A stretch of DNA of 64,000 nucleotides from Planctomycetota bacterium. GTDB taxonomy: Bacteria; Planctomycetota; UBA1135; UBA2386. The translations under genes were made by a program, and so were the position numbers. The stretch is taken from assembly GCA_965228735.1 (NCBI GenBank), contig OZ245838.1, positions 3,395,997 to 3,459,996 on the forward strand. The letters run 5' to 3'. Under the pieces are notes generated by a model. The model worked only from the letters and a program-made list of their open reading frames with translations. It was not told the origin of the DNA and did not search any database. This document shows positions 1-64,000 of the stretch, in pieces (the first letter of the stretch is position 1; each line of letters opens with the position of its first letter).

Positions 1-4
1 GCGC

Positions 5-766
5 ATGGCCGCCTCCCTGCGAACTCTGGCGCTCCCCACCGTTCTCGCGCTGATCGCCGCCAGCGCGAACCTGACGGCGCAGCGCATTCACCCCCAGTTC
101 CGTTTCGAGTTCGGCGTCGCCCCGGGCTGGGCGTTCCACGACACGGACGGCAGCAACGCCGACGGCGACACGTCCGGCGCCCTGCTGCGGGCCCGCTTCG
201 AAGGCGTCGGCCGCAGCGGCTTCGGCGGCGGCATCCGCTTCGAGAACTGGGGCTCGGACGACGACCTGTTCGTCGACGAGGGTTTCGCCGCGGAGGAGTC
301 GCGCGCGTTCGCGATCTTCCCGCACTTCACCTACCGCATCGTCCAGGGCCGATTCCGTGCGCCGATCCGCGTCGGCATCATGGCCCACAACTACGAGCTC
401 GAGAACGTCGCGACGGGCCAGACGACCCTCGAGGTCGACTCGTTCGGCCCGCGCGTCGAGATCGCGCCCGAGTTCGTCCTGCACCACGGCCGCCATGTGC
501 AGCTGTCGGCCTACGGCGAGTTCGGTTTCGCGGTCACCTACTCCGAAGCCGAGGTGCAGGGCTTCTCGAACGACTTCGACTCGTCGTCCGGCTTCCTGTT
601 CCTCGAACTCGGCATGCGTACGCGCTTCGACTTCTTCGAGATCGGCGCCGCGTTCGTGACGCAAGGCATGTTCATGGCCGAGAGCGACATCGAAAACAAC
701 ACCATCGTCAACGGCTTCGACGCGAACTTCACCGGCTTCGTCTTCACCGGCGCATTCGTCTTTTGA
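5..766 (+). CDS. Secreted outer-membrane beta-barrel-like protein (hypothetical)
   Basis: N-terminal signal peptide (MAASLRTLALPTVLALIAASANLTAQ). Aromatic/Gly-rich alternating composition. C-terminal ...GAFVF ending in Phe, typical of OMP beta-barrels. Start is at the window edge and may be truncated. Confidence 0.45.
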   Translation: MAASLRTLALPTVLALIAASANLTAQRIHPQFRFEFGVAPGWAFHDTDGSNADGDTSGALLRARFEGVGRSGFGGGIRFENWGSDDDLFVDEGFAAEESRAFAIFPHFTYRIVQGRFRAPIRVGIMAHNYELENVATGQTTLEVDSFGPRVEIAPEFVLHHGRHVQLSAYGEFGFAVTYSEAEVQGFSNDFDSSSGFLFLELGMRTRFDFFEIGAAFVTQGMFMAESDIENNTIVNGFDANFTGFVFTGAFVF

Positions 767-772
767 CCCCCG

Positions 773-1546
773 TCAGCTGACGAAACGGTACTTCACGATC
801 GCCCAGAGCGCGGCCACGCCGTCGCGCCAGGTGATCTTCTTCCCTTCGCTGTACTTGCGGCCCTGGTAGCGGATCGGCACCTCCCAGATCCGCACCGGCA
901 GCTTCGCGACCTTGGCCGTGACCTCGGGCTCGACCGTGAAGCGCTTGCTGTGGATCACGATCTGCTGCAGCACTTCGCGACGGAAGCACTTGTAGCACGT
1001 CTCCATGTCCGTGAGGTTGAGGCCCGTGAACAGGTTGCTGAAGAACGTCAGGACCCGGTTGCCGAAGTAGTGATAGAACTGGTCGCGCTCGCGCCCCGGG
1101 TCGCGGTCATCGACGAGGTAGCGCGAGCCGTAGACGACATCAGAGACGCCCGTGAGGATCGGCTCGATCAGCGTCGGATAGTCGGCCGGGTCGTACTCGA
1201 GGTCGGCGTCCTGCACGACGACGACGTCGCCCTTGGCCGCCAAAAAGCCGGTTCGCAGGGCGGCGCCCTTGCCCTTGTTCCGCTCGTGCTCGATGACGTG
1301 CAGCTCCGGGTGCGCCGCGGCGAGCTCTTTGAGGATCTTGCGGCTGTCGTCCACGCTGCCGTCGTCGACGAGCACGATCTCCTTCGGGATATCGACCGCG
1401 CGGACGGCGGCGACGATCTCGCGCAGCGTCGCCTCCTCGTTGTAGACGGGCATCACGACGCTGAGCAGGAAGCCATCCGGCAGCGGCGGCTTCGCGCCAT
1501 GCTGCGGTGGCGGCGCGTTCGGGTCGGGGCTCGAAGGAGGACTCAC
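773..1546 (-). CDS. GT2-family glycosyltransferase, polyprenol-phosphate sugar synthase type (DPM1/ArnC-like)
   Basis: Motifs LSVVMPVYNEE, VLVDDGSVDDS, VVQDADLEYDP (DxD) and a C-terminal amphipathic tail. Start overlaps the stop of the upstream membrane GT gene. Confidence 0.8.
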   Translation of the reverse strand: MSPPSSPDPNAPPPQHGAKPPLPDGFLLSVVMPVYNEEATLREIVAAVRAVDIPKEIVLVDDGSVDDSRKILKELAAAHPELHVIEHERNKGKGAALRTGFLAAKGDVVVVQDADLEYDPADYPTLIEPILTGVSDVVYGSRYLVDDRDPGRERDQFYHYFGNRVLTFFSNLFTGLNLTDMETCYKCFRREVLQQIVIHSKRFTVEPEVTAKVAKLPVRIWEVPIRYQGRKYSEGKKITWRDGVAALWAIVKYRFVS

Positions 1547-2973
1547 GAGGGGTCCGCAGTGTGCCCGGTCGCCCGGTCATCGGCAACACCGCGCGCGATC
1601 GCCGCGAGCAGCACGACGGCCACGGGCAGGAGCTGGAACGTGACGCGCCGGTGCGACGTGTCGAGATGGAAGCGCAGCTCGAGGAAGCTGCCGACGTAGA
1701 CGAGGTGCAACCCGACGAGCGCGCCGAGCAGCGCGAGCGTCGGGACCGCGAGTGACCCGAGCGTGATCCGCGGCACCAGCACGAGCGCGAACAGAACGAG
1801 CGCGAACGCCGCGTGCGTGTGATCGAGCGCGAGCAGCGCATGGCAGGCCTCGAGGATCAGCGCCGGCACGCGCTCGGGCCATTGCTCCGCCATCAGCTCG
1901 AACATCGACTTGCCCGTCGGATTGTGGCCGAACAGGTCGCTCTGCAGACCGAAGCGGCGGTTCCACATCGCCGTGTTCAGCACAACGGCGGCCGCCGGCA
2001 GCAGCGCGAGCAGATCGAGTGGTCGATGCCGCGCCGCCGCGCCCGCGACAGCGCGCGCCGGGCCAAACCGCCGCAGCCCGGCCGCACACGACGCCGCGAT
2101 CGCGAGGCTCACGAGGTAGAGCATCGGCTCGTTCTTCGACCACAACGCGAACGCGAGACCGAGCCCGGCGAGCCCGAGCATCGCACGGTCGCCCGTCGCG
2201 CGGAACCGCAACCAGCCGTCGAGCAGCACGACGAGTCCGAGCGCGACCATGCCGTCCGCGTAGGCGGTGCGGCACAGGTTCTGGAACTCCGGTTCGAGCA
2301 GCACGAGGCTCGCGAACACCGCAGCCATCCAGGCCGGCAGCAGCCGCCGCACCGCACCCGCGACCGCGACGAACAACGCCACGTCGCACAGCTGCACGAG
2401 CCAGCGGTTCTCGAACTGCACGAACCCGGGGTCGAGCAGCGTGTAGACCCAGGCCTGCAGCCAGGGGTTGAGCCGCGGATAGTCGGGGTGCAGGTTGTGC
2501 ACCTGTGCTGCGCCGAAGCCGTCGCCCCAGTCGACGAGCAGTGACTTCGCCTGCAGCGACCAGATGTTGCCCTCGTCGCCCTCGACGCACGGCCGATCGA
2601 GGCCCGCGAGCGCAAACCACACGGCCAGTCCGGCGCCGAGCGCGACGAAGACCGCGTAGCCGACGATCTGCTGCCGCTCCGCGGGCGCGGCACCCGCGTC
2701 CGGTGCGCGGCTGCGGCGCCGCAGCCACGCAGCCGTGAACAGCACGAGCGCGAGCCCGATCGGCGCGGCCAACGGGAACCCCGCCGCCCACAGTCCGCCG
2801 ACCTCACGCGTGACGCGCAGCACGACAGAGAGCAGCAGGCACCCGACGAGCCAGCACCACGCGGGGTAGGCGATCGGGTCGCGGCGCCAGCGAATGCCGA
2901 GCAGCACGAGCGCGGCGACGCCGAGCAGCGCCGGCGTCGCGACGGCCACGAACCGCATCGCGAAGCCGTCCAT
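1543..2973 (-). CDS. Polytopic GT-C-fold membrane glycosyltransferase (ArnT/PMT-like)
   Basis: More than 10 predicted TM helices. DE motif in the first extracytoplasmic loop (CVEGDEGNIW). ATG at 2973 overlaps the TGA of the upstream gene (ATGA coupling). The longer ORF to 3462 is Arg-rich and out of character, so it is rejected as the start. Confidence 0.6.
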   Translation of the reverse strand: MDGFAMRFVAVATPALLGVAALVLLGIRWRRDPIAYPAWCWLVGCLLLSVVLRVTREVGGLWAAGFPLAAPIGLALVLFTAAWLRRRSRAPDAGAAPAERQQIVGYAVFVALGAGLAVWFALAGLDRPCVEGDEGNIWSLQAKSLLVDWGDGFGAAQVHNLHPDYPRLNPWLQAWVYTLLDPGFVQFENRWLVQLCDVALFVAVAGAVRRLLPAWMAAVFASLVLLEPEFQNLCRTAYADGMVALGLVVLLDGWLRFRATGDRAMLGLAGLGLAFALWSKNEPMLYLVSLAIAASCAAGLRRFGPARAVAGAAARHRPLDLLALLPAAAVVLNTAMWNRRFGLQSDLFGHNPTGKSMFELMAEQWPERVPALILEACHALLALDHTHAAFALVLFALVLVPRITLGSLAVPTLALLGALVGLHLVYVGSFLELRFHLDTSHRRVTFQLLPVAVVLLAAIARGVADDRATGHTADPS

Positions 2974-3578
2974 CACTGCGGCCCGAGCCAGCGCCACAGC
3001 CGCAGCCGGGCGCCGCCACCGATCGACTCGGTGTGCAGGAGTTCGTAGCGGCCGCCGATCGCGAGCACGGCGTCGCCCTGCGTGCCGTCGAGCACGAGCA
3101 GTCGACCGGCGAGCGCGGGCTCGAGCTTCTCGAGCAGCGGCGGTGCTCCGCTCGCGAAGTGCACGTCGCGCGGCCTCGGGTAGAGCAGGTTCTTCGTGCG
3201 TTCGAACTGCAGCCGCAGCAGGAACTCGAGGTCCGTCCCGACGTAGGGACTGTAGAGCACGAGTCGGCCGCCATCGGGCAACGCCTCGCGGACGGCGGTG
3301 ACGAACGCCGGACCGATGCCCGTCACGCGTTGGATGCGTTCGGCGGCCGGCAGCGTCACGCCCCGTCGGACGGCGGGCGCGATGTTCGCCGCAGCACTCC
3401 ACGTCGCGGGCACCAGGACCGGCAGCCGTACGAGCACGACGATCGCGAGCAGGACCAGCCACACCAGCGTCGCTCCGCGAACGCGCGGGCCATCGGTCGC
3501 GGTGGCCGCCGCGTTCGGGTCTGACTCAGACGGATCGGTCACGGAAGTCGTACTCGCTGCGGGGCGCCGCGCCGGCAT
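2973..3578 (-). CDS. Membrane-anchored hypothetical protein (single N-terminal TM, soluble C-domain)
   Basis: TM helix LVWLVLLAIVVLVRLPVLV followed by a globular-looking region. Stop overlaps the start of the GT-C gene. A start at 3578 would overlap the TetR gene by ~50 nt, so the true start may be a downstream GTG/TTG (~3464-3482). Confidence 0.4.
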   Translation of the reverse strand: MPARRPAASTTSVTDPSESDPNAAATATDGPRVRGATLVWLVLLAIVVLVRLPVLVPATWSAAANIAPAVRRGVTLPAAERIQRVTGIGPAFVTAVREALPDGGRLVLYSPYVGTDLEFLLRLQFERTKNLLYPRPRDVHFASGAPPLLEKLEPALAGRLLVLDGTQGDAVLAIGGRYELLHTESIGGGARLRLWRWLGPQ

Positions 3579-4245
3579 CGTCACCGGCACCGGCCGCGCC
3601 AGCCGCGCCCGTGGCGTATCGCGCGACGAGGGCCCGCGCCAGTTCTTCCTCGTCGCAGTGCGCCTCGACGTCCGCGGGCGCCGTCTGCCACTGCTCGAGC
3701 ACACCGTAGACCGCACCCGCGAGCACGAACGCGGCCGCCGCCGGATCGGCGCAGAACAGCGTCCCGTCGCGCCCACCCTCGACGAGCAGATCGCGCAGCC
3801 GACCGCGCAGCCAGCGCTGCTCCTGCCGCGGGTCGTCGCGCAGCCGCGCCGTGAACCGCCCGCGCAGTTCGGTCGCGAGCACGCGCAGCAGCTGGGTGGC
3901 CTCGCGTTCGCGGAAGTGGAAGCCGAGGTAGCTGCTGAGGAACTGTCGCAGCGCGGCGCGGGCGCTCGGGTCCGCGCCGGCTCCGGGGCTGGCTCCGGAA
4001 CTGGCTCGTTGGGCCGCGGCGAGCGGCAGCTGCAGCCGCCGGCGCCGCTGCTCGCGCCAGTGGTCGATCACCGCGAAGAACAGGTCCTCCTTGCCCGCGA
4101 AGTGGAAGTAGACGCCGCCCTTCGTGACGCCCGCGCGCCGCGCGATCACGTCGAGCCGCGCGCCGCTGTAGCCCGCCGCCGCGAACTCCACGGTCGCCGC
4201 AGCGATCAGGCGGTCGCGCAGCTCGGGGTCCTGCAGGCGCGGCAT
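3526..4245 (-). CDS. TetR/AcrR-family transcriptional regulator
   Basis: N-terminal HTH (ARLDVIARRAGVTKGGVYFHFAGKEDLF). Typical TetR length and C-terminal ligand domain. Confidence 0.85.
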   Translation of the reverse strand: MPRLQDPELRDRLIAAATVEFAAAGYSGARLDVIARRAGVTKGGVYFHFAGKEDLFFAVIDHWREQRRRRLQLPLAAAQRASSGASPGAGADPSARAALRQFLSSYLGFHFREREATQLLRVLATELRGRFTARLRDDPRQEQRWLRGRLRDLLVEGGRDGTLFCADPAAAAFVLAGAVYGVLEQWQTAPADVEAHCDEEELARALVARYATGAAGAAGAGDDAGAAPRSEYDFRDRSV

Positions 4246-4263
4246 CGTTCGGACCTCGGCCGC

Positions 4264-5907
4264 CTACCTCGGCAGGTAGAAGTTCTCGCGCTCGTACTTC
4301 GGCAGGTAGAAGTCGACGAGGAACGGGTTCCACGCGCGCTCTTCCTGCGCGAACTGATCCATGTCCATGTAGACGACCGCGAGGTCCATCGTCTGCTCCT
4401 CCTGCAGATCGACGGGCTGCACGCGCAGGCCGCTGCGCTCCTCGTAGGGTACGAGCGGCACGATCTTGCCGTCCTCGCCGTCGTCCATGCGCAAGACGAT
4501 CGCCCGCGCGCGCCGCATCACGTAGACGCGGTTCTCCTCGTTGCGCTTCATGATCGCCGCGAGGTGGATCGAGAACACTTCCGACGTCGTCGTCAGCGCC
4601 GACATGAACTCGGACTTGAACTCCGGATCCGGCAGGTTTTCGAAGTCCTCGACCTGCTCGAGGTCGGCGACGGTCTCGAAGACCTTGTACTTCTGCTCGT
4701 CGCCGAGCCGCATGTCACCGAAGTCGTTGATGTCGGTCGTCGTGCCGTCCTCGAACTCGGCCTCCATCGCCTCTTCGTCGACCTCGTTGCGGTAGCGCAG
4801 GATCGAACGCAGCACGCGGTCCGGCATCTTGTCGCGCGGGAACAGCGCGCGCAGCACCGGATAGGTCGCGGTGTTGATGTTGATGCGGATGCCCTCGCCA
4901 TACGGCTCGGTGGGCATGCGCGACTGACCTTCGCCGCCTTCGCCGCCGCTGCCCTCCGCGTTCTGCGAACCGGGCGCGCCCTCGCCGCCCTCCTCACCCC
5001 CGGCCGCGATCTCAGGCGGCGTCTCGCCGCGCGCCTGCGCTTCGAGCCGTTGCCGTTCGACCTTCTCCGGATCGCCGGGATCGACGCCGAGCGAGGTCCA
5101 GATCGTCAGCACCGACTCGAGACCGAGGTAGACCTTGCCGTCGAGGACGAAGTCGTAGAACAGCTCCTCCGTGACCGTCGGCAGGATGAGCAGCTCGTCG
5201 AGGTGCAGCGGGATCGAGATCCCGGCCTGCGTCGGGTCGTCGGTCTTGAGGCGCGGGCGCGGCAGCATCTCGGTGTCCTGCCGGTTCACCCAGTCGGTGA
5301 GCTCGGTCACGATGAGCTGCGCGTCGCTGCTCGAGATGTCGAACTGCGTGTCCTCGCGCAACACGTCGATGAGTCGCACGAGCCGATCGCGCGAGAACTC
5401 GGCGAACTCCTCGTCCGGACTCCACAGCGCGAGGATGTTGAACTTGCGGTTCTCGTCCTCGACCCACGTGTAGGTCGTGATGTCGTTGTCCGCGGCGCCG
5501 ATCGGGTTGTACCAGGCGTCGCGGCTGCAGTCGCAGACACTCGCCGGGTCCGGCGGTTCTTCCTCTTCGCCGCCCTCGCCTCCGAGGCCGCCTTCGCCGC
5601 CCTCGCCGCCCTCGCCGCCGGGCAGCCCGCCGCCCTCGCCACCCATGCCGAGTCCGCCGCCACCGCCTTCCTCGGACGCCGCCGCGCCCTGCATGTCCGT
5701 CAGCAGCTGGTCCTGCGCCTCGACGAGCTGATAGCGCATCTGGTTGCGCATGCGCGCGAGCAGCGCGTCGTTCTCGCCGGTCGCGCGGATCATGCGGCCC
5801 GTCACGACGAGCTCCGCCACGAGGATGTAGAGCAGGATCGCGAAGATCAGCGTGAGCACGAGGGCGACCCCGCGCTCGTTCTCGGGCCAGTGGGAGCGGT
5901 CTCTCAT
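4264..5907 (-). CDS. gspK: GspK-like type II secretion minor pseudopilin with Gly/Glu-rich insertions
   Basis: N-terminal pseudopilin-like hydrophobic segment (ERGVALVLTLIFAILLYILVAEL). Conserved GspK-type motifs (RKFNILAL; GIRININTATYPVLRAL). Two low-complexity (GGEG)n inserts. Confidence 0.65.
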   Translation of the reverse strand: MRDRSHWPENERGVALVLTLIFAILLYILVAELVVTGRMIRATGENDALLARMRNQMRYQLVEAQDQLLTDMQGAAASEEGGGGGLGMGGEGGGLPGGEGGEGGEGGLGGEGGEEEEPPDPASVCDCSRDAWYNPIGAADNDITTYTWVEDENRKFNILALWSPDEEFAEFSRDRLVRLIDVLREDTQFDISSSDAQLIVTELTDWVNRQDTEMLPRPRLKTDDPTQAGISIPLHLDELLILPTVTEELFYDFVLDGKVYLGLESVLTIWTSLGVDPGDPEKVERQRLEAQARGETPPEIAAGGEEGGEGAPGSQNAEGSGGEGGEGQSRMPTEPYGEGIRININTATYPVLRALFPRDKMPDRVLRSILRYRNEVDEEAMEAEFEDGTTTDINDFGDMRLGDEQKYKVFETVADLEQVEDFENLPDPEFKSEFMSALTTTSEVFSIHLAAIMKRNEENRVYVMRRARAIVLRMDDGEDGKIVPLVPYEERSGLRVQPVDLQEEQTMDLAVVYMDMDQFAQEERAWNPFLVDFYLPKYERENFYLPR

Positions 5908-5934
5908 CGGGTCTTGGACGAGCAGTCTACCGCC

Positions 5935-7065
5935 TTATTCCGCCCGCGTCGGGCCCGAATCGACCCCGCAAAGCTGCCCGAGCAGGGTCGCGATCCGGCC
6001 AGCGGCGTGGCCGTCGCCGTAGGGGTTCTCCGCCCGCGCCATCGCCGCGCGGGCGCCCGGATCGTCGAGCAGGGCGCCAGCCTCGCGCACGATGGCCGCC
6101 GAGTCGACCCCCACGAGCCGGGCGACGCCGGCCTCGATGCCCTCGGGCCGTTCGGTCTCGTCCCGCAGCACCAGCACGGGGACGCCGAAGCTCGGCGCCT
6201 CCTCCTGGATCCCGCCGCTGTCCGTGAGGATCAGGCTCGCGTCCGTCATCGCCGCGACCGTCGTCGGGTAGTCGAACGGCTCCGCGAGGCGAACGCGTGG
6301 ATGATCCGCGAGCACGGCCTGGGCCACGCGCTGCACGTTGGGGTTGGGATGCACCGGGAACAGCAGTTCGACATCGTCGCGATCGGCGAGCGCGCGCAGC
6401 CCCGAGCAAAGCGACTCGAACGGCGCACCGAAGTGTTCGCGCCGGTGGGCCGTGACGAACACGAGATGCCGGCCCGGCGCGGGCCGGAACCGGCCGCCGG
6501 ACACCCTCGCCCGCGTCTGTTCGAGCGCGTCGACGACCGGGTTGCCCGTGACGTGCACGCGCCCACCCGGCACGCCCTCGCGCAGGAGGCTCATGCGCGC
6601 GCGGTCGGTCGGCGCGAAGTGGATCGCCGCGAGGCGCGCGACCATCGCGCGGTTGGCCTCCTCCGGGAACGGCCGCTCGGGGTTGCCGGTCCGGAGCCCC
6701 GCCTCGACGTGCGCGAACGGGATGCGGCGGTAGAACGCCGCGAGCGCCGCGGTGAACACCGTCGTCGTGTCGCCCTGCGCGACGACGACCGCGGGCCGCT
6801 CGTGCACCAGTGCTGCGTCGAACCGTTCGAGCAGCCGCGCCGTGAGCCCGCTGAGCTGCTGGTCCGGCTGCATCACGTCGAGATCGCGATCGGGCGCGAT
6901 GTCGAAGAAGCCGAGCGCCTGGTCGAGCAGTTCGCGGTGCTGCGCGGTCGCGAGCACGCGGCAATCCGCCCAGTCGCTCCGCCGCAGCGCCTGGATGACG
7001 GGCGCCATCTTGACCGCCTCGGCGCGCGTGCCGACGACGGTCAGGACGCGGACCGGGCTCACCAC
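5935..7065 (-). CDS. wecB: UDP-N-acetylglucosamine 2-epimerase (non-hydrolysing)
   Basis: Full-length match to the WecB/MnaA family (VLTVVGTRAEAVKMAPV, HVEAGLRTGN, TDSGGIQEEAPSFGVPVLVLRDETERPEG). Start overlaps the secretin stop. Confidence 0.9.
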   Translation of the reverse strand: MVSPVRVLTVVGTRAEAVKMAPVIQALRRSDWADCRVLATAQHRELLDQALGFFDIAPDRDLDVMQPDQQLSGLTARLLERFDAALVHERPAVVVAQGDTTTVFTAALAAFYRRIPFAHVEAGLRTGNPERPFPEEANRAMVARLAAIHFAPTDRARMSLLREGVPGGRVHVTGNPVVDALEQTRARVSGGRFRPAPGRHLVFVTAHRREHFGAPFESLCSGLRALADRDDVELLFPVHPNPNVQRVAQAVLADHPRVRLAEPFDYPTTVAAMTDASLILTDSGGIQEEAPSFGVPVLVLRDETERPEGIEAGVARLVGVDSAAIVREAGALLDDPGARAAMARAENPYGDGHAAGRIATLLGQLCGVDSGPTRAE

Positions 7066-8594
7066 GCCGAATCGCCGGTCGGATCACCCCGGTCGGTGAC
7101 GATGCGCGGCGTGATGTAGAACTCGACCGTGGTCTTGTTGCTCTGGGTCGAGGTCGAACGGAACAGGAAGCCGAGGATCGGGATGTCGCCGAGCAGCGGC
7201 ACCTTGGTCTCGCTCTCGAACGTCGTCTCGGACTGCAGCCCGCCGATCACCAGCGTGTGGTTGTTCTTCAGGTAGACCGTCGTCACGGCCGTGCGATTGC
7301 TCGTGATCGGCGTCACGACCGGATCGGTGTTCGCAAAGCCCGTGATCGCGGACACGTCGGCGTAGACCTGCAGGATGACCGAGTCGGTGCCGGCGATCGT
7401 CGGCACGATGTTCATCTTCACGCCGACCGGCTTGAACGAGATGTCGGTCGCGACGTTGGAGCCGAGCTGGTTGATCTTGGCCTTCGGAAACGGCACGTCC
7501 GTGAACGTCGCGATCGACGCCACGCCGCCGTTGCGCACGACGAGCTTCGGCGAGTTCTGGATGTCCGCGATGTTGTTGGCCTCGAGCGCCTCGAGGACCA
7601 TGTTGAGCTCCCAGCTGTCGTGGATGCCGCCGAGCTGAAAGAGCCCGATGTCGGTCACGGGGGTCGCGCCGACGATCGGCTGGCTCAGCGGGAAGATCGA
7701 CGTGAACGAGCGCACGAGCTGGCCGCTCGACAGGTTGCTCAAGACCGGCGTGTTGCTGTCGATCGCGGTCACGCCGAACGCGAGCGCGTCGGCGACGCTG
7801 TACTCGACGACCTGCACCGTGATCTCGATCTGCGGGATGCTGCCGTAGAACAGGTCGAGCGCGGCCTCGAACGCGTTGAGCGCCGACGGCTGCGCCGTGA
7901 TGATCGCGAGCGACACGGTCGGCCCGGCCGTCGGCGGCGCCAACGCCGTGCTCATGATCGCCGTGCCCTTCGGCGGGTCGACGATCTTGGCGCCACCGAG
8001 CACCTCGAAGTCCTGCACGTAGGTGACCTCGATCTCGTGCTCGCGCAGCATCCGCCCGAGCACGCTCGTGCCCTCGGCCCCGCCGATCTTGGTCCCGGCA
8101 GGCGGCGGCGTAGTAGCCGGGGCGACCGGCTTGCCGGGCTCGATCTTGGTGATGAGCTTGAGGAACGTCGTCGCGAGGTCGCCCGCGAGGAAGTACTGCT
8201 TCGTGACGGTGCCGTCGGTGTTGACGAGCACGCTGCTGCCGAACTCGGTGCGCAGCCGGGCGGCGCGCTGTTCCTGACTCTCGTCCTGCGGGTCCTGGGG
8301 CGCGAAGCGCGAACGCCCCGCCGTATTCTCGTTTGCAGGATCGGCAGCGGGGTTGCCAGCTCCGGGGCCGCGGGTGCCGGTCGCGTCCGCGGCGGTGGCC
8401 CCGGCGCCGGCCAGCCCCCATGCCAGCGGACCGGCGGACTCACCCCCGAGGGCCGCCCGTTCCTCGACCGCGAACTGGACGTCGAGCGGGTTGACCCGCT
8501 TCTTGCCCGCGCTGACACAACCAGCGGTCAGCTGGAGGGCTGACAGGGAGACCAGGAGCAGCAGCGCGCGCGTCGGCACGACCGGGATTGTCAT
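7059..8594 (-). CDS. gspD: Secretin-family outer-membrane channel lipoprotein (GspD/PilQ-like)
   Basis: Lipoprotein signal (LSALQLTAGC). Canonical secretin C-domain (KVPLLGDIPILGFLFRSTSTQSNKTTVEFYITPRIV). N-terminal N0/N1-like domains. Confidence 0.85.
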   Translation of the reverse strand: MTIPVVPTRALLLLVSLSALQLTAGCVSAGKKRVNPLDVQFAVEERAALGGESAGPLAWGLAGAGATAADATGTRGPGAGNPAADPANENTAGRSRFAPQDPQDESQEQRAARLRTEFGSSVLVNTDGTVTKQYFLAGDLATTFLKLITKIEPGKPVAPATTPPPAGTKIGGAEGTSVLGRMLREHEIEVTYVQDFEVLGGAKIVDPPKGTAIMSTALAPPTAGPTVSLAIITAQPSALNAFEAALDLFYGSIPQIEITVQVVEYSVADALAFGVTAIDSNTPVLSNLSSGQLVRSFTSIFPLSQPIVGATPVTDIGLFQLGGIHDSWELNMVLEALEANNIADIQNSPKLVVRNGGVASIATFTDVPFPKAKINQLGSNVATDISFKPVGVKMNIVPTIAGTDSVILQVYADVSAITGFANTDPVVTPITSNRTAVTTVYLKNNHTLVIGGLQSETTFESETKVPLLGDIPILGFLFRSTSTQSNKTTVEFYITPRIVTDRGDPTGDSAW

Positions 8595-8628
8595 TCAGAA
8601 GTCGGGCGAGCGCGAGCGTTTGTCGCCG

Positions 8629-9015
8629 CTACTCTTCGATCTTCTCGATGACCTTGTCGGTCAGGTCCGCGACGTCGCGACCCTGCTTGTCCGAGATATC
8701 GTCTTTCCTAACGACGAGATCCCGGCTCTCGTCGGTCGCGATCTCCTTGACCGCGGCTCGGATCCGCTTGTTCATCTTGCGGACGAGTTGCTTGCCGCGC
8801 GCAGAATCCACGTCGATGGACTCGGCTTCGATCGTCTTCCACTCCTCCGTGACCTCTTTGACCTTGTCGAGGTCGATCACGGCGGGGGCACTCGTATTGG
8901 AAGAGCTCCCGAAGTAGACGACGGCCCCTCGCTTGAGGGTGACCTGAGCCGTCGCGGTGCACGCCAGCAGGGCCATCACGACCAGGGTGAGGATCTTGTT
9001 GGTGCAGGACTTCAT
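8629..9015 (-). CDS. skp: OmpH/Skp-like periplasmic chaperone
   Basis: Signal peptide (MKSCTNKILTLVVMALLACTATAQ). ~105-aa coiled-coil-rich mature part with DLVV...DI-type OmpH signature. Locally lower GC. Confidence 0.6.
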   Translation of the reverse strand: MKSCTNKILTLVVMALLACTATAQVTLKRGAVVYFGSSSNTSAPAVIDLDKVKEVTEEWKTIEAESIDVDSARGKQLVRKMNKRIRAAVKEIATDESRDLVVRKDDISDKQGRDVADLTDKVIEKIEE

Positions 9016-9723
9016 GGTGTTGCTCGGAAAGTCTGGCCGTTCGCCTATCGGCCAGACGTAGATCGCTAGTGTAGAGAAGTGCAGCAAACACGATGGCAAG
9101 GTTCTTGCCTACCGTCAGCCCGTCTGTGGATGTGATCTTTTTTCCACAGACCGAATGGGCTCGTGAGGGGACCTGAGAGAACAACGTGCTCGGAACCACG
9201 AACGGGCGACCAAAGCGGTCCCGAGGACGCTGAACCCGGGTGCCAGTCCTCGGCAAGGCGTCAGCTGCCTTGGCAAGGGGACACGCGGGTCAAAGTCCCA
9301 AGCGCGTTATTCGCCAGAAGCACGCAGACTTCTTCGAATTCTCGCGGCCGTAGGCTCGCGGCCTCTCGGCGAACGATCGAGCAAGTCCTTTGACTGCATC
9401 GCGTTGAGTCGACGGGCGCACGTTCGCACGAAGCCGCGTTCGCGGTCTCGTTACATTCGGACGGCAACGAACACCCGGTACTCGCCCACGACGACGGAGC
9501 CATGGGCTGCGGCCCTCGCGCATCGCGGCAGCCCGCATCGACGTTGGCGCCGGGTGCGCGCGCTCGAGCTCGTTCGCGACGAGTCGCAAATCGAGATCGG
9601 TGACAGGTCGACGCCGCACCCCGAACGGGGGTGCCGATCGTCGGGCTCGCCGGTCATCGGGCGCGCCGGTCGTGGGGCGCGCCAGTCGTAGGGTGGGACG
9701 CGGCAGCGCTGCCGCTGCCCCAC

Positions 9724-12700
9724 TCAGCGCCGCGTGCGGCGGCGGCGGCGCGCCGGGCGTTCGCCCTCGTCGCCGAGCAGGCTGTCGATCGACTCGAGCT
9801 CGCCGACCCCTTCGCCGCTGTCGGCGAACGGGCGCGGCGCCTCGTCCTCGTCGAAGTCGGCCATCGGCATCTCACGCTCGGCGCCGCCGCGGCTGCGGCG
9901 GCCGCGCGGCCGATCGTCGCCCTCGTCGTCACGCCGGCTGCGGCCACGGCCGCCACTGCGGCCCCGACGACCGTCGCGCGCGGCGTCGTCGTCGTCATCG
10001 CGACGCGGCGCGCGGCGCGGCTCGTCGTCGTCGTCGCGGCGCGGGCTGCGGCGGGCACCGCGGCCACGGCCGCGATCCGCATCGTCGCGACCCCGCGGCT
10101 CCTCGTCGGCATCGTCGCGGCCGCCGCGGCGCGGCCGGCGCGTCGGCCGGTCCTCGAAGTCGTCCTGGCCGTCGTCGCGGCCACGGCCACGATCGCGGTC
10201 GCGGTCGCTCCGACCACCACGCCCGCGCGGCGCCTCGTCCGCGAAGTCGTCCTCGGCGTCCCGACCGCCCCGACTGCGGCCGCCGCGGCCGCGGCCACGA
10301 TCCTCGCGGTCGTCGCGCTCCTCGCGCTCCTCACGACCACGAAGCGGGCGCCGGCCCTCGGGCCGATCGTCCCGGTCCTCGCGGTCGTCGCGGTCCCGGC
10401 CGCGCCCGCGGCCACGATCGCCACGACCACGCGGCCGCTCCTCGGCGTCCCCGCTCTCCTCGTAGCGCTCGTCACGGCGACCCGGACGTCCGCGCGCGGA
10501 CCGATCGTCCTCGCCCGCGTCGTCCGCCGGCCGGTGGCCACGACGCGGCCGATCCTCGAACGAATCGCGGTCAACGCGGCCACGGCCACCGCGATCCCGG
10601 TCACCGCGGTCGCGATCGCCCCGATCCCGGTCACCCCGATCCCGGTCGCCCCGCTCACCACGACGACCGCGGTCCCCGCGATCCTCGCGATCACCGCGCT
10701 CCCGCCGCCCGCGCGGCCGGTCGTCGCCGTCACCATCCGGCGCGGCGTCCGCACCTTCGAGCAGCGCCTTGCGGCTGAGCTTGACCTTGCCGAAGTCGTC
10801 GATCGCGATGACCTTGACCTTGACCTTGTCACCGATGCGCACGACGTCCGTGACGGCCTTGATGAACTCGTTGCTGAGCTCGGAGACGTGCACGAGGCCT
10901 TCCTGACCCGGCAGGATCTCGACGAACGCGCCGAACTCCTTGATCGCCGTGACCGTGCCCTCGTAGACCGTGCCGAGTTCGACCTCGGCCGTCATCTGCG
11001 AGATGTACTCGACGCACTGATCGACCTTCTCGCCGACGACGCCCGTGACCGTGCACAGGCCGCTGTCCTCGATCGAGATCTTGCACTCGTAGGTCTCCTG
11101 CAGCATCCGGATGTTCTTGCCACCCGGGCCGATGATCGTGCCGATCTTGTCGGCCGGCACCTGCACGGAGACGAGTCGCGGCGCGTTCGAGCTCAGCTTC
11201 TCCCGCGGCTGCTTCAGCACCTTGAGCATCTCGCGCAGGATGTGCACGCGGCCGACGCGGGCCTGCTCGAGCGCTTCGGCGAGGATCTCACGCGTGAGGC
11301 CCTCGCACTTGATGTCCATCTGCAGCGCGGTGATGCCGCGGCCGGTGCCGACGACCTTGAAGTCCATGTCGCCGCACGCGTCCTCGCTGCCGAGGATGTC
11401 GGACAGGATCGCGTAGTCCTTGCCCTCCATGACCAGGCCCATCGCGATGCCGGCGACCGGCTGCTTGATCGGCACACCGGCGTCCATCATCGCGAGCGTG
11501 CCGGCACACGCGGTCGCCATCGACGAACTGCCGTTCGACTCGAGCACCTCGCTCGTCACGCGGATCGTGTAGGGGAACTCCTCCAGCGCCGGCAGCACCG
11601 GCTCGAGACCGCGCTCGGCGAGCGCGCCGTGACCGATCTCGCGGCGACCCGGCGCGAGCATGCGCTTGGTCTCGCCCACGGAGAACGGCGGGAACGCGTA
11701 GTGCAGCAGGAAGCGCTTGCGCGGCTCCGGCATCAGCCCGTCGATGATCTGCTGATCGTCCGTGCCGCCGAGCGTGACGACACCGAGCGCCTGCGTCTCA
11801 CCGCGCGTGAACAGCGTCGAGCCGTGCGTGCGCGGCAGCACCCCGACCTCGATCGTGATCGGACGGATCGTCTTCGGGTCGCGACCGTCGGCGCGCGTCG
11901 CGTTGTCGAGGATCGAGTCGCGCTCGGCCTGCTTGACCAGCTTGCCGATGATCTCGGAGACCGCCTTGTCGTGCGCCTTCTGCTCGGCCTCGCTGAGCTT
12001 GCTGTCCGCGGGGAACGCGGCCTTGGCCTCGTCCTTCGCGGCCTTGATCGCGGCCTGGCGCACCTGCTTCGGGCCCTCGGTCACCGGGGCCGCGCGCAGC
12101 GCCTTGCCGCACTTCTTCTCGATCGCCTTCTGGAGCTTGGTGTCGACCGTCGGCACCGTGTACTCCATCTCGGGCTTGCCGGCCTGCTCGACGAGCTCCT
12201 CGATCATGTCGACGATCTCGCGGATGACCCCGTGCGCGAGCTCGAGCGCGTCGAGCACCTCGGCCTCGCTGACCTCGTTCGCGCCGGCCTCGACCATCGC
12301 GATCGCGTCCTCGTGACCGGCGACCGTCAGGTTGAGCTTGTTGCCCTCGTCGTGCAGCTGCGTCCACGTCGGGTTGACGATCAGCTCGTCCCCGATCATG
12401 CCGATGCGCACCATGCCGAGCGTGCGGCCGTGCGGCAGCGAGCTCAGCGCGAGCGCGGCGAACGACGCGACGCCGGCGAGCACGTCACCGTCGTTCTCGC
12501 GGTCCGACGAGATCACCTGCGACAGCACCTGCACGTCGCGCTTGAAGCCGTCCGGGAACATCGGGCGGATCGAGCGGTCGATGATGCGGCACGCGAGGAT
12601 CTCCTTCGTCGTCGGCCGGCCTTCACGCTTGAAGAAGCCGCCGGGGATCATGCCCGCGGCCGCGGTCTTCTCGCGGTAGTCGACGGTCAGCGGGAAGAAG

Positions 12701-13017
12701 TCGAAGCCGTCGGGGGCCTTGTTGCTGTTGACCGCGGCGAGCACCATCGTGTCGCCGTAGCGCGCGACGACGGCGCCGTCGCTGAGCTTCATCATGCGGC
12801 CGGTCTCGAGCCGCAGCGTGCGGCCCGCGATCTCGCGCTCGACGACGACCATGTCGGGGTAGAGGTCCGACGCGGCGCTGACGCTCTTCGTCTTCTTGGT
12901 CGCTTTCTTGGTGGCCTTCTTCGTGGCCTTCTTGGCGCCGGCGGCCTTCTTCGTGGCCTTCTTGCGCGGCGCGCGGGTGGAGGTGGAGGAGGATGCAGCC
13001 TTCTTCTTGGTTGCCAT
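9724..13017 (-). CDS. pnp: Polynucleotide phosphorylase with atypical Lys-rich N-terminal and ~400-aa Arg/Asp/Gly-rich C-terminal extensions
   Basis: Canonical PNPase core: two RNase PH domains, KH (GPGGKNIRMLQETYECKISIEDSG) and S1 (VYEGTVTAIKEFGAFVEILPGQEGLVHVSELS). Core ends ~KVKLSRK and is followed by an RD/RG/RGG-rich tail. Upstream in-frame (KKAT)n segment starts from ATG 13017. Immediately downstream of rpsO. Confidence 0.9.
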   Translation of the reverse strand: MATKKKAASSSTSTRAPRKKATKKAAGAKKATKKATKKATKKTKSVSAASDLYPDMVVVEREIAGRTLRLETGRMMKLSDGAVVARYGDTMVLAAVNSNKAPDGFDFFPLTVDYREKTAAAGMIPGGFFKREGRPTTKEILACRIIDRSIRPMFPDGFKRDVQVLSQVISSDRENDGDVLAGVASFAALALSSLPHGRTLGMVRIGMIGDELIVNPTWTQLHDEGNKLNLTVAGHEDAIAMVEAGANEVSEAEVLDALELAHGVIREIVDMIEELVEQAGKPEMEYTVPTVDTKLQKAIEKKCGKALRAAPVTEGPKQVRQAAIKAAKDEAKAAFPADSKLSEAEQKAHDKAVSEIIGKLVKQAERDSILDNATRADGRDPKTIRPITIEVGVLPRTHGSTLFTRGETQALGVVTLGGTDDQQIIDGLMPEPRKRFLLHYAFPPFSVGETKRMLAPGRREIGHGALAERGLEPVLPALEEFPYTIRVTSEVLESNGSSSMATACAGTLAMMDAGVPIKQPVAGIAMGLVMEGKDYAILSDILGSEDACGDMDFKVVGTGRGITALQMDIKCEGLTREILAEALEQARVGRVHILREMLKVLKQPREKLSSNAPRLVSVQVPADKIGTIIGPGGKNIRMLQETYECKISIEDSGLCTVTGVVGEKVDQCVEYISQMTAEVELGTVYEGTVTAIKEFGAFVEILPGQEGLVHVSELSNEFIKAVTDVVRIGDKVKVKVIAIDDFGKVKLSRKALLEGADAAPDGDGDDRPRGRRERGDREDRGDRGRRGERGDRDRGDRDRGDRDRGDRDRGGRGRVDRDSFEDRPRRGHRPADDAGEDDRSARGRPGRRDERYEESGDAEERPRGRGDRGRGRGRDRDDREDRDDRPEGRRPLRGREEREERDDREDRGRGRGGRSRGGRDAEDDFADEAPRGRGGRSDRDRDRGRGRDDGQDDFEDRPTRRPRRGGRDDADEEPRGRDDADRGRGRGARRSPRRDDDDEPRRAPRRDDDDDAARDGRRGRSGGRGRSRRDDEGDDRPRGRRSRGGAEREMPMADFDEDEAPRPFADSGEGVGELESIDSLLGDEGERPARRRRRTRR

Positions 13018-13325
13018 GTGATTCTTGGTTTCGCTTCGTGTCGTGCGCTGCATCGCGGCCGCCCCTACTTGGGGCCCGAGCCCAGGTGCAATCACCTGCG
13101 TGTGCGAGCAGTGCGGCGGAGCGCGGCCCGGACGGGCGCGGTGGACTCCGCAGAGCGGCGGGTGCGCGTTCGCGCGGCACCGGCCAATCAGTAAATGCCC
13201 GATCGGACTCGCCCCCTGGAGGGGTCGCCGGTCGAGATGAGCGGCCGCGCGTCCTTGCGCATAGCCGCGGGTTGGTTCAGGTAAGTCTCCGAGACGGTTG
13301 GTTGGACCCGCCTGCGGAAGGCCCC

Positions 13326-13601
13326 CTACTTGCGGAGGCCGAGCTTCGCAGCGAGTTCGGTATAACGAGGCAGGTCCTTGCGGCGCAGGTAAGCGCTGAG
13401 CTTGTTGCGACGGTTGACCTTCTTCAGCAGACCGTGCCGGCTGTGGTAGTCCTTCGGGTGACGCTTCATGTGGGCGGTGAGTTCTTTGATCTCGGCCGTC
13501 AGGAGCGCGATCTGGACGTCGGCAGACCCACTGTCTTTGTCGTGGCGCCGGTTGTCTTCGATGATCTGGGACTTGAGGTTGGCTTCGCCGGTATCGGTCA
13601 T
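13326..13601 (-). CDS. rpsO: 30S ribosomal protein S15
   Basis: 91-aa product [91 protein letters not shown] matches the S15 family throughout. Classic rpsO-pnp arrangement. Confidence 0.95.
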
Positions 13602-13891
13602 CCCTGCTACTTCCGTTTGTGTTTCAGAACCAGCGGGCCAGAACAGGGGTTTCCGGCGGCGCGGTCGGTCCGCCGCACGCTGCGGTCGGACGGTGATGGT
13701 TAGGTTGTCTGGCCCCGGACTCGGGGCGCCCCGGACTTCGGGACGCGAGCAGGATAGCGTTGCCCCGCCGCCAGACAACCGTCTTGCGGCCGCCATTTCG
13801 GCAGCCGGCGCCCGGTCGCGCTCTCGGCCGCAGTTCAGCGGCACGCGGCGACAACGAGCCTGAATCCGGCTTGACCGGATTCGGGGCCGCC

Positions 13892-14551
13892 CTACGGCAG
13901 CCGGTTCGGCTTCGGCAGGTGCGCCATGAGCTCGACGATGGCGAGCTCCGCGCAGCTGCGGGCCATGTAGTCCTGGTCCCGCGGCGCCGCCCCGGCACCA
14001 CCCGCCTTGATCTCGCCGCTCAGCGTCCCGTACCACAGCTGCGCCCCGGTTCGATCGACGAGCGCCGCCTGCAGCTGGAAGTAGACGCGGCGGTTGATCA
14101 GCAGCTTGGACTCGTCCCAGCGATCGATCCGGACCGCCAGCGAACTCTCCTCACCCGTCGCGGCGGCCGCCTGCTGCAGCCAGGTCGGGTCGAGCACCGA
14201 ACTCGTCGCGTTCGCCGCGCTGGCCACCGCCGAGCTGCCGCGCAGCGCCGCGTCGACCTTCTGGCGGTGAATCGGCGCATAGTTGCGCAGCACGAGCTGA
14301 CGTTCGAGCTCCTGACGCAGGAACGTCAGGTGCCGTCCGACGGCCTGGTTGTCGGTGCCGTCCTCGACGGGCAGCACCGCGACCTGCGTCGGCGCCTTCA
14401 CCGCGAGCGCGGGCGCGCTCGTGAACGAGGGATAGACCGAGATCGGCTCGGCGGTGCGGCAGCCCGCGGGGACCACCGAGACCGCGATCCACAGGAACAA
14501 CAGCGCGGCTGCAGCAGCGGCCCGCCTGACGACGCTTCTCTGGTTGACCAT
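13892..14551 (-). CDS. Hypothetical lipoprotein
   Basis: Start at [10 protein letters not shown]...; signal peptide with lipobox (VVPAGC). The longer upstream ORF extension is Arg-rich and implausible. Confidence 0.4.
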
Positions 14552-14887
14552 TGACCGTTCCTCTCGCGAACGCCGACTGACCGGACGGCGGCTCGCGCTG
14601 GCAGCGATTCCGGTGCGACCATAACCAGCCGATTCGCCGGATTCCACCCACGCTCCCCGGATCCCAGCACCGAACGGAGCTCTGCACGAACCGATCACTG
14701 CTCCGAAATGATCTGCGCACGGAGCTGATGTCTTGCGTGTGGTCGAACACTCGCAACTCGTTGTCTGCACCGCGATCCCGAAAAATGCGTCCGTCTCGAC
14801 TGCAGCCCCGTCGCTGCGAGCGCGCGACCCACCGGCGCTACGGCGCGGCGCGAACCGGCGAATCCACACGCATGACATCAGTAGCGG

Positions 14888-17077
14888 TCAGCGGGGCAGG
14901 ACGGCCCACCACTCCGAGTCCGCCCAGGTCGACGGCCCGTTCGGCGCGACGGCCTGCAGGATCTGATTGCAGCGCGCGACGAGCGCCGGGTCCTGACCCG
15001 TGAACACCTCGCGACAGATCAGCACGGCCGGGATCGACCACGGCCAGTAGGTCGGGTTGACGTGCACGTCGGGACTGCCGACCTGATAGCTGCTCGCCGG
15101 CAACGCGTCGCCCTCGCGGTCGCCGAAGCGATACCGCACCGCGGCGCAGAGATGCCACTGCCCGCCCTGCTGGAAGATGCCGTGCCGCGCCACGAGCCGC
15201 GACGCCTCGCGCGCCAGGTCGAGGAAACCCTGCTCCCCGGTGGTGCGCCACGCGGCGAAGAAGCCCATCGCCGCGATGCTGTGCTCCCAGACGATGATCG
15301 CGGGCACGCGCTCCTGCGTGCCTGGCTCGAAGAACGCGTTGTCCGAGCCGATCTTGAGCGCGCGCAGCGGCTTGGCCGGATTGCCGACGAACGGGGCGCC
15401 GAGCCAGTTGGCCTGGATCGTCTGCAGCCGGTCGCGCATCACCTGCCGGAGGTCGGCGCGCTTCTGCGGATCGTCCGAGAGCAGCACCATGTTGGCGAGC
15501 GCCATGAGCAGCCGCCCCTCGCCGCGCGGCTGGTCCATCCAGCCCGGCACCATCGCGAGATCGACCTCGGTGAGATCGCGCAGCTGATCCCGCAGGCCGT
15601 AGCGGCCGGTCAGCGCGAGCAGCGCGTTGAAGTTGTTCTGCGAGCGGTGCTGATCGTCGTAGGTCGACCAGCCGTTGGTCGGCGTACCGAACGGTCGCGG
15701 GCACGGCAGCCCGAGCGTGTCGCCCGTCGTGTTGCAATGCGGCAGCTGCGAGAAGCAGCGCAGGGTCGGGTGGTTGCGGAACCACATCGGCGCGCCGCTG
15801 ATCTCGCGGTAGTGGAAGCCGCGGAACGCCAGCTCGGCCACCGAGTAGGTGGCGTCGTGGATCCAGCGCGAGTCCCCCACCGTGACCGCGAACGCGCCCT
15901 TGCACGCCCCGAAGTCCTCCTGCGCCCCCGTGCTGCCGGCGAACATGTGCAGACCACGGGGTCGGTCCGCGAACAGATCGGCCGGCTGCTGCAACAACCC
16001 GAGGAACCAGGCCCACTGCTTGTTCGCATCGGCCCAACCGTTCGTCGGCTGCGCCGGGCCCGGCACCTCGGGCGTCCGGCCGAACGCGAGCCACTTGTCC
16101 TGCCAGTCGAGCCACGCCCCGGTGCTCGGCGCCTCGCCGCGGGCGTAGAGCGCGTTCACCCGGTCCGCGACGCTCCACTGCAGGCCGAGGCCGAGGGTGC
16201 CGTAGAACGACGGCGCCGGCGTGCGGCCGGGGCCGATGAACCCCTGCATCGCGCCCGTGAGGTAGATGCCTTCCCCGCGCCGGACGACGTCCGCACCGCG
16301 GATCAGCTGCACCCAGTTGCCGTAGCTCGCATGCTGCGGCGCGAAGTTCTGGAACTCGGGGGCCGGCAGGTTGAAGCGGCGACGGAAGTCGAGGTCGAAG
16401 TACTCGCCGCTCTCGAGCCAGATCCCCACGAACCCGTAGTTCATCGTCGGCAGACGCGGGTCGGCGCACGTCAGCGTGCACTCGATCTCCGCCGAGTCCT
16501 GCATCGAGTAGACGTAGATGTAGGCGTCGAAGACGAACGGCGAATCGCCGACGCGACCCCACAGATGGAACACGCGACGTGCCGGCGAGACATCTTCCAC
16601 GACGTCGAAGCGCGGCTGCGTGAGCCGGTGCTCCCGGCCGTCGGTGTCGAGCACGACCGGCATCGGCAACATCGCCGAGGTGTCGTCGGCGACCCAGTCG
16701 CTCATCTGCCACGGGGGCAGATCGAGAGCGTTGTTGGAAACGGGCGTGAGCGTCCCGGTCACGCGCTGTCGCGCTCCGAGCTGCGCCAACACGTGATAGA
16801 GCACCGAGTGCTCGCCGACGGCGCTGCCACGCAACGCCAGCCAGCCGTGCGGATCGACGCGACAGATTCGCGGCAGGTTCGCGGCGTCGACCGCCGGCAC
16901 GGCGACGTCGACCCAGTGTTTGCGCGGCAGATCGGCGAGGTTGTGCAGCGTCAGGTCCTGCGCGCCGAGCGCAGCACCGCCGACACCGCAAGAACCCACC
17001 GCGCACCACAGGGCTGCGACCCGCACCGCGAGAACGAACGCGAGAACTCGCGAGGCAAGAGAGCAGACAAGATGCAT
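14888..17077 (-). CDS. Large secreted hypothetical protein (~729 aa)
   Basis: Signal peptide from MHLVCSLASRVLAFVLAVRVAALWCAVGSCG. Protein-like W/Y/F/N/Q-rich composition, unlike the two overlapping Arg-rich alternative frames. No recognisable catalytic motif. Confidence 0.5.
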   Translation of the reverse strand: MHLVCSLASRVLAFVLAVRVAALWCAVGSCGVGGAALGAQDLTLHNLADLPRKHWVDVAVPAVDAANLPRICRVDPHGWLALRGSAVGEHSVLYHVLAQLGARQRVTGTLTPVSNNALDLPPWQMSDWVADDTSAMLPMPVVLDTDGREHRLTQPRFDVVEDVSPARRVFHLWGRVGDSPFVFDAYIYVYSMQDSAEIECTLTCADPRLPTMNYGFVGIWLESGEYFDLDFRRRFNLPAPEFQNFAPQHASYGNWVQLIRGADVVRRGEGIYLTGAMQGFIGPGRTPAPSFYGTLGLGLQWSVADRVNALYARGEAPSTGAWLDWQDKWLAFGRTPEVPGPAQPTNGWADANKQWAWFLGLLQQPADLFADRPRGLHMFAGSTGAQEDFGACKGAFAVTVGDSRWIHDATYSVAELAFRGFHYREISGAPMWFRNHPTLRCFSQLPHCNTTGDTLGLPCPRPFGTPTNGWSTYDDQHRSQNNFNALLALTGRYGLRDQLRDLTEVDLAMVPGWMDQPRGEGRLLMALANMVLLSDDPQKRADLRQVMRDRLQTIQANWLGAPFVGNPAKPLRALKIGSDNAFFEPGTQERVPAIIVWEHSIAAMGFFAAWRTTGEQGFLDLAREASRLVARHGIFQQGGQWHLCAAVRYRFGDREGDALPASSYQVGSPDVHVNPTYWPWSIPAVLICREVFTGQDPALVARCNQILQAVAPNGPSTWADSEWWAVLPR

Positions 17078-17357
17078 GGCCGAATCGGCCGCCCTACGCA
17101 CCCGAACTGCCCATGGGGTCGAAGAATCCGCAGCAATTCTCGGTGGCTTCGCGAACGTCCTCCACACGTCCGATTCTCGACGCCGCAAACGACGGAGCGC
17201 CGTCGCGCGCGGTCGCGTCACGAACACTGACGACCGCAACGAACGTTACGCGCGATGGCAAGGGCGCGTCGGCAACGTGAGACCGCGTGCTAAGGCCACC
17301 GTCGATTCGTGCCGATTGTGCGGATGCCGTCGCCTCGCCATCGCGACGCCGTAGTTC

Positions 17358-18398
17358 ATGCACGCCATCCGTCTTCTCGCGCTCGCGTTCGTTGCCGTTG
17401 TCGCGACGGCGCTCGCACGCGCGCAGAGCGACGAGCGGATCCGGCCGGTCGCCGAACTCGTGTTCACCGCGTTCCCCGCCGCGGACACCGTGCGCCACAT
17501 CGTGCGCGACGTCGACGAAGCCGCGCGCCGGCAGATCGAGGCGCGTCTGCCGTTCCAGATCCACTTCGAGGACCTCGGCGAACACCGACTGCACGTCGCG
17601 TTCCGCGGCCAGAAGCCCGTCGGCATGATGTTCGTGCGTTCCGAGCAGACGAACTGGGGCATCGCCGACATCGGCTGGGCGATGACGCTCGAGGGCCGCA
17701 TCGTCGGCTTCGCGTTCACCAACGAACGCAGTCAGGAGGCCCGCGAACTGCCGCGCTCGGTGTTCGCCCGCCAGCTCGTCGGCCTCGACTTTCGTGGCTT
17801 GCACGCGCTCGCGGCGCCGCCGGCGACGGCCACCACGCCCGCCACCCCCGCGGGCGAGTCGCGGCCGGTGCGACCGAAGAGCCCGATGTCGCCGACCCAC
17901 CGGATGATCTTGCGGTCGGCGATGAAGGCGACGCTCGTGACCGAACTCGTGTGGCAGGACCAGATCATCGCGCTCGCCGACCTGCAGATGCTGCTCGACG
18001 AACTGCCGGGCAGTCGGCGCGGTCGCCGCGCCGTGCTCCCGGTCACGGGCGAGGCCGTCGCGCGCAGCCTGCGAAGCGGCCGCGTCGTCGAAGCCCGGGG
18101 GCAAAAGGGTACGGCGGTCGGCCAGGTGGCGCGCACCCTCGCGCACGTGCGGTTCGCGACCGGACCGCGCGACGTCGAGCTGATCTGGACGATCGACCCG
18201 ACCGGTCGCGTGCTGCGCGTGCGGCCGGTCGCGTCGTGGGCGAAGGACGACCTGCGCCGCGCGTGCGCCGGGCTGCGCGGCAGGCAGCTCGAAGCGCCGC
18301 TCATGACGGACAATCCGCTCACGCAGGTCGCGCGCGAACTCGCCATCGCGCTGCGCACGGCGCTGCCGTCGCGGCTACCAGCGGGGCTCCCGCGTTGA
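17358..18398 (+). CDS. Secreted/periplasmic protein of unknown function (putative sensor partner of the downstream kinase)
   Basis: Signal peptide (MHAIRLLALAFVAVVATALARAQS). Its TGA overlaps a TTG in the kinase frame, so it may be translationally coupled to the hybrid HK. Confidence 0.5.
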   Translation: MHAIRLLALAFVAVVATALARAQSDERIRPVAELVFTAFPAADTVRHIVRDVDEAARRQIEARLPFQIHFEDLGEHRLHVAFRGQKPVGMMFVRSEQTNWGIADIGWAMTLEGRIVGFAFTNERSQEARELPRSVFARQLVGLDFRGLHALAAPPATATTPATPAGESRPVRPKSPMSPTHRMILRSAMKATLVTELVWQDQIIALADLQMLLDELPGSRRGRRAVLPVTGEAVARSLRSGRVVEARGQKGTAVGQVARTLAHVRFATGPRDVELIWTIDPTGRVLRVRPVASWAKDDLRRACAGLRGRQLEAPLMTDNPLTQVARELAIALRTALPSRLPAGLPR

Positions 18399-21283
18399 AC
18401 ATCAAGGGCTACACCGGGTGGCTCGTCGCCGTCTGCACGGTCACGGGACTCGCGATCGGCTCGGCGCTCGTGATGGGCTACCGCAGCCTCGACGAAGAAG
18501 CCCACCGGCTCGGCGCGGAGTCCCTCGCGATCAAGCAGGTCCACAGCCTCGACGACTACCTCGGCTTCTTCCTCCAGGCCTCCGACCAGGTGCTCAAGGA
18601 AGGCAGCAGCAGCGCCGTCAACACGGCCCTCCTGCACAAGGAACAGTTCGACGACCTCATCGACGGACTCGAGTTCGAACCGCTCGTTGCCGATCGCAGG
18701 GACCTGCTCGACGAGCTCCAGGGCGGCGTTGCGGCGATCCAGGAGTTGACCTGGGAGGGTGCGAAGCTCGACACCGCGGATCCCGGGCCAGAGCTCGAAC
18801 GGCTGTTCGAACGGCAGAACGCGATCGCGGGCCCGCTGCCCGACCTCGTCGCCGACCTCGTGACCCAGATGAACCGGCGCGCGCGCTACCACGAGGAGGA
18901 GCTCGCGGCCGCGCAGTCGTTCCTCGTCGTCCTGACGTGGATCGCGGCGGCGGCCTACCTCGCGATCGTGTTCATGACGTGGCTGTGGTCGGTGCAGACG
19001 ATGGTGCGCCCGATCGAGCAGCTCAGCGTCGCGGCGGAGCTCGCGACGCTCGACAACGACGCGTTCGAGGTCGAATCGAGCGGTCCCGAAGAGGTGCAGC
19101 GCCTCACGCGCAACATCTCGACGTTCGTCCGCACGCGCGCCGACTTCCTCGCGACGATGTCACACGAGCTGCGGACGCCGCTCAACGGCATCATCAACCT
19201 CAACGAGCTGATGCTCGAGACCCGGCTCGACGACGAACAACGCGAGCTCGTGCGGTCCGCGAAGACGGCCGGGGAGTCGCTGCTCGCGATCATCAACGAC
19301 ATCCTCGACTTCTCGAAGATCCAGGCCCGCAAGCTGCAGATCGAGCAGGCCGAGTTCGACGTTCGCGAGCTCGCCGACAGCGCGCTCGAGATCATCGTGT
19401 CGGAAGCTGCGAAGAAGGGGCTCACCGTGCTGGCCAGCGTGGCCGCCGACGTCCCAGCCGCGGTGGTAGGCGACCAGACGCGCCTGCGGCAGGTGCTCGT
19501 GAACCTGCTCAACAACGCGGTGAAGTTCACGACGACGGGCTCCGTCGCGCTGCGGATCGAGATCGCGAACGCAGCCGAAGGGACGGCACGGACCGACACC
19601 GCCGACGAGTCGGCAACCGCCGACTCGGCCGCGCACCAGGATGCGGTAACGTCGGCGGCCGACGGCGACGCGACCCCGACCACCGGCCTGCGGTTCACGA
19701 TTCAGGACACCGGCTGCGGCATTCCACCGAACGCGATCGACACGCTGTTCAAAGCGTTCCAGCAGGGCGACTCGTCGACGACGCGCAAGTTCGGCGGCAC
19801 CGGTCTCGGCCTCGCGATCTGTCGCGAGCTCTGTGCGCTGATGGGCGGCGAGATCGGCGTGGAGAGCGTCGTCGACGAGGGCTCGGAGTTCTGGTTCACG
19901 GTCGCCGTCGCGGCTCCGACCGCCGATACCGCAATCGAGGCCGCGACGACCACGGCAGCATTGCCCGAGGAAGTCAGAAACCGCCGGGTCCTCGTCGCAT
20001 CCAGGCACCCGACGCGGACCGAGGGCATCCTCGCCCAACTTACGGCGATCGGACTCCCGCGCTCGCAGGTCGCGACGTTCGAGAGCGACGGGGGTGAACT
20101 CGCCGAGCAACTCGCGGCGGACTCGCGCGCCTGGGTGCTGTTCGATCCGGAGGACCGCGCGTCGGCCGACCCCGACGAACTGCTTCGCACCATCGCCGGT
20201 CAGCGCAGCGGCGACAGCCGGATCGGCGTGCTGGAATGGCGGGTGCTGCGCGGGCCACGCAACGCGGCGCTGCCGAGCCACGCCGATCGCGTCCCGCTGG
20301 CGACTTCGCTCGCCGGGGTGGAGGACTGGCTGCGCGGCCGACTGGCAATCGACGCCGACGACGACACGCAATGCGACAGCGAGGACAGAACGCGCCGCGT
20401 GCTCGTCGTCGACGACAACCCGGTCAATCGTCGCATCGCGAGTTCGTTCCTCGAGCGGGCCGGCTTCGTCGTCACCTGCGCTGCGGACGGCCAGGAGGCG
20501 ATCGACCAGTTGCTCGAACGCGCCGCCGACGCCGTCCTCATGGACCGGCAGATGCCACGGCTCGACGGTCTCGAGGCGACACGCCGGCTGCGCGAACTCG
20601 AAGGTGGCGATCAGCTCGCGACGGACGGCAACGTCAGGCTGCCGATCATCGGCCTCACCGCGGGGTCCGCGGGCGACGAACTCGATGCCTGCCGCGACGC
20701 CGGCATGGACGACGTGCTGACCAAACCGTTCAAGGCTCGCGATCTCGTCGCTGCCGTGCGCCGCGCCATCGCCGCGCGACCGAACGCGGCAGCGGACCCG
20801 CGGACGGCTCCGGCCGGCGACGGGCCGGCTGCCGAGCCGAGCCACGGCCCGAGCGAACCCGCGGCGAGCGACCGGCGCACGGCGCTCGTCGTCGACGACA
20901 ACGCGATGAACCAACGCGTCGCGAAGGCCGTGATGCAGAAGGCCGGCTTCGACGTCGTCGTCGTCGACAACGGCCAGCTCGCGGTCGACTACCTCGCGGA
21001 CGGGCCGTGCGACATCGTGCTCATGGACTGCCAGATGCCCGTGCTCGACGGCTGGGAGGCCACGCGCGCGATCCGCGAACTCGAGGAGTTCGGCCGACTC
21101 GGTCCGGGCGTCCGTTCGCCGCTGCCGATCCTGGCGGTCACCGCGAACGCGATGGAGGGCGACCGCGAACGCTGCCTCGACGCAGGCATGAACGACCACA
21201 TCAGCAAGCCGATCAAACCGCGGGTCCTGCTCGCGGCCGTCGACAAGTACCTGCGCTCCGGCCGAGCCACCGCGCGCACCTGA
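18395..21283 (+). CDS. Hybrid sensor histidine kinase with two C-terminal receiver domains
   Basis: Two TM helices bracket a ~150-aa periplasmic region. HisKA (MSHELRTPLNGI), HATPase_c (GTGLGLAICRELCALMGGEIGVES), an intervening pseudo-receiver-like linker, then two REC domains (VLVVDDNPVNRRI...DAVLMDRQMP; ALVVDDNAMNQRV...DIVLMDCQMP). Start is inferred at TTG 18395; no in-frame ATG precedes TM1. Confidence 0.85.
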   Translation: MNIKGYTGWLVAVCTVTGLAIGSALVMGYRSLDEEAHRLGAESLAIKQVHSLDDYLGFFLQASDQVLKEGSSSAVNTALLHKEQFDDLIDGLEFEPLVADRRDLLDELQGGVAAIQELTWEGAKLDTADPGPELERLFERQNAIAGPLPDLVADLVTQMNRRARYHEEELAAAQSFLVVLTWIAAAAYLAIVFMTWLWSVQTMVRPIEQLSVAAELATLDNDAFEVESSGPEEVQRLTRNISTFVRTRADFLATMSHELRTPLNGIINLNELMLETRLDDEQRELVRSAKTAGESLLAIINDILDFSKIQARKLQIEQAEFDVRELADSALEIIVSEAAKKGLTVLASVAADVPAAVVGDQTRLRQVLVNLLNNAVKFTTTGSVALRIEIANAAEGTARTDTADESATADSAAHQDAVTSAADGDATPTTGLRFTIQDTGCGIPPNAIDTLFKAFQQGDSSTTRKFGGTGLGLAICRELCALMGGEIGVESVVDEGSEFWFTVAVAAPTADTAIEAATTTAALPEEVRNRRVLVASRHPTRTEGILAQLTAIGLPRSQVATFESDGGELAEQLAADSRAWVLFDPEDRASADPDELLRTIAGQRSGDSRIGVLEWRVLRGPRNAALPSHADRVPLATSLAGVEDWLRGRLAIDADDDTQCDSEDRTRRVLVVDDNPVNRRIASSFLERAGFVVTCAADGQEAIDQLLERAADAVLMDRQMPRLDGLEATRRLRELEGGDQLATDGNVRLPIIGLTAGSAGDELDACRDAGMDDVLTKPFKARDLVAAVRRAIAARPNAAADPRTAPAGDGPAAEPSHGPSEPAASDRRTALVVDDNAMNQRVAKAVMQKAGFDVVVVDNGQLAVDYLADGPCDIVLMDCQMPVLDGWEATRAIRELEEFGRLGPGVRSPLPILAVTANAMEGDRERCLDAGMNDHISKPIKPRVLLAAVDKYLRSGRATART

Positions 21284-21299
21284 CGAACCGGACCTAGAC

Positions 21300-24200
21300 A
21301 TGCCGAACCGTGACCACGATTCCAGAGAGCGCGATCCGAGAGACCGCGACGCCCAGCTCGAACGCGACGGCCAGGGCCCGATGCGCGCGCGCCTCGGCGG
21401 TGAGACGGTGGAGCCGCGCATCCTGCTCTCGGCAACCTGGCTCGTCGACATCATCACGACGCCACCACCCGACATCCTCGGGGTCACCGGCACCGATGGC
21501 GCGGACCGCCTCGTCGGCACGATCGGAGAGGACAGCATGTACGGGGGTGGCGGTGACGACGTGCTGGTGGTTCAGGACAACGACGATGGCGACGATGACG
21601 ATGACGACCGCAGCGTTCTCGACGGCGGGACCGGTCGCGACGTCGTCGACTTCGGCGCGTCCGCGGCCGGCACGACCATCGACCTGTCCGCCGGCACCGC
21701 GATCGGTGGCGGCGGTTCGACCACGCTGACCAACATCGAGGGCGCCTACGGCTCGTCGCACGCCGACGTGTTCGCGTTCGCTTCGGCGGCGGCCGGCGAC
21801 GAGTTCACCGTCGTCGGCAACGGCGGCCAGGACTTCCTCGACCTCCAGAAATACGACTCGAGCGCCGCCACGTTCGAGAACGGCGCGCTCGTGATCGACC
21901 TCGGCGGGGGCGAGTCGTTCCGGATCAACTACGACGAGGTCGAGCGGATCCAGTTCGGAGACGTGCTCGCGAAGGTCCTGACCGGCGACCACGTCAACAC
22001 GTCGTTCACGGGCGACGGTCTCTACGTGTTCGAGGACACCGCCTTCGCGCTGTCCTTCACGGGCGGCGGCGACCTCGACTGGCGGTTCGACGCGACGACG
22101 GACACGATCACGGTGAATGGGTCGGCCGGCGCGACGGCCGGCACGGAGCTCGTCATCGACGATCTGGGCCGGAGCCCGATCACGGTCTCGACGATCACCC
22201 TGAGCGAGAACCTGCGGGCGATCTCGAGCTCGGCCGACGTCGACAACCTCGATCTCAACGGCTTCGACGTCGACACCGTGACCGTCGGCAACGGCACGGG
22301 GACCATCGGCACGCTCGTCACGCCCACCATCGACAGCGACCTCTCGGTCAACGCCAACGTGACGACCGTCACGATCGCGGGCGACATCGACCGCGCGGTC
22401 ACGATCGGCGGCAACGTCGGCTCGATCGATGCGCAGACGATCAACGGCCCCCTCGCGATCTCCGGCGACGCCGGGACCCTGACCGCCGACACGATCAACG
22501 GCGACGTGACGATCAAGGGCGACCTCGGGAGCGCCACCGTCACGACGTTCCAGACCTCGGCCACGCTGCGGGTCGACAACCCGACGGGTATCGTCAACCT
22601 CACGTTCGGCGGCAGCGACCGCAGCTTCGACACCGGCGACGAGCCGTTCGTCTACCGCGCGGCGGTCGACGCGTTCAACCTCGTGCCGATCGCTCTCGCC
22701 GGCAGCGACCAGGTCGTGCAGGAAGGCGACGCCGTCGGGCTCGACGGCCGCGGCTCGACCGATCCGAAGACCACCGGCCTGACCTACCGCTGGACGCAGG
22801 TGTCCGGGCCGGCCGTCACGCTGATCGACGGCGACACCGCGACGCCGCGCTTCACGGCTCCCGAGGGCCTCGTGAACACCACGATCGAGTTCGAGCTCCA
22901 GGTCGACGACGGCGAGGACGTCGCGGTCGATCGCGTCGTCGTGACCGTCCAGGCCGACAACGACGCCCCGATCGCGAACGCGGGCACCGACCGCATCGTG
23001 GCCGAAGGGAACGCGACCGCGTTGGACGGCCGCGGCAGCGTCGACCCCGAGGCTCAGGGCCTGACCTACTCGTGGCGGCAGATCAGTGGCCCGCCCGTGA
23101 CGCTCGTCAACCCGACGGCCGCGGTCACCGGCTTCGTCGCGCCCGAGGGCCTCGCCAACTCCGTCGCACAGTTCGAACTCACGGTCTCGGACGGCGCATC
23201 CGCGAGCGTCGACACCGTGTCGGTCATCATGCTCGCCGACAACGACGCTCCGACCGCGAACGCGGGCGCGGACCAGACGGTCGACGAGGGCGACACGATC
23301 GTCCTCGACGGCAGCGGCAGCACCGATCCCGAGAACGGCACGCTGAGCTACGCGTGGCAACAGGTCTCGGGCCCGCCGGTCCAGATCGTGGCGGCCGACC
23401 AGCCGCTCGCGCAGACCGACGCCGACGGGTCGTCGTTCACGACGTTCACCCGGACGGCCGACGGGCGCGTGCACTTCATCGCGCCGGAAGGCCTGAGCAA
23501 CACGACGGCCACGTTCCGGCTCATCGTCGACGACGGCACGACGCGCAGCATAGACACCGTGACCATCACGATCCGCGCCGACGACGACGCTCCGACCGTC
23601 GACGCCGGCCCCAACCGCCAGATCACCGCGGGCGAAGTCGTGAAGCTCGCGGCCGACGGGCGCGACCCGGAGAACCAGCCGCTGAGCTACCGCTGGGTGC
23701 AGCTGTCGGGCCCCACGGTCACGCTGTCCGACCCCACCGCGGAGTCACCGACGTTCCAGGTGCCGACCGGCCACACGGGCGAGATGGTCGTGTTCGGGGT
23801 GCAGGCCTCGGACGGCACGTCGACCTCGTTCGACACGGTCGCGATGCGGATCGAGAACTCGCCCCCGGTCGTCGTCGCCGGCAGCGCGGGCAACGCCGAG
23901 TCGGGTGAATCGGTCGGACTCTCGGCCTTCGCTCAGGACGTCGACGGCGACGACCTCACCTACCGCTGGACGCAGGTCGGTGGGCCGAGCGTCAACCTCG
24001 CGGGCACGGACCTGCCGAACGCGACGTTCCAGGCCCCCGAGGTCTCGGGCACGACGCAGCTGCGCTTCCAGATCGAGGTCAACGACGGCCAGACGACGAC
24101 GGTCCAGTTCGTCACCGTCGAGGTCGAACCCGAATCGGCGGCGAACTCCAAGACGCCGGGCGGCCCGGTCGCGACGCCCGTCGGCGTGGTGTCGCCGGGC

Positions 24201-24947
24201 GAACCCGAACCCGAACCCGATCCGGGGGCGGGCTCGAGCGGCAACGCCGGGACGACCGCGAACGAAGGCTCGCCGCCAACGACGGGCACGACCACGACCG
24301 GCTCGACCACGACGAGCGAACCGGACGACGCCGACCCGGCGGCCGATGCCCTCGACCCGTTCGACAACGGTCTCCTCGCGTCGCCGTCCGACGCCGCCGA
24401 CGCCGACGCCGACGCGCTGCGTTCCGCCGGCGACGACCGCGCGAGCGACGACCAGACGGCGAACGATGCCACGGCCGACGACGATCTGGCTGCGAACGCC
24501 ACCGTCGATGCCGACGCCCAGACGCTGGCGGACGACGCACCGATCCTCGCGCTCGCGGGCTCCGAGGTGGAGCTCGAGTCGTTCTTCCTCGCCCAGGACA
24601 CCGCGGAACCGACGCAGGTGACCTGGACGCAGCTCTCGGGCACGGCGGTCGACTTCGCGAGCGAGGGCGCGCAGCTCAGGATCCAGCTGCCGGAGTCGTT
24701 CACCGCCGAGGAGCTGGTCTTCGAGGTCGAGATGATGATCGACGGCGAGATCCGCGTGCAGGAGATCACCGTCGCGGTGCAGCCGGTCGACGCGGAGCAG
24801 CGCACCAACGCGACGCCGAAGTTGCCGGAGCGCCAACTCGCGGACCTCGACAACCCGACCGACAGCGAGTCGCGCGGCGTCGGCAAGCTCTGGGCCGCGC
24901 TCGTCGCGTTCACGAGCGCCGGGCCCACCCGACTGCCGAGGAGCTGA
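21300..24947 (+). CDS. Giant RTX-like calcium-binding, PKD/Ig-repeat adhesin-like protein with no N-terminal signal peptide
   Basis: N-terminal charged leader without a signal peptide. GGxGxD nonapeptide-like repeats (GTDGADRLVGT, YGGGGDDVLVV, DGGTGRDVVDF). Six ~95-aa repeats of the ANAGxDxxVxEGxxVxLDGxGSxDPE...LxYxWxQxSGPxVTL type (PKD/K319L-like). Acidic Ala/Asp/Thr-rich C-terminal region. Starts 17 nt after the HK stop. Confidence 0.75.
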   Translation: MPNRDHDSRERDPRDRDAQLERDGQGPMRARLGGETVEPRILLSATWLVDIITTPPPDILGVTGTDGADRLVGTIGEDSMYGGGGDDVLVVQDNDDGDDDDDDRSVLDGGTGRDVVDFGASAAGTTIDLSAGTAIGGGGSTTLTNIEGAYGSSHADVFAFASAAAGDEFTVVGNGGQDFLDLQKYDSSAATFENGALVIDLGGGESFRINYDEVERIQFGDVLAKVLTGDHVNTSFTGDGLYVFEDTAFALSFTGGGDLDWRFDATTDTITVNGSAGATAGTELVIDDLGRSPITVSTITLSENLRAISSSADVDNLDLNGFDVDTVTVGNGTGTIGTLVTPTIDSDLSVNANVTTVTIAGDIDRAVTIGGNVGSIDAQTINGPLAISGDAGTLTADTINGDVTIKGDLGSATVTTFQTSATLRVDNPTGIVNLTFGGSDRSFDTGDEPFVYRAAVDAFNLVPIALAGSDQVVQEGDAVGLDGRGSTDPKTTGLTYRWTQVSGPAVTLIDGDTATPRFTAPEGLVNTTIEFELQVDDGEDVAVDRVVVTVQADNDAPIANAGTDRIVAEGNATALDGRGSVDPEAQGLTYSWRQISGPPVTLVNPTAAVTGFVAPEGLANSVAQFELTVSDGASASVDTVSVIMLADNDAPTANAGADQTVDEGDTIVLDGSGSTDPENGTLSYAWQQVSGPPVQIVAADQPLAQTDADGSSFTTFTRTADGRVHFIAPEGLSNTTATFRLIVDDGTTRSIDTVTITIRADDDAPTVDAGPNRQITAGEVVKLAADGRDPENQPLSYRWVQLSGPTVTLSDPTAESPTFQVPTGHTGEMVVFGVQASDGTSTSFDTVAMRIENSPPVVVAGSAGNAESGESVGLSAFAQDVDGDDLTYRWTQVGGPSVNLAGTDLPNATFQAPEVSGTTQLRFQIEVNDGQTTTVQFVTVEVEPESAANSKTPGGPVATPVGVVSPGEPEPEPDPGAGSSGNAGTTANEGSPPTTGTTTTGSTTTSEPDDADPAADALDPFDNGLLASPSDAADADADALRSAGDDRASDDQTANDATADDDLAANATVDADAQTLADDAPILALAGSEVELESFFLAQDTAEPTQVTWTQLSGTAVDFASEGAQLRIQLPESFTAEELVFEVEMMIDGEIRVQEITVAVQPVDAEQRTNATPKLPERQLADLDNPTDSESRGVGKLWAALVAFTSAGPTRLPRS

Positions 24948-25036
24948 GATGCCGACACGGCCGCAGCATGACGACTTCGGGAAAACCACGAACTCGGGGA
25001 TGACCCAGGGTCGATGAGTCAGGTGGGGAAAACACG

Positions 25037-25930
25037 ATGACGAGCAGACTTGGATTCCTGGGATGCGGCGCCGTTCTGACGGTGCTCGGTTGGCCCGGTG
25101 AGTGGAACGCCACGCCGGCCCCCACGGCGCCGCCGGTGTCGCGACCGCTGATCGGCGTCACGGTCCCGAGCCAGGTCGCGCAGGTCGCGCCCGAACAGGC
25201 CGGCAAGATCGTCGACATGCCGTTCAAGGCCGGTGATCGCGTCACGCGCGACCAGGTGCTCTTCCGGCTCAACTCGACGCTGCAGGAACTCGAGGTCGAA
25301 CGGCTGCGGCCACTCGCGGAGTCGGATCTCGTCGTCCGGCGCGCGACGGCCGAGCTCGCACACGAGCGGCAGAAGACGGCGCGGTTGCGCGACCTCGAGG
25401 ACCAGGAGATCACGAGCGCCGCCGACCTGCTCGATCAGGTCCACCGCGAGACCGTCGCCGAGCTCAAGCTGCAGCAGGCCCGGATCGAACAGGGCCAGGC
25501 TCGAAACCGCCTCGCGCAGGCGATCGAGCGGCTGGAGCAACAGTCCGTTCGCAGCCCGTTCGACGGCATCGTGACCCTGCGCATGAAGAGCGCGGGCGAG
25601 AGCGTCGAACGCTTCGTCCCCGTGCTCGAGGTGATGAGCTTCGATCCGCTGTGGATCGAGTTCGATTGCCCGACGCACCGCATCCGCGAGTTCGAAGCCG
25701 GCACCCGCATCGAGGTCACGCCGGCACGCCAGCCGGACGAGAAGCGCACGGCCGTGGTCGAGTTCGTCTCGCCCAAGGGCAACGCGGCGAGCCACACGCT
25801 GATGGTGCGCGCGACCCTGAGGAATCCGAGCGGCGCCGAGTCGTGGGGCTCCGGACTCAAGGTCCTCGTCCAACGACTGGAGCAACCGACCGGCCAACCG
25901 GCGGCCCGCCCGGCCCGACCCGGCAAGTGA
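25037..25930 (+). CDS. HlyD-family periplasmic adaptor (membrane fusion protein)-like
   Basis: N-terminal signal/anchor. Biotin-lipoyl-like hairpin (DMPFKAGDRVTRDQVLFRLNS) and coiled-coil followed by a beta-barrel segment (VRSPFDGIVTLRMKSAGESV), typical of HlyD/RND adaptors. Confidence 0.7.
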   Translation: MTSRLGFLGCGAVLTVLGWPGEWNATPAPTAPPVSRPLIGVTVPSQVAQVAPEQAGKIVDMPFKAGDRVTRDQVLFRLNSTLQELEVERLRPLAESDLVVRRATAELAHERQKTARLRDLEDQEITSAADLLDQVHRETVAELKLQQARIEQGQARNRLAQAIERLEQQSVRSPFDGIVTLRMKSAGESVERFVPVLEVMSFDPLWIEFDCPTHRIREFEAGTRIEVTPARQPDEKRTAVVEFVSPKGNAASHTLMVRATLRNPSGAESWGSGLKVLVQRLEQPTGQPAARPARPGK

Positions 25931-25970
25931 GCCCGAGCGCGCACCGCCAGGAGAACACCGAAGAACTGCC

Positions 25971-26399
25971 ATGAACGACCGCCACGAACCCGAAGGCTCG
26001 ATCGACGAGCTGCTCGACGATCTCGAGATCCGCTGCGCCACGGGCGTCGGCGCGGCTCGCCACGTGTCCTCCTCGCGGCGTCGGATGGCGATCGCGATCC
26101 GCCCCGGCAACGTCCACGAACGCGGGAGCGCGAACCCGGCCATCGCCGGTGAGAGCACCGAGTTCCGACGCCAGGGACTGACCCTGCGAACGGCACGCCC
26201 GCTGATGGTCGGCGACATCTTTCACCTGACGTTCGACGCGCCCGACTACGACGTCGCGCCGGTCCTCGCGATGTGCGAGCGCTGCTCGATGCTCGGGACG
26301 GACTCGTTCGAAGTGCGCTTCCTGCTCGTGCGCGAGCCCGACCTACCGGAGCCACAACCGTTCGCCCCGGCGGGCACGGACGACGAGCTCGACTCGTAG
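25971..26399 (+). CDS. Small PilZ-like (putative c-di-GMP-binding) protein
   Basis: 142 aa. Arg cluster (SSSRRRMAIAIR) followed ~10 residues later by an NxAxxG variant of the DxSxxG motif (NPAIAG). Weak; domain assignment by motif only. Confidence 0.45.
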   Translation: MNDRHEPEGSIDELLDDLEIRCATGVGAARHVSSSRRRMAIAIRPGNVHERGSANPAIAGESTEFRRQGLTLRTARPLMVGDIFHLTFDAPDYDVAPVLAMCERCSMLGTDSFEVRFLLVREPDLPEPQPFAPAGTDDELDS

Positions 26400-26437
26400 C
26401 ACGAAGAACCGCCGGCGGCCATCCCACACGAACGACA

Positions 26438-28303
26438 GTGACCGATACCGAACAGACCACACCGCGGCCAGCAAGCGGCAACGCGCTGAGCCTGACGGCG
26501 CTGCAGTGCGACCTGCGCACGCTGCTGGCCAACCGGCCGACGAACCGTGCTCTGCTCGGCGTCCTGCAGCACATCGGCGACCGGCTCGGCGCGGTCTACG
26601 CCGTCGTGCACGCTCGGCTCGGCGTCCATCTGTTGTCGGAGGAGTGGCAACCGCCGCGGAACGAAATCGACAGCGACGCTCGCGACTTCGTGAACTCGCG
26701 GTTGTGGGAAGCGATCTCGGCCGAGGAAGCGCTGTGCACCCGGGTCCCCGGCGGCGGCGTGCTGATCGCCGCGATCATGTACGACGGCGACATCGAGCCG
26801 TCGGGCGGTGCCGGCATCGTCGTCGAGGACTGCGACAAGCAGGAGGCGATGCTGATCCTCGCGCAGCTCGAGGGCGTGCTCGGCTTCCTGTCCCTGCTGC
26901 TCGGCGAGCGCATCACGGACTCGACGCAGCTCGCCGAACGCCGCGCGATCGAACCGCACGCGGCCGCCAGTCACCCGACGCGCCTCGCCTACGCCGTCAT
27001 CAGCGAGGTCGAAGCGCGCTACGGCTGCGACCTCACGGCGATCGGCTTCGTGAACGGCAACCGCGTCGAGGTGGCGGCCGTCAGCGGCGTCGAAGAACTG
27101 CGACAGGCCAACCCCGGCGTCGCCGTGCTGCGGGCGGCGATGGAGGAGTGCCGCGATCGCGGCGCTCCGATCGTCTGCGCGCCGAACGCCCGCGGCGCAG
27201 GCGGCGGCGGCGAGGGCGACGAAGTGAACGACGACTGCCGCCTGCACGCGCAGTGGAGCGCGGCGAACAACGGCAACGCCGTCGCGTCACTGCCGTTGAT
27301 CTCGATGAACGAGGTCGTCGCCGTAGTCTCGATGGCCCAGGGTGCGGGCACGCAGCTGACTGCCGCCCAGATCGAGCTCATCGCGGAGGAGCTGTCGGGC
27401 TACGCCGACCTCGTGCCGCTGACGCGCTCCGCCGCGCGCGGCCTCGTCGCGCACACCCGCGACGCGGTCCGGGACGGGCTCCGGCGCCTGTTCGCGCCGG
27501 GCGGCCGCCGGCTGCTCGCGATGCTGTTGATGTTCGCGGGACTGTCGACCTGGCTCGCGATGGGCACGCTCCACCACACGTTCACGGTGCCGTGCGTCGT
27601 GAAGGCCAAGGAACGGCGAACGATCGCGTGTCCGCGCAACGGCGTGCTGACGGAGCTGTTCGCGCAACCGGGCGACCGGGTGCGGGCGGGCCAGTTGCTC
27701 GCCGCGCTCGACGCGAACGAGGAGTTCCTGCGCCGCGCCGAGCTCACGGCCGAGATCGAGTCGCTCGACGCGCTCATCGACGCGGCCGTCGCGGACCGCG
27801 CAGCCGGCCAGCTGCGCGTGCACGAGGCCAAGCGGCAGAGCGTCGCCGCCGAGCTCGCCGTCGTCGACGAACGGATCGGCCAGTCGCAGATCCGGGCGCC
27901 GCAAGACGGCCTCATCCTCGAGGGCGATCTCCGCGAGAGCCTCGGCGGGCGCATCAAGATGGGCGAGCCGCTGTTCGAGCTGGCCCGCTACGACCAGGCG
28001 TCGATCGAGCTGCGCATCCCCGAACGGCTCGTTCTCGCGGCCCTTGATCAGGTCGCGGTCGAGTTCGCCCCGACCGCGCGCCCGAGCGACGCGCTGGCCG
28101 TCAGCGAGCTTCGCATCGCGCCGGCCAGCACGGTGCTCGAAGGCACGAACGTGTTCCTCGGCGAAGGCACGGTCCCCATCGACCTCGGCGCGCTGCCGCC
28201 GGGGATGGAGGGCACCGCCCTGATCGACGCCGGTCCGCGCTCGGCCTGGTGGGTGCTCACCCACCGCGTCACCGACTGGCTGCGGCTCAACTTCTGGCTG
28301 TGA
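26438..28303 (+). CDS. HlyD-like adaptor with a large N-terminal cytoplasmic GAF-like domain
   Basis: N-terminal ~400 aa soluble region (GAF-like fold inferred), a single TM (LLAMLLMFAGLSTWLAMG), then HlyD-like lipoyl hairpin (LFAQPGDRVRAGQLLAALD), coiled coil and beta-barrel (IRAPQDGLILEGDL). Start taken at GTG ~26438 (VTDTEQ); uncertain. Confidence 0.6.
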   Translation: MTDTEQTTPRPASGNALSLTALQCDLRTLLANRPTNRALLGVLQHIGDRLGAVYAVVHARLGVHLLSEEWQPPRNEIDSDARDFVNSRLWEAISAEEALCTRVPGGGVLIAAIMYDGDIEPSGGAGIVVEDCDKQEAMLILAQLEGVLGFLSLLLGERITDSTQLAERRAIEPHAAASHPTRLAYAVISEVEARYGCDLTAIGFVNGNRVEVAAVSGVEELRQANPGVAVLRAAMEECRDRGAPIVCAPNARGAGGGGEGDEVNDDCRLHAQWSAANNGNAVASLPLISMNEVVAVVSMAQGAGTQLTAAQIELIAEELSGYADLVPLTRSAARGLVAHTRDAVRDGLRRLFAPGGRRLLAMLLMFAGLSTWLAMGTLHHTFTVPCVVKAKERRTIACPRNGVLTELFAQPGDRVRAGQLLAALDANEEFLRRAELTAEIESLDALIDAAVADRAAGQLRVHEAKRQSVAAELAVVDERIGQSQIRAPQDGLILEGDLRESLGGRIKMGEPLFELARYDQASIELRIPERLVLAALDQVAVEFAPTARPSDALAVSELRIAPASTVLEGTNVFLGEGTVPIDLGALPPGMEGTALIDAGPRSAWWVLTHRVTDWLRLNFWL

Positions 28304-28318
28304 CGCGGAACTCTTGAG

Positions 28319-30490
28319 ATGACCGGGCAAGCGGCAACGACGACGACGGCCACGGCCGATCGGAACGAGCGCGTGCTCGGGCCGCTCAAGGTCGGCCTGC
28401 GCCGCGACCTGCACTTCACGCGCCAGGCCACGCGCGGCGGGCCGCGTTACATCGCGCACGACCCGGTGACGTTCGAGAATCACGCGTTCGGCGCGGCCGA
28501 CTACCAGGTGATCACGGCGATCACGCACGAACGCACGCTGTCGGCGACGTTCGAGCAACTCGTCATGCGCGGCCTCGTCGAGGACACCGCGGATGGTCGC
28601 GACGGGTTCTATCGCTTCGTCATCTGGCTGCACGGCAAGGGCCTCGTGCACCTGCCGATCGGCAACGGCGACCTGCTCTGGGACCGGCACAACGAACGGC
28701 GAGAGCAACATCGCACGGCGTGGTACCGCACGCTGATGTACCACAAGGTGCCGCTCGGCAGTCCGGATGCGTTCTTGCGGCGCACGATGCCGCTGTTCGG
28801 CTGGCTCTTCTCGGTGCCGGGCCTCCTGCTCTGGACGGCGCTCATGGGGCTCGTCGCGTGGAAGTGCTTCGGCCGCTTCGACGAGCTGTTCGGCCAGGCC
28901 CGGGGTCTGCTCACGATCGCGAACCTGCCGCTGCTCTGGGGCGCGCTCGTCGTGCTCAAGGCCCTGCACGAGTTCGGGCACGCGTACGCGTGCCGGCGTT
29001 TCGGCGCCGCGGTGCCCGAGATGGGCGTCGTGCTGATCATGCTCACCCCGTGCGCCTACGTCGACGCGAGTGCGTCGTGGCGGCTCGATTCACGCCGCCG
29101 GCGGGCCATCGTCGCGCTCGGCGGCATGTACGTGGAATCGATCATCGCGGCCCTCGCCGCGCTCGTCTGGCTCGGCACCCCCCCGGGCTTCGTGCACGAC
29201 CTCGCGCTCAACGTCGTCGTGCTCGCGAGCGTCGTCACCGTGCTCTTCAACATCAATCCGTTGATGAAGTACGACGGCTACTACCTGTTCTCGGACGTGG
29301 TGGGCGTGTTCAACCTGCAGCAGCGGTCCGCCGAGTTCTTGAACGCCTGGGTCGCGCACCTCGTGCTCGGCAGCCCACGGCCGCAGCACGACTACGCCCC
29401 GAGCGAACGCTGGCTCTACGCGACGTTCGGACCCGCGACCGTCGTGTATCGCATGTTCCTCGCGTTCGCGATCACCGCGCTCGTGATGGCGCAGTGGCCC
29501 GGCGCCGGTTTGTTCCTCGCCGCGGTGTTCTTCTACGGGCTCGCGATCCAGCCGACGCTGCGGCTCCTGCTGCGCCTGTGGCGGAACGATGCGCCCGCGC
29601 AACGCGTGCGCAGCCGCCTCGTCGCGGTGAGCCTCGTGACGATCCTGCCGATGCTCGCGAGCATGGTGCCGATCTCGTGGCACGTCACCGCTCCCGGCAT
29701 CCTCGATCCGCAGTCGCGCGAGACGGTCCGCGCTCCCGCCGCGGGCTTCGTCGTCGAGCTCGACCATGCGATCGGCGATGCGGTCAGCAAGCACGACCGC
29801 CTCGGCCGCCTCGAGAACCCGGATCTCGAGGCTCGCCACCGCAAGATGCGGAACGAGCTGCTCGCCGAGCGCACGAGCCTCGACGCGATCGAGCTCGAGG
29901 ACCCGACGCAGGCCGCGATCCACCGCTCCCGCATCGACTTCCTCGAAGCCGGCGTGACGGAGCTGAAGAGTCAGCTCGACGCGATGACGTTGACCGCGGC
30001 GACCACGGGTCGGATCGCGAACCCCGAACGGCACGACTGGCGCGGGCGGTTCGTCCAACAGGGCGAGGAGCTGCTGCAGGTGCACTCGGAGCACCGCTTC
30101 CTGCGCGTCGTGCTCACCGACGAAGCCGTGTCGCGCACGCGGCTCGAGGTCGGCTCGCAGGCGATCGTGCGCTTCACGTGTGATCCGACGCGCGCGATCC
30201 AGGCCACGGTGCGCGACATCAAGAAGTCGGCGTCGCGCGAACGGATCCCGCTCGCGCTCACGATGCTCGCCGGCGGCGACGTCTACGCGCGCCCGCTCGC
30301 GGAAGGCAGCGCGTACGCGGTCGCCGACGAGCCGTACCTGCACATCCTGCTCGAGGTCGAGGACGTGCCGCTGGTCGATCGCGGCGCGGGGCTGACCGCG
30401 CGCGTGCAGTTCGACGCGCGCATCGAGTTGTTCGGCGCGTGGCTGCATCGCCGCGTGGTCGGGTTCTTCAACTCGTGGCGGATGTCGTAG
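28319..30490 (+). CDS. M50 (site-2-protease-like) membrane metalloprotease domain fused to a C-terminal HlyD-like adaptor domain (YydH-like)
   Basis: HExxH within a TM helix (LKALHEFGHAYACRRFG) and second M50 motif (LFNINPLMKYDGYYLF). Multiple TM helices. C-terminal barrel-sandwich/HlyD-like region (VTAPGILDPQSRETVRAPAAGFVVEL...GRIANPER). Confidence 0.75.
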   Translation: MTGQAATTTTATADRNERVLGPLKVGLRRDLHFTRQATRGGPRYIAHDPVTFENHAFGAADYQVITAITHERTLSATFEQLVMRGLVEDTADGRDGFYRFVIWLHGKGLVHLPIGNGDLLWDRHNERREQHRTAWYRTLMYHKVPLGSPDAFLRRTMPLFGWLFSVPGLLLWTALMGLVAWKCFGRFDELFGQARGLLTIANLPLLWGALVVLKALHEFGHAYACRRFGAAVPEMGVVLIMLTPCAYVDASASWRLDSRRRRAIVALGGMYVESIIAALAALVWLGTPPGFVHDLALNVVVLASVVTVLFNINPLMKYDGYYLFSDVVGVFNLQQRSAEFLNAWVAHLVLGSPRPQHDYAPSERWLYATFGPATVVYRMFLAFAITALVMAQWPGAGLFLAAVFFYGLAIQPTLRLLLRLWRNDAPAQRVRSRLVAVSLVTILPMLASMVPISWHVTAPGILDPQSRETVRAPAAGFVVELDHAIGDAVSKHDRLGRLENPDLEARHRKMRNELLAERTSLDAIELEDPTQAAIHRSRIDFLEAGVTELKSQLDAMTLTAATTGRIANPERHDWRGRFVQQGEELLQVHSEHRFLRVVLTDEAVSRTRLEVGSQAIVRFTCDPTRAIQATVRDIKKSASRERIPLALTMLAGGDVYARPLAEGSAYAVADEPYLHILLEVEDVPLVDRGAGLTARVQFDARIELFGAWLHRRVVGFFNSWRMS

Positions 30491-30510
30491 CTGCGACGCC
30501 ATTCGAAAAA

Positions 30511-30530
30511 TGTCAATCACTGCATTGACA
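30511..30530. promoter_or_regulatory. Perfect palindrome TGTCAAT-N6-ATTGACA (candidate operator) overlapping a sigma70-like -35/extended -10 (TTGACA-N16-TGaTAGGGT)
   Basis: Read directly: tgtcaatcactgcattgaca, 20 nt after the stop of the M50-HlyD gene. Its 3' half is TTGACA, with TGaTAGGGT 16 nt downstream. Low local GC. Confidence 0.4.
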
Positions 30531-30994
30531 GATCGAGGACATCTGATAGGGTTCCGCGCCCCAATGAGTCACCTATCAAGACAACCGGCGCGAGCGTACC
30601 CCACGCCATCCGCCACGCGCGCAGGAATTGCGACGCCCGACTGACGGCTCGACCTCGACATTCGTCGACGAGAGAGTGTTCTCAGTCGCCGCGCCGCAGA
30701 GCCTCGCCCGGAAGCCCCGAGCGAGGCTCTCTTGGTTTTGGCGCGTGATTGCGGCTCGCAGCGCTCGGGTCCCGTGACCCGGAACGCCCGCCCATCATCG
30801 AACTCGAGAACGAGGAGAAGCACGAATGAACGTCCAACACAGCATCCAGAACGGCTGACGTCGTCCGGCGGCGCGAGCCGGCTGCGACCACTCCGGTGGC
30901 CGTATCGCCGGCCCGTGTTCCGCGACAACGGGTTCTGCCGGCGTCACCGATCCGGAACCGAGCCTGCGGTTGCAGGTGGCAGAGCCATGCTCAT

Positions 30995-31011
30995 GCGGGT
31001 TCGAATCCCGC
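30995..31011 (+). other. tRNA-like T-arm (GCGGG-TTCGAAT-CCCGC) inside a ~950-bp non-coding gap; no complete tRNA found
   Basis: Exact tRNA/tmRNA-type T-loop GGTTCGAATCC with a 5-bp stem. The 7 nt that follow (acctgac) have no complementary 5' acceptor strand within 100 nt upstream. Confidence 0.35.
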
Positions 31012-31295
31012 ACCTGACTTCGGATCAGGCCGCCCAGATCAGGGAACACCTGACGAGGGCTCCCGCGTTCGGCCGGCGCCCCGTCCCTTACAGCCATCCT
31101 ATGACGGTGTGCGAGAGCATACCTGTCCATAGGCACCGCCTGATATCGCCTTGTATGCACGGTACGCGTCGCGGCAGCGACGTGGTCACGCCACCGGTAT
31201 GCCCGTTGCGCCCATTCGAAGGGGACGGCGCGCGGCGACCGGACGGGACCGCGAAGCGCCGCGGCGAACCGTCCATCCGCGACGACGGCGGGGCA

Positions 31296-31318
31296 CCGGG
31301 GAACGGGGCGCCGGCTGG
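31296..31318 (+). terminator. Intrinsic terminator-like hairpin (GGCGCC-GGCT-GGCGCC + TTTTT)
   Basis: gggcgccggctggcgcctttttc: GC stem, 4-nt loop, T5 run on the + strand. ~120 nt upstream of the SPFH gene start. Confidence 0.5.
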
Positions 31319-31438
31319 CGCCTTTTTCGCCTGCGCCGCAGTTCCGACGTCACCCGTTCCACCGAACACCCAGTTCCCGAACCAGAGCAGTCCCCGAACC
31401 AGAGGAAGAACACCCAGAGAAAGCAGAGAGGAAGAACC

Positions 31439-32563
31439 ATGATCCGTGTCACCATCGAGAAGAACCAGATCGGCATCGTGCTGCAGGACGGCGACGTCCG
31501 GCGCGTGCTGTCGGCCGGCCGTCACTACGTCCCGGAGCGCGTGCTGCCGGGCGTGACGGTCGCCCGCCTCAACCAGCGCATCACCCGCCTGGCCCACAGC
31601 AAGCTCGACGCGATCGTCGAGTCGCCCGCGCTGCGCGACCTGCTCACCGTCGTCGACCTCGGCGAGGACGAGCGGGCCATCGTGTGGCGTGACGGCCGGC
31701 TCTACGACGTCGTCGCGGCGGGCCGATTCGCCTACTGGAACGCGCCGTACGCGCTGAAGGTCGAGACCTTCAGCGCCACGGCGACCCGGTTCACGCACCC
31801 CCAGCTGAACGCGATCCTCGCTCGCGAGGATGCGCGCACCCAGCTGGTCGGCATCGACGTCGAGCCGCACGAGCGCCTGCTCGTGCGGCGCGGCGGCGAG
31901 CTGATCGGTGTGTTCGGCCCGGGCCGACACGCGTTCTGGCGCCTCGGCGGTGCGGTCACGTGGCAGGACGTCGACATGCGCGAACAGCTCGCGGACATCG
32001 GCGGCCAGGAGATCATGACGGCGGACAACGTCACGCTTCGGCTCAACCTGACCGTGACGTGGCAGATCACCGACCCGGTGGCCGCGACGACCGTCGTCGC
32101 TTCTGCTGGCCAGGCGCTCTACCGCGAAGCGCAGCTCGCGCTGCGGGCCGCCGTCTCGGCCCGCGATCTCGAGCGCGTGCTCACGGACAAGGCCGATCTC
32201 AGCAACGAGGTCCGCGATGCGATCGCTGGCCGCGTGAACGAGTTCGGCGTCCGCGTCGTGAGCACGGGCATCCGTGACATCGTGCTGCCGGGCGACATGA
32301 AGGCGATCCTCAACCAGGTGATCGAGGCCAGGAAGCAGGCGGAAGCCAACCTGATCCGGCGGCGCGAGGAAACCGCGGCGGCCCGGAGCCAGGCCAACAC
32401 CGCGCGCCTCCTGGCGGAGCACCCGGTGCTCATGCGCATGAAGGAGCTCGAGAGCCTGGAGGCGATCCTGCGGGGCACCCGCAGCACGTTCGTCTTCGGG
32501 ACCGGCGACCTGACGGCGCAGATGAAGACGCTCGTTGCCAGCCAGAAGGACGGCGACGAGTGA
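31439..32563 (+). CDS. SPFH/band-7 (stomatin-prohibitin-flotillin-like) domain protein
   Basis: Starts MIRVTIEKNQIGIVLQDGDVRRV. Band-7 core (IMTADNVTLRLNLTVTWQITDP). C-terminal coiled-coil (EARKQAEANLIRRREETAAARSQANTARLLAE). The upstream 96 codons of the ORF are Arg-rich non-coding-like. Confidence 0.75.
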   Translation: MIRVTIEKNQIGIVLQDGDVRRVLSAGRHYVPERVLPGVTVARLNQRITRLAHSKLDAIVESPALRDLLTVVDLGEDERAIVWRDGRLYDVVAAGRFAYWNAPYALKVETFSATATRFTHPQLNAILAREDARTQLVGIDVEPHERLLVRRGGELIGVFGPGRHAFWRLGGAVTWQDVDMREQLADIGGQEIMTADNVTLRLNLTVTWQITDPVAATTVVASAGQALYREAQLALRAAVSARDLERVLTDKADLSNEVRDAIAGRVNEFGVRVVSTGIRDIVLPGDMKAILNQVIEARKQAEANLIRRREETAAARSQANTARLLAEHPVLMRMKELESLEAILRGTRSTFVFGTGDLTAQMKTLVASQKDGDE

Positions 32564-32717
32564 GGCACTGGCCGGTAGCGACCGTGACGCGGTCGCTACC
32601 GGCCATGGCCATGCGCTGCGGCCGCGGCCGCGATCGCGGCGAGCCGGAGCCCCCGGGCGGTGGATCCGCGCAACCCCTGGCGAGCCGCGGCCGTATCCCG
32701 TTTCATGGTGCGCCGCC

Positions 32718-35700
32718 ATGCACCGCACCCTGCATCGACTCGCGATCATCCTGCCGGGACTGCTCGGCACGGCCGTTCTCGCGCAGCAGCCAGCCGCCGC
32801 GAACGCCCCGACCGACTCCGTCTACCGCGACCGGATCCAGCCGCTGCTGAGCAAGCACTGCTTCCGCTGCCACGGTGAGAAGAAGCAGAAGGCCGACGTC
32901 CGGCTCGACAATCTCGACGCGACGATGGGCACGGCCGCGGCGGCCGAGGGCTGGCGGTCGGCGCTCGACATGATCAACTCCGGCGAGATGCCGCCGGAGG
33001 ACGAGCCGCAGTTCACCGACGACCAGCGGCGCGAGGTCGTCGACTGGATGACGAGCTCGCTCGACCGGGCCGCCGAGGAGCAGAAGGGCCAACGCCACGT
33101 CGTGCTGCGGCGCCTGACCCGGGCGCAGTACACCAACGCGCTGCAGGACCTGCTCGGAGTCACGATCGACTTCGGCCGCGACCTGCCGGCCGACGGCAAG
33201 TCCGAGATGGGCTTCTCCAACAACGGCGAGGTCCTGCAGGCGAGCTCGCTGCACCTGGACTACTACCGTGACATCGCGCGCCGCGGCATCGAGCAGGCGA
33301 TCCCGATCGGCGGCCGCCCGCCCGTCACGCACTACCGCGTCGAGTTCGGCAAGGGCATCGGCAAGGGCCTCGTGGCCGGTCGCACCGGCGGCTACCAGTC
33401 CGTGCCGCTCAACCCCGACGACTTCACCGTCGAGATCCTCGGCGACGGCCCCGCTGACGAGGACGAACGCCATCGCCTGCAGAAGAAGATCAGCGTCGGC
33501 CTGCGCGGCTCGGGCCAGGACCGGTTCCGCGTCACCGACGACGGCATGGTGCTGCTGTCCGCGCTGCCGCACCGCGAGAAGGTGCCGAAATCGTGGCAGG
33601 GCCCGTCACCCAACCTCAAACTCGAGATGCAGCGCTGCTGGCCGCGCACCGGCGACTTCGTGATGCGCGTCACGGCGTCGCGCGGCACGGTCCCGCCGCT
33701 GCGCCGCCAGATCCTCGTCGGGCTCGACGAACCGATCGCGCTCGCGGCGATCGGCGAGGACGGCGCGCCGCGCGGCCCCGAGGGTGCGATCGTGATCGCG
33801 GCGAAGTCGAAGCGCGTCGACCAGAAGAAGAACGTGCGCCTCGAGGGCGACACGCTCGTCGCCGTCGACGTGCCCGAGCCGAGCCGCGTGCGCGTGCGCG
33901 CCGACCTGCCGCGCGACGGCTTCTGGCAGGTCGACCTCGTGCACCCCTACGTCGCGCCCGACGCGATGCCGTCCGTGCGGCTCTCGGCGGCGGGGCACCA
34001 CATCGACCAGCGGCTGACGCTCGAGGAAGCCGGCTCCGAGCTGCGCGTGACGCCGCTCGGCGTGCTCGGCCTGCGCGCCGGTCGCCACCACCTCGTCGTC
34101 GGCGGCCCGTTCTTCGTCGGCTGCAGCCACGTGGTGATCACGCCGCTGCCGGCGGACCACCCGCAGGTCGTCCGGCTCACCGCGCGCGTCGACGAGCAGA
34201 ACGACGCCGTCAAGGATCTCGTGCCGTCGATCCGGGCGCTGGTCGGCACCCGCACCGACGACGGCATGGACTACCTCACGTTCGGCGACGCGCAGGAGGT
34301 GCACGCGAAAGAAGGCCAGCCCGCGACGTACGAGTTCTTCGGCCGCCTCGAGAACCTGCCGATCCCGGCCCCCGAGTCGGGGGACCTGGAGGTCCTGTCG
34401 GGCTTCCTGCTCCTCGGCATCTGGAACGACCACCTCGTCAAGAGCAAGAACGAGACCGGGCCGCCGCTGCTCGTGAAGGCGATCGAGTTCGAGGCCCCCT
34501 ACCATCCGACGTGGCCGCCGCGGTCGCGGCAGCAGATCTTCGTCGATGGCGACCGCAGCGACCTCGTGGCCTACACGCGCACGGTGCTGCGGACGTTCCT
34601 CGAGCGCGCGTTCCGGCGCGACGTCGAGGCCGCCGAGGTCGAACGCTACCTCGGGTTCTGGCAGGCGATCCGCGGCGATTACGGCTCCTACGAGGAAGGC
34701 GTCGGCGAGGTGCTGATCGCGATCCTGTGCTCGCCGCAGTTCTTGTATCTGGTCGAGTTCGAGGAGCACCAGGAGGAGCTGTCCGAGATGGCGCTCGCTA
34801 ACCGGCTCGCGTTCTTCCTGTGGAACTCGCCGCCCGATGCCGAGCTCCGCGCCGTCGCCGAACGCGGTGAACTCCGGTCCGAACTGCTCGCCCAGACGGA
34901 CCGCATACTCGATGACGACAAGGCGTGGCGCTTCGTCCGCGCGTTCGCCTACGAGTGGCTGCGGCTCGATCGCCACGCGGAGATGACGATCAACGTCGAC
35001 CAGCACGGCGACTACACGCGCTTCGTGAAGCGCGACATGGCGGAGGAGACCTACCACTTCGTGCACCGCGTGCTGCACGACGACCTGCCGATCACCGCGC
35101 TGATCGACTCGGACTTCGCGATGCTCAATCAGAACCTCGCCGAGTTCTATGGCATCGACGGCGTCATGGGGCCGCACTTCCGCCCCGTGCCCGTGACCCC
35201 GGACCAGCGCCGCGGCGGTCTGCTCTCGCAGGGCGCGTTCCTCGTCGGTCACAGCGACGGCATGGAGCCGCACCCGATCAAGCGCGCGGTGTGGGTGAAG
35301 GAGAAGATCCTCGGCGACCCGCCGCCGCCGCCGCCGCCGAACGTGCCCGACCTCGACCCGGACACGCCGGGCTTCGAGAAGCTCACGCTCAAACAGCAGC
35401 TCGAGGTGCACCGCGACAGCGCATCGTGCCGCGACTGCCATGCGGGCATCGACCCGTTCGGCATCGCGTTCGAGAAGCTCTCGGCGGTCGGCCGCTACGA
35501 ACCGAAGCGCAAGGGTCTGACCGTGGACGCGACAACGGTGCTGCCGGACGGCACCGCGATCGACGGGGTGCGGCAGCTGCAGGACTACCTGCTCGGCGAA
35601 CGCCGCGACGACTTCGCGCGGGCGCTGATCGAGCACCTGTTCGCCTACGCGCTCGGCCGCAATGTGCACTTCGCGGACGAAAGTGAGATCGACGCGCTGC

Positions 35701-35783
35701 TGTGGCAGGTAAAACTGTCCGGGTATCGGATGCGGGCGGTGATCCGCAGCATCGTCACGAGTCCGTCGTTCACCCACCGGTGA
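32718..35783 (+). CDS. DUF1549/DUF1553 (PSCyt/PSD1) family secreted protein with an N-terminal cytochrome c-like CxxCH
   Basis: Signal peptide (MHRTLHRLAIILPGLLGTAVLAQQ). Motif LLSKHCFRCHG. Planctomycete-type family, usually paired with DUF1501. Length ~1021 aa. Confidence 0.8.
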   Translation: MHRTLHRLAIILPGLLGTAVLAQQPAAANAPTDSVYRDRIQPLLSKHCFRCHGEKKQKADVRLDNLDATMGTAAAAEGWRSALDMINSGEMPPEDEPQFTDDQRREVVDWMTSSLDRAAEEQKGQRHVVLRRLTRAQYTNALQDLLGVTIDFGRDLPADGKSEMGFSNNGEVLQASSLHLDYYRDIARRGIEQAIPIGGRPPVTHYRVEFGKGIGKGLVAGRTGGYQSVPLNPDDFTVEILGDGPADEDERHRLQKKISVGLRGSGQDRFRVTDDGMVLLSALPHREKVPKSWQGPSPNLKLEMQRCWPRTGDFVMRVTASRGTVPPLRRQILVGLDEPIALAAIGEDGAPRGPEGAIVIAAKSKRVDQKKNVRLEGDTLVAVDVPEPSRVRVRADLPRDGFWQVDLVHPYVAPDAMPSVRLSAAGHHIDQRLTLEEAGSELRVTPLGVLGLRAGRHHLVVGGPFFVGCSHVVITPLPADHPQVVRLTARVDEQNDAVKDLVPSIRALVGTRTDDGMDYLTFGDAQEVHAKEGQPATYEFFGRLENLPIPAPESGDLEVLSGFLLLGIWNDHLVKSKNETGPPLLVKAIEFEAPYHPTWPPRSRQQIFVDGDRSDLVAYTRTVLRTFLERAFRRDVEAAEVERYLGFWQAIRGDYGSYEEGVGEVLIAILCSPQFLYLVEFEEHQEELSEMALANRLAFFLWNSPPDAELRAVAERGELRSELLAQTDRILDDDKAWRFVRAFAYEWLRLDRHAEMTINVDQHGDYTRFVKRDMAEETYHFVHRVLHDDLPITALIDSDFAMLNQNLAEFYGIDGVMGPHFRPVPVTPDQRRGGLLSQGAFLVGHSDGMEPHPIKRAVWVKEKILGDPPPPPPPNVPDLDPDTPGFEKLTLKQQLEVHRDSASCRDCHAGIDPFGIAFEKLSAVGRYEPKRKGLTVDATTVLPDGTAIDGVRQLQDYLLGERRDDFARALIEHLFAYALGRNVHFADESEIDALLWQVKLSGYRMRAVIRSIVTSPSFTHR

Positions 35784-35843
35784 CGTCGGCCGATCCCTCC
35801 AGGTTGCCTGTCCGACACGCCCCGTAAGCCGAAGTCATCCCTC

Positions 35844-37196
35844 ATGACCAAGCTCAGTAGCCTCTTCGACCGCCGCAACTTCCTGCGCGGTGCCGGTGTG
35901 ACCGTCACGCTGCCGTGGCTCGAGTCGCTCACGCGCCCGTTGGTTCCTGGCGCCCCGAAGCGCGAGCCCGTCCGCCGGATGTGCTTCGTCTACTTCCCCA
36001 ACGGCGCGGCGATGCCGAAGGAGCACGACGAGAAGTGGGGCAAGTGGCGCTGGTTCCCGCACGATCCGGGGCGGGACTACGAGTTCACCGAGGTGCTGAA
36101 GTGCCTCGCGCCGTTCCGCGAGAAGCTCTCGCTGCTCGGCGGCCTGAGTCACCCGCTGAGTCGGGAGCTGCTCGGACACCTCGCGGGCGACACCTGGCTG
36201 ACCGCCGGTGACATGCGCGGTGACGTCTACAAGAATCGGGTGTCCGTCGACCAGGTCGCGGCGCGGCAGCTGCAGAAGCACACGCGCTACCCGTCGCTCG
36301 TGCTCAGCACGGACGGTGGCGTCGGCTACAAGTCGCGCGTCTCGACGCTGTCGTTCGACCACAGCGCGCGCCCGATCCCGTCCGAGTGCCGCCAGCGGCT
36401 CATCTTCGAGCGCTACTTCGCGCCGGGCGGCGGTGCGACGACCGACGAACGGCGCCACCAGCTGCAGCGCGGCAAGAAGATCGTCGACCTCGTTCTCGAG
36501 GACAGCAAACGCCTGCAGGGCAAGCTCTCGGCGCGCGATCAGCAGAAGCTCGATGCCTACCTGGCGTCGCTCGACTCGGTCGAGGCCCAGATCCGCCGCA
36601 ACGAGGAGTGGCTCGACCGGCCGATCAAGCCGTTCGACGCGAGCAAGATCGATCTCGACGTGGGTGCGGGCGTCGACCCGCAGGGTTACCTGCGATCGAT
36701 GTTCGACCTCATGGTCCTGGGCTTCCAGACCGACCTCACGCGCGTCATGACGTTCATGACCGGGCGCGAGGACGGCATGGGCTTCGCCGACAAGTTCCCG
36801 GAGCGCGCGCTCGGCATCAAGCGCGGGCACCACACGATCAGCCACGACCAGCACGAGGGTCACTGGGATCAGTGGGGCCGGTACGATCAGTGGCACGCGC
36901 AGCAGTTCGGCTACTTCCTCGATCGCCTCGACGAGGTCGAGGACGAGCACGGCAAGCTGCTCGACACCACGATGGTGCTCTACGGCAGCTGCTGCAGCAC
37001 GACGCACAACGCGCGCAACTACCCGCTCGCGCTCGCCGGCGGCGGCAAGCTCGGGCTGCGACACGGCGGCTACCACAAGTACGACGAGTCGACGCCGTTC
37101 AGCAACGTGTTCGTCGGCATGCTCAACGCGGTCGGCGTGAAGACCGAGAGCTTCGCCGACAGCACGGGCACGATCGCCGAAGTCTTCCCCGCGTAA
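35844..37196 (+). CDS. DUF1501 family (sulfatase/alkaline-phosphatase-like fold) secreted protein with Tat-like signal
   Basis: Twin-Arg motif (FDRRNFLRGAGVT). Full-length DUF1501-type sequence. Classic partner of the preceding DUF1553 gene. Confidence 0.85.
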   Translation: MTKLSSLFDRRNFLRGAGVTVTLPWLESLTRPLVPGAPKREPVRRMCFVYFPNGAAMPKEHDEKWGKWRWFPHDPGRDYEFTEVLKCLAPFREKLSLLGGLSHPLSRELLGHLAGDTWLTAGDMRGDVYKNRVSVDQVAARQLQKHTRYPSLVLSTDGGVGYKSRVSTLSFDHSARPIPSECRQRLIFERYFAPGGGATTDERRHQLQRGKKIVDLVLEDSKRLQGKLSARDQQKLDAYLASLDSVEAQIRRNEEWLDRPIKPFDASKIDLDVGAGVDPQGYLRSMFDLMVLGFQTDLTRVMTFMTGREDGMGFADKFPERALGIKRGHHTISHDQHEGHWDQWGRYDQWHAQQFGYFLDRLDEVEDEHGKLLDTTMVLYGSCCSTTHNARNYPLALAGGGKLGLRHGGYHKYDESTPFSNVFVGMLNAVGVKTESFADSTGTIAEVFPA

Positions 37197-37330
37197 GCGG
37201 ACCTCGCGGAATCCCCGTAGCGGGGTTGTGTACGGTGCCAGGCACGCACCACAACCCCCTGGCACGAACCACAACCCCTGTGGCGATCGCGGCGCGCTAC
37301 GATGGACGCGCTTCTCGCCCTACGCTCGCC

Positions 37331-39106
37331 GTGATCCAATCCGCCCTCGTCCCTCTCGCCGCGCTGCTGGCAGCGCTGTTCGCTGCGCTCGCGCTGCCGG
37401 GCCAGAACCCGATCCAGGTGCCGCTGAACTACAACTTCAACGGCATCGCGCACGCCGGCGAAACCGGCCAACCCGACAATCCGAACGGCTTCCGGTCGAT
37501 CTCGGATCGCGCGCTCGACTTCACGGGCGGCATCCCGAACGACCCCGTGCTTGCGCGCTACGCGCTCGTCACGATGCCGGGGACCCTCGACATGGTGCAC
37601 CTCGGTAACCGCAACACGGTCGACAACGGCAACTGGGCGTTCGATTCTTCGCCCAACAGCAACAGCATCGGCACGCGGCCGAGCTGGCTGCCGAGCGTCA
37701 ATCAGAGCGGGCCGCAGGCGACGGTGCTGTCGACGCCGATCCCGCTCGGACTGCAGTCGCAGGCGACGGTGCTGTTCCACGTGAGCAACGGCGGCGGCTC
37801 GTGCGATGTCTTGTTCACGTTCCAGAGCGCCCTGACGGTGACGCGGACGATCACGGCACCGGACTGGTTCAACGGCGGCTACGCCGGCCGCGACAGCGTC
37901 GATCGCGCCAACCCCGGCGGCAACCTCAACCTCGTCGAGGCGACGGTCGATCTCAGCGCGCACGCGGGCGAGACGCTGATCCGCATCGCGTTCTTCAACC
38001 GCTCCAACACCAACGCCGGCTACGGCATCTACGGCGTCAACGTCGTGCCCGCGCCCGAGCCGGCGACGGTCAACGAGATCCCGCTGAACTGCAACTGGAA
38101 CGGCATCGTGCACGCCGGCGAGTCGGGCCAGCCCGATGCCCCGAACGGCTACCGGTCGATCGCGGACAAGGGCCTCGACTTCTCGGGCGGCGTGCCGAAC
38201 AACGCGCAGCTCGCCGGCTTCGACCTCGTCGAGTCGCCGGGTGTGCTCGATCTCGTGCTGCTGGGCAACCGCAACACGGTGGGGAACGCCCAGTATCCGT
38301 TCGATCCGCTGCCCGACGGCGACGACCTCGGCACGCAACCCGCGTGGCTGAGCAATCCCGATCTCACGGGGCCGCAGACGACGACGCTGCCGACGCCGGT
38401 CCTGCTCGACAGCAGTTCGACGGCGAGTTTCCTCTATCAGATGTCACACGGGGGCGGCGCGTTCGACGTGCGGTTCACCTTCACGACGGCGTCGGTGACG
38501 TCGACCCTGACCGCGAGCGACTGGGCCGCTGGTAGCTATCTCGCGGCCGGGAACGTGGACCGCGGCCAGACGGCGACGACGCTGCGGATCGAGGACGCGA
38601 CGATCGACCTCGGGCCGCTCGCCGGCCTCGTGCTGACCGCGATCACGTTCGAGAACTCGTCCAACAGCAACGGCAGCTGCGCCATCCTCGCGGCGACCGT
38701 GACCGGTTGCCTCGCGTGCAGCAACGTCGGCGGCCCGACCGCGTTCGGCGGCGGCAACGGCCCGACGATGACGACGTCGTCGACGGGCGCGCTCGGCTGC
38801 CCGCTCGACTGGACGGTGCAGGGCGCAACGCCCGGCACCACGTTCGGCCGCTTCGCGCTGTCGTTCGCCACGACGGGCCTGCCGCTCGCGGGCTTCGTCC
38901 CGGGCTGCACCGGCACGATCTTCGTCGACAACCCGGTGACGGCCGTCGCCGTCGTCAATCCGGCCGGCAACGCGACGTTCGCGTTGCCGATCCAGACCGA
39001 TCCCGCGTTCTGCGGCCTGCGCATCATCGCGCAGTACGCCGAGCTCGTCCCGACCTCCTGCCCCATCCTGCTCAGCGATGCACTCTCGATCACGATCGGT
39101 AACTGA
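37331..39106 (+). CDS. Secreted protein with two tandem ~200-aa repeats of an unknown domain plus a conserved Cys-containing C-terminal domain
   Basis: No in-frame ATG; GTG ~37331 gives a signal-peptide-like VIQSALVPLAALLAALFAALALPGQ. Repeats begin IPLNYNFNGI(A/V)HAGE(T/S)GQPD.PNG(F/Y)RSI(S/A)D. The C-terminal ~110 aa is homologous to the shared C-terminal domain. Confidence 0.55.
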   Translation: MIQSALVPLAALLAALFAALALPGQNPIQVPLNYNFNGIAHAGETGQPDNPNGFRSISDRALDFTGGIPNDPVLARYALVTMPGTLDMVHLGNRNTVDNGNWAFDSSPNSNSIGTRPSWLPSVNQSGPQATVLSTPIPLGLQSQATVLFHVSNGGGSCDVLFTFQSALTVTRTITAPDWFNGGYAGRDSVDRANPGGNLNLVEATVDLSAHAGETLIRIAFFNRSNTNAGYGIYGVNVVPAPEPATVNEIPLNCNWNGIVHAGESGQPDAPNGYRSIADKGLDFSGGVPNNAQLAGFDLVESPGVLDLVLLGNRNTVGNAQYPFDPLPDGDDLGTQPAWLSNPDLTGPQTTTLPTPVLLDSSSTASFLYQMSHGGGAFDVRFTFTTASVTSTLTASDWAAGSYLAAGNVDRGQTATTLRIEDATIDLGPLAGLVLTAITFENSSNSNGSCAILAATVTGCLACSNVGGPTAFGGGNGPTMTTSSTGALGCPLDWTVQGATPGTTFGRFALSFATTGLPLAGFVPGCTGTIFVDNPVTAVAVVNPAGNATFALPIQTDPAFCGLRIIAQYAELVPTSCPILLSDALSITIGN

Positions 39107-41663
39107 TCTCGCGTTCGCCACCGCGGCGCTCGCGATCACGCTCGCGGCGCGCGTCACGGCGCAGAACCAGCCGCCGCTGACGCCCGGCTTCACGGAGCCG
39201 CCGACGAGCAACCTCACGCTCAACCCGAGCGACGTCCACATGGAGACGACGCCGTTCTCCGATCCGGACCCGGGCGATCAGCACGCGGCGTCGGACTTCG
39301 AGATCTGGACGGTGTCGCCGTCGCAGCGCGTCTGGGCGGGGCTCGGACTCACGGGTTTCGAGAAGGTGCACGCCCATCTCGGCGACGGCGTGTTCGAGAA
39401 CTCGCACAGCGGCTGGCACCGACTGTTCGCCAACACGCAGTTCCTGCTGCGCGTGCGGCACAAGGACGACAGCGGCGATCCGGCCACCGAGTGGAGCGGC
39501 TGGGCGTCGGTCCCGTTCGCGACCGGCGACGCCGGAATCAAGCTCCCGATGCTGCTCGAGGACGTCGACAGCACTCCCGCGCCGACGTGGACGGAGGCGA
39601 ACAACCCCACGGTTGCGATCGACCTGCCCGCCGGCCTGCCGAGCCCGATGTTGCGGATCGAGACCGACACCCGCTGGCAGCTGCTCCGCATCGACGGCAC
39701 GGCGAACACCATCAACCGGGTCTTCAACCCGCCGGGCCTGCCCGTGCATCGCGCGATCCGCGTCGTCATCGAGGCGGGCAACCCCGGCGGCAACCTACAG
39801 CTTCCCGCCAGCGATCTGCGCGCCTTCGAGCACAGCTGCGAGGGCTTCGTCATCCACCTGCCGGCGGTCGACCTGGCGCCGTTCTCGCGCGCCGAGTTCT
39901 GGGTCAGCGACCACGGCGGCACGTACGATGCGGCCGGCTCACCGTTCGTGCCGACGTTCAACAATCTCGCGCGCCCGGTGCCCGTACCGTGGGAGCCGCT
40001 GCAGGCCGGGTTCGCGCTCGACGTCGTCGCGTCGGGCCTGCGCATGCCGGTGAACATCGCGTTCGTGCCGGGCGCAGGCACGCAACCGCTCGATCCCAAG
40101 TTCTACGTCACCGAGCTCTACGGCACGATCAAGGTCGTGACCAACGACGGCACGGTCGCGACCTACGCGTCCAACCTGCTCAACTACACGCCATCGGGCG
40201 CGTTCCCGGGCAGCGGCGAACAGGGCCTCGCGGGGATCGCGGTCGACCCCGTCACGGGCGACGTCTTCGTCTCCCATCTGTGGCGCACCGGCGGGCAGAA
40301 CAACCCGCGCATCACGCGGCTCACGAGCCAGAACGGCGGCCTCACGTCGTCGTCGCGGCAGGTGATCCTCGACATGCTCGGGGAACCGCAGGGCCAGTCG
40401 CATCAGGTCTCGTGCCTCGAGATCGTGAACGGCGAGCTCTACTGCCACATGGGTGACGGCTTCGCCTACCAAACGGCGCAGAACCTCGGCTCCTACCGCG
40501 GCAAGATCCTGCGGCTCAACCTCGACGGCACGCCGGTCACGAGCAACCCGTTCTACAACGGCGGCACGATCAACTCGCGCGACTACGTCTACTGCTACGG
40601 GGTGCGCAACCCGTTCGGCGGCGCGTGGCGCGCCGCGGACGGCGTGCGCTACTGCGTCGAGAACGGCCCCAACGTCGACCGCCTGTCGCAGCTCGTGCCG
40701 GGCCGCAACTTCGGCTGGAACAACTCGAACTCGAGCATGTTCAACTTCGCGCTGCACGCGTGGGACCCGTCATCCGGGCCCGTCAGCATCGCGTTCGTGC
40801 AGCCGCAGACATTCGGTGGCAGCGGCTTCCCGGCCGAGCTGCACGACCGCGCGTTCGTCACCGAGTCCGGCGCGACCTACGCGCAGGGCGAACAGTCGAT
40901 CGGCAAGCGGATCACGTCGTTCACGTTCGACGCCAGCGGCAACGTCACGAGCGGACCGATCCCGTTCGTCGAGTACACCGGCGACGGCTTCGCGACCGCG
41001 GTCGCGCTCGCGGCCGGCCCCGACGGGCTCTACTTCAGCGAGTTCTACCGCGACGAGATGACGTCGGGGCCGACCGCGACCGGCGCGCGCATCCTGCGCG
41101 TGAGCTACGGCGACCCGCTCGACTGCGACGACAACGGCCTGCCCGACGCGTGCGAGCTGGCGAACGGCGCGGCCGACTGCAACGGCAACGGCGTGCTCGA
41201 CGTGTGTGACCTCAGCTCGGGCACGTCCCACGACTTCGACGGCAACGGCGTGCCCGACGAGTGCGATCCGCTGTTCGCGAGTGTCGACACGATCTCGCTG
41301 AGCGCCGGCGGCACGGTCATGTTCGACCTCGACGCGGGTGCGAGCAACGCCGGGCAGCTCTACCGGCTGCTCGGCTCGATGACGGGCACGACCCCCGGCA
41401 CGCAGTTCGGCAACGTCACGCTGCCGCTCAACAGCGTGAACGACCCTTGGTATCAGCTCACGTCAACGGTGTTCAACCCGGCGATCCTGCAGGGCACGGT
41501 CGGGCAACTCGACGGCGCCGGCCGCGCGCAGGCCGCGATCGCCGTGCCGCCGCTGCCGCTCAGCCTGCTCGGGCTGACGTTCCACCACGCCTACCTCGTG
41601 AGCGACCCGAGCATGCTGGCGCTGTTCGCCAGCAACGCGGTCCCGCTCACGATGACGCCCTGA
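39078..41663 (+). CDS. Secreted PQQ-dependent sugar-dehydrogenase-like beta-propeller protein with dockerin-like Cys/Asp repeats and the shared C-terminal domain
   Basis: Signal peptide. Soluble glucose/sorbosone dehydrogenase-like motifs (LAGIAVDP, YVYCYGVRNPFGGAW, NFGWNN). CDDNGLPDACELANGAADCNGNGVLDVCD...DGNGVPDECD repeats. C-terminal LYRLLGSMTGTTPGT...LPLNS...LLGLTFHHAYLV. Confidence 0.65.
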   Translation: MHSRSRSVTDLAFATAALAITLAARVTAQNQPPLTPGFTEPPTSNLTLNPSDVHMETTPFSDPDPGDQHAASDFEIWTVSPSQRVWAGLGLTGFEKVHAHLGDGVFENSHSGWHRLFANTQFLLRVRHKDDSGDPATEWSGWASVPFATGDAGIKLPMLLEDVDSTPAPTWTEANNPTVAIDLPAGLPSPMLRIETDTRWQLLRIDGTANTINRVFNPPGLPVHRAIRVVIEAGNPGGNLQLPASDLRAFEHSCEGFVIHLPAVDLAPFSRAEFWVSDHGGTYDAAGSPFVPTFNNLARPVPVPWEPLQAGFALDVVASGLRMPVNIAFVPGAGTQPLDPKFYVTELYGTIKVVTNDGTVATYASNLLNYTPSGAFPGSGEQGLAGIAVDPVTGDVFVSHLWRTGGQNNPRITRLTSQNGGLTSSSRQVILDMLGEPQGQSHQVSCLEIVNGELYCHMGDGFAYQTAQNLGSYRGKILRLNLDGTPVTSNPFYNGGTINSRDYVYCYGVRNPFGGAWRAADGVRYCVENGPNVDRLSQLVPGRNFGWNNSNSSMFNFALHAWDPSSGPVSIAFVQPQTFGGSGFPAELHDRAFVTESGATYAQGEQSIGKRITSFTFDASGNVTSGPIPFVEYTGDGFATAVALAAGPDGLYFSEFYRDEMTSGPTATGARILRVSYGDPLDCDDNGLPDACELANGAADCNGNGVLDVCDLSSGTSHDFDGNGVPDECDPLFASVDTISLSAGGTVMFDLDAGASNAGQLYRLLGSMTGTTPGTQFGNVTLPLNSVNDPWYQLTSTVFNPAILQGTVGQLDGAGRAQAAIAVPPLPLSLLGLTFHHAYLVSDPSMLALFASNAVPLTMTP

Positions 41664-41715
41664 CCTATACACCGCACCGACCCACCTACACCCCACGACT
41701 GCTCGAGGTACTCGC

Positions 41716-43479
41716 ATGACCGTCCGCTTCTTCGTTCTCACTGTTGCCCTCTCCGCGCCGCTCGCCGCCCAGGCGATCCCCGTGCCGCTGAACTACAACT
41801 TCAACGGCATCGTCCATACCGGTGAAGCCGGGTTCCCCGACGCGCCGAACGGCTTCCGGTCGATCTCCGATCGCGCGCTCGACTTCACGCTCGGCGTGCC
41901 GTCCGACCCGCTGCTCTCGAGCTATCAGCTCGTGACGACCCCGACCACGCTCGACATCGTGCATCTCGGCAACCGCAACACGGTGGACAACAGCAGCAAG
42001 CCCTTCGACCCCACGCCCAACGCCAACAACCTCGGCATCCAGCCGAACTGGCTGGCCAACCCGGACCAGACCGGCCCGCAGACCTCGGTGCTTGCGATGC
42101 CGATGCCCGTCACGTCGACGACGAGCGCCGCATTCCTCTACCAGGTCAGCAACGGCGGCGGTTCGTTCGACGTGAGGTTCACGTTCCAGAACAGCCCTGA
42201 CTTCACCGCGACGCTGTCGGCCGGCGACTGGTTCGGCGGCACCCTGCCCGGCACGGGCTCGGTCGACGAGGGTTTCCCCGACAACAACCTGTCGCTGACC
42301 GAGGGGCGCATCGATCTGTCCGCGTTCGCCGGCGACAACGTCACGGCGATCACGTTCGAGAACGCGAGCAACGGCAACGCGGGCTACGCGATCGTCGCGT
42401 GCAACTTCGAGTACCCGCCCGTGCCGTCCGGCGTGATCCGGATCCCGCTGAACTACAACTTCAACGGCATCGTGCACGCGGGTGAACCAGGCCTCCCCGA
42501 TGACCTGAACGGCTACCGCTCGATCTCCGATCGCGGCCTCGACTTCACGGCCGGCGTGCCGACGGACCCGATCCTCGCGCCCTACTCGGTCATCGACACC
42601 GCTGGCACGCTCGACATCGTCCACCTCGGCAACCGCGACACCGTGAACAACAACGGCCAGCCGTTCGACCTCATCCCCGACAACGACGACATCGGCGTCA
42701 TCCCCGCGTGGCTCCCGAGCGCCGACCAGACCGGCCCGCAGGTCACCCAGCTGTCGTCGCCGATCCTGCTCGACGGCAGCTCGCGCGCCACCGTGCTGTT
42801 CCAGATCAGCAACGGCGGCGGCTCGTTCGACGTCGAGTTCGGCTTCCAGGCCGGCCCCCCGGTGATCGCCTCGGTCACGGGCGGCGACTGGTTCGGCGGC
42901 ACCCTGCCCGGCACGGCCAACTTCGACAGCGGCCTGCCCGGCGCGAATCTGTCGCTGACCGAAGGCACGATCAACCTCTTCACCGAGGCTGGCCGCACGC
43001 TCACGAGCATCGCGTTCCAGAACCGGTCGAACACCAACGCCGGCTACGCGATCGTCGCGATGAACGTCATCGGCTGTGGCATCTGCACGAACTCCGCGAC
43101 GGCCGCGGTCACCAACCTCGGCGGCGGCACCGGCCCGACGCTGAGCTCGCAGTCGACGGCGCGCCTCGGTTGCGACCTCGACTGGTCGGTTGCGGGCGCG
43201 GTTCCGAGCAGCTTCGGCTTCTTCGTCCTCGGCCTCGGCTCCGCACCGACGCCGCTCAGCTCGTTCGTGCCGACCTGCACGACTGGCACGGTGCACATCG
43301 TCAACCCGTCGAACCTGTTCGTCGCGACGAGCGCCGCGGGTGGTGCCGGCGTGAACTTCGAAACGCCGAACGCCCAGTTCGTCTGCGGCGTGACGTTCGC
43401 GGCGCAGTACGCGGAGCTCGTCTCCGGCAGCTGCTTCGTGTCGATCAGCAACGCGGTGTCGATCACGGTCGGCAACTGA
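41716..43479 (+). CDS. Paralogue of the 37331-39106 protein (two IPLNYNFNGIVH repeats plus the Cys-containing C-terminal domain)
   Basis: Signal peptide (MTVRFFVLTVALSAPLAAQA). Two ~210-aa repeats. C-terminus (CTTGTVHIVNP...FVCGVTFAAQYAELVSGSCFVSISNAVSITVGN) is near-identical in pattern to the 37331-39106 protein. Confidence 0.65.
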   Translation: MTVRFFVLTVALSAPLAAQAIPVPLNYNFNGIVHTGEAGFPDAPNGFRSISDRALDFTLGVPSDPLLSSYQLVTTPTTLDIVHLGNRNTVDNSSKPFDPTPNANNLGIQPNWLANPDQTGPQTSVLAMPMPVTSTTSAAFLYQVSNGGGSFDVRFTFQNSPDFTATLSAGDWFGGTLPGTGSVDEGFPDNNLSLTEGRIDLSAFAGDNVTAITFENASNGNAGYAIVACNFEYPPVPSGVIRIPLNYNFNGIVHAGEPGLPDDLNGYRSISDRGLDFTAGVPTDPILAPYSVIDTAGTLDIVHLGNRDTVNNNGQPFDLIPDNDDIGVIPAWLPSADQTGPQVTQLSSPILLDGSSRATVLFQISNGGGSFDVEFGFQAGPPVIASVTGGDWFGGTLPGTANFDSGLPGANLSLTEGTINLFTEAGRTLTSIAFQNRSNTNAGYAIVAMNVIGCGICTNSATAAVTNLGGGTGPTLSSQSTARLGCDLDWSVAGAVPSSFGFFVLGLGSAPTPLSSFVPTCTTGTVHIVNPSNLFVATSAAGGAGVNFETPNAQFVCGVTFAAQYAELVSGSCFVSISNAVSITVGN

Positions 43480-43545
43480 TCCGCCGAGACCTGCGGGCGC
43501 GCCCTGCCCCGGACGTATCGGCGCGCCCGCACGCTGCTCACTGCA

Positions 43546-43772
43546 TGGACCACCAGCCCAACAACCCGCTGCACGGCATCACCCTGAAGATGATGCTCGA
43601 GTACCTGGTCGAGGAGATCGGCTGGGCCGAGATGGCGCGCGCGGTCGACATCAACTGCTTCCACAACAACCCGACCATCAACTCGTCACTGAAGTTCCTG
43701 CGAACGGTCGGCTGGGCGCGAACCAAGGTCGAGAACCTGTACCTGCGGGTGCGGCACCCGCGCGGGGCATAG
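43546..43772 (+). CDS. Small conserved protein (VF530/DUF2132-like, ~75 aa)
   Basis: MDHQPNNPLHGITLKMMLEYLVEEIGWAEMARAVDINCFHNNPTINSSLKFLRTVGWARTKVENLYL. I recall the LHG(I/V)TLE...SSLKFLR...WAR.KVE.LY pattern from this small family; assignment is from memory. Confidence 0.45.
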
Positions 43773-43790
43773 CCCGGGGCCCTGCTCCCC

Positions 43791-43846
43791 ATCACTGGCC
43801 CCGAATCACTGGCCCCGAATCACTGGCCCCAAATCACTGGCCAACG
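43791..43846. repeat. Tandem 14-bp repeat (atcactggccccga) x ~3.7 between convergent genes, overlapping the stop codon of the Kelch gene
   Basis: Read directly: atcactggccccga atcactggccccga atcactggccccaa atcactggcc... The last unit contains the TGA (minus strand) of gene 43834-45945. Confidence 0.7.
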
Positions 43847-45945
43847 GTCAGCTCGATCCCCTGCGTCGCCTCGAGTCCGCCCGACCGCAGACCGAACGCC
43901 TGGGCGAACACCCGTAGCCCGACGAGCGTAGAGGCCGCCGGGATGGGCAGTGGCCAGCGGCCGTTGCCGAAGCCGTCGGTCGTCGTGAAGAGCGACACCC
44001 GCGGCTGCACGAGCAGCGTGCAGCCGGCGACCGGCGTCGCGGCCTGCTGGAGCCCAACGCCGAGCAGCGCCGGCGCTGCCGCCAAGTGACCGCTGCTCGA
44101 CAGCGTCAAGTCAGTGGCCGGCCGCGGCCAGTCGTCGGCGCGCAGTTGCAGCGTCGCCGGGCAACCCGTGCCATAGGAATCCGCGCGCGGCGACTGCAGG
44201 GCGAGCTCGTACAGACTCTCGCCGTCGAACAGCCGCACGCGTCCCGGCGCCGCGCTCACGGACGGCCACAGCGGCAGCGCCACGGCCGGGATCACGAGCT
44301 GCCTCCAATCGACGCCGTCCCAGATCCAGGTGTCGAGTTTGGCGCCGATGACGGCCGGTTCCGCCGACAACACGACGAGGCCCGTGACAGGTTCGAACGC
44401 CATGCTGACGAACGCGTCGGGTGCCGGGGCGTTGGCGGGCGTGAGCTGCTGCCAGCTCGTGCCGTTCCACGACCAGGTATCGGCGCGTGCGCCCACGACC
44501 GTGTCGCTCCCGCCCCACAGGAGCACGTTGCCACGCGCGAGGTCCCCGACCATCGCGGCGCCGCTGCGCGCGGTCGGCGCTACCGGCGTCGCGACCTGAT
44601 TCCAGCCCGCAGCGGTCAGCCGCCACGTGTCGCCTAGCGCCGTGCCCGGTCCCGTGCCACCGCCGAACAACAGCGCGCCGCCAGTCGTCGGGTCGAACGC
44701 CACGGCGGGATACTCGCGGCCCGGCGGTCGCTGCGCGGAAGCGACCGGGCTCCAGGTAATGCCATCGAAGCGCCACGTGTCATCGAGGAACTGGGTCGAG
44801 CTCACCCGCCCGCCGAACAGGAAGACGTCGTTGCCGTCGCTCCACATGCCGTGCTGCGAGCGCCGCGGCGGTGATGTCGGCGGCGCGCGCAGCAACCAGC
44901 TCGCGCCGTCCCACTCCCATGTCCGCGCCGCGTTCGCGCCCGCGACCAGGTCGCCGAACAGCACGAGTCGGTCGCGCGCGATCGAGTAGGCCGTACCCGG
45001 CGTGAAATTCTCGATGGGCAGCATCGTCGCGAATCGCTGGTTCCACGCCACGCCGTCCCACTCCCAAAGGTCCTGAGAGTTCGACGTGACGCCGCCGCCG
45101 ATCAACACCGTCCGGTCGCGATGGCTGTCGTAGACGACGCGGCCGCGACCGTGCGGCCCGGCCTGCGGCCACGGGGTCCAGGTGTTGCCGTCGTACTCCC
45201 ACGTATCCGGGGTCGCACCGCCGCCGTAGAGGACACTCACTCCGCGAGCGGTGTCGAACGTCATGTTCGCGCCGCTGCGCGCGCTCGGCGCGACCGGCGG
45301 TGTGCGCTGCGTCCAGGTGACGCCGTCCCACTCCCACGTGTCGCCGAGCGGCGGGTTCAGGATGAACATCGGATCCGTACCGCCGAACAGCACCGTCCGA
45401 CCACGCGCACGATCGAACGCCATCGCCGCGGCGATGCGCCGCGACGGCCCCACGACGTTGCGCAGCGTCCAGGTCGCGCCATCCCACTCCCAGGTCTGCA
45501 CGGCTGGCGTGGTCGATCCCCCGCAGACGAACACCGTGCGATCACGCGCGCTGTCGAACACCGCCTGGCCGTGAAGAAACACCTGCGGCCCCGTCGCGGT
45601 CACGCGCTGCTGCCAGCGGTTGCCGTCGAACTCGTAGACCTCGGTCATGAACAGGTTGGTCCAACGGTCGACGAGCGCGACCACCACGCCGCGCGTGCTG
45701 TCGTACGCCATGGCCTTGGGTCGCTGCGGCAGCAGGCCGACCGGGCGATGCAACCAGCGGCTGCCGTCCCACTCCCGCGTCTCAGCCGCGGCGCCGACGC
45801 CCACGAGCCGGCCGCGGACCTCGTCGAACACCGCGACCGTGGCCGCAACGAACGGATCGCCGACCACTCGCCATTCCTGACCACGGACCGACGAAGTCGC
45901 CAGCGCGAGCAGCGCACACAGCGAGGCGGGGAAAGCGGTCGACAT
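43834..45945 (-). CDS. Secreted Kelch-repeat (galactose-oxidase-like) beta-propeller protein with the shared C-terminal domain
   Basis: More than 10 repeats of the W-E/x-W-DG-xxW Kelch type (TWEWDGATWT, DTWEYDGNTWT, DLWEWDGVAWN, TWEWDGASWL, DTWRFDGITWS, TWSWNGTSWQ, DTWIWDGVDWR). Signal peptide from MSTAFPASLCALLALATSS; the start could instead be 45957 or 45999. The C-terminal ~110 aa matches the shared C-terminal domain. Confidence 0.7.
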   Translation of the reverse strand: MSTAFPASLCALLALATSSVRGQEWRVVGDPFVAATVAVFDEVRGRLVGVGAAAETREWDGSRWLHRPVGLLPQRPKAMAYDSTRGVVVALVDRWTNLFMTEVYEFDGNRWQQRVTATGPQVFLHGQAVFDSARDRTVFVCGGSTTPAVQTWEWDGATWTLRNVVGPSRRIAAAMAFDRARGRTVLFGGTDPMFILNPPLGDTWEWDGVTWTQRTPPVAPSARSGANMTFDTARGVSVLYGGGATPDTWEYDGNTWTPWPQAGPHGRGRVVYDSHRDRTVLIGGGVTSNSQDLWEWDGVAWNQRFATMLPIENFTPGTAYSIARDRLVLFGDLVAGANAARTWEWDGASWLLRAPPTSPPRRSQHGMWSDGNDVFLFGGRVSSTQFLDDTWRFDGITWSPVASAQRPPGREYPAVAFDPTTGGALLFGGGTGPGTALGDTWRLTAAGWNQVATPVAPTARSGAAMVGDLARGNVLLWGGSDTVVGARADTWSWNGTSWQQLTPANAPAPDAFVSMAFEPVTGLVVLSAEPAVIGAKLDTWIWDGVDWRQLVIPAVALPLWPSVSAAPGRVRLFDGESLYELALQSPRADSYGTGCPATLQLRADDWPRPATDLTLSSSGHLAAAPALLGVGLQQAATPVAGCTLLVQPRVSLFTTTDGFGNGRWPLPIPAASTLVGLRVFAQAFGLRSGGLEATQGIELTVGQ

Positions 45946-46023
45946 CGTGGAGGGCATGGCGCGAGTCGAGCATACGACCCGGCGGCACTCACGTGGCAAT
46001 CGCGACCGGTGAGACCGCGCGGC

Positions 46024-47196
46024 TCACAGCACGGTGCTGATGCCCGGGTTGCTGGCCTGCAGCGTGTTCGCGTTCGCGTCGTGGCCCACGGCCTGCCAGG
46101 CGAACTGCGTGCCGACGAACGCCGGGTTGTTGGGCACCGCCACCGAGGCCGTCAGCGGCTGACCGGCCGGTGGCACACCGAACGCAACGAACGCGAAGAC
46201 GGTCGGGTCGAGCCACAGTTCGTCGACGACGCCCGCGATCGCGAGCGGTGGACCGCGGAAACCGAGCACCACGATCAATGGGTCGCCGGCGGCAGTCCGG
46301 GCCGCGGCGGTGAAGCTGCCACCGGGTGGCGCGTCGGTCGCCACGAGAGCCGGCAAGCTGCGGGCAAGGGGTGCCGGAGCATTGCCGATGACGTGCACCG
46401 CCGGGTCGAGCCGGAACGCACTCAGCGAATGGACCGCTATGGCCACCGGCGGCCCGATGAGAGGACTGTATACCGCGCCACGCAGGATCCGGACGTTCGA
46501 GGTCGAGCCCACGACGTCGACACCCGGCGAGCCACCGACGAGGACGCCATTGCTGAACGAGCCAAGACCACCCGAGATCATGTTGTCGGCGAGCACGATC
46601 GTGCCGCCGAGGATCGTGACTCCGGGGGTCGAGCTCGACGAGTGGAACGAGATCCCGCGGCCTCGCAGCGCACAGCCGTCGATCGTCGCGGCGCAGACCA
46701 CGAGCTCGACGTGACCTTCGACCGAGCAGTCTCGAATCATCAACTGGTCACAGCTGCTGGCACGCAGCGAGCTCTGGAACGCGCACTGCGGCCCCAGACA
46801 GCCTTGCGCCAGGAACTCGAGATCGGCGAGCAGCACGAGGTCCGCGCAGTCGGTCAGCACGAGCTGGGAGAGCACGGTCTGATTGACGTAGAGCGGACTG
46901 GCCAAGGTCAGCCCGCGCAGCTCGACCGGCTGGCCGATCTGCGTCGCGGTGATCGCGATCTGGCCGTCGATCGTCACCCCAGGCTCGCCGCGAATCGCGA
47001 ACCCCTTGCCGGCGACCGAGAAGCCGGCGTAGCTGCCAGCGCGCACGACGAGAGTGGCTCCCGACGGAACCGCGGCCACGGCCGCGGTGAGCGTCGTGAA
47101 GTGCGTGCCAGGGCCGCCGGCCGCGTCGACGACGAACGTCTGGCTCGGCACGGCGGCGGCAAGCAGAACGAGCCCGAGGGCGGCGGTGCGCAGCAT
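46024..47196 (-). CDS. Secreted right-handed beta-helix repeat protein with a shared-C-terminal-domain-like end
   Basis: Signal peptide (MLRTAALGLVLLAAAVPSQT). Periodic G/N/V/I beta-helix coil repeats (pectate-lyase-like). C-terminal ...LWLDPTVFAFVAFGVPPAGQPLTASVAVPNNPAFVGTQFAWQAV resembles the shared domain but is divergent. Confidence 0.6.
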   Translation of the reverse strand: MLRTAALGLVLLAAAVPSQTFVVDAAGGPGTHFTTLTAAVAAVPSGATLVVRAGSYAGFSVAGKGFAIRGEPGVTIDGQIAITATQIGQPVELRGLTLASPLYVNQTVLSQLVLTDCADLVLLADLEFLAQGCLGPQCAFQSSLRASSCDQLMIRDCSVEGHVELVVCAATIDGCALRGRGISFHSSSSTPGVTILGGTIVLADNMISGGLGSFSNGVLVGGSPGVDVVGSTSNVRILRGAVYSPLIGPPVAIAVHSLSAFRLDPAVHVIGNAPAPLARSLPALVATDAPPGGSFTAAARTAAGDPLIVVLGFRGPPLAIAGVVDELWLDPTVFAFVAFGVPPAGQPLTASVAVPNNPAFVGTQFAWQAVGHDANANTLQASNPGISTVL

Positions 47197-47280
47197 CGTG
47201 ACATCGTATCGGTATCCCGATGCGCTAGCTGATTCTGGCCGGCGCCGTCGACCTTCTGACCGGCTCCCCTTCGAGCGCGC

Positions 47281-48315
47281 TCACCGCATGCGCGGCGGCC
47301 GCACGAGCAGGTTGCGCAGCAGGCGGGCGTTGCCCGGGTGTTCTCTCAGCCAGTTCCACCACAACGACACGCCGAGCGTGACGACCTCGCCGCCGCTGCG
47401 GGTGCGGGTGTAAGCGGCGAACGGTCCCGCGATGCTGTCGACCAGTGGTACCCCCCGTTCCTCTTCGATCCGAATCGTGGCCGGCCGCCGCACGACAACG
47501 GACTCGACGCCGACGGTCAGTGGATGTTCGGTCACCGCATCGAAAGTGATCGGACCGATTCCGAGTGGCGCGCGATCGATCATGGTCAACCCGAACGGCT
47601 CACAAACCCGGTTCGCCCCCCTGACCGTGTTCTCGTAGAACGAGTTGGCGCATAGGACGACGCGCCCGCCACCGCAAACGAAGCCCTGCAGCCGAGCCGC
47701 GTCGCCGTCCGTCAATCGCGTGAGTGACGACTCACCGACCAGAACGATGTCGACGCGTGCCAGGTGCTCCGGCGCAAACGGGCTCTCGCTCGGACGGCGA
47801 AGGCGATAGTCGACGTCGAAGCGGCCACGCGCGACGAAGTCACGCCAGGCGTCGAACGCGGCCACCTCGTTCGACGCGTAGGTCTCGAACGGTGATTCCG
47901 CGACGAGGATGCGGCTGCCGCGCGGCGGGCTCTCACGAACGGTCCACCGGACCTTGATGATGGCGCGTTCCCTCCCGCGGACCACGGGGATCTCGCGTGT
48001 GAACTCACCTTCGACACTCGTCGGAACAGCGAAACCCAGCTCGGTGACGATCTCATCCTTGCCACGTCGATAGGTTCGTTCGAGCAGCGGCCGAAACCCC
48101 GACGGCAGTTCGGTCTTCGGATCCGGCTGACGCTCCATGTCCGTCCACCAGATCCCGGTCGACGCTTCGCAGACCGAACCGACGCACAGCGTGCCGAGCT
48201 CGAGCACCGGCGGCTGGACCCGGGGTGCCGCATCCTGCGCGAGGACGGATCCGGTCGGGACCATGAGGAGCCACACCGCGAGAGCACGCATGACGGCGGA
48301 ACATACCGCGGTCAA
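47281..48315 (-). CDS. Secreted hypothetical protein; C-terminal region possibly class-I glutamine-amidotransferase-like (ThuA/DUF4159-like)
   Basis: Signal peptide. Segment DIVLVGESSLTRLTDGDAARLQGFVCGGGRVVLCANSFYE is reminiscent of the ThuA/DUF4159 'GGG...C' core. Weak. Confidence 0.4.
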   Translation of the reverse strand: MTAVCSAVMRALAVWLLMVPTGSVLAQDAAPRVQPPVLELGTLCVGSVCEASTGIWWTDMERQPDPKTELPSGFRPLLERTYRRGKDEIVTELGFAVPTSVEGEFTREIPVVRGRERAIIKVRWTVRESPPRGSRILVAESPFETYASNEVAAFDAWRDFVARGRFDVDYRLRRPSESPFAPEHLARVDIVLVGESSLTRLTDGDAARLQGFVCGGGRVVLCANSFYENTVRGANRVCEPFGLTMIDRAPLGIGPITFDAVTEHPLTVGVESVVVRRPATIRIEEERGVPLVDSIAGPFAAYTRTRSGGEVVTLGVSLWWNWLREHPGNARLLRNLLVRPPRMR

Positions 48316-48493
48316 TCGCGTTCATGTTCGGGCAGATTGCGGCAGCCCCACTCACACCCGGTCCGAGCGCCCGGGTCTGCCATCATGCCGTCGAGCAGCG
48401 CCTGGGCCTCGTCGTCCGCCCGACCCGTTCCCACTCCCACGCCGCGTTCTTCACCCGCGACGGGTTACCTCTGCCGCACCGCACCGGGAGAGC

Positions 48494-48530
48494 GGCGCAC
48501 GGGGAGTGGCGCACGGGGAGTGGCGCACGA
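48494..48530. repeat. Tandem 14-bp repeat (ggcgcacggggagt) x 2.6 in the 3' region downstream of ileS
   Basis: Read directly: ggcgcacggggagt ggcgcacggggagt ggcgcacga, ~30 nt beyond the ileS stop (minus strand). Confidence 0.5.
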
Positions 48531-48560
48531 ACTCGGCGCGCGTGACGACGGCCGTTCGGA

Positions 48561-51719
<3,159 letters not shown>

Positions 51720-51785
51720 CGGGGTGAGCAGTGTGACGACTCACCCCCTCGTTGGCAATCGCGAGGGTCCCTCGGGGCCCGTCGG

Positions 51786-54740
51786 TCAGCGCACCCGTCG
51801 GAGTTCGACCACCGCGGCGGCGTGGCGCCGAGCCAACGAACCGACGACGACCTCGCCCCGCCAACCGGCGCCCGACTCGGCCTGGACGTCGAGGTCGAAC
51901 GTGCCGACGGGCAAGAACGCCATCACGCTCGGTGGCGCGTCACGCAGCACCGTGAACTCACCGAACACGCGGCCGTCGCGGCGCCGGCGCAGGCCGATGT
52001 GCAGCACCTCGTGGCCGAACGCCTCGTCGGCCTTCAGAGCGAGCGCGCGACGGGTGACGGCTTCGACCTCGAGGTCGAGCTCGGTTGCCTCGCCTTCTTC
52101 GACCTCGAACGGCACGCCGTTGACCCATGCGAAGTCCTCGCCCATCGCGTAGAGCCGGAACGAACCGACGGGCACCCGCAGCTCACCGGTCGCTGATTCG
52201 GCCCGTGCGTAGCGCCGGGGTGCCGGCGCGCTGACGACGGTGACCACGGCGCCCGCGATGGGCCGGCCGTCGCTGCGCCGCAGTCGATACCGGACGAGGC
52301 CGCTCGGACCCGCCCGCAACACCACGTCGGCAGGAACGCCCGCAGCGAGGACGACGTGGTCGTTCCGCACCGCGGGCTGCGTCGGGTCCGTGCTCTCGAC
52401 GAACACGGAGTAGGAGCCCGGCGCGAGCGCCGGAACGGCGAAGTAACCGCTTCGGTCCGTGCTCGCGCACTCCCAGAACACGTCGGTGTGACAGCGCAGG
52501 TAGACCCGCCCGAACGGGATCGGCGTATCGCCGACGCCGAGGCAGCGGCCGCGGAGCCCGGCGGTCGGCCGCCACCGCTCCGGCACGGTCACGGCGACAC
52601 CCGTGCTCGTCGTGCGGATGCTCCCGGGCTCGACGTCGTGCCACACCGGATCGCCCGCGGCCCGCACGCGCAGCCGCACCGGCCCCTCGCGCTCCCGCAG
52701 GTCACACCGGCCGTCCTCGTCGGTGACCGCCTCCTCGACGCTCGGGATCAACGCCGAACGCGTGCTGGTCTGACAACGCACGTTCCACCCCGCGGCCGGC
52801 GCGCCATCCGAGAAGGCAACCTCGGCCACGAACCGCGGCTCGATCGGCAACTCGATCACGAGCGGATCCTGCGCGCCGACGCCGCCGTCGAGCACGACGC
52901 GGCGAGCAGCGTGGCCCGGCGCGCGCGCGCACACGACTCCGTGGCCCGCCGGCAGATCGAACCGGAACGTGCCGTCCGCCGCGACCTGCAACCCGACGAC
53001 CTGATCGCGGTCCGGCCCGCGATAGACGACCTCGGCGCTCGCCAGCGCGGCGCCTGCCGAGTCGATTACCCGGCCCCGCAGCGTGCGGGCTTCGCGCATC
53101 GTGAGGGCCAGTTCGACGGTCTCGTCGGTCGCGATCGTGACCGATCTGGCGACCGCCTGCCGCCCCCGGACGCGGGCGTAGATCTCGTGCTCACCCGGCG
53201 GCAGCCAGAGCGGCCCGAACCGGCCGTGAGCATCCGTTCGCACGGTCACCGTCGGCGCCGCCTGCATCTCGACTCCGTCCGGCAATCCCACGGCCGCGAA
53301 CTCCGGCGCCGCACCAGCGGTCACGGCGACGTCCGCGCACGGGCGACCGGCCGGATCGCACAGCGTCCCCGAGACCGCGCCGGCCGGCGCGAGGCGCAGC
53401 CTGAGTTCGCCACCATCGCGCGCGCACGGCCGCGGCGGCGCCACGGCGTGCGGAGCCATGGCAGCAACGATCGCGACCCGCGGCATCGCGCCCAGGGCGA
53501 ATCGACCCGCAGCGTCCGTGCGAGTCACCACGCCGCCGCCGAACGCATCGTCGACGGCCGCGAGCCAGACAGCGGCCCCCGCGGCGGGCTCACCATCGCG
53601 ACCGATCACGACGCCGCGCCGGGTGGGCCCGTTCGCGACCAGCTGCACGACGCCGGCGTCGCGCGCGGGGTCGAGCGACCGCTCCTGACCACGGTCGCTG
53701 CGCAGCCGCACGCGTCGCCCGATCAACCCGTCGAACCGAACGCTGCCGTCGATCGCCGTGACACCGCGGCGGCGCGCGGCGAGCGGGTCTTCACCGCTGA
53801 CCGGCTCGACCCATACGCCGACCCCGGGAACCGCTTCGCCGTCGCGGTCGCGAACCTGCACGACGAGGCCGTTCCCGGCCGTCTTCGAAGCTGCCGGCAT
53901 CGGTACCGGAAACCGCGAGTCAATCGCGGCATCGGCAGCATGCGGGGTCGCGTCACCCCGCGGGTCGCCCGCCGGGTCACCCCCGGAGTCACGCTGGGCC
54001 ACGGCCGCGCCCCGCGGCGCGGGTTCCGAGGCCCCGGAGAAGGGCACGACGGCCAGCGCGACGACGACGAGCGCCGCGACGGCGCCGAACGAGGTCGCCC
54101 GAGCCGGCCCCCGCCCCCACCAACGTCGCGGGCACGCGCTGGTCCGTTGCCCAGGAACGGCGGTCGCGAGCAACAACGCCAACAACGCCGGCGTCAATCC
54201 TCGCGGCAACCGCCGCCGCAGTTCGCGGAGGCCGCGAAACAGGTGAACCCGCGTCGTCGCCTGCAGCCGGCCGAGACGCCTGCTGACCTCGCGCGGCGTC
54301 AGGCCTTCGAGCACGTGGAGCTCGAGCGCGACCCGATAGTGCTCCGGCACGCTCGCGATCGCACGCCGGAGCAGGGCGTGCAGTTCGCTGCCCGCGGCCG
54401 CGTCGACCGGGCTGTCGGTCGACGCCGAGCGATCGAGTGCCCACGCCTGCTGATGGCGATGCCGCCGGGCCTCGCTGCGAACGTGGTTGGCGATCTTGCG
54501 CGTGAGGATGCCCTGCAGCCACGGCAAGAGCGGCTGCGACGCATCGTACGCCGCCGACCGCTGCACCGCCGTCACCATCGTCTCGTGCACGAGCTCCTCG
54601 ACGAGGTCCGCGGAGAGGGCGAACCGCATGGCGAAGCTGCGGAGCCGCGGCGAACAACGCCGGACGACCGCGGCCAGCGCGTTCTCGTCGCCGTCGTCGA
54701 GGAAGCGGCGGAACAGGATCTCGTGTGTGTCGACGGCCAC
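51786..54740 (-). CDS. Membrane-tethered ECF sigma factor: sigma70 regions 2 and 4 fused to TM helices and a ~700-aa extracytoplasmic beta-sandwich-repeat region
   Basis: Region 2 (DLVEELVHETMVTAVQRSAAYDASQPLLPWLQGILTRKIANHVRSEARR). Region 4 (LTPREVSRRLGRLQATTRVHLFRGLRELRRRL). TM segments (LTPALLALLLATAV; FGAVAALVVVALAVVPF). Then repeated carboxypeptidase-regulatory-like/Ig-like segments (GRVIDSAGAALASAEVV, GTLCDPAGRPCADVAV...). Confidence 0.7.
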   Translation of the reverse strand: MAVDTHEILFRRFLDDGDENALAAVVRRCSPRLRSFAMRFALSADLVEELVHETMVTAVQRSAAYDASQPLLPWLQGILTRKIANHVRSEARRHRHQQAWALDRSASTDSPVDAAAGSELHALLRRAIASVPEHYRVALELHVLEGLTPREVSRRLGRLQATTRVHLFRGLRELRRRLPRGLTPALLALLLATAVPGQRTSACPRRWWGRGPARATSFGAVAALVVVALAVVPFSGASEPAPRGAAVAQRDSGGDPAGDPRGDATPHAADAAIDSRFPVPMPAASKTAGNGLVVQVRDRDGEAVPGVGVWVEPVSGEDPLAARRRGVTAIDGSVRFDGLIGRRVRLRSDRGQERSLDPARDAGVVQLVANGPTRRGVVIGRDGEPAAGAAVWLAAVDDAFGGGVVTRTDAAGRFALGAMPRVAIVAAMAPHAVAPPRPCARDGGELRLRLAPAGAVSGTLCDPAGRPCADVAVTAGAAPEFAAVGLPDGVEMQAAPTVTVRTDAHGRFGPLWLPPGEHEIYARVRGRQAVARSVTIATDETVELALTMREARTLRGRVIDSAGAALASAEVVYRGPDRDQVVGLQVAADGTFRFDLPAGHGVVCARAPGHAARRVVLDGGVGAQDPLVIELPIEPRFVAEVAFSDGAPAAGWNVRCQTSTRSALIPSVEEAVTDEDGRCDLREREGPVRLRVRAAGDPVWHDVEPGSIRTTSTGVAVTVPERWRPTAGLRGRCLGVGDTPIPFGRVYLRCHTDVFWECASTDRSGYFAVPALAPGSYSVFVESTDPTQPAVRNDHVVLAAGVPADVVLRAGPSGLVRYRLRRSDGRPIAGAVVTVVSAPAPRRYARAESATGELRVPVGSFRLYAMGEDFAWVNGVPFEVEEGEATELDLEVEAVTRRALALKADEAFGHEVLHIGLRRRRDGRVFGEFTVLRDAPPSVMAFLPVGTFDLDVQAESGAGWRGEVVVGSLARRHAAAVVELRRVR

Positions 54741-54744
54741 CCGG

Positions 54745-55863
54745 CTACTGGATGATGCGGACCGCGGCGGGCTCGGAGGCCGCGACCGTCGGATAGTACG
54801 TGAACCACGCGAAGTTCACGGTTTGTCCGAGCAAGACCGCCGGCACCGGGACCTGGGTATCGAACGACGCATTCGCCGTACCGTCGGCCGACAACGTGCC
54901 GAGGAATCCCGGCAGCGCCGCGGTGCCGAGGCCGCCCGCAAGCGCGCCGAGGAACCAGTCGGAGTTGAGCGGCAGCGTCACGCCGCCGAGCGGGATGCCG
55001 GGCGTCGTCCCGGAGATCGACCCGAGCAGCGCGTACGCATCGCCGGCGCCCTCGCCGTAGAGCCGCAGCGTGAGCGTCTCGCGGCGGTTGATCCGCAGTT
55101 CTTCGAGATCGACGGAGAGGCTGTTCGGGGCCGTCCGTTCGCGGACCGTGAAGTTGTCGAAGACGAGGCTGTCGTCACCGGCGCCATGGAGCGTGAGCTG
55201 CGTGAAGCCGTGCGCCGGCAGGTTGGTGAGCGTCGCGGTCGGCTGACCCGTCGCGACGAGCTGACCGTCGATGTAGAGCGCGGTCGCGTCGCCGATGATG
55301 TCGACGACGGTGCGCGTGTGATGCCAGGTGTCACGCGTCACGAAGTAGCCGGTCGGACTCCAGACGCGATTGCTCGTCGACATGAAGTGCACCTCACCGT
55401 CGCTCTGGATGTCCCAGAGGAGCTGCGAGGACCACGGGTGCGGCGCCGGCTGGGTGTAGAACCCCCACGCCGTCGAGGGCTGGCTGCTGCTCGTCAGGTA
55501 GAAGTCGAACTCGACCTCGATCACGCCGGTCGAGAGGTTGAAGAGCGCGTTCCGGCGCAGCTCGCCGGTCGCGCCTGGCGCCATCTGCGACGCGTCCCAG
55601 CGAACGGCCTGTTCGCCGCTGCGGACGACCGTCGATTGGATCTGCGCGGCGGCCAGATTGGGGATGCCCTGGACGCTGTCGAACAGCATCCAGCCATCCT
55701 GCCCGCTGGTCATCGAGATGCCGGGCAACGCGCCGGGCACGTAGCGCGGCGCCTCGAACGAGCCGGCCGAGAACGACCCGTACTGACTTTGCGCCGAAGC
55801 GGCATCGAGCGGCAGGAGGAGGAGAACGGAGAGCGGGAGAGATCCCGAGAGCAGGTGTTTCAT
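54745..55863 (-). CDS. Secreted concanavalin-A-like (LamG/jelly-roll) protein with the shared C-terminal domain
   Basis: Signal peptide (MKHLLSGSLPLSVLLLLPLDAASAQ). Lectin/glucanase-like beta-sandwich composition. C-terminal AYALLGSISGTTPGIPLGGVTLPLNSD...LLGQTVNFAWFTY. Stop is 4 nt before the ECF-sigma start. Confidence 0.6.
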   Translation of the reverse strand: MKHLLSGSLPLSVLLLLPLDAASAQSQYGSFSAGSFEAPRYVPGALPGISMTSGQDGWMLFDSVQGIPNLAAAQIQSTVVRSGEQAVRWDASQMAPGATGELRRNALFNLSTGVIEVEFDFYLTSSSQPSTAWGFYTQPAPHPWSSQLLWDIQSDGEVHFMSTSNRVWSPTGYFVTRDTWHHTRTVVDIIGDATALYIDGQLVATGQPTATLTNLPAHGFTQLTLHGAGDDSLVFDNFTVRERTAPNSLSVDLEELRINRRETLTLRLYGEGAGDAYALLGSISGTTPGIPLGGVTLPLNSDWFLGALAGGLGTAALPGFLGTLSADGTANASFDTQVPVPAVLLGQTVNFAWFTYYPTVAASEPAAVRIIQ

Positions 55864-55970
55864 CGCGATCGAGAGGCGACCAGGGGAAATGGGGGGTCCC
55901 CGGGTTGGCCCGCGAGCGAACGACCGTTTCAGAATTCCCGATCAGTCGATCGGGTGCGTACCTACCCGCC

Positions 55971-56645
55971 CTACAGCCGCACCGTCATGCCGAAGAGGAC
56001 GCCGCTCATGTCGATGTCGACGTCGCCGTTCGTGGCCGTGATGTCGTCGTATTCGCCCTCCCAGTCGTGATAGGCGACGAAGAGGTCGAGCTCCTCGGTG
56101 GGCGTGAACTTCAGGCCGGCCTCGAAGTGGCCGGCGTAGCCGTCGTCGAGCAGGTGCGCCTTGGCCCGCATGTAGGGGCCGATCCACTCGCGCAGGCGGA
56201 CGCGGGCTTCGAAGCCGAAGAACGGGCCGTAGTAGTTCTTGCGGACGTCGAACATCGGGTTGTCGTCGAACTCGATCCGGTCGACGCCGAAGCCGAACAG
56301 GCCGAAGGCCTCGACGCGGCGCGCGCGGAAGCCCGGCTTGTAGGCCACGCCGGCGTGCGCGAGCCGGTAGTCGGCGTCGCCGAGGCCGCCGCCGAGGTCG
56401 GTGTCACCGAGTCCGCCCGTGACGTCGAGCTCGAAGTACTGGCGAAATCCGCCGCGGCGCCCGTTCTCCGGGCGCGGGCCCGACATCGGGGCCGACAGAT
56501 CGAAGTCGAAGCGCGCCGCCGCGAACACGGCGCCGGTGTCCTCGGCGTCCACATCCGAACTCACGCAGCCGCCGAGGCCCAGGAACACCACGACGGAGAA
56601 CACCGTGGCGAGGAGCGGACAGACCATCGTTCGCCGGGTCGTCAT
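55971..56645 (-). CDS. Hypothetical lipoprotein / outer-membrane protein
   Basis: Start MTTRRTMVCPLLATVFSVVVFLGLGGC (lipobox LGGC). Gly/aromatic-rich, beta-strand-like periodicity. Confidence 0.45.
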   Translation of the reverse strand: MTTRRTMVCPLLATVFSVVVFLGLGGCVSSDVDAEDTGAVFAAARFDFDLSAPMSGPRPENGRRGGFRQYFELDVTGGLGDTDLGGGLGDADYRLAHAGVAYKPGFRARRVEAFGLFGFGVDRIEFDDNPMFDVRKNYYGPFFGFEARVRLREWIGPYMRAKAHLLDDGYAGHFEAGLKFTPTEELDLFVAYHDWEGEYDDITATNGDVDIDMSGVLFGMTVRL

Positions 56646-56716
56646 GGCCGCGCAGTGTAGTTGGCGGCGGACCGCGAATCCCCCCTTCGGCCGAGCGGCG
56701 TGCTCCTCCAGACCGT

Positions 56717-57214
56717 TTACCGCTGATCCTCGGGCAACGATCCGTGGTCCATGACCTCGACCGAGTTGCCCCACGGATCGACGACGTAGACCGAGCGGGT
56801 GCCGTCGCGGTGCGCGGTCAGCGGGCCGAACTTCTTGGCATCCTTGCGCACGACGCAGAGATGCGGCGGGTGCTGTTGCGGCACCACGAGCGCGAGGCGC
56901 AGGTTGTCGAACCGCAGCATCGCCCAAGTCGCGTCCTGATACTCGACCTCACAGCCGAACACGGATGCATACCACTCCGCCGCCGCCTTGATGTCCTCGA
57001 CCTGGACCGCGACGTGATGCACCGTGCTCGTGCGGCGGTCCTTGACCGAGCTCGCGACGAAGTCGAGGCGCGCATCGGGGTGCGCGAGCAGGCGCCGGAC
57101 CTCCGCCGCTGTCGCAGGATCGCTCGCCGCGACCTTTTGCAGCATGCGCTCGCGTTCGGCTTCGGGCAGGTCGAGCGCCAGCTCGAAGTATTGATCGACG
57201 TCGGACATGTCCAT
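56717..57214 (-). CDS. VOC/glyoxalase-bleomycin-resistance family protein with a short N-terminal helical extension
   Basis: HHVAVQVEDIKAAAEWYASVFGCEV ... SVYVVDPWGNSVEVM glyoxalase-like beta-alpha-beta-beta-beta modules. Start MDMSDVDQYFELAL. The upstream part of the long ORF is antisense to the ASST-like gene. Confidence 0.65.
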   Translation of the reverse strand: MDMSDVDQYFELALDLPEAERERMLQKVAASDPATAAEVRRLLAHPDARLDFVASSVKDRRTSTVHHVAVQVEDIKAAAEWYASVFGCEVEYQDATWAMLRFDNLRLALVVPQQHPPHLCVVRKDAKKFGPLTAHRDGTRSVYVVDPWGNSVEVMDHGSLPEDQR

Positions 57215-57319
57215 GGGCGTTCTCTGACTTGCGATTCTCCGAATCGTCTCGGCCGGATGCAATCGGGTGGGCGCTCCCGGGGGGTGTCCACCCTTCGGCG
57301 AATCACCCATGATGCCGCC

Positions 57320-58927
57320 ATGAAGGAGCCAATTCTCGCCGCGATGGTCGTCACGGTTCTCGCGCCGAACGCGTTCGCCCAGGCCCCCGGCCTGCGCATC
57401 TTTCAATCCATCCCCGCCGGCGAGACGCGGATCGTCGACAACCAGGGCACGATCGTGAAGACCTACCCCGGCACCGGCGCGCTGACCGCGCACGTGATGC
57501 CAGACGGCACGCTCGTGCGCGCGATCCAGATCGGCGGGCTCACCGTGACGGGCATGACGGGGCGGATCGAGCGGCTCGCGTTCGACGGCACGCTCCTCTG
57601 GCAATACCAGCTGGCCGGGCCGTTCCGCTACGCGCATCACGACATCGAACCGATGCCGAACGGCAACGTGCTCGTGATCGCGTGGGATCGCCGCACGCGC
57701 GACGACGCGATCGCGGCCGGGCGCGACCCGGCGTCGGCGACGGCGCCGGACTTCCTGCCCGACTCCATCCTCGAGATCCAGCAGACGGGCCCGACGACGG
57801 GGAACATCGTCTGGGAGTGGCACATCTGGGATCACCTGATCCAGGACTTCGACCCGACGAAGGCGAACTACGGCGACGTCGCCGCCCACCCCGAACTCGT
57901 CGACATCAACTACCCCCCGCTCGTGCTAGGTGACGGTGACTGGAACCACGCCAACGGTCTGGACTACGACCCGGTGAACGACTGGATCATCCTGAGCTCG
58001 CGGGCGCAGGACGAGATCTACCTGATCGATCATTCGACGACGACCGCGGAGGCGGCGGATCACACGGGCGGTCGGCGCGGCAAGGGCGGCGACATCCTCT
58101 ACCGCTGGGGCAACCCGGCGGCCTACCGCGCGGGCACGGCAGCGCACCAACAGCTCGACGGGCAACACGACCCGCGGTTCATCCCGCCGGGTTTCCCGGG
58201 CGCTGGCAATCTCACGGTCTTCAACAACGTCTACCAGGCGGGGCAGTCCGCGGTTCACGAGCTCACCCTGCCGCTCGATCCGCAGGGCAACATCGAGCTC
58301 GATCCGACGACCGGGCGATACGGGCCGACCGCGCCGACGTGGACGTTCACCGAGGCCGGCTTCTTCTCGCAGGTGACGTCGAGCGCCGAGCGCCTGCCGA
58401 CCGGCAACACGCTGATCTGCAGCGGCACGCAGCGAGAGTTGCGCGAGGTCACGCCGGCCGGTCAGACGGTGTGGCTGTTCGCGGATCCGTCGAACCCGTT
58501 CCTGCTGTTCCAGACCCACTACGTCGAACGCGCGCTCTGGGCCTCGCGCGCGAAGCTGCCGATCGCTGGCGGTCACGTCGCGTTCGATCTGCTGACCGGG
58601 TCGGCGCACGCCGGCGAGACCTATCTGCTGCTCGGTTCGATCTCGGGAACGGGCCCGGGAACGCTGCTCCCCGGGGGTGTCGTCCTGCCACTCAACCTCG
58701 ACTACTTCACCCTGGCCATGGCGACCACGTTCAACAACGCGCTGTTCGTCGACAACGTCGGCGCGCTCGATGCGGTCGGCGGCGGCAGGGCCGCGATCGT
58801 CGCGCCCCCCGGGCTGATCCCCACCGCACTCGTCGGGATCGACATGGACTTCGCCTACGTCACCTGGGACGCGGCGTTCTCGCCGGTGCGCGCCAGCAAC
58901 CCCGTGCGGGTCACGATCGTGCGGTAG
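57320..58927 (+). CDS. Secreted arylsulfotransferase (ASST)-like beta-propeller protein with the shared C-terminal domain
   Basis: Signal peptide (MKEPILAAMVVTVLAPNAFAQA). ASST-family hallmarks (YAHHDIEPMPNGNVLVIAWD, WEWHIWDH, DWNHANGLDYDP, RLPTGNTLICSG). C-terminal TYLLLGSISGTGPGTLLPGGVVLPLNLD...LVGIDMDFAYVTWD. Confidence 0.7.
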   Translation: MKEPILAAMVVTVLAPNAFAQAPGLRIFQSIPAGETRIVDNQGTIVKTYPGTGALTAHVMPDGTLVRAIQIGGLTVTGMTGRIERLAFDGTLLWQYQLAGPFRYAHHDIEPMPNGNVLVIAWDRRTRDDAIAAGRDPASATAPDFLPDSILEIQQTGPTTGNIVWEWHIWDHLIQDFDPTKANYGDVAAHPELVDINYPPLVLGDGDWNHANGLDYDPVNDWIILSSRAQDEIYLIDHSTTTAEAADHTGGRRGKGGDILYRWGNPAAYRAGTAAHQQLDGQHDPRFIPPGFPGAGNLTVFNNVYQAGQSAVHELTLPLDPQGNIELDPTTGRYGPTAPTWTFTEAGFFSQVTSSAERLPTGNTLICSGTQRELREVTPAGQTVWLFADPSNPFLLFQTHYVERALWASRAKLPIAGGHVAFDLLTGSAHAGETYLLLGSISGTGPGTLLPGGVVLPLNLDYFTLAMATTFNNALFVDNVGALDAVGGGRAAIVAPPGLIPTALVGIDMDFAYVTWDAAFSPVRASNPVRVTIVR

Positions 58928-59029
58928 CCTGCTGCTGGCGATTGCGCCGCAGCAGTAACGCGTTCCGCCGCTCGCATCGCTGCATTCCGGTGGGCTTGCG
59001 CAAACCCGGCGCCCGGCAATGCTGAGCCG

Positions 59030-60697
59030 ATGCCTCCGTGTCTCCCGCCCGCGCCCGCAGCCCAAGGGCAGCCGCTGGGCGCCGCGCTCGCCGCGGCAGC
59101 CTGGCTGATCGTCGGAACCATCGCGACCGGGGCCCGAACGTCGGCCCAGGCGCCGGGACTGCGGGTCTTTCAGGCCATCGGCAGTCTGCCGACGCGCATC
59201 GTCGACAACCTGGGCAACGTCGTGCACAGCTATCCCGGCGGCGCGGTCCTCTCGGCGCACGTCGCCGAGGACGGCACGCTCGTGCGCTCGCAGCAGATCG
59301 GCGGCATCGCGGTGCCGGGCGCGACCGGTCGGCTGCAGCGGCTCGCGTTCGACGGCACGGTGCTCTGGCAGTTCGACGTCTCGGGTCCGTTCGAGTATGC
59401 GCATCACGACATCGAGCCGATGCCGAACGGCAACGTGCTCGTGATCGCGTGGGATCGCTACACGACGGCCGACGCGATCGCCGCGGGTCGCGACCCCGGG
59501 CTCGTGTCCGGCACCGACTGGCTGCCCGATGCGATCCTCGAGATCGCGCCGACCGGGCCGACGGCGGGCGCGATTGTCTGGGAGTGGCACATGACGGATC
59601 ACGTGATCCAGGACTTCGACCCGACGCGCCCCGACTTCGGCGTCGTCGCCAACCACCCCGAACTGCTCGATCTCAACTACCCGCCCGTGCTCGTCACGGA
59701 CGGCGACTGGAATCACTTCAACGGACTCGACTACGACCCCGTCAACGACTGGATCATCGTCAGCTCCCGCGCGCAGAACGAGATCTACCTGATCGACCAC
59801 TCGACGACGACGGCCGAGGCCGCGGGTCACACGGGCGGCGCGCGCGGTCGCGGCGGCGACATCCTGTATCGCTGGGGCAACCCGGAGGCCTACCGCGCCG
59901 GCACGGCGGCCAACCTGACCCTCAACGGGCAGCACGACCCGCGTTTCGTGCCGCCGGGCTTCCCGGGTGCCGGCAACCTCACGATGTTCAACAACGTGTT
60001 CCTGCCGGGTCAGTCCGCCGTGCACGAGTTCGCGATCCCGCTCGACGCGCAGGGCAACCCGACGATCGACCCGGTCACGGGCCGCTACGGCCCGGCGGCA
60101 CCGACCTGGACGTTCACCGAACCCGGGTTCTTCTCCGCCGTGACATCGAGCGCCGAACGCCTGCCGAACGGCAACACGCTGATCTGCAGCGGCACGCAGC
60201 GTGAACTGCGGGAGGTCACGCCGGCCGGCCAGACCGTCTGGCAATTCAGCGATCCCGCCAACCCGTCGCTGCTCTTCCAGTGCAACTACGTCGATCGTTC
60301 CCTGTGGCACGACACGACCGAGCTGTCCGCGGGCGTCGGTGGCACGATCGGGCTCGGTCACCTCACGGGCTCGGCGCACGCCGGCGAGCTCTACCAATTG
60401 CTCGGCTCGATCTCGGGCACCGCCCCCGGCACGACGCTGCCCGGCGGCGTGCACCTGCCGCTCAACATCGACTTCCTCACGCAGAACATGGCGACGAACT
60501 ACAACAACGCGCTGTTCGTCGACACGATCGGCGCGCTCGACGGCATGGGCGCCGGAACCTCCGCGATCGTCGTGCAGCCAGGCCTCGTTCCGACCGCCCT
60601 CGTCGGGGTCGAACTCGACTTCGCCCACCTCGTCTGGGACGCGACGTTGTCACCCGTGCGCGCGAGCAATTCGGTGCGAGTGACGATCACGCCGTGA
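59030..60697 (+). CDS. Tandem paralogue of the ASST-like protein with the shared C-terminal domain
   Basis: ~65-70 % identical by eye to 57320-58927 over the whole length (FEYAHHDIEPMPNGNVLVIAWDRYT..., same C-terminal domain LYQLLGSISGTAPGTTLPGGVHLPLNID...LVGVELDFAHLVWD). Confidence 0.7.
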   Translation: MPPCLPPAPAAQGQPLGAALAAAAWLIVGTIATGARTSAQAPGLRVFQAIGSLPTRIVDNLGNVVHSYPGGAVLSAHVAEDGTLVRSQQIGGIAVPGATGRLQRLAFDGTVLWQFDVSGPFEYAHHDIEPMPNGNVLVIAWDRYTTADAIAAGRDPGLVSGTDWLPDAILEIAPTGPTAGAIVWEWHMTDHVIQDFDPTRPDFGVVANHPELLDLNYPPVLVTDGDWNHFNGLDYDPVNDWIIVSSRAQNEIYLIDHSTTTAEAAGHTGGARGRGGDILYRWGNPEAYRAGTAANLTLNGQHDPRFVPPGFPGAGNLTMFNNVFLPGQSAVHEFAIPLDAQGNPTIDPVTGRYGPAAPTWTFTEPGFFSAVTSSAERLPNGNTLICSGTQRELREVTPAGQTVWQFSDPANPSLLFQCNYVDRSLWHDTTELSAGVGGTIGLGHLTGSAHAGELYQLLGSISGTAPGTTLPGGVHLPLNIDFLTQNMATNYNNALFVDTIGALDGMGAGTSAIVVQPGLVPTALVGVELDFAHLVWDATLSPVRASNSVRVTITP

Positions 60698-60802
60698 TGG
60701 CGTACGGAACCTGGTTCAAACCGCAAGGCTGCTACGCGAGCCGCCTTCGGCGGCTCTCGCGTAGCAGCCTTGCGGTTTGAACCAGGTTCCGTACGCCATC
60801 AC
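60692..60802. repeat. ~110-nt near-perfect inverted repeat (two ~50-nt arms, ttc loop, one 2-nt bulge) spanning the stop codons of both convergent genes
   Basis: Read directly: ccgtgatggcgtacggaacctggttcaaaccgcaaggctgctacgcgagccgcc-ttc-ggcggctctcgcgtagcagccttgcggtttgaaccaggttccgtacgccatcacgg. Both genes end ...ccg tga (Pro-stop) inside the arms. Confidence 0.8.
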
Positions 60803-63800
60803 GGGGTGCGGTAGGCCAGCGTGAGCTTCGGGCGATCGGCAGCGGTGCCGTTCTGCACGGAGCCGAAGACCTTGGCCGTGCGCGTGCCGCTGATCTCGCT
60901 GCCGCGCACGATCCAGCCGTGGTTGCTCGACGCCGAGTCGAGCCAGCCCTGCGCGTCCGTGACCATCGCCGAGCTGCTCCAGACATAGGCGGCCTCACCG
61001 CCGACGACGCGCGACGCGGACTGGCCAAGGAAGTCACCACCCGCCGAGCTCCACGCCGACGTGCCAACGATCGCGCTGACCCACGTGGCGTCTCCCGTCG
61101 CCGCGGCGGTGCCACCGCCAATGTTGGAGTTCGACCCCGGAGCACCGGCTTCACCCCACTCCGTCGTCACCTCGGACAACGACACGACGACGTTGCCGAT
61201 CGCGTTGCTCGGGGTGTAGACATTGGTGAGCTGCAGCGACGTCGCGAGGATCGTCGAACTCGCCGTCACGTTGCCGGCGACGTCGAACTCGAGCAACGCC
61301 CGGCGTCGACCCTGCTGCGTCCCGTTCATGAGCGCGGCATTGCCGGCCACGAGCCGTGGATGCTGGCCGTTGCTGCGCGTCGTCGCCTCCGAGTAGATGC
61401 TCGTGTCCTTGCTCGGTTCGATCGTCACGACCGTGATGTAGCTGGCCTTGAGCTCGTCGTCGGTGCCGCCTGCACCCGTCGCGGTCAGCCGCACGGAGTA
61501 GGTTCCATCCGCCGGGTAGGTATGCGTCGGGTTCTGCTGCGTCGAGTCGGTCGTACCGTCGTTGTCGAAGTCCCACTGCCACGTCGTCGGGCTCCCGGTC
61601 GTGAGATCGGTGAACTGGATCGATGAACCGTTGTTCGCGCTCGTCGTGAAGTCCGCGACGACCGCGCCCGCGACCGCGACGTAACTGAGCTTGGTCTCGT
61701 CGTCGGTGCCGCCGGGACCCGTCGCCGTCAGCTTGACGGTGTAGTTGCCGGGCGACGTGTAGGTGAAGTTCGGGTTCTGCAGGGTCGAATCGACCGTGCC
61801 GTCGTTCTCGAAGTCCCACTGCCACGCCGTCGGGCTGCCCGTCGACGAATCGGTGAAGTTCACGAGCAGCGGCGCGCCGCCCGCGAGCGGCGTGCCGGAG
61901 AAGTCGGCGACGACCGGCGGGAACACCTGCACCGCGCCCGTCTTGACCTCGGTATCCGAACCGACGGAGTTGGTCGCGACGAGACTGACGTCGTAGGTGC
62001 CCACCGCGCTGTAGGTGAAGCTCGGGTTCTGTTCCGTCGAGTCGACCGTGCCGTCGTTCTCGAAGTCCCACGCCCAACTCGTCGCCGGACCGGTGGACGT
62101 GTCCGTGAACGTCACGTTGAGCGGCGAGCCGCCGGTCGCCGGCGTGATCGTGAAGTCCGCGGCGACCTGACCGAACGCGCTGATGAAGTCGGTCTCGGTC
62201 TTGGTGCCCTCCGTCACCGAGTTCTGCGCCGTGAGCTTGACCGAGTACGAACCGCCTGTGGTGTAGGTGTGGGTCGGGTTCTGCTCCGTCGAGTCGACGG
62301 TGCCGTCGTTGTCGAAGTCCCACGCCCACGACGTCGGGTTGCCCGACGATTCGTCGGTGAACGTGACCTCCAGGGGCACCTCGCCGGACTGCACCGACGC
62401 CGAGAAATCGACGATCACGCCCGATGTCTCCGCGAGGAACGACAGCATCACGTTCGTCGTATCCGACGTGCCGAGGTTGGTTGCGGCGGTCGAGTAGGCC
62501 ACGAAGCCCGTGCCGTAGGTCGCGCTGGCCAGGAACCCACCGAGCACCGGCCCGGTGGACGCGCCGTTGCCGTCCCCGCTCTCGCTCGCCGTCACGTTGG
62601 CGCGGAACGGCAGCACGAGATCGCCGTCGAGCTGGCTGACCTCGAGCAGGTAGATGTCGGTCTCACCGTTGGTATCGTCCCGCAGGACGTCGAGGTTGGT
62701 CGAGTCCGACTCGAACGCGATCGTCGCGCCAGAACCGGAGATCACGGGCGCGCGCGCATCGCCGTCGCCGATCGTCGGCGACGTGCTGTCGGGCGTGATG
62801 ACCTGATTGAGCAGCTTGGTGAACCCCGTCGCGCTGTCGAACAGGAAGGCGTTCGTCGTCGCGGTGACCGTCGTGAGATCGGTCTTGTCGGACTGGAACA
62901 CCGCGAGGATGCGGCCGCTGCCGTTCTCGTAGACGCTCACCGCGGAGCTCGCGCCGCCGCTGCCCTCGGCCCCGGCCGAGGACACGCTGGCGCGCGACCG
63001 GGTGTACGGCGGCACGGCGCTGACGGGCGTGACGAACACGTCGCGCACGGAGTTGGTATCGCTGCCGACCTGGTCCGTCGCGTCGGACTCGTAACCGACC
63101 GCGACGCCGTTGCTGCTGACGCTCGGCGCCTCGGACGAACCGTCGCCGCCCGTTGCCTGGTTCGAGACCGAGTGGCTCACGAGATCCGTCGTGTTGGCAT
63201 CGACGTCACGCACGAAGATGTCCGTGCCGCTGCCGTTGTTGTCCGTGAACGAGGTGATGAGATTGGTCGCGGCGGAGGCGAACGCGACGATCTCGCCGTT
63301 GCTGCCGCCGATCGACGGCGCGGTGGACGCCGCGTCGCCCTCGGTCGTCGTGGTGCCGGTGCGCGCGCTCACGAGCACGGGCGTCGACGAATCGACCGCG
63401 AGGTTGAGCCCGCCGGTCTCCGCGCCGCCCGTCGCGTTCTCTTCGGCCCGCAGCTCGACCGCGACGCGGAACACGTCGGTCGCGCTGTTCGTGTCGCCGG
63501 CGACGAGATTGGTCGCATCGCTCTGGAACGCCACGTAGATCGTGCCGATCGGGTTGGTCGCCGCCGCGTTGGCAGCATCGAACGTCGGGTTGGCCACGTA
63601 GACGACGGCGGGCGCGTTCGACGCGCCATTGCCCGCGGCCGTCGAACTCTGCACGCGACTGACCAGCGTGACATCCTTCACCGCATCCGCGTTGCCCGTG
63701 ACCATGCCGCCATCGTGCCACGCCTCGATGTCGCGGAAGAACGCCGACGAACCACCCGGCACCGTGCGAATGACACCGTCCGTGTCCTCGGGCTCGAGCA

Positions 63801-64000
63801 CCCCATCGTGATCGTCGTCGGCGATCCCGTTGCGGCCACCGACCTGCGGCAGGATGCCCGAATCGAGCGCCCAGAGGACGCGCTTGTCCGTGACGAAGTG
63901 CTCGAGTTCGTCGGCCGGAACACCCTGCGCCGCGGCCGCGAGCTCGGCGACCGTCCTGTTGCGGAAGTCGAACGACGCGGCCGGCGCCTGCCAGCCTTCG
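60799..64000 (-). CDS. Very large secreted multi-domain protein (TolB-like PD40 beta-propeller repeats, four PKD domains, C-terminal beta-sandwich); 5' end lies beyond the window
   Basis: The reading frame stays open to position 64000 (the MLEPED 'start' in the ORF track is only the first GTG). Repeats of the ...IAF.S.ATNLV..DTN...D.FV PD40 type. Four PKD units (WAWDFDNDGTVDSTEQNPTHTY...VKLTA). Ends ...LAYRTP. Confidence 0.65.
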   Translation of the reverse strand, partial: EGWQAPAASFDFRNRTVAELAAAAQGVPADELEHFVTDKRVLWALDSGILPQVGGRNGIADDDHDGVLEPEDTDGVIRTVPGGSSAFFRDIEAWHDGGMVTGNADAVKDVTLVSRVQSSTAAGNGASNAPAVVYVANPTFDAANAAATNPIGTIYVAFQSDATNLVAGDTNSATDVFRVAVELRAEENATGGAETGGLNLAVDSSTPVLVSARTGTTTTEGDAASTAPSIGGSNGEIVAFASAATNLITSFTDNNGSGTDIFVRDVDANTTDLVSHSVSNQATGGDGSSEAPSVSSNGVAVGYESDATDQVGSDTNSVRDVFVTPVSAVPPYTRSRASVSSAGAEGSGGASSAVSVYENGSGRILAVFQSDKTDLTTVTATTNAFLFDSATGFTKLLNQVITPDSTSPTIGDGDARAPVISGSGATIAFESDSTNLDVLRDDTNGETDIYLLEVSQLDGDLVLPFRANVTASESGDGNGASTGPVLGGFLASATYGTGFVAYSTAATNLGTSDTTNVMLSFLAETSGVIVDFSASVQSGEVPLEVTFTDESSGNPTSWAWDFDNDGTVDSTEQNPTHTYTTGGSYSVKLTAQNSVTEGTKTETDFISAFGQVAADFTITPATGGSPLNVTFTDTSTGPATSWAWDFENDGTVDSTEQNPSFTYSAVGTYDVSLVATNSVGSDTEVKTGAVQVFPPVVADFSGTPLAGGAPLLVNFTDSSTGSPTAWQWDFENDGTVDSTLQNPNFTYTSPGNYTVKLTATGPGGTDDETKLSYVAVAGAVVADFTTSANNGSSIQFTDLTTGSPTTWQWDFDNDGTTDSTQQNPTHTYPADGTYSVRLTATGAGGTDDELKASYITVVTIEPSKDTSIYSEATTRSNGQHPRLVAGNAALMNGTQQGRRRALLEFDVAGNVTASSTILATSLQLTNVYTPSNAIGNVVVSLSEVTTEWGEAGAPGSNSNIGGGTAAATGDATWVSAIVGTSAWSSAGGDFLGQSASRVVGGEAAYVWSSSAMVTDAQGWLDSASSNHGWIVRGSEISGTRTAKVFGSVQNGTAADRPKLTLAYRTP

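What the first reader, a model, noticed from the sequence alone, without database searches (positions are those of the whole stretch)
9724..13017. PNPase with histone-H1-like Lys/Ala/Thr-rich N-terminal tail and ~400-aa Arg/Asp/Gly-rich intrinsically disordered C-terminal tail
The catalytic core (PH-PH-KH-S1) ends near ...KVKLSRKALLEGA but the ORF continues for ~400 residues of RGDRDRGDRDRG, RGRGRDRDDRED, RGG and RD repeats. Upstream, an in-frame (KKAT)n segment, MATKKKAASSSTSTRAPRKKATKKAAGAKKATKKATKKATKK, precedes the canonical MVVVEREIAGRTL start. AAG-rich repeats in a 70 % GC genome are unlikely to be chance. Typical PNPases are ~700-720 aa. Such tails resemble the disordered scaffolding region of RNase E and condensate-forming RNA-decay proteins. 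They may mediate RNA binding or degradosome/condensate assembly in an organism lacking a long RNase E.
Basis: seen in the sequence. Interest (0 to 1): 0.55.

Follow-up and report, generated by a model that had tools for sequence, protein, structure and literature searches.

The report
PNPase with conserved disordered charged tails
An RNA-degrading enzyme (PNPase) from an uncultured Planctomycetota lineage carries a lysine-rich head and a roughly 345-residue arginine/acid-rich disordered tail, both kept in every complete copy found in about 58 related genomes; this suggests, but does not prove, that the enzyme brings its own RNA-binding and assembly scaffold.

Summary
ORF 9724-13017 (-) sits just downstream of rpsO and encodes a full PNPase core (aa 56-751). 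It also has a 55-aa Lys/Ala/Thr/Ser N-tail (net +16) and a 346-aa (not ~400) C-tail with R106, K0, D+E 107 and net charge -1. Both tails are lineage-conserved, not artefacts. About 58 species-level Planctomycetota MAGs plus 13 metagenome loci show the same architecture. The relatives' N-termini begin MA[TS]KK. The window's internal Met56 is a non-start codon in most relatives, so the N-tail is translated. C-tails vary from 100 to 621 aa and diverge fast. They stay Arg-only (R:K 4125:25) and charge-balanced (net -8 to +9). They end in a conserved acidic-hydrophobic module (MPMAEF...GELESIDSLLGDE) followed by a poly-Arg tip. AlphaFold gives pLDDT above 90 for the core and below 50 for both tails. 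The C-tail meets the published sequence criteria for arginine-enriched mixed-charge domains. The most likely role is RNA capture, multivalent self-association or condensation, and partner docking by a self-scaffolding PNPase. That role is inferred, not shown. Whether the organism lacks a long RNase E could not be tested. No description was found in the searched literature. I rate it a new variant of a known kind.

The parts
9724..13017 (-). pnp ORF, 1097 aa plus stop (TGA at 9724-9726); start taken as ATG 13017
   Evidence: the start is supported by the conserved MA[TS]KK N-terminus in ~55 relatives
12853..13017 (-). N-terminal tail, aa 1-55: K16 A13 T8 S7, net +16, predicted disordered
   Evidence: pLDDT <50 for residues 1-52; conserved in the clade
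12892..12971 (-). 12-bp and 30-bp tandem DNA repeats encoding (KKAT)n; repeat number differs in frame in a 93%-identical relative
12850..12852 (-). internal Met56 (MVVVER); not a start codon in most relatives
   Evidence: CGC/CAC/AAG/CCG at this position
10765..12852 (-). PNPase core aa 56-751: PH1, alpha-helical PNPase domain, PH2, KH, S1. The GSSS and DxDFK active-site motifs are invariant in the alignment
   Evidence: pLDDT >90; PDB PNPases cover query 51-767 only
9727..10764 (-). C-terminal tail aa 752-1097: R106 K0 D73 E34 G59; fraction of charged residues 0.62, net -1; predicted disordered
   Evidence: (pLDDT <50 for 756-1097)
10219..10743 (-). stretch (aa 759-933) meeting the published mixed-charge-domain criteria (60-aa windows, charged fraction >=0.7, +/- ratio 1 +/- 0.3)
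   Evidence: with criteria from bioRxiv 10.1101/771592
10582..10659 (-). (RGDRD)n peptide repeat on 15/30-bp tandem DNA repeats
9841..9870 (-). conserved motif 1, MPMADFDEDE (consensus [ML]P[MIL]x[ED]F[DEG]D)
   Evidence: a degenerate acid-Phe motif is present in 34/43 clade members
9766..9807 (-). conserved motif 2, VGELESIDSLLGDE; L and E invariant; hydrophobic spacing fits an amphipathic helix; lies a constant 23-31 aa from the C-terminus in all but one motif-bearing ortholog (36 aa in L045)
9727..9762 (-). polybasic C-terminal tip ERPARRRRRTRR (>=5 Arg/Lys in the last 12 aa in 41/43 relatives)
13326..13601 (-). rpsO (ribosomal protein S15) immediately upstream; the usual rpsO-pnp arrangement
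   Evidence: PF00312, 108 bits; conserved in 37 related loci
13018..13325 (-). rpsO-pnp intergenic leader; no exceptional structure and no Rfam match
   Evidence: z = -0.56
9560..9723 (-). very stable GC-rich hairpins directly after the stop codon, overlapping a 16-bp x 3.8 tandem repeat; a likely 3'-end structure
   Evidence: z = -4.1

Best explanation
This is the genuine, catalytically intact PNPase of an uncultured Planctomycetota lineage, and the enzyme has acquired its own disordered appendages. Three things are shown. Both tails are translated. Both are conserved across the clade in composition, charge and terminal motifs while the primary sequence turns over quickly by in-frame repeat gain and loss. 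Both are predicted disordered. The rest is inferred. PNPase is a trimer, so each particle would display three polycationic Lys-rich N-tails and three long Arg/Asp/Glu mixed-charge C-tails. The N-tail acts as a non-specific polyanion (RNA) catcher. It also offsets the acidic core. The Arg-only, charge-neutral C-tail provides multivalent cohesive contacts with itself and with RNA. This could concentrate the enzyme with substrates in degradosome-like or condensate-like assemblies. The conserved acidic-hydrophobic module plus poly-Arg tip at the far end is a docking element, either for a partner protein or for another PNPase trimer. In short, this would be a self-scaffolding PNPase carrying features that Proteobacteria place on the RNase E C-terminal domain.
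For: Identity: TIGR03591 scores 942.8 bits; the PH-PH-KH-S1 architecture is complete; rpsO lies upstream. Conservation: all complete PNPases with >=62% core identity have a 29-95 aa K/A/T/S/P/R-rich N-tail and an 81-621 aa R/D/E/G/P C-tail (two short N-termini in the protein set look like truncated gene calls). They form one clade in a neighbour-joining tree. Translation of the N-tail: the MA[TS]KK start is conserved and most relatives have no start codon at the internal position; a 93%-identical relative carries an in-frame repeat variant. Selection on physics rather than sequence: C-tail R:K is 4125:25; net charge stays -8 to +9 (sd 4.5, against ~14 expected from independent assignment) with 31-292 charged residues (>=100 in all but two tails); the N-tail uses Lys although Lys is only 1.8% of the other window proteins. 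The tail shares 58% identity plus 73 gap columns with L001, against 89% in the core. A distal module is conserved a constant 23-31 aa from the C-terminus in all but one motif-bearing ortholog (36 aa in L045), whatever the tail length, so reading through the whole tail is maintained. Disorder: AF2 pLDDT is <50 for 1-52 and 756-1097 and >90 for the core. Precedent: the tail meets the published mixed-charge-domain criteria. For such domains, RD repeats condense in a length-dependent way, Arg-to-Lys substitution abolishes condensation, and net charge tunes it (bioRxiv 10.1101/771592). Arg-rich disordered inserts raise RNA affinity in Rho from high-GC bacteria (PMC11347177). A poly-Arg nonapeptide at the end of cyanobacterial RNase E is a PNPase-binding site (PMC3964918).
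Against: There is no functional data of any kind. The charges are fairly well mixed (kappa 0.22, against 0.145 +/- 0.024 for shuffles), and well-mixed polyampholytes can be simply soluble and expanded. Only 19/43 orthologs reach the strict charged-fraction threshold of 0.7 (40/43 reach 0.6). AF2 predicted no helix and no docking for the module in a monomer. No partner gene is conserved next to pnp, and no other protein family carrying the module was found. Codon usage in the tail is relaxed (GC3 0.81 against 0.97), and the tail is built from slippage-prone repeats; both fit weaker constraint. The correlations were not corrected for phylogeny.
Confidence: 0.5

Rival explanations
1. The tails regulate the enzyme electrostatically within or between subunits rather than acting as scaffolds. 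The acidic module (net about -12) or acidic blocks of the C-tail mimic RNA and occupy the S1/KH or channel surfaces. The Lys N-tail neutralises the acidic core or pairs with the acidic module. Together they gate substrate access, in the manner of the acidic C-terminal tips of Hfq and SSB.
For: N-tail net charge anticorrelates with core net charge across 43 orthologs (r = -0.73). In the window the values are +16 and -16, and the whole protein is net -1. A strongly acidic conserved module sits beside a poly-Arg tip. The OB-fold / long linker / acidic-Phe motif layout resembles SSB; that resemblance is recalled from memory, so it is a lead and not a test.
Against: AF2 shows no docking of any tail segment on the core, though the model is a monomer. 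Gating would not need 100-620 aa of Arg-only mixed charge. The correlation is not phylogenetically corrected. This reading is compatible with the best explanation rather than exclusive of it.
Confidence: 0.2
2. The tails are tolerated low-complexity expansions with no specific function. Replication slippage in a ~70% GC genome generates CGN/GAC/GGC-rich repeats that drift in length.
For: Tandem DNA repeats underlie both tails. Sequence and length turn over rapidly. Codon usage is relaxed. Short R/G/D tails of 40-175 aa occur sporadically on PNPases of other lineages.
Against: Presence is universal in a clade of ~58 species-level genomes. Composition is Arg-only. Charge balance is about three times tighter than random. 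Lys is enriched against the mutational bias. The MA[TS]KK start, the distal bipartite module and the poly-Arg tip are conserved at fixed positions. No comparable tails were seen in 238 flanking ORFs of the clade or elsewhere in the 64-kb window.
Confidence: 0.15
3. The Lys/Ala/Thr N-tail is a DNA or nucleoid tether, like the H1-like tails of bacterial nucleoid proteins. It localises PNPase to the chromosome for co-transcriptional decay or for PNPase's proposed DNA-repair roles.
For: The composition resembles AKKA/KKAT-type H1-like tails. The polycation carries +4 to +23.
Against: No linker-histone or other DNA-binding domain was detected. A polycation binds RNA at least as well as DNA. In part of the clade the N-tail is R/P/G-rich rather than K/A-rich. 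The idea says nothing about the C-tail.
Confidence: 0.1
4. It is an artefact: a frameshift, a gene fusion or a misassembly creates the long ORF, or the N-tail is untranslated leader and the true start is Met56.
For: High-GC DNA gives long spurious ORFs in many frames. The window retains an ATG at codon 56. Assemblies often break inside this gene.
Against: The same architecture appears in ~58 independent genomes and 13 metagenome contigs. Another sample gives 100% identical sequence across the S1-tail junction. Most relatives have no start codon at position 56, and the upstream N-terminus is conserved. GC3 is 0.81-0.93 in frame.
Confidence: 0.02

Closest known systems
Canonical bacterial PNPase (E. 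coli, Caulobacter and Streptomyces; TIGR03591; PDB 3CDI, 4AIM, 1E3H and others)
   Same: The PH-PH-KH-S1 core is complete, the active-site motifs are invariant, and rpsO lies upstream.
   Different: Solved PNPase chains are 546-784 aa and align only to residues 51-767 of this protein. None has the 55-aa Lys-rich head or the 346-aa mixed-charge tail.
RNase E C-terminal scaffold domain (RNA degradosome and BR-bodies of Proteobacteria)
   Same: A long, fast-evolving disordered region on an RNA-decay nuclease. It is Arg-rich with mixed or alternating charge. Short conserved linear motifs are embedded in variable sequence. It is attached to an oligomeric catalytic core, which gives multivalency (literature).
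   Different: It sits on PNPase, which is the client in the proteobacterial system, not on RNase E. There is no sequence homology. Partner-binding, membrane-targeting and condensation properties are untested here.
[quoted passage not shown]
   Same: It meets the published sequence definition. It is Arg-only and near-neutral, and it is long enough for the reported length-dependent condensation of RD repeats.
   Different: It is bacterial and fused to an enzyme. Gly and Pro are interspersed. Many orthologs fall just below the 0.7 charged-fraction threshold. No condensation data exist.
Arg/Asp/Gly-rich disordered insertions of Rho in high-GC and PVC-group bacteria, and the disordered N-terminal extension of Type II RhlB
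   Same: Lineage-specific Arg-rich disordered regions added to conserved RNA-handling enzymes. They are reported to increase RNA affinity or drive RNA-dependent phase separation (PMC11347177; PMC13462270).
   Different: The host protein and the position differ. The PNPase tails additionally carry a conserved terminal bipartite motif and a separate Lys-type N-tail.
Poly-Arg nonapeptide (RRRRRRSSA) at the end of cyanobacterial RNase E
   Same: A short poly-arginine element at the extreme C-terminus of an RNA-decay nuclease's disordered region. In cyanobacteria it is the PNPase-binding site (PMC3964918). Here 41/43 PNPases end in such a tip.
   Different: Here it is on PNPase itself, so any PNPase binding would be self-association. 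No binding test was possible.

Membership tests
Polyribonucleotide nucleotidyltransferase (PNPase, TIGR03591 / NF008805) | Whole-protein score above the curated equivalog cut-off | tested here: met
   942.8 bits against 525 (TIGR03591); 926 against 471 (NF008805)
Polyribonucleotide nucleotidyltransferase (PNPase, TIGR03591 / NF008805) | Domain order RNase PH - helical PNPase domain - RNase PH - KH - S1 | tested here: met
   Pfam hits PF01138 x2, PF03725 x2, PF03726, PF00013 and PF00575 in order within aa 60-751; the AF2 core has pLDDT >90
Polyribonucleotide nucleotidyltransferase (PNPase, TIGR03591 / NF008805) | Conserved phosphate- and metal-binding motifs of the second PH domain (GSSS; DxDFK) | tested here: met
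   S497-S499, D550, D552, F553 and K554 are invariant columns in the 95-sequence alignment. Assignment of their roles is from general knowledge of PNPase.
Polyribonucleotide nucleotidyltransferase (PNPase, TIGR03591 / NF008805) | Homotrimer with phosphorolytic 3'-5' exonuclease activity | not testable with these tools
   Needs biochemistry or multimer modelling
Actinobacterial GpsI-type PNPase / pppGpp synthetase (TIGR02696) | Score above the family cut-off | tested here: not met
   614.3 bits against a cutoff of 1106.75
Arginine-enriched mixed-charge domain (R-MCD; Greig et al.) | A 60-aa window with charged fraction >=0.7 and positive:negative ratio 1 +/- 0.3 | tested here: met
   36 windows covering aa 759-933 in the window protein; 19/43 orthologs meet it, and 40/43 at a charged fraction >=0.6 (criteria)
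Arginine-enriched mixed-charge domain (R-MCD; Greig et al.) | The positive charge is supplied by Arg rather than Lys | tested here: met
   R106/K0 in the window; 4125 R against 25 K over 43 C-tails
Arginine-enriched mixed-charge domain (R-MCD; Greig et al.) | Length-dependent condensation or gelation | not testable with these tools
   Requires purified protein or in-cell imaging
RNase E-type degradosome scaffold region | Long disordered region on an oligomeric ribonuclease, with conserved short linear motifs in otherwise variable sequence | tested here: met
   pLDDT <50; 58% identity in the tail against 89% in the core; conserved motifs at fixed distance from the C-terminus
RNase E-type degradosome scaffold region | Motifs bind defined partners (helicase, enolase, exonuclease) and/or RNA | not testable with these tools
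   No partner was identifiable. No conserved neighbour gene. The module was found on no other protein family.
RNase E-type degradosome scaffold region | Homology to the RNase E catalytic or non-catalytic region | tested here: not met
   No RNase E/G family hit in Pfam or NCBIfam; only PNPase and S1-type families match. The resemblance is functional and architectural only.
Linker histone H1 / H1-like nucleoid protein | Lys/Ala/Thr(Pro)-rich basic low-complexity tail | tested here: met
   K16 A13 T8 S7 in 55 aa, net +16
Linker histone H1 / H1-like nucleoid protein | Globular linker-histone or other DNA-binding domain, or detectable homology | tested here: not met
   No Pfam or NCBIfam family matches aa 1-55. 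'H1-like' is compositional only.
SSB-type disordered linker plus acidic tip | Acidic-hydrophobic motif at the extreme C-terminus ending in Phe | tested here: not met
   The acid-Phe motif lies ~40-50 aa from the end and is followed by motif 2 and a poly-Arg tip

The most novel reading that the evidence does not exclude
In this Planctomycetota lineage the RNA-decay hub is built on PNPase instead of RNase E. The trimeric enzyme's own Arg-type mixed-charge tails would drive RNA-dependent condensation. That would make it the first bacterial counterpart of eukaryotic R-MCD cohesion. The conserved MPMAEF / GELESIDSLLGDE / poly-Arg end would recruit the other decay enzymes or cross-link trimers head to tail with the Lys-rich N-tails.
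Probability: 0.25. Interest if true: 0.75.

Novelty: new variant of a known kind. Interest (0 to 1): 0.55.

Why it matters
Work on bacterial RNA-decay organisation centres on disordered scaffolds carried by the endonuclease (RNase E, and RNase Y or J variants), with PNPase as a recruited client. Here a whole lineage keeps long disordered regions on PNPase itself, under clear selection for physical properties: Arg-only chemistry, charge neutrality and terminal motifs. This has three consequences. First, it gives a natural test of whether scaffold function can move between degradosome components. Second, it extends the mixed-charge-domain sequence grammar, studied in eukaryotic nuclear speckles, to a bacterial enzyme. 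Third, the Lys head and the Arg tail on one protein offer a built-in contrast of the two basic residues. There is also a practical point. The repetitive tail breaks assemblies and has seeded databases with 40-150 aa 'hypothetical proteins' that are really PNPase tail fragments.

Tried and rejected
(1) Searching the databases with the tail alone (aa 766-1046) found nothing, because composition filters removed all 8000 candidates. I therefore could not list which other protein families carry similar tails.

(2) Profile searches with the C-terminal module gave only 41-154 aa proteins in both the word-indexed set and the exhaustive search of 1.84 billion representatives. These proved to be gene-call fragments of PNPase tails at contig ends (L081) or a chimeric scaffold (P0146). 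The idea of a module shared with other proteins was dropped.

(3) The viral-contig scan for the module gave no hit. The metagenome scan with the stand-alone-looking P0143 also gave no hit.

(4) Rfam found nothing across the pnp region or the whole window. The rpsO-pnp leader folds no better than shuffles, so there is no evidence for an E. coli-style structured autoregulatory leader.

(5) AF2 of the full-length monomer predicted no helix and no docking for the module.

(6) No conserved neighbour other than rpsO and an upstream lipoprotein-like gene was found.

(7) No other protein with comparable charged tails was seen in the window or in 238 flanking ORFs of related loci.

(8) Looking up the exact 1097-aa or 1109-aa product to identify the source record failed.

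(9) Nine literature searches found no description of PNPase carrying its own long disordered tails. The library is incomplete, so this is absence of evidence only.


Full report
**Observation**

The minus-strand ORF 9724-13017 translates to 1097 aa without interruption. Pfam finds RNase_PH x2, RNase_PH_C x2, the PNPase helical domain, KH and S1, in that order, within aa 60-751. NCBIfam's PNPase equivalog TIGR03591 scores 942.8 bits against a cut-off of 525. Ribosomal protein S15 (rpsO, 13326-13601, PF00312) lies directly upstream, which is the classical rpsO-pnp arrangement.

Two segments match no family. The first is aa 1-55 (MATKKKAASSSTSTRAPRKKATKKAAGAKKATKKATKKATKKTKSVSAASDLYPD).

The N-tail is K16 A13 T8 S7, with net charge +16. 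The C-tail is R106 D73 G59 E34 with no lysine at all. Its charged fraction is 0.62 and its net charge is -1.

Against the other predicted proteins of the window (14,269 residues; K 1.8%, R 6.9%), these enrichments have binomial P of about 1e-15 and 1e-39. In-frame tandem DNA repeats of 12 and 30 bp (KKAT), 15 and 30 bp (RGDRD) and 36 bp underlie parts of both tails.

**Not an artefact**

High-GC DNA yields long ORFs in many frames, so ORF length alone proves nothing. The comparative evidence is what decides it.

A protein search returned about 60 close homologues (62-85% core identity, all from Planctomycetota MAGs or metagenomes) of 900-1195 aa. Homologues below about 60% identity were mostly 700-780 aa.

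A scan of one genome per species returned about 58 loci of the same clade. In every complete locus the frame stays open 100-621 codons beyond S1, with R at 16-38% plus D/E/G/P. An in-frame ATG lies 41-95 codons upstream of the core.

An independent assembly from another sample is 100% identical to the window over 3571 nt, spanning rpsO, the N-tail, the core and the first ~110 tail residues. Thirteen further metagenome contigs carry the same tail end. Eight of them have the whole PNPase ORF, and the other five are open to the contig edge.

**The N-tail is translated**

The deduced N-termini of the relatives all begin MA[TS]KK[KS]A, followed by a variable K/A/T/S/P/R-rich stretch. The codon aligned with the window's internal Met56 is CGC, CAC, AAG, CCG and similar in most relatives, so they have no start codon there. 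A 93%-identical relative differs in the N-tail by an in-frame change in repeat number.

In this genome two further in-frame starts exist upstream: ATG 13053 (+12 aa) and GTG 13095. Clade-wide conservation of the N-terminus favours 13017. In the closest relative (L001) the open frame reaches only one codon upstream of MATKK. Lysine enrichment runs against the mutational bias of a ~70% GC genome, whereas the C-tail uses only arginine.

**Selection acts on physical properties, not on sequence**

Against the closest species-level relative (L001), the core is 89% identical. The C-tail is 58% identical over aligned positions, with 73 gap columns, all in frame.

Across 43 orthologs the following hold:

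- C-tail R:K is 4125:25.
- Net charge stays between -8 and +9, although each tail has 31-292 charged residues (>=100 in all but two). The sd is 4.5, against about 14 expected if signs were assigned independently.
- N-tails carry +4 to +23.
- N-tail charge anticorrelates with core charge (r = -0.73, not phylogenetically corrected).

Charge patterning in the window tail is moderately more segregated than random: kappa is 0.22, against 0.145 +/- 0.024 for shuffles. Codon usage is more relaxed in the tail, with GC3 0.81 against 0.97 in the core.

**A conserved terminal module**

Tail length varies widely, yet the subclade with >=72% core identity keeps a bipartite acidic-hydrophobic module. Its first motif is [ML]P[MIL]x[ED]F[DEG]D. 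After 10-30 variable residues comes [VI]G[EQK]LE[SP][IL][DE][SND][LV][LI]G[DE]. The second motif lies a constant 23-31 aa from the C-terminus in all but one motif-bearing ortholog (36 aa in L045).

Across the whole clade, 34/43 proteins keep an acid-Phe motif in the last 110 aa, and 41/43 end in a polybasic tip such as RRPRRRD or GGRRRR. In the window these elements are MPMADFDEDE (aa 1050-1059), VGELESIDSLLGDE (1071-1084) and ERPARRRRRTRR (1086-1097). Because the module sits at the far end, selection must maintain translation through the entire tail.

Profile searches with the module recovered only 41-154 aa 'hypothetical proteins'. This was true both for the 5.8 billion-cluster set (word index) and for 1.84 billion representatives (exhaustive HMMER). 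Inspection showed these to be PNPase tail fragments. L081's frame is open and R/D/E/P-rich to the contig start, and it belongs to the same MAG as L023, whose contig ends inside the tail. P0146 is a chimeric scaffold whose tail part matches L092, L094 and L095. No other protein family carrying the module was found, and none was found in viral contigs.

**Structure**

AlphaFold2 with a 95-sequence alignment gives pLDDT above 90 for 599 residues of the core. It gives pLDDT below 50 for residues 1-52 and 756-1097, with no secondary structure in either tail. All solved PNPase chains are 546-784 aa and align only to residues 51-767. The GSSS and DxDFK motifs are invariant in the alignment, so the enzyme looks catalytically competent.

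**Phylogenetic distribution**

In a neighbour-joining tree of core sequences, PNPases with both an N-tail and a long C-tail form one clade. A second, separate Planctomycetota group has long C-tails (106-453 aa) without an N-tail. Many others have short R/G/D tails of 40-175 aa or none.

I infer that Arg/acid C-extensions are recurrent or old in the phylum, that the Lys-rich head was gained once, and that the conserved terminal module is specific to the inner subclade. All members are uncultured, and their sources include lakes, ocean, soil or rhizosphere, and activated sludge.

**Mechanism (inference)**

PNPase is a homotrimer, so the tails would be presented three-fold. The C-tail satisfies the published sequence definition of a mixed-charge domain: 60-aa windows with charged fraction >=0.7 and charge ratio 1 +/- 0.3. 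The window protein has 36 such windows, covering aa 759-933. Of 43 orthologs, 19 meet the definition, and 40 meet it at a charged fraction of 0.6.

For such domains, Greig et al. report three things (bioRxiv 10.1101/771592). RD repeats condense in a length-dependent manner. Replacing Arg with Lys abolishes condensation. Net charge tunes the behaviour. These are the same properties that are conserved here.

Other precedents point the same way. Arg-rich disordered insertions in Rho of high-GC bacteria increase RNA affinity (PMC11347177). [quoted passage not shown] A poly-Arg nonapeptide at the end of cyanobacterial RNase E is the PNPase-binding site (PMC3964918).

My best reading, at about 0.5 confidence, is a self-scaffolding PNPase. 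The Lys head would capture RNA and offset the acidic core. The Arg mixed-charge tail would provide multivalent cohesion with RNA and with itself. The terminal module and tip would dock a partner or another trimer.

The main alternatives are these:

- Intramolecular electrostatic gating or autoinhibition (0.2). This is compatible with the best reading.
- Functionally neutral repeat expansion (0.15). Universality, Arg-only chemistry, charge balance and fixed-position motifs all argue against it.
- Nucleoid tethering by the N-tail (0.1).
- Artefact or untranslated N-tail (0.02).

**What remains open**

There are no functional data. The literature available to me contains no description of PNPase with its own long disordered tails, but that library is incomplete.

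I classify the finding as a new variant of a known kind: a canonical enzyme joined to known types of disordered region in a combination, and with a conserved terminal module, that appear undescribed.

Noticed in passing
window 9560-9723 (-), including the tandem repeat at 9633-9693: Directly after the pnp stop codon the RNA folds into very stable GC-rich hairpins (-94.4 kcal/mol, z = -4.1), overlapping a 16-bp x 3.8 tandem repeat. No U-tract terminator and no Rfam match. It may be a 3'-end protective or termination structure for the mRNA of a 3'-5' exonuclease.
   Followed up: partly
P0121-P0157; L081; L023; L101-L103: The repetitive, ~80% GC tail region often breaks metagenome assemblies. Databases therefore hold dozens of 41-154 aa 'hypothetical proteins' that are really C-terminal fragments of PNPase tails, often called from the Met of MPMAEF.
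   Followed up: yes
L083 1-500 (ENA ERZ838136, 500-nt contig, coverage 0.87): A 65-aa ORF (MSKKLISAEDVENGDYEFEDSDEAPARPFAEARDDVGQLESIDSLLGDEGDRPAPKRRPRRSTRR) carries the module closest to the window's own. It has an AT-rich upstream region with in-frame stops and a GGAG-like site, so it looks like a stand-alone gene. It could be a chimera or a real free-standing module peptide; a metagenome scan found no second copy.
   Followed up: partly
L082 (P0146, 1190-nt scaffold): A 154-aa call joins an unrelated helical N-terminal part to a PNPase tail end that is near-identical (identical linker, closely similar module) to that of L092, L094 and L095. It is most likely a chimeric scaffold.
   Followed up: yes
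P0021 (eukprot Undaria pinnatifida scaffold); L007 (MAG labelled Luminiphilus sp.); several MAGs labelled 'candidatus Brocadiaceae' or 'Kuenenia': Clade PNPases appear under taxonomically implausible labels: a brown-alga genome scaffold and a gammaproteobacterial MAG. This suggests contamination or mis-binning, and generic NCBI labels for uncultured Planctomycetota.
   Followed up: no
window 13018-13095 (-): Two additional in-frame start candidates lie upstream of ATG 13017: ATG 13053 (adding MQRTTRSETKNH, the start used by gene callers on identical contigs) and GTG 13095. The leader just before 13017 is A-rich and lacks a Shine-Dalgarno sequence, as in the relatives.
   Followed up: partly
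window 9631-13194 (+) and other frames over pnp: An 1187-aa antisense ORF and several 240-390-aa ORFs overlap pnp. They are Arg/Ala/Pro-rich products of alternative frames in GC-rich repeats and should not be annotated as genes.
   Followed up: partly
P0062, P0068, P0073, P0065, P0071: A separate Planctomycetota PNPase group (56-60% core identity) has long R/D/E-rich C-tails (106-453 aa) but no N-tail and no MPMAEF/LESIDS module. This points to independent or older gain of Arg/acid tails on PNPase.
   Followed up: partly
window 1-64000: The 64-kb window has no tRNA genes and no Rfam family at gathering threshold. The neighbours of pnp include a secretin (7059-8594), a weak OmpH-like small protein (8629-9015, below the Pfam cut-off), and a conserved lipoprotein-like gene upstream of rpsO (13892-14878) with no Pfam family.
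   Followed up: no

What the first reader, a model, noticed from the sequence alone, without database searches (positions are those of the whole stretch)
17358..30490. 13-kb co-directional cluster: sensor partner, hybrid HK, signal-peptide-less RTX/PKD adhesin, and three HlyD-like adaptors (one M50-fused, one GAF-fused) plus a PilZ-like gene
Seven genes lie on one strand with overlaps or gaps of 90 nt or less (TGA/TTG overlap; 17, 90, 41, 39 and 16 nt). The 1,215-aa RTX/PKD-repeat protein has no signal peptide, as a type-I-secretion-like substrate would. Yet no ABC transporter or TolC follows it. Instead there are three paralogous HlyD-type periplasmic adaptors. One is fused to a polytopic M50 site-2-protease-like domain (HEFGH in a TM helix; NINPLMKYDG). 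One is fused to a ~400-aa cytoplasmic GAF-like domain. A 142-aa PilZ-like protein sits between them.

M50-HlyD fusions (YydH-like) are annotated in Planctomycetes but uncharacterised. Their linkage to a giant RTX adhesin and a hybrid HK is, to my knowledge, undescribed. The layout is conceptually reminiscent of the LapA/LapBCE/LapD-LapG logic (giant adhesin, envelope adaptor, second-messenger input, protease) but built from unrelated parts. It could be a novel trans-envelope export or regulated-proteolysis machine for the adhesin.
Basis: partly seen in the sequence, partly recalled or inferred. Interest (0 to 1): 0.8.

Follow-up and report, generated by a model that had tools for sequence, protein, structure and literature searches.

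The report
Leader-recognising protease–adaptor module beside giant adhesin
A planctomycete operon pairs a large surface-type repeat protein lacking a normal export signal with four conserved membrane and cytoplasmic proteins that look like a dedicated, uncharacterised machine for recognising, cutting and exporting it.

Summary
The core is a four-gene module, conserved in about 80 Planctomycetota loci:
- a small MFP/HlyD adaptor;
- a small PilZ protein;
- a GAF-TM-MFP protein;
- an M50-MFP protein.

Two findings are new here.
- **Marked neighbour.** The gene next to the module almost always encodes a large signal-peptide-less PKD/RTX-type protein. It carries a conserved N-terminal leader-like motif (…EPRILLSATW) and a conserved C-terminal motif (…LWxxL… plus a basic tail). 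Neither motif occurs elsewhere in the flanks.

No ABC transporter or ATPase is linked. A TolC-family gene is linked in 4 loci.

A related module (GAF-HlyD, M50-HlyD, HlyD, SecA_DEAD) was described bioinformatically in 2015, so the module is not wholly new. The substrate link and the RRE domain were not in what I read of that paper (its sections 16 and 17 and term searches).

In this window's clade the PilZ has lost its c-di-GMP motifs, and a hybrid kinase is linked instead.

Best reading: a leader-dependent processing/export machine for the neighbouring protein. The mechanism is inferred, not shown.

The parts
17358..18398 (+). g1: 346-aa protein with a hydrophobic N-terminal signal, no recognisable domain; accessory partner of the kinase
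   Evidence: GC3 frame. TM/signal segment at residues 1-19. No Pfam, NCBIfam or PDB match. Homologues sit directly upstream of the kinase in 4 non-redundant loci: L005, L009, L014 and L025.
18395..21283 (+). g2: hybrid histidine kinase. Two TM helices flank a periplasmic domain of about 145 aa, followed by HisKA, HATPase and two receiver domains. Accessory to the module.
   Evidence: Pfam: HisKA 9.4e-21, HATPase_c 1.4e-26, Response_reg 5.4e-52. TM helices at 10-28 and 176-194. A kinase lies upstream on the same strand in 8 loci, all with a degenerate PilZ. L086 has a CHASE-type hybrid kinase downstream.
21300..24947 (+). g3: 1,215-aa putative substrate. It has no signal peptide. After the leader-like N-terminus come one RTX-like nonapeptide region, five PKD domains (nt 22698-24149), an acidic linker and a last PKD-like domain.
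   Evidence: Pfam K319L-like_PKD 1.4e-56; HemolysinCabind 3e-4, below cut-off. No hydrophobic segment. Homologous or motif-bearing giants lie next to the module in most loci.
21393..21440 (+). N-terminal leader-like motif LGGETVEPRILLSATW (g3 residues 32-47). It is preceded by a charged 31-aa segment and followed by GxxGxD repeats.
   Evidence: The same motif, at the same distance from the start, occurs in 17 ORFs of the related loci (and in g3 here). All are module-adjacent. None occurs elsewhere in the flanks or in the rest of the window.
24873..24944 (+). C-terminal motif RGVGKLWAALVAFTSAGPTRLPRS (g3 residues 1192-1215): a short hydrophobic or amphipathic stretch plus a basic tail.
   Evidence: An HMM of this motif hits 52 of 3,809 ORF tails. 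Of these, 51 are the ORF directly upstream of a module and 1 is a second tandem giant. Nothing else hits.
25037..25930 (+). g4: small (297-aa) periplasmic adaptor of the RND/MacA MFP type with a long alpha-hairpin. It always neighbours the giant gene.
   Evidence: TIGR01730 RND_mfp 120.8 bits against a cut-off of 94.9. HlyD_D23 8.2e-20. It stays next to the substrate in both gene orders.
25971..26399 (+). g5: 142-aa PilZ-family protein, degenerate (no RxxxR, no DxSxxG).
   Evidence: Homologues in 71 of 82 loci. Pfam PilZ in 14 of 26 family members, best 5.9e-11, but not in the window's own copy. Motifs are lost in the window's clade.
26438..28303 (+). g6: cytoplasmic domain of about 358 aa containing GAF (nt 26990-27397), one TM helix (nt 27512-27568) and a periplasmic MFP domain.
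   Evidence: GAF/GAF_2 in 10-11 of 14 family members, best 1.1e-10. The window's copy scores only 0.0037. HlyD_D23 2.1e-09. TM helix at residues 359-377. Present in 78 of 82 loci.
28319..30490 (+). g7: RRE domain (nt 28391-28636), polytopic M50 metalloprotease (nt 28763-29662; HEFGH at 28967-28981, NINPLMKYDG at 29249-29278) and periplasmic MFP domain with alpha-hairpin (nt 29669-30430).
30698..30740 (+). Hairpin followed by a U-rich tract: likely terminator of the operon.
   Evidence: -28.4 kcal/mol, z -2.8. An 86%-identical block is present downstream of the g7 homologue in L007.

Best explanation
The cluster encodes a substrate and its dedicated envelope machine.

**Substrate.** g3 is made in the cytoplasm without a Sec or Tat signal. 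It carries a leader of about 47 aa ending in EPRILLSATW, and a C-terminal LWxxL/basic tag.

**Proposed mechanism.**
- The cytoplasmic RRE domain of g7 binds one of these peptides, most likely the N-terminal leader, as RREs bind RiPP leaders by strand addition.
- The RRE presents the peptide to the fused intramembrane M50 zinc protease, which cleaves it at the inner face of the membrane.
- The three MFP-type periplasmic domains (g4, g6, g7) assemble a MacA/AcrA-like sleeve that docks a TolC-family channel encoded elsewhere.
- The protein is then passed across the envelope, N-terminus first.
- The Ca-binding GxxGxD repeats that directly follow the leader could fold outside and act as a ratchet. 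This would mirror C-terminal RTX repeats in type I secretion.
- The GAF domain of g6 and the PilZ protein g5 are cytoplasmic gating or adaptor parts.
- In this clade PilZ has lost c-di-GMP binding, and control probably comes from the co-transcribed hybrid kinase g2 with its periplasmic partner g1.

**Shown.** Gene order, domain identities, the RRE fold, active-site conservation, the MFP fold, conserved linkage, and the two substrate motifs.

**Inferred.** Which motif the RRE binds, cleavage itself, the route and direction of translocation, the energy source, and the regulatory roles.
For: - **Module conservation.** The four-gene module is conserved in order across about 80 Planctomycetota loci: g6 in 78 of 82, g5 in 71 of 82, g4 in 59 upstream plus 11 downstream.
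- **C-terminal motif.** A large ORF with the C-terminal motif ends directly upstream of the module in 50 of 77 informative loci. The motif hits nothing else among 3,809 ORF tails.
- **N-terminal motif.** It occurs in 17 ORFs of the related loci (and in g3 here), all module-adjacent. This includes loci where the gene order is rearranged but g4 and the giant stay neighbours.
- **Cognate pairs.** Genomes with 2-3 modules have a differently tagged giant next to each.
- **RRE fold.** The g7 N-terminus has the RRE fold with high confidence.
- **Protease.** The M50 catalytic motifs are conserved. The closest curated relatives are RiPP leader peptidases. One of these, EpeP, is thought to both cleave and export (PMC10885120).
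- **Adaptor fold.** The periplasmic domain matches TolC-docking adaptors, including the alpha-hairpin.
- **Outer-membrane channel.** A TolC-family OEP gene sits inside the module in 4 rearranged loci.
- **Substrate topology.** g3 has no hydrophobic segment.
- **Operon layout.** Tight spacing and a terminator after g7.
Against: - No inner-membrane translocase or ATPase is linked in the window or in 80 loci. How a 1,200 to more than 2,800-aa protein would cross the inner membrane is therefore unexplained. M50 proteases are not known channels.
- Binding and cleavage are untested.
- About a dozen modules have no adjacent giant, for example L003, L005 and L038.
- The RRE could bind something else.
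- The C-terminal motif has no assigned role.
- Substrate export and surface location are assumed from the domain types only.
Confidence: 0.45

Rival explanations
1. This is a conventional type I secretion system whose ABC transporter (and TolC) are encoded elsewhere. The three adaptors serve that transporter. The C-terminal motif is an ordinary T1SS signal. The M50 domain only trims or performs quality control.
For: - The adaptors have the MFP fold.
- The substrate has no signal peptide, RTX-like repeats and a conserved C-terminal tag.
- An OEP gene is linked in 4 loci.
- Only the 64-kb window, not the whole genome, could be searched.
Against: - No ABC gene occurs within 10 kb of any of 80 loci or in the window. 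T1SS ABC and MFP genes are normally adjacent (established knowledge).
- The RTX-like repeats are N-terminal, next to a leader-like motif. They are not next to the C-terminus as in T1SS substrates.
- An RRE-protease fused to an adaptor has no role in known T1SS.
Confidence: 0.15
2. This is a retention-and-release switch in the Lap style. The giant is exported by other means and held at the surface by one terminal motif. The M50 protease cuts that anchor to release it, under PilZ, GAF or kinase control. The adaptors only position the protease under the outer-membrane channel.
For: - The parts list matches: giant adhesin-type protein, protease, second-messenger-type domains and kinase.
- The conserved C-terminal hydrophobic/basic tag could be an anchor.
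- Canonical PilZ motifs are present in 45-52 of 72 family members.
Against: - No LapD- or LapG-like protein was found.
- The RRE domain is N-terminal to about 7 TM helices and therefore cytoplasmic. By S2P precedent (established knowledge, not tested here) the M50 active site would face the cytoplasm.
- The hydrophobic stretch of the C-terminal tag is too short, or interrupted by Arg, to span a membrane.
- It leaves export itself unexplained.
Confidence: 0.15
3. This is a RiPP-like small-peptide maturation and export system. The true substrate would be a small unannotated peptide, and the neighbouring giant would be incidental.
For: - RRE fold.
- The nearest curated families are daptide and epipeptide M50 leader peptidases.
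- EpeP offers a precedent for cleavage plus export.
Against: - No conserved small ORF and no modifying enzyme occurs in the neighbourhoods.
- NCBIfam scores are far below the cut-offs: 132 against 300, and 32 against 225.
- The only conserved neighbour is the giant protein with leader-like motifs.
Confidence: 0.07
4. This is regulated intramembrane proteolysis for signalling, or a small-molecule efflux/envelope-stress module unrelated to g3. g7 would act as a site-2 protease on a membrane regulator, or the adaptors would serve a drug pump.
For: - M50 signature motifs.
- The g4 hit to RND_mfp.
- A kinase sits in the operon.
Against: - No anti-sigma factor, ECF sigma factor, RND, MFS or ABC pump is conserved nearby.
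- No PDZ or CBS domain was found.
- It does not explain the RRE domain or the motif-bearing neighbour.
Confidence: 0.05

Closest known systems
Conserved 'T1SS-related' module of Kamneva, Poudel and Ward 2015 (PMC4452313): GAF-HlyD + Peptidase_M50(-HlyD) + HlyD/Biotin_lipoyl + secondary SecA_DEAD protein
   Same: The same three adaptor-type proteins are present, including the GAF and M50 fusions. There is no ABC transporter. An occasional OEP gene is linked. Planctomycetes are among the hosts. The function is unknown.
   Different: This locus has no SecA_DEAD ATPase and a small PilZ protein instead. In what I read of that paper (sections 16 and 17 and term searches for Peptidase_M50 and HlyD) I found no mention of the RRE domain, the adjacent giant protein, its terminal motifs, or a kinase link.
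Type I secretion systems (HlyBD-TolC; LapBCE with the LapA adhesin and LapD/LapG control)
   Same: Both have a signal-peptide-less giant repeat protein with Ca-binding repeats. Both have an MFP adaptor with an alpha-hairpin. Both depend on a TolC-family channel. Both place the substrate next to the machinery.
   Different: There is no ABC exporter. Three different adaptors are present, two of them fused to other domains. The repeats and a leader-like motif are at the N-terminus. There is no LapD or LapG.
Peptidase-containing ABC transporters (PCATs) with a HlyD-type accessory protein (bacteriocin exporters)
   Same: The logic matches: a cytoplasmic leader-recognising protease is physically fused to the export apparatus, cleaves an N-terminal leader and hands the cargo to an MFP-assisted route.
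   Different: An RRE plus an M50 metalloprotease replaces the C39 cysteine peptidase. There is no ABC domain. The cargo is a protein of more than 1,000 aa, not a peptide.
Membrane-bound M50 proteases of RiPP pathways (EpeP/YydH, the daptide HExxH protease, TglG/TmoG)
   Same: Both are polytopic HExxH M50 enzymes acting on soluble precursors at the membrane. The best NCBIfam match is to this group (2.4e-38). EpeP is thought to cleave and export.
   Different: Scores fall below the family cut-offs. g7 is fused to an MFP domain. No RiPP precursor or tailoring enzyme is nearby. Whether those enzymes carry an RRE was not tested.
Alg44 (alginate): PilZ-TM-MFP co-polymerase
   Same: The architecture is shared: a cytoplasmic ligand-sensing domain, a single TM helix and a periplasmic MFP domain. 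The sensing domain gates export of a polymer.
   Different: Here the fused sensor is GAF, and PilZ is a separate small protein. The cargo is a protein, not a polysaccharide. This comparison comes from my own knowledge and was not tested.

Membership tests
Type I secretion system | Dedicated ABC exporter (HlyB type) encoded with the adaptor | tested here: not met
   None among the large ORFs scanned across the 64-kb window. No conserved neighbour family of any kind within 10 kb of 80 loci.
Type I secretion system | Periplasmic membrane-fusion adaptor with an alpha-hairpin | tested here: met
   g4 passes TIGR01730. g6 and g7 contain HlyD_D23/HlyD_3. The g7 model matches MacA, MexA, AcrA and EmrA.
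Type I secretion system | TolC-family outer-membrane channel | tested here: inconclusive
   Absent from the window. An OEP gene lies between g7 and g4 in 4 of 82 loci. The rest of the genome is unseen.
Type I secretion system | Substrate with an uncleaved C-terminal signal preceded by RTX repeats | tested here: inconclusive
   A conserved C-terminal motif exists. However, the RTX-like repeats are N-terminal, next to a leader-like motif.
Kamneva 2015 SecA_DEAD-associated module | GAF-HlyD, M50-HlyD and HlyD genes together | tested here: met
   Definition taken.
Kamneva 2015 SecA_DEAD-associated module | Adjacent secondary SecA_DEAD protein | tested here: not met
   No such gene occurs in the window or as a recurrent neighbour in 80 loci. 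A PilZ gene occupies the module instead.
RiPP M50 leader peptidases (daptide HExxH protease NF041824; YydH/LiaK NF058609) | Score above the curated NCBIfam cut-off | tested here: not met
   132.3 bits against 300, and 32.4 bits against 225.
RiPP M50 leader peptidases (daptide HExxH protease NF041824; YydH/LiaK NF058609) | Neighbouring precursor peptide and tailoring enzymes | tested here: not met
   No conserved small ORF or enzyme family nearby.
RiPP recognition element (PqqD-like) domain | Three-stranded sheet plus three-helix winged-helix fold matching solved RREs | tested here: met
RiPP recognition element (PqqD-like) domain | Binds a leader peptide | not testable with these tools
A binding assay or a multimer prediction is needed.
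Site-2 protease (M50) | HExxH in a TM helix and NxxPxxxxDG with the third zinc ligand | tested here: met
   HEFGH at 217-221 and NINPLMKYDG at 311-320. They are invariant in alignment A1. HExGH in 82 of 82 homologues.
Site-2 protease (M50) | PDZ or CBS regulatory domain and a membrane-anchored regulator as substrate | tested here: not met
   No PDZ or CBS hit. No anti-sigma factor or ECF sigma factor is conserved nearby.
PilZ c-di-GMP receptor | PilZ domain homology | tested here: met
   The family of g5 matches PF07238 in 14 of 26 members, best 5.9e-11. The window's copy matches only through the family HMM.
PilZ c-di-GMP receptor | RxxxR and D/NxSxxG binding motifs | tested here: not met
   Both are missing in g5 and in its clade. 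They are present in 45 of 72 homologues, and DxSxxG alone in 52.
Lap-type adhesin control (LapD/LapG) | Degenerate GGDEF-EAL receptor and a periplasmic cysteine protease | tested here: not met
   No such domains occur in the cluster.

The most novel reading that the evidence does not exclude
The module is a previously unrecognised protein-secretion system of Planctomycetota. It would use an RRE-guided intramembrane metalloprotease fused to a periplasmic adaptor, plus two further adaptors. Giant Ca-binding surface proteins would be exported N-terminus-first, after leader recognition and cleavage, without an ABC transporter. Energy would come from extracellular Ca-dependent folding of the leader-proximal repeats or from an unknown partner. 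Gating would come from c-di-GMP/PilZ in most lineages and from a phosphorelay in this one.
Probability: 0.25. Interest if true: 0.9.

Novelty: new variant of a known kind. Interest (0 to 1): 0.7.

Why it matters
Planctomycetota encode many giant, signal-peptide-less surface proteins, and their export route is unknown. This locus gives a concrete, testable pairing. Substrates are marked by two short motifs. They sit next to a four-protein machine whose key subunit combines a leader-peptide reader (known from RiPP biosynthesis), an intramembrane protease and a TolC-docking adaptor.

The family is large. It has 5,514 representatives of 50%-identity clusters at E ≤ 1e-30, and none of these proteins is characterised.

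If the model holds, three things would follow:
- a new way to build a trans-envelope protein exporter without an ABC ATPase;
- an extension of RRE domains from peptide natural products to protein secretion;
- sequence tags that predict the cargo set of these bacteria.

Tried and rejected
**Searches that found nothing.**
- An exact look-up of g7 for its own genomic context found nothing.
- Word-indexed protein searches with the g3 N-terminal 53 aa and C-terminal 136 aa gave nothing usable. The global spread of the tags is therefore unknown.
- Sequence-only searches of PDB with the PilZ, RRE, GAF and g1 profiles gave no significant hits.
- Pfam at E ≤ 10 found nothing for g1, g5 or the g7 N-terminus.

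**Small peptide substrate, looked for and rejected.**
- The ORFs called after g7 in L004 and L086 are unrelated to each other.
- The only block conserved downstream of g7 is the terminator hairpin.

**Other negatives.**
- There is no tRNA or Rfam match in the 660-nt downstream gap, despite a T-arm-like string.
- The promoter scan found nothing, and the terminator scan found no more than chance.
- The g3-g4 gap has no significant structure.
- Neighbourhood clustering found no further conserved gene family.

Full report
**Observation**

The gene upstream (14888-17239) is divergent. Downstream lies a 660-nt gap containing a strong hairpin plus U-tract (-28.4 kcal/mol, z -2.8). That hairpin is conserved in a 68%-identical relative.

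Pfam and NCBIfam confirm the following:
- g2 is a hybrid kinase with HisKA, HATPase and two REC domains.
- g3 is a 1,215-aa protein with five K319L-like PKD domains and a sub-threshold RTX hit.
- g4 is a bona fide RND-type adaptor.
- g6 has an HlyD-type C-terminal half.
- g7 has Peptidase_M50 plus HlyD_3, with HEFGH and NINPLMKYDG.

g3 has no hydrophobic segment at all. The neighbours carry PSCyt/PSD and DUF1552 domains, so the organism is a planctomycete. None of the large ORFs scanned across the 64-kb window is an ABC transporter, TolC or SecA.

**Conservation of the core module**

The g7 family is large. Hundreds of word-index hits, all about 710 aa, were found. A full HMM scan gave 5,514 representatives of 50%-identity clusters at E ≤ 1e-30, and the 150th hit was still full length at 1e-184.

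Gene neighbourhoods from annotated contigs and from 80 GTDB loci were analysed with iterated HMMs over all ORFs. In 82 non-redundant loci:
- the GAF-MFP gene is present in 78;
- the small g5 gene is present in 71;
- the small adaptor g4 is present in 59 upstream, plus 11 downstream.

No other gene family recurs within 10 kb. The exception is a TolC-family OEP gene placed between g7 and g4 in four rearranged loci. A two-gene variant also exists, in which the partner carries an AAA_33 domain (L004).

**The small protein and the GAF domain**

g5 itself matches no Pfam model. Its family matches PilZ in 14 of 26 members, best 5.9e-11. Most members carry canonical RxxxR and DxSxxG motifs. The window's clade has lost both.

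All eight loci with a kinase upstream on the same strand belong to this degenerate group. A relative also has a CHASE-type hybrid kinase downstream. This is probably one clade, so it counts as one evolutionary event. It still suggests a change of input from c-di-GMP to a phosphorelay.

The g6 cytoplasmic region matches GAF in 10-11 of 14 family members. The window's copy scores only E = 0.004.

**The N-terminus of g7**

Residues 1-140 are conserved across the family. They fold with pLDDT 90 into three strands plus three helices.

- the RREs of TigE, TbtB, MibB, PbtF, LynD and NisB.

The full-length model (pLDDT 78) shows the RRE, a linker helix, a polytopic helical region and a periplasmic domain with a two-helix hairpin. 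That periplasmic domain matches MacA, MexA, AcrA and EmrA. g7 is therefore RRE + M50 + MFP.

Its nearest curated relatives are RiPP leader peptidases: the daptide HExxH protease at 2.4e-38, and YydH/LiaK at 7e-08. Both scores are below the family cut-offs. A review notes that the M50 enzyme EpeP is thought to both cleave and export its peptide (PMC10885120).

**The neighbouring giant protein**

PKD-type homologues of g3 lie directly upstream of the module in 34 of 61 loci with enough upstream sequence. Reading their ends showed two conserved tags.

*C-terminal tag.* It reads RGxGKxWxALxAF…R in close relatives and GFxAxLWGLxRGxxG…RR in distant ones.
- An HMM of this tag hits 52 of 3,809 ORF tails.
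- 51 of those are the ORF that ends just upstream of a module, in 50 of 77 informative loci.
- The other is a second tandem giant.
- The HMM was seeded from these sequences. The informative result is therefore the absence of any other hit.

*N-terminal tag.* An 18-40-aa charged segment is followed by xLxxExxE(P/A)RILLSATW(V/I) and then GxxGxD repeats.
- It is found in 17 ORFs of the related loci, and in g3 in the window.
- All are module-adjacent.
- This includes four loci where the order is g5-g6-g7-(OEP)-g4-giant, and one where the giant is divergent.

g4 and the giant stay neighbours in both arrangements. Metagenome-assembled genomes with two or three modules have a differently tagged giant beside each. 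About a dozen modules have no adjacent giant.

**Mechanism**

The parts point to leader-dependent processing coupled to export.
- The reader domain and protease are cytoplasmic (the active-site orientation follows S2P precedent and was not tested here).
- Both are fused to a TolC-docking adaptor, and two more adaptors are present.
- The cargo lacks a Sec signal but has a leader-like N-terminus.

The Ca-binding-type repeats sit immediately after the leader. This mirrors RTX repeats next to the C-terminal signal of type I substrates. It is consistent with N-terminus-first export and an external folding ratchet. That step is inference.

Several things are not explained:
- the inner-membrane passage;
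- the energy source;
- the role of the C-terminal tag;
- which peptide the RRE binds.

I could not run a multimer prediction.

**Comparison with what is known**

Kamneva, Poudel and Ward (2015; PMC4452313) described GAF-HlyD, M50(-HlyD) and HlyD genes around a secondary SecA_DEAD gene in Planctomycetes and other phyla. They proposed a T1SS-related function. In what I read of that paper (sections 16 and 17 and term searches) I found no mention of a substrate, an RRE or PilZ.

Full-text searches found no later work on this combination. A preprint on Omnitrophota notes small pilZ genes after giant genes.

The locus fails the defining test for T1SS because it has no ABC exporter. It also fails the tests for PCATs, the Lap system and the curated RiPP protease families. 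It shares logic with each of them. I rate it a new variant of a known kind. The wholly new reading, an ABC-less leader-dependent secretion system, is not excluded.

**Verdict**

Interest is 0.7. The family is large and uncharacterised, a clear substrate-machine pairing is now visible, and the experiments to test it are direct. The mechanism remains inferred, and part of the module was already in the literature.

Noticed in passing
window 30512-30531: The near-perfect palindrome TGTCAATCACTGCATTGACA lies in an AT-richer patch about 20 nt after the g7 stop codon. It could be an operator or a protein-binding site. It was read directly from the sequence.
   Followed up: no
window 30990-31012: The string GGTTCGAATCCCGC resembles a tRNA T-arm. 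It lies in the gap between g7 and the Band_7 gene. ARAGORN and Rfam find no tRNA or other RNA family there.
   Followed up: yes
window 51786-54815 (-): A 1,009-aa protein joins an ECF sigma factor (regions 2 and 4) to Big_1 and four CarboxypepD_reg repeats. A similar sigma-repeat fusion appears at the edge of L004.
   Followed up: no
window 60799-63999 (-): A second large PKD-repeat protein is cut by the window end. The motif scans found neither the EPRILLSATW leader nor the C-terminal tag in it, but its N-terminus lies outside the window.
   Followed up: partly
window 4264-8594 (-): A secretin gene (PF00263, 4e-37) lies next to a weakly T2SSK-like gene and a UDP-GlcNAc 2-epimerase gene. This is a separate type II or pilus-like secretion locus about 9 kb upstream of the cluster.
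   Followed up: no
L004 8361-12121; also L039, L013, L030, L053: A two-gene variant of the module exists. Its g7 homologue is preceded by a 546-aa protein with an AAA_33 P-loop domain that also hits the g6/g4 HMMs. It has no PilZ and no small adaptor.
   Followed up: partly
L057 12134-13801 (-), L072 11843-13405 (-), L059 and L066 equivalents: A TolC-family outer-membrane factor gene (PF02321; N-terminal lipobox followed by GPDY/GPDF) lies on the opposite strand between g7 and g4. It occurs in four rearranged Pirellulales-type loci.
   Followed up: yes
g5 homologues across L001-L085: PilZ motif loss and kinase linkage go together. All 8 loci with a same-strand upstream hybrid kinase lack DxSxxG in their PilZ, while none of the 52 loci with DxSxxG has such a kinase. 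This is probably a single clade.
   Followed up: partly
window 14888-17239 (-): A divergent 783-aa ORF with a strong coding signature has no Pfam match. It shares the 118-nt promoter region with g1.
   Followed up: no
L001 1-6673; L006 1-6644: Some loci carry several PKD/RTX genes in tandem upstream of the module. In L006, two carry the C-terminal tag. In L001, short ORFs that begin inside PKD repeats may be frameshifts or assembly errors in repeats.
   Followed up: no

Follow-up and report, generated by a model that had tools for sequence, protein, structure and literature searches.

A large, previously undescribed domain superfamily of planctomycetes, comprising at least three sequence subtypes, occupies the C-terminus of exported proteins. 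Homology, fold class, terminal position, diversity of cargo, distribution within the phylum and absence from curated libraries are the observations from which the following interpretation proceeds. We tentatively favor the view that the domain is a shared address or docking module of exported cargo which would confer a common fate on its carriers by binding a partner.

The delivery of proteins to the unusual cell surface of planctomycetes, and their retention there, are largely obscure processes in bacteria whose genomes are rich in exported proteins. One terminal domain, present on exported enzymes and adhesin-like proteins in their thousands, offers a concrete handle on this question. The domain defines a candidate surface or secreted proteome from sequence alone, provides bait for a receptor or translocon, is a possible display tag for planctomycete cells, and fills an annotation gap as it is undescribed in the curated libraries that were searched. 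If the domain were an export signal, its pathway would be the second CTD-dependent secretion route of diderm bacteria and would have evolved independently.

Carrier proteins in the window

The window is the whole 64-kb stretch of DNA that was analyzed. Eight genes (A to H) and their N-terminal modules proved to be as described in an earlier sequence-only reading, with Pfam matches to GSDH in B, Kelch families in D, Laminin_G_3 weakly in F, and ASST in G and H. Proteins A and C produced no Pfam match. Signal peptides of the window proteins were called by eye. The features are as follows.

37331..39106, + strand: gene A; signal peptide, two ~210-aa IPLNYNFNG modules (without Pfam match) and a subtype-2 (A/C-type) C-terminal domain
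38714..39103, + strand: C-terminal domain of A; subtype 2, four conserved Cys; A-C BLASTP 1e-28, D-type profile E=4.7e-6
39078..41663, + strand: gene B; signal peptide, GSDH/PQQ sugar dehydrogenase propeller (Pfam GSDH 1.7e-28), dockerin-like DxNGNGxPDxC repeats and a subtype-1 domain
41259..41660, + strand: C-terminal domain of B; subtype 1; external-only HMM 3.7e-46, subtype-2 profile 3e-4
41716..43479, + strand: gene C; paralog of A with two IPLNYNFNG modules and a subtype-2 domain
43087..43476, + strand: C-terminal domain of C; subtype 2, by BLASTP against A and by the D-type profile
43834..45945, - strand: gene D; signal peptide, Kelch propeller (Pfam Kelch families) and a D-type (YGxGC...) subtype-2 domain
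43837..44226, - strand: C-terminal domain of D; D-type; hhalign against the A/C profile 89.5%, 2e-6
46024..47196, - strand: gene E; signal peptide, probable beta-helix (weak NosD match) and a doubtful, divergent C-terminal domain at ~46027-46416
51786..54740, - strand: ECF sigma factor gene (context), with a fused membrane segment and CarboxypepD_reg repeats; immediately downstream of F
54745..55863, - strand: gene F; signal peptide, LamG-like module (weak Laminin_G_3) and a subtype-1 domain
54748..55137, - strand: C-terminal domain of F; subtype 1; external-only HMM 1e-30
57320..58927, + strand: gene G; signal peptide, ASST-type arylsulfotransferase propeller (Pfam PF05935, 2.1e-24) and a subtype-1 domain
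58520..58924, + strand: C-terminal domain of G; subtype 1; external-only HMM 4.4e-38; last 125 residues modeled
59030..60697, + strand: gene H; paralog of G with ASST and a subtype-1 domain
60290..60694, + strand: C-terminal domain of H; subtype 1; external-only HMM 3.5e-37

No further carriers were evident among the remaining ORFs of the window. The stop codon of F is located 4 nt upstream of the ECF sigma factor gene, the spacing that had been noted before; no ortholog of this gene was found near carriers at other loci and the adjacency to F is a single case. The genome has a G+C content of ~70% and its proteins are rich in Ala, Gly and Pro.

Homology, fold and absence from curated libraries

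Membership in the superfamily was judged by whether a profile that excluded the tested sequence matched it significantly. Proteins A, B, C, D, F, G and H each produced such a match, and E did not in HMMER. The C-termini (~130 aa) of B, F, G and H, which showed mutual BLASTP values of 1e-10 to 1e-57, constitute subtype 1. An HMM derived from 164 external sequences, with the window sequences excluded, detected these four proteins at 1e-30 to 1e-46 and matched nothing else in the window. Subtype 2 consists of A and C, which are related at 1e-28 in BLASTP, together with D, which joined them in hhalign with a probability of 89.5% (E=2e-6, 77 columns). A profile of the D-type, for which D and four similar domains of other MAGs served as seeds, recognized A (4.7e-6) and C (1e-4). 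A word-indexed search with one domain as query retrieved almost no relatives; profiles recovered the family.

Subtypes 1 and 2 are linked by profile methods only, and with modest statistics. The subtype-2 profile (15 sequences) matched window protein B with E=3e-4 over ~90 columns in register, and the 14 ranks immediately below the seeds in the search of 1631 ORFs with this profile all were subtype-1 carriers. Comparison of the two subtypes in hhalign yielded P values of about 1e-3 to 2e-4 and a score of 25.7 against a maximum of 21.5 among 400 column-shuffled controls. Domain D taken singly against subtype 1 was not significant. Protein E was not significant by BLAST or HMMER, matched the combined superfamily in hhalign with P=1e-3 over 47 columns in register, and as a single sequence was outscored by 30 of 300 shuffles; its membership in the superfamily is plausible, if weakly supported. 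The earlier proposal that at least eight proteins share the domain is therefore upheld for seven by BLASTP, HMM and profile evidence, and is doubtful for E (hhalign P=1e-3 only). The single motif that had been read across all carriers is replaced by two or three divergent subtypes.

Chance or compositional similarity with no shared domain is very improbable as an account of these data. The G+C-rich genome, the bias toward Ala, Gly and Pro, and the lack of significance both of E and of D alone against subtype 1 are what it has in its favor. It is opposed by the external-only profile, which singled out B, F, G and H within the window, by the alignment of thousands of members in one register, by the confident predicted fold, and by the column-shuffled controls, all of which scored below the real comparison between subtypes. 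Profile evidence places the C-terminal similarity beyond composition for seven of the eight proteins, for which this explanation was ruled out, and for E alone the resemblance may still be fortuitous.

The subtype-1 motif is LLGSxSGTxPG...LPLNxD...HHAY...SNAVPLxLxP, the D-type domain begins with YGxGC, and the A/C-type domain possesses four conserved Cys residues. In subtype 1 the segment AG..Y.LLGS.SGT.PG....G..LPLN.D, a contiguous Gly/Pro-rich stretch of 30 residues that spans a long loop in the model, is near-invariant and is strongly conserved among sequences that are only 30-45% identical. Structure prediction, which had been suggested as a check on the domain, produced an AlphaFold2 model of the last 125 residues of G (pLDDT 96.7) that is an all-beta, Ig-like sandwich of nine strands plus a short helix. 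The subtype-1 domain is confidently predicted to be an Ig-like beta-sandwich. The model for the A/C/D subtype was generated from an alignment of 6 sequences and has a pLDDT of 54.6, which confines the confident Ig-like fold to subtype 1.

The C-terminal domain was unmatched when the eight window proteins were compared with Pfam-A 2025 and NCBIfam 20.0 by hmmscan at E<=1. Models of the T9SS CTD and PEP-CTERM types were absent from the results at this threshold, in agreement with the previous view that the domain corresponds to no known sorting motif. Pfam and NCBIfam analysis of 95 further carriers revealed no common family beyond the cargo modules. The subtype-1 profile had 0 matches among all PDB sequences at E<=10, and Foldseek with the subtype-1 model had 0 matches at E<=1e-3, with no close structural neighbor among PDB folds.

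Distribution, position and proposed role

In public data the subtype-1 profile identified 8219 cluster representatives at E<=1e-3, 5709 at <=1e-10 and 978 at <=1e-30, and members of the subtype, numbering thousands, align in a single register. Named carriers are almost all from Planctomycetota, one of them being the cultured Rohdeia mirabilis Pla163. The N-termini of most full-length carriers are hydrophobic and signal-peptide-like. At least 33 Pfam families are represented in the cargo of 95 carriers, for example FG-GAP, Kelch, GSDH, S8 protease, beta-helix, C-type lectin, TIG, FGE-sulfatase, CHRD and SBBP, which bears out the notion of a family-wide terminal domain on otherwise unrelated exported proteins. 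Dockerin-like DxNGNGxPDxC repeats, which are separate from the domain and precede it, are present in B and some other carriers; they were found in only 5 of the 113 carriers examined.

Carriers cluster in the genome: a 23-kb part of the window contains seven or eight, subtype-1 and subtype-2 genes are adjacent at 15 other loci, the A-B-C trio is conserved in other MAGs, and relatives of D adjoin subtype-1 carriers at four loci (L004, L014, L016 and L036). Only the housekeeping or generic neighbors RsgA, histidine kinases and ABC transporters recurred beside carriers at 56 loci (480 kb), and no processing enzyme, translocon, receptor-like or machinery gene did so. Components of the T9SS (SprA/Sov, PorK-N, PorV and PorU) were detected neither in the 64-kb window nor in the 480 kb around other carriers. 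A secretin gene (7-8.6 kb) and a T2SS-K-like gene are situated ~30 kb upstream of the carriers in the window. This secretin and a HlyD/M50/HlyD cluster (25-30.5 kb) were considered as machinery and set aside as neither was linked to the carriers.

The domain was positioned six or fewer residues from the C-terminus in 146 of the 150 best proteins, the strong bias toward the extreme C-terminus that had been reported from the window, and 137 of the 146 ended exactly at the last profile position. The final residue was Pro in 93 of the C-terminal copies within this set of 150. At about 55 further loci the subtype-1 and subtype-2 copies terminated a few residues from the end of the ORF, with two ORFs (L021 and L051) as exceptions. 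The C-termini are beta-strands that end in P, R, Q, N or L and include no hydrophobic helix, and no linker or recognizable cleavage region preceded the domain in the carriers examined. In P0029, P0066 and P0149 the domain is instead at the mature N-terminus, directly after an AxA-Q signal-peptidase site; the P0149 architecture is represented by 6 cluster members on contigs of up to 377 kb. Tandem copies occur in P0028 and P0029, and an internal copy occurs once, in P0120.

The domain is fused to the terminus of Sec-exported proteins, the remaining modules of which are enzymes or adhesin-like repeats from numerous unrelated families. In the docking interpretation, export and signal-peptide cleavage would take place first, after which the domain would act as a common address, binding a shared envelope or surface partner, either protein or glycan, and so retain or display diverse cargo at one location, a logic that may be likened to that of dockerins or of surface attachment by T9SS CTDs. 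The size of the family and its near-restriction to Planctomycetota among named carriers, the strong terminal constraint, the diversity of cargo, the signal-peptide-like N-termini and the clustering of carriers support such a role. The near-invariant loop segment is compatible with a binding surface, tandem copies fit avidity in binding, and the rare non-C-terminal copies in P0029, P0066 and P0149 still are at a mature terminus. Weighing against docking, neither a partner nor a recurring receptor-like or machinery gene emerged from the 480 kb, the terminal position could partly reflect gain of the domain by gene fusion, and the conservation of Gly and Pro may serve structure alone. The modest statistics of the link between subtypes and the low-confidence model of the A/C/D subtype count in the same direction.

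A sorting or secretion tag, the role assigned in the sequence-only reading, is plausible but unproven. In its most explicit form the domain would be an export signal akin to the T9SS CTD, recognized in the periplasm by a putative planctomycete outer-membrane translocon and then cleaved, after which the cargo would be set free or become covalently linked to the surface. This possibility is unlikely on present evidence, although several features agree with it: the location at the extreme C-terminus with termination at the last profile position in 137 of 146 proteins, the predicted Ig-like beta-sandwich of a size similar to T9SS CTDs, the diverse cargo with Sec signal peptides, and the presence in the window of the secretin and T2SS-K-like genes. 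The signal peptides also expose Gln at +1, a trait that in Bacteroidetes coincides phylogenetically with the T9SS (PMC5837995), and a surface-located sulfatase of Akkermansia, Amuc_0953, is reported to have a T9SS-CTD-like end (PMC13524802). However, window proteins that are exported but have no such domain also show Gln at +1, which therefore is not specific to carriers; the T9SS rarely if ever occurs outside Bacteroidetes (PMC5837995); and TIGR04183, TIGR04131 and other Pfam and NCBIfam sorting models were unmatched. Neither a linker nor a cleavage region precedes the domain, and no translocon or peptidase candidate recurs in the 480 kb around carriers. The N-terminal, tandem and internal copies are not expected of a strict C-terminal export signal and, together with the lack of recurring partner machinery, favor terminal docking or retention. 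A broader proposal, in which proteins with any of the three subtypes would be cargo of a domain-dependent planctomycete pathway for outer-membrane crossing or surface attachment, is similarly unlikely; such a pathway would be an independently arisen functional analog of the Bacteroidota T9SS, perhaps related to the system suspected in Akkermansia of the same superphylum.

The domain might otherwise have a passive, structural part as an Ig-like cap, a spacer or an oligomerization domain disseminated in this lineage by domain shuffling with no common targeting, which we consider unlikely. Bacterial extracellular proteins commonly carry Ig-like domains as accessories, and a passive role accords with the generic fold that has no specific structural neighbor, with the failure to find a partner beside carriers (480 kb) and with the occasional non-C-terminal positions. 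Spacer-type Ig domains such as PKD, Big and TIG typically are internal and repeated, whereas the planctomycete domain is terminal in >97% of cases and usually single. Moreover, a passive module does not readily explain the strong conservation of the long-loop motif at 30-45% sequence identity or the retention of the terminal position by three divergent subtypes.

Comparison with known systems

The T9SS CTDs of Bacteroidota (type A, TIGR04183/PF18962; type B, TIGR04131) are folded, Ig-like beta-sandwiches of ~80-130 aa at the very C-terminus of Sec-exported carriers which have diverse catalytic or adhesive cargo, are numerous in each genome, and have Gln at +1. The planctomycete domain is comparable in its carriers and cargo, in its predicted Ig-like sandwich and in its mostly C-terminal location. 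Unlike the T9SS CTDs, it matches TIGR04183, TIGR04131 and PF18962 neither in sequence nor by profile, derives from a phylum without a known T9SS, and is modeled with nine strands and a short helix. It also is occasionally N-terminal, internal or in tandem, and is accompanied by no cleavage region or machinery that could be found.

The signals of the PEP-CTERM/exosortase, MYXO-CTERM, GlyGly-CTERM and LPXTG types likewise are C-terminal elements common to diverse exported proteins of one lineage. These signals, however, are short and tripartite, consisting of a motif, a hydrophobic helix and a basic tail, whereas the planctomycete domain is globular and its C-terminus, which is formed by the final beta-strand and usually ends in Pro, has no transmembrane segment. 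NCBIfam models for these signals, including TIGR02595 and relatives, did not match the eight window proteins at E<=1.

Within the PVC group, the Akkermansia muciniphila sulfatase Amuc_0953 is surface-located and ends in an Ig-like, T9SS-CTD-like domain in an organism with no known T9SS, and its authors suggest that this domain marks a comparable surface-translocation system (PMC13524802). The final domain of Amuc_0953 is reported not to have been resolved in the crystal (PMC13524802), and thus may be missing from the deposited chain and hence from the PDB profile search.

Dockerins, which are found on extracellular enzymes of cellulosomes and elsewhere, are small helical modules with a duplicated, Ca-binding, EF-hand-like segment, unlike the planctomycete domain which is all-beta in the model. 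The Pfam searches and the model revealed no dockerin (PF00404) with a duplicated EF-hand-like segment in the C-terminal domain, and no cohesin-like partner was identified. Nevertheless, dockerins are mostly C-terminal, sometimes N-terminal or internal, and are borne by many unrelated exported enzymes. Their function is docking to a common partner and not membrane translocation, and their positional pattern matches that of the planctomycete domain.

The conserved C-terminal domain and its subtypes

The eight genes singled out in a sequence-only reading were all found in the window, and Pfam and NCBIfam scans combined with direct reading bore out the differing N-terminal modules described for their products:

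37331-39106, +, gene A: no Pfam match, two IPLNYNFNG modules
39078-41663, +, gene B: GSDH (Pfam)
41716-43479, +, gene C: no Pfam match, two IPLNYNFNG modules
43834-45945, -, gene D: Kelch (Pfam)
46024-47196, -, gene E: weak NosD-like beta-helix
54745-55863, -, gene F: weak Laminin_G_3
57320-58927, +, gene G: ASST (Pfam)
59030-60697, +, gene H: ASST (Pfam)

The ~210-aa IPLNYNFNG module of the paralogues A and C had no match in Pfam. All eight proteins possess a hydrophobic signal-peptide-like N-terminal segment, judged by eye, in agreement with the signal peptides previously claimed. The G+C content is ~70% across the whole window, the planctomycete hallmark genes PSCyt/PSD and DUF1552 are located at 32.5-37.2 kb, and a database protein identical to B (P0030) occurs in NCBI genome and metagenome assemblies. 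Cys-containing DxNGNGxPDxCD repeats, unreported by the Pfam scan, immediately precede the C-terminal domain in B (39078-41663, residues about 720-760) and also are present in database proteins P0002, P0004, P0047, P0059, P0072, P0081, P0087, and P0117; a strict motif search located them in 5 of 113 carriers, the exported proteins that bear the domain. The repeats of B and these few carriers resemble dockerin or thrombospondin type 3 Ca-binding repeats.

The last 140 residues of the eight proteins were compared pairwise by BLASTP. B, F, G, and H (subtype 1) matched one another with E-values of 1e-10 to 1e-57, and A matched C at 1e-28. The matches of D to A and C were marginal (0.002-0.01), and E matched none of the other C-termini. 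Searches of the 501 six-frame ORFs of the window with HMMs built from the window sequences alone turned up no ninth carrier. Twenty-four metagenomic proteins were found with a profile of B, F, G, and H, each of which ends in the same domain save two frameshifted fragments, and HMMER searches of 1.84 billion cluster representatives produced 8219 subtype-1 matches at E≤1e-3, 5709 at ≤1e-10, and 978 at ≤1e-30. An HMM assembled from 164 outside domains, without any window sequence, recovered B (3.7e-46), G (4.4e-38), H (3.5e-37), and F (1e-30); A, C, and E were the next-ranked window ORFs, in register at the C-terminus with non-significant scores. By these scores, four of the eight proteins are members of a very large family. 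Two short stand-alone genes elsewhere, at 9971-10411 of locus L022 (P0016, 137 aa) and 9752-10324 of locus L024 (P0014), specify a signal peptide and, after it, only the C-terminal two thirds of a subtype-1 domain; they may represent either degraded carriers or the domain in a minimal free form.

In hhalign, the domain of D aligned with the A/C profile over 77 columns (probability 89.5%, E=2e-6). D-like domains start with YGxGC, and their genes adjoin subtype-1 carriers in planctomycete MAG loci L004, L014, and L016 (two). With a profile of D and these four domains, E-values were 4.7e-6 for A and 1e-4 for C; A, C, and D therefore form a second subtype (subtype 2). A 15-sequence subtype-2 profile that contained no subtype-1 sequence matched B (E=3e-4, ~90 columns in register), and in a search of 1631 ORFs that included 29 subtype-1 carriers, all 14 ranks just below the seeds of the profile were such carriers. 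Aligned with each other by hhalign, the subtype profiles gave P-values between 2e-4 and 1e-3 across the final ~50 columns, with a score of 25.7 that exceeded all 400 column-shuffled controls (maximum 21.5). These comparisons provide good but not overwhelming evidence that the two subtypes form one superfamily. E was not found by HMMER with external subtype-1, subtype-2, or combined profiles, and 30 of 300 shuffles scored higher than E as a single sequence; E aligned with the combined alignment in hhalign at P=1e-3 with 47 columns in register and plausibly is a divergent member. Thus, the C-terminus proposed to be common to all eight proteins was recovered in seven, in two to three subtypes, with E below significance by BLASTP and HMMER.

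Fold and comparison with curated families

The domain of G was modeled by AlphaFold2 from a 26-sequence alignment (pLDDT 96.7, pTM 0.88) as an Ig-like fold with nine beta-strands and one short helix. The fold argument is confined to subtype 1 because the prediction for subtype 2 did not succeed (pLDDT 54.6). Foldseek with the subtype-1 model returned nothing at E≤1e-3, and a search of all PDB sequences with the subtype-1 profile nothing at E≤10. When the eight proteins were scanned against Pfam-A and NCBIfam at E≤1, the domain had no match. Among 95 full-length carriers the most widespread Pfam family occurred in ≤19 and the most widespread NCBIfam family in ≤11, and these families were cargo modules, cargo being the remainder of the carrier. 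The domain is therefore missing from these curated libraries, and so from the T9SS CTD and PEP-CTERM models that the sequence-only reading had suggested checking. The novelty of the domain is supported by these searches: it constitutes an undescribed, very large planctomycete superfamily that merits a Pfam-style description.

Position, cargo, and gene neighborhood

The domain ended ≤6 residues from the C-terminus in 146 of the 150 best proteins; the last profile position was the exact domain end in 137, and the final residue was proline in 93. In ~55 further loci, all copies of both subtypes likewise stopped at most a few residues from the ORF end, except in two ORFs (L021 and L051). The domain is at the mature N-terminus, right behind the signal-peptide cleavage site, in P0029, P0066, and P0149, the last with six cluster members on contigs of up to 377 kb. 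Tandem copies are present in P0028 and P0029, and an internal copy in P0120. The cargo of 95 carriers comprised 33 Pfam families, including FG-GAP, Kelch, GSDH, S8 protease, beta-helix, C-type lectin, TIG, FGE-sulfatase, CHRD, PQQ, and SBBP; most full-length carriers have signal-peptide-like N-termini, and the first domain strand usually abuts the preceding module directly with no low-complexity linker between. Sixteen of 19 genome loci, among them that of cultured Rohdeia mirabilis Pla163, are named as Planctomycetota or a planctomycete lineage and three are unclassified MAGs. The named proteins are from Planctomycetota except for one short contig that is probably mis-binned.

Seven or eight carriers are clustered within 23 kb of the window, and a subtype-1 gene adjoins a subtype-2 gene in 15 other loci. 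The A-B(-C) trio (37331-43479), whose genes overlap or are tightly spaced, is kept at least partly in at least 10 other planctomycete MAG or metagenome loci (L006, L007, L008, L010, L013, L035, L039, L040, L042, L045), one a TARA ocean scaffold. MAG contig JANSXC010000009.1 ('MAG: bacterium isolate bin.15'; L003, L006), which among available sequences is nearest to the window's organism (about 60% identity in the domain), is syntenic: the trio is followed ~5 kb on by a G/H-like ASST carrier and then by an orthologue of the PKD protein at 60799-63801. When the non-carrier ORFs of 56 loci (480 kb) were clustered, the recurrent neighbors were only antisense shadow ORFs and the generic families RsgA, histidine kinases, and ABC transporters, with no candidate receptor, peptidase, or translocon near the carriers. 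Three other window loci were observed:

51786-54740, -: 984-aa ECF sigma factor (regions 2 and 4), with four or more CarboxypepD_reg repeats fused to it via hydrophobic segments
25037-30490, +: three-gene run of an HlyD-like adaptor, a second HlyD-like protein, and a peptidase M50 (site-2 protease) plus HlyD protein
4264-8594, -: secretin gene (PF00263, 7059-8594) and T2SS-K-like minor pseudopilin gene (4264-5907) flanking a UDP-GlcNAc 2-epimerase gene

The ECF sigma gene begins 4 nt past the stop of carrier gene F, the spacing reported earlier; its product has a sigma/anti-sigma-like single-chain architecture with no counterpart beside carriers in the other loci examined. The HlyD/M50 run may serve in export or processing, and no link to the carriers was found. 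The secretin locus, ~30 kb away from the carrier cluster, possibly belongs to a locus for type II secretion or a type IV pilus.

Possible roles of the domain

Glutamine is at +1 in every window signal peptide read with a type I-like cleavage site (...TAQ/N, AAQ/A, RGQ/E, PSQ/T, SAQ/S, FAQ/A, VLAQ/D, RAQ/S):

N-termini of carriers A-H: 37331, 39078, 41716, 45945(-), 47196(-), 55863(-), 57320, 59030
Further N-termini: 2-766, 9108(-), 17358, about 32700, 48315(-)

Of 96 external carriers, at least 65 likewise have glutamine at +1. The pattern resembles the 'Q-rule' described as Bacteroidetes-specific (PMC5837995) and suggests that pyroglutamate is formed at the N-terminus in this lineage of planctomycetes.

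The analysis establishes homology, fold class, terminal position, variety of cargo, and novelty against curated resources; the function is inferred. That the domain is almost always terminal, on exported cargo of many kinds and in each of three divergent subtypes, speaks for a module that confers a shared fate on its cargo. The sorting-tag mechanism of the sequence-only reading is plausible, somewhat weakened by the positional exceptions. A T9SS-like export signal is rather unlikely, though two points speak for it. The surface-located sulfatase Amuc_0953 of the PVC bacterium Akkermansia reportedly ends in a domain resembling the T9SS CTD, and a comparable system of as yet unrecognised kind has been suggested there (PMC13524802); and the glutamine +1 trait coincides phylogenetically with T9SS in Bacteroidetes (PMC5837995), but here that residue is also found on exported window proteins without the domain. 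Mature-N-terminal and tandem copies tell against such a signal. That the domain is a passive structural Ig-like cap we consider slightly less likely again. The reading we tentatively prefer is a terminal docking or retention module that would bind an envelope or surface partner common to the carriers. It is ranked first because the rare mature-N-terminal and tandem copies fit docking modules such as dockerins, for which such placement is seen, whereas the T9SS signal is strictly C-terminal.

What the first reader, a model, noticed from the sequence alone, without database searches (positions are those of the whole stretch)
51786..55863. Single-polypeptide membrane-tethered ECF sigma factor (sigma2/sigma4 + TM + ~700-aa periplasmic beta-sandwich repeats), co-transcribed with a shared-C-terminal-domain cargo gene
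The 984-aa ORF has clear ECF sigma regions 2 and 4 at its N-terminus, then two hydrophobic segments, then a long extracytoplasmic region of carboxypeptidase-regulatory-like/Ig-like repeats. That fuses sigma and anti-sigma/sensor functions in one chain, like the '1-component' ECF groups with C-terminal TM extensions. Such sigma factors presumably need proteolytic release. The upstream gene (54745-55863, LamG-like + shared C-terminal domain) ends 4 nt before its start codon. This suggests cargo and regulator are co-expressed.
Basis: partly seen in the sequence, partly recalled or inferred. Interest (0 to 1): 0.6.

Follow-up and report, generated by a model that had tools for sequence, protein, structure and literature searches.

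The report
Membrane-tethered ECF sigma factor with lectin-like partner
A planctomycete gene fuses an alternative sigma factor to a membrane anchor and a large outside-facing sensor, and it appears to switch on itself and one neighbouring secreted sugar-binding-type protein; the general design is already known, so this is a well-defined new family rather than a new principle.

Summary
ORF 51786-54740 (-) encodes 984 aa: a bona fide ECF sigma core (sigma2 and sigma4, no sigma3), one transmembrane helix (aa 218-236) and about 695 aa of tandem beta-sandwich domains predicted to face outward.

Corrections:
- Only the second hydrophobic stretch is transmembrane-grade.
- No anti-sigma domain fits in the roughly 34 aa between sigma4 and the helix.

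It is not an assembly artefact. More than 100 distinct full-length relatives exist, almost all in Planctomycetota.

The upstream gene (54745-55863) encodes a secreted concanavalin-A-like protein. It lies next to the orthologous fusion in 10 genomes.

A promoter-like motif, GAAAC-N17-(G/C)(G/C)AA(C/T), precedes the partner gene in all 10. It also precedes the sigma gene wherever the pair is divergent. It is absent from 28 paralogue loci and from the window's other shared-domain genes.

Best reading: a self-regulating, one-protein envelope sensor. Tethering probably keeps it inactive until proteolysis releases it, as shown for Pseudomonas putida IutY. That step is inferred, and the nearby M50 gene gives no support.

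Verdict: new variant of a known kind, moderate interest.

The parts
55904..55930 (-). Promoter-like motif GAAAC-N17-CCAAC (candidate ECF -35 and -10 elements). It starts 67 nt upstream of the partner gene's ATG and is followed by a conserved run of C at about 55891-55896.
   Evidence: It is the only intergenic match in the 64-kb window. An equivalent motif precedes the partner gene in all 10 orthologous loci. It also precedes the sigma gene in all 7 divergent loci, with one variant ending in G. None was found upstream of 28 paralogous fusion genes.
54745..55863 (-). Partner ('cargo') gene, 372 aa: Sec-type signal peptide, then a concanavalin-A-like lectin/glucanase domain, then the shared C-terminal domain.
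   Evidence: ORF. About 45 clusters share at least 50% identity. AF2 model: pLDDT 90.4, pTM 0.86. The gene is adjacent to the sigma fusion in 10 genomes.
55129..55782 (-). Concanavalin-A-like beta-jelly-roll domain of the partner protein (about aa 28-245).
54748..55077 (-). C-terminal domain of about 110 aa, shared with three other exported proteins of the window.
   Evidence: tblastn matches at 58610-58924 (3e-13), 60380-60688 (9e-10) and 41349-41537 (9e-8). No Pfam or NCBIfam hit covers it.
51786..54740 (-). Sigma-TM-beta-sandwich fusion gene, 984 aa, GTG start 4 nt after the partner gene's stop codon.
   Evidence: Homologues P0001-P0005 align over the full length. More than 130 of the best 150 profile hits are full-length.
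54219..54665 (-). ECF sigma core: sigma2 (aa 26-93), a linker of about 30 aa, and sigma4 (aa 123-174). There is no sigma3.
   Evidence: Pfam and NCBIfam. PDB sequence matches to RpoE/SigE-type ECFs cover aa 6-178. The AF2 model is helical across aa 6-177.
54162..54194 (-). Short conserved hydrophobic helix directly after sigma4 (aa 183-193, LTPALLALLLA). It is cytoplasmic or at the membrane interface, and is not a transmembrane segment.
   Evidence: Below the Kyte-Doolittle threshold. Helix 183-193 in the AF2 model. The position is conserved across the family.
54033..54089 (-). Single transmembrane helix (aa 218-236), oriented N-in/C-out.
   Evidence: Kyte-Doolittle 2.33. 72 of 79 relatives have a peak of at least 1.6 at a median start of residue 214, and charges follow the positive-inside rule. 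AF2 models a helix at 218-230.
53874..54032 (-). Pro/Ala-rich, poorly conserved, disordered extracytoplasmic linker (aa 237-289). It is a candidate site-1 cleavage region.
   Evidence: pLDDT below 50 for aa 231-288. This is the least conserved region, at 22-43% identity. The cleavage role is inference.
51789..53873 (-). Extracytoplasmic array of about 8 prealbumin/CarboxypepD_reg-like beta-sandwich domains (aa 290-984).
   Evidence: Pfam CarboxypepD_reg 3.3e-42. AF2 pLDDT is mostly above 90 and the whole-chain pTM is 0.72. Foldseek finds only generic tandem Ig-like hits with TM-scores near 0.1. No PDB sequence hit.

Best explanation
**What it is**

The two genes form a small self-regulating module of an uncultured Planctomycetota bacterium.

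The 984-aa protein is an ECF sigma factor. About 34 residues link its sigma4 domain to a single N-in/C-out transmembrane helix. Outside the membrane come a disordered linker and about 8 tandem beta-sandwich domains.

Its regulon appears to be just two genes: itself and the adjacent gene for a secreted concanavalin-A-like (carbohydrate-binding or carbohydrate-cleaving type) protein. Both are read from a GAAAC-N17-(G/C)(G/C)AA(C/T) promoter. In this window one such promoter drives both genes as an operon.

**How it probably works (inferred)**

The membrane tether keeps the sigma domain inactive. An envelope or extracellular cue acts on the beta-sandwich ectodomain. The ectodomain is trimmed in the exposed linker, and a site-2-type intramembrane protease then cuts the helix. 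This releases a sigma fragment of roughly 20-25 kDa, which binds RNA polymerase and raises expression of the operon as positive feedback.

**Status of each step**
- Shown here: architecture, topology signals, family conservation, conserved gene pairing, and the shared promoter motif.
- Inferred: that this sigma recognises the motif, the nature of the signal, and the proteolytic release.
For: - **Sigma core.** It is an ECF core above the curated thresholds, with no sigma3.
- **Topology.** There is one transmembrane helix with positive-inside charge bias across 79 relatives.
- **No anti-sigma domain.** Only about 34 aa separate sigma4 from the helix, too short for a class I anti-sigma domain.
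- **Model.** AF2 gives pLDDT 86 and pTM 0.72: helical sigma core, disordered juxtamembrane regions and a confident beta-sandwich array.
- **Family.** At least 28 of 31 species-level relatives carry sigma2, sigma4 and CarboxypepD_reg. Nearly all are Planctomycetota, including cultured Engelhardtia mirabilis Pla133. More than 130 full-length 50%-identity clusters exist.
- **Pairing.** The partner gene is adjacent in 10 of 10 orthologous genomes: same strand in 3 and divergent in 7.
- **Promoter.**
  - The motif lies at a near-constant 64-67 nt before the partner ATG in six of the eight loci checked for this.
  - It is duplicated in front of the sigma gene exactly where the genes are divergent.
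  - It is absent in front of the sigma gene where they are co-directional.
  - It is absent from 28 paralogue loci.
  - Its -35-like GAAAC contains the ECF hallmark AAC (PMC8103513).
- **Precedent.** IutY is a sigma-TM-periplasmic-domain hybrid that is inactive until Prc and RseP cleave it (PMC5411451, PMC8999054).
Against: - No protease, cleavage site or released fragment can be demonstrated from sequence.
- The only M50-like gene in the window is a weak hit fused to HlyD, 23 kb away.
- The -10-like element lacks the CGT typical of ECF promoters (PMC8103513).
- The two AAC-containing elements are also direct repeats about 22 nt apart. They could instead be binding sites for another regulator.
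- In the window alone the strict motif is not significant: 2 matches against 0.39 expected, and 8 of 100 shuffles reach 2. Its weight comes from cross-genome conservation.
- The partner protein could be a co-sensor rather than only an output.
Confidence: 0.6

Rival explanations
1. The sigma factor works while still tethered, with no proteolysis. Like ToxR or CadC, it recruits RNA polymerase to membrane-proximal DNA. The ectodomain tunes its activity through oligomerisation or conformational change.
For: - No anti-sigma domain is present, and no dedicated protease gene sits in the conserved neighbourhood.
- The ectodomain is long, rigid-looking and conserved (whole-chain pTM 0.72), which would suit ligand-driven clustering.
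- The literature itself asks whether planctomycetal ECFs with very large extensions can still bind RNA polymerase (PMC7671368).
Against: - The only characterised sigma-TM hybrid, IutY, is inactive until cleaved (PMC5411451).
- A tether of about 34 residues to sigma4 would sterically constrain holoenzyme formation and promoter binding.
- The disordered, poorly conserved extracytoplasmic linker looks like a protease-accessible region.
Confidence: 0.2
2. The secreted concanavalin-A-like partner is part of the sensor rather than merely an output. It binds the beta-sandwich ectodomain. Engagement of the partner with its glycan ligand changes the ectodomain's susceptibility to cleavage. This would be a feedback loop that uses a diffusible or surface-anchored lectin as the receptor.
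For: - The partner is more conserved (50-66% identity) than the fusion's ectodomain (28-43%).
- The pairing is invariant in 10 genomes even though gene orientation changes.
- The partner has a carbohydrate-recognition fold.
Against: - No interaction was or could be tested here.
- Adjacent target genes are the norm for ECF sigma factors, so adjacency alone is explained by simple regulation (PMC7826278).
Confidence: 0.12
3. The single ORF is an artefact: a frameshift or assembly error has joined a separate sigma gene to an anti-sigma or surface-protein gene. Alternatively, the repeats are cytoplasmic because two hydrophobic segments form a hairpin.
For: Two hydrophobic stretches follow sigma4. 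High-GC genomes produce long spurious ORFs.
Against: - Relatives at 94%, 43%, 41%, 31% and 29% identity from independent assemblies are collinear over the full length.
- More than 130 further full-length clusters exist.
- Codon-position GC (0.78/0.57/0.86) fits a real gene throughout.
- The first hydrophobic stretch is too short and below the threshold, and charge bias places the C-terminus outside.
Confidence: 0.02

Closest known systems
IutY of Pseudomonas putida (sigma/anti-sigma hybrid, ECF243; PMC5411451, PMC8999054)
   Same: [quoted passage not shown] There is no cytoplasmic anti-sigma domain. It regulates the adjacent gene. This is the mechanistic template (tether means off, regulated intramembrane proteolysis means on).
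   Different: - IutY is 374 aa, with a FecR-type periplasmic domain.
- It receives its signal from a TonB-dependent transducer (IutA) in Proteobacteria.
- The protein here has about 695 aa of beta-sandwich repeats and no FecR domain or TonB receptor neighbour.
- Its partner is a secreted concanavalin-A-like protein, and it comes from Planctomycetota.
- Proteolysis is unproven here.
Actinobacterial ECF48/ECF52/ECF53 (for example SCO4117; PMC5826349, PMC8999054)
   Same: ECF sigma fused C-terminally to transmembrane helices and an extracytoplasmic region that is carbohydrate-binding in ECF52. Activation by proteolysis is proposed.
   Different: Those groups carry a zinc-finger (ZAS-like) anti-sigma module between sigma4 and the membrane. 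Here only about 34 residues lie there, with no HxxxCxxC motif and no zinc-finger hit. The phylum and the ectodomain also differ.
Planctomycetal ECFs with long, variable C-terminal extensions (ECF57 / 'ECF01-Gob' type; PMC7671368, PMC7826278, PMC8999054)
   Same: Same phylum and the same general layout: a sigma core plus a very large C-terminal extension, present as multiple paralogues per genome.
   Different: - ECF57 is described with WD40-like repeats and two conserved cysteines linking sigma2 and sigma4. Here there are no WD40 repeats and only one, non-conserved cysteine (C29).
- Those extensions were described as poorly conserved and possibly fortuitous. This family's extension is collinear and conserved over about 700 aa in more than 100 clusters.
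- This family also has a fixed partner gene.
RsgI/SigI systems of Clostridium thermocellum (from my own knowledge, not checked in a paper here)
   Same: A membrane sensor with extracellular carbohydrate-related modules controls an alternative sigma factor, which drives genes for secreted carbohydrate-active proteins.
   Different: There the sigma and anti-sigma factors are separate proteins, SigI is not an ECF, and the organism is Gram-positive.

Membership tests
ECF (group 4) sigma-70 family | Sigma2 and sigma4 domains score above curated thresholds | tested here: met
   PF04542 scores 38.3 against a cut-off of 24. PF08281 scores 36.8 against 25.7. TIGR02937 scores 74.1 against 42.9. PDB matches to RpoE/SigE cover aa 6-178.
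ECF (group 4) sigma-70 family | No sigma1 or sigma3 domains | tested here: met
   There is no Sigma70_r3 or r1 hit. Only about 30 aa lie between sigma2 and sigma4.
Named ECF subgroup (ECF Hub groups; NCBIfam subfamilies) | Score above a subgroup-specific HMM threshold | tested here: not met
   All NCBIfam subfamily or equivalog models fall far below their cut-offs, for example TIGR02984 (plancto1) 53.8 against 183.75 and TIGR02989 47 against 124.55. ECF Hub HMMs were not available, so ECF Hub group assignment was not testable.
IutY-type sigma/anti-sigma hybrid | Sigma domain, single transmembrane segment and periplasmic domain in one chain | tested here: met
IutY-type sigma/anti-sigma hybrid | FecR-like periplasmic domain and a partner TonB-dependent transducer | tested here: not met
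   There is no FecR hit in the protein. None of the called neighbours in the related loci carries a TonB-receptor family hit.
IutY-type sigma/anti-sigma hybrid | Activation by sequential proteolysis (Prc then RseP) | not testable with these tools
   This needs western blots and protease mutants. The only M50-like gene in the window is a weak HlyD fusion.
ECF48/52/53 (ZAS-containing fused anti-sigma) | Zinc-finger anti-sigma domain between sigma4 and the transmembrane helix | tested here: not met
   Residues 179-217 contain no HxxxCxxC motif and give no zinc-finger Pfam hit. The median gap in the family is 34 aa.
ECF57 (planctomycetal, WD40-type extension) | WD40-like repeats in the extension, and two conserved cysteines in sigma2/sigma4 | tested here: not met
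   There is no WD40 hit. The sigma core has a single cysteine (C29), which is replaced in P0004 and P0005. These features are as described in PMC8999054.
Class I anti-sigma domain (fused) | Helical domain of about 80-90 aa that binds sigma2 and sigma4 | tested here: not met
   Only one short helix (aa 183-193) lies between sigma4 and the transmembrane helix, and its pLDDT falls from 68 to 43. There is too little sequence for such a domain.
Concanavalin-A-like lectin/glucanase superfamily (partner protein) | Beta-jelly-roll fold | tested here: met
Concanavalin-A-like lectin/glucanase superfamily (partner protein) | Pfam Laminin_G_3 above the gathering score | tested here: inconclusive
   23.3 bits against a cut-off of 27.6.

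The most novel reading that the evidence does not exclude
The pair is a two-part extracellular sensing circuit of a kind not yet described. The secreted concanavalin-A-like protein acts as the ligand-binding receptor. It reports glycan binding to the beta-sandwich ectodomain of a sigma factor that is itself the membrane transducer. The system would then have no anti-sigma domain, no TonB transducer and possibly no release from the membrane. In that case the sigma-TM-CarboxypepD_reg paralogues in these genomes would form a family of one-protein trans-envelope sensors, each matched to its own secreted partner.
Probability: 0.12. Interest if true: 0.7.

Novelty: new variant of a known kind. Interest (0 to 1): 0.42.

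Why it matters
ECF sigma factors fused to their own membrane sensor are the least understood class of this large regulator family. Only IutY has been dissected experimentally.

This family offers a clean, conserved test case in Planctomycetota:
- the architecture is fixed;
- a single partner gene is always adjacent;
- a promoter motif is predictable from comparative data;
- a cultured relative of the wider family exists (Engelhardtia mirabilis).

That makes it possible to test directly whether tethering alone silences a sigma factor and how such proteins are released.

It also suggests how these bacteria couple envelope or glycan sensing to the secretion of carbohydrate-recognising proteins.

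It does not overturn any current view.

Tried and rejected
- **Motif upstream of the other shared-domain genes** (39078-41663, 57290-58927, 59030-60697). None was found. The only extra relaxed matches, at 37460 (+) and 42187 (-), lie inside coding sequence.
- **M50 link.** Gene 28319-30490 combines a weak Peptidase_M50 hit (30.1 bits) with HlyD, inside a three-gene HlyD cluster. It has no PDZ and no RseP-like features, so there is no support.
- **Two-helix hairpin topology.** Rejected.
- **Fusion artefact.** Rejected.
- **Exact-sequence look-up of the window protein.** Not on record.
- **Word-index homologue search.** It suggested only about 10 relatives. The full HMM scan showed this was an undercount.
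- **Ectodomain against PDB.** The sequence search gave no hits. Foldseek gave only generic tandem Ig-like hits with TM-scores near 0.1, so no specific global fold relative was found.
- **AFDB fold search.** The library was not installed.
- **Papers.** Supplements of the ECF classification papers, and the Jogler 2012 and Wiegand 2020 papers, are not held. Whether ECF Hub already lists this family could therefore not be checked.
- **Literature search.** A search for 'carboxypeptidase regulatory-like' with 'sigma factor' and 'ECF' found 0 papers.
- **Sigma-70 promoters and intrinsic terminators in 51500-56300.** None found.

Full report
**1. Observation**

The ORF list shows 51786..54740 (-), a GTG start and 984 aa. 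Immediately upstream lies 54745..55863 (-), an ATG start and 372 aa. The junction reads TAG-CCGG-GTG, so the gap is 4 nt. Codon-position GC (0.78/0.57/0.86) marks the long ORF as a real gene in this roughly 69% GC window.

Domain searches on the 984-aa protein:
- Pfam finds Sigma70_r2 (aa 26-93), Sigma70_r4_2 (aa 123-174) and five CarboxypepD_reg stretches (3.3e-42).
- NCBIfam's general ECF model TIGR02937 scores 74.1 against a cut-off of 42.9.
- Every subfamily model falls far below its cut-off.
- The first 240 aa match solved ECF sigma factors (RpoE, SigE, SigH, SigK, SigW) over aa 6-178.

**2. Topology**

A Kyte-Doolittle scan with a 19-aa window finds one transmembrane-grade segment, aa 218-236 (score 2.33). 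The first hydrophobic stretch (aa 183-196) does not reach the threshold.

In an alignment of 79 full-length relatives:
- 72 have such a peak, starting at a median of residue 214.
- That is a median of 34 residues after the end of sigma4.
- K/R average 2.7 in the 15 residues before the helix and 1.1 after it.
- D/E average 0.27 before and 1.4 after.

This is the positive-inside pattern of an N-in/C-out anchor.

AlphaFold2 with this alignment gives pLDDT 86.2 and pTM 0.72. The model has:
- a helical sigma core;
- a short helix at aa 183-193;
- a disordered stretch at aa 193-217;
- a helix at aa 218-230;
- a disordered stretch at aa 231-288;
- about eight beta-sandwich domains from aa 290 to 984, mostly above pLDDT 90.

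The space between sigma4 and the membrane is too small for a class I or zinc-finger anti-sigma domain, and none is detected.

**3. Is it real, and how common is it?**

The word-index search returned only about ten relatives, at 94, 43, 41, 31 and 29% identity. All are collinear over the full length.

The exhaustive profile search corrected that impression. More than 130 of the best 150 representatives (50%-identity clusters) are 950-1030 aa and match the whole 986-position profile in one stretch.

A scan of one genome per species found 62 loci. Almost all the long ones come from Planctomycetota metagenome-assembled genomes, plus the cultured Engelhardtia mirabilis Pla133. In these loci the gene is 800-1170 aa with a hydrophobic peak near residue 215-250. 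Of 31 species-level relatives, 28 carry sigma2, sigma4 and CarboxypepD_reg.

A frameshift or assembly artefact is excluded. The protein belongs to a sizeable planctomycetal family with several paralogues per genome. For example, L071 holds two within 13 kb, and L011 comes from the same genome.

**4. The partner gene**

The 372-aa neighbour has about 45 clusters at 50% identity or more. A homologue lies next to the orthologous fusion in ten distinct genomes:
- on the same strand 4-20 nt upstream in three (window, L001, L002);
- divergent in seven (L005, L008, L010, L069-L072).

The other 28 fusion loci lack it and are paralogues.

That C-terminal domain of about 100 aa is shared with two arylsulfotransferase-like proteins and a glucose/sorbosone-dehydrogenase-like protein in the window. 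It has no Pfam or NCBIfam match.

**5. Promoter**

Upstream of the partner gene the window has GAAAC-N17-CCAAC (55930-55904, minus strand), starting 67 nt before the ATG. It is the only intergenic match in 64 kb.

- **Partner side.** The same arrangement, G(A/G)AAC-N17-NNAA(C/T), precedes the partner gene in all ten orthologous loci. In six of the eight loci checked for distance it starts 64-67 nt before the ATG. The exceptions are L001, whose annotated start is uncertain, and L005.
- **Sigma side, divergent loci.** A second copy precedes the sigma gene in all seven divergent loci (one variant ends in G).
- **Sigma side, operon loci.** No copy precedes the sigma gene in the three co-directional loci.
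- **Paralogues.** None occurs upstream of the 28 paralogous fusion genes.

The consensus over the 17 sites is tGAAACAG-N13-GG-(G/C)(G/C)AA(C/T), followed on the partner side by a run of C about 8-10 nt downstream.

Within the window alone the strict motif is not significant: 2 matches against 0.39 expected. Its weight comes from conservation of position and from the presence/absence pattern across genomes.

The -35-like element carries the ECF hallmark AAC. The -10-like element lacks the usual CGT (PMC8103513).

The simplest reading is an autoregulated ECF promoter whose regulon is the pair itself. In this window the two genes form one operon. That this particular sigma factor reads the motif is inferred.

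**6. Mechanism**

The closest characterised system is IutY of P. putida. It has a cytosolic ECF domain, one transmembrane segment and a periplasmic domain in a single chain. It is inactive until Prc and RseP remove the periplasmic part and cut at the membrane. Truncation to the sigma domain makes it constitutive (PMC5411451, PMC8999054).

By analogy, the tether here is the off-state. The disordered, poorly conserved extracytoplasmic linker (22-43% identity, against 41-64% for the sigma core in the three partner-linked relatives P0002-P0004) is the likely first cleavage region.

This step is not shown. No protease gene is conserved nearby.

Alternatives that remain open:
- The tethered protein is active without cleavage.
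- The secreted lectin-like partner is part of the sensor.

**7. Comparison with known systems**

[quoted passage not shown] Planctomycetes are known for ECFs with very large, variable extensions (PMC7671368).

This family fails several defining features:
- It lacks the zinc-finger module of ECF48/52/53.
- It lacks the FecR domain and TonB partner of IutY.
- It lacks the WD40 repeats and paired cysteines described for ECF57.
- It fails all NCBIfam subgroup thresholds.

It works like an IutY-type hybrid but is not a member of that family. ECF Hub assignment could not be tested. A full-text search for the ectodomain's Pfam name together with 'sigma factor' and 'ECF' found no paper.

**8. Verdict**

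Three corrections apply:
- There is one transmembrane helix, not two.
- There is no anti-sigma domain.
- There is no support for the M50 link or for a wider 'shared-domain' regulon.

The added value is the family definition, the invariant partner gene and the predicted promoter. It is a new variant of a known kind, of moderate interest.

Noticed in passing
window 54748-55077 (-), 58610-58924 (+), 60380-60688 (+), 41349-41537 (+): A C-terminal domain of about 100 aa (motif LLGSxSGTxPG...LPLN) ends four otherwise unrelated exported proteins: the concanavalin-A-like partner, two arylsulfotransferase-like proteins and a glucose/sorbosone-dehydrogenase-like protein. It has no Pfam or NCBIfam match. 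More distant database hits show it on further Planctomycetota proteins. It may be a lineage-specific sorting or anchoring domain.
   Followed up: partly
window 41716-43479 (+) and 43834-45999 (-), possibly also 46024-47196 (-): A second, weaker shared C-terminal region (blastp 6e-4) links a protein with no Pfam hit and a Kelch-repeat protein. It could be a distant variant of the same C-terminal domain.
   Followed up: no
window ~37330-39106 (+): This looks like a real gene with a signal peptide and the motif PLNYNFNGI. It is an apparent paralogue of 41716-43479. It is hidden inside a longer mechanical ORF (36386-39106) and overlaps the listed start of the next gene (39078).
   Followed up: partly
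window 25037-30490 (+): A cluster of three HlyD-type membrane-fusion genes. The last (28319-30490) also carries a weak Peptidase_M50 match (30.1 bits against a cut-off of 27.2). It looks like a secretion or efflux module rather than an RseP-type site-2 protease.
   Followed up: partly
window ~51727-51753 (-): An inverted repeat, GGGGTGAG-N11-CTCACCCC, lies in the 66-nt gap between the sigma fusion's stop codon and the isoleucyl-tRNA synthetase ATG (51719). No T-run follows it. Its function is unknown.
   Followed up: no
window 55891-55896 (-), and the equivalent positions in L001, L002, L005, L008, L010, L069-L072: A run of five or six C about 8-10 nt downstream of the -10-like element is conserved in the partner-gene promoters. 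It could lie near the transcription start or form part of the leader.
   Followed up: partly
L071 (2830-5754 and 12955-end) and L011, all from MAG SMAG_U1950: Single genomes carry several paralogous sigma-TM-CarboxypepD_reg fusions. Only one of them is paired with the concanavalin-A-like gene, and the paralogues lack the promoter motif. This suggests a set of parallel sensors with different targets.
   Followed up: partly
window 57290-58927 (+) and 59030-60697 (+): Tandem paralogous arylsulfotransferase (ASST)-like beta-propeller genes. Their C-terminal 130 aa are 64% identical, and both end in the shared C-terminal domain.
   Followed up: no
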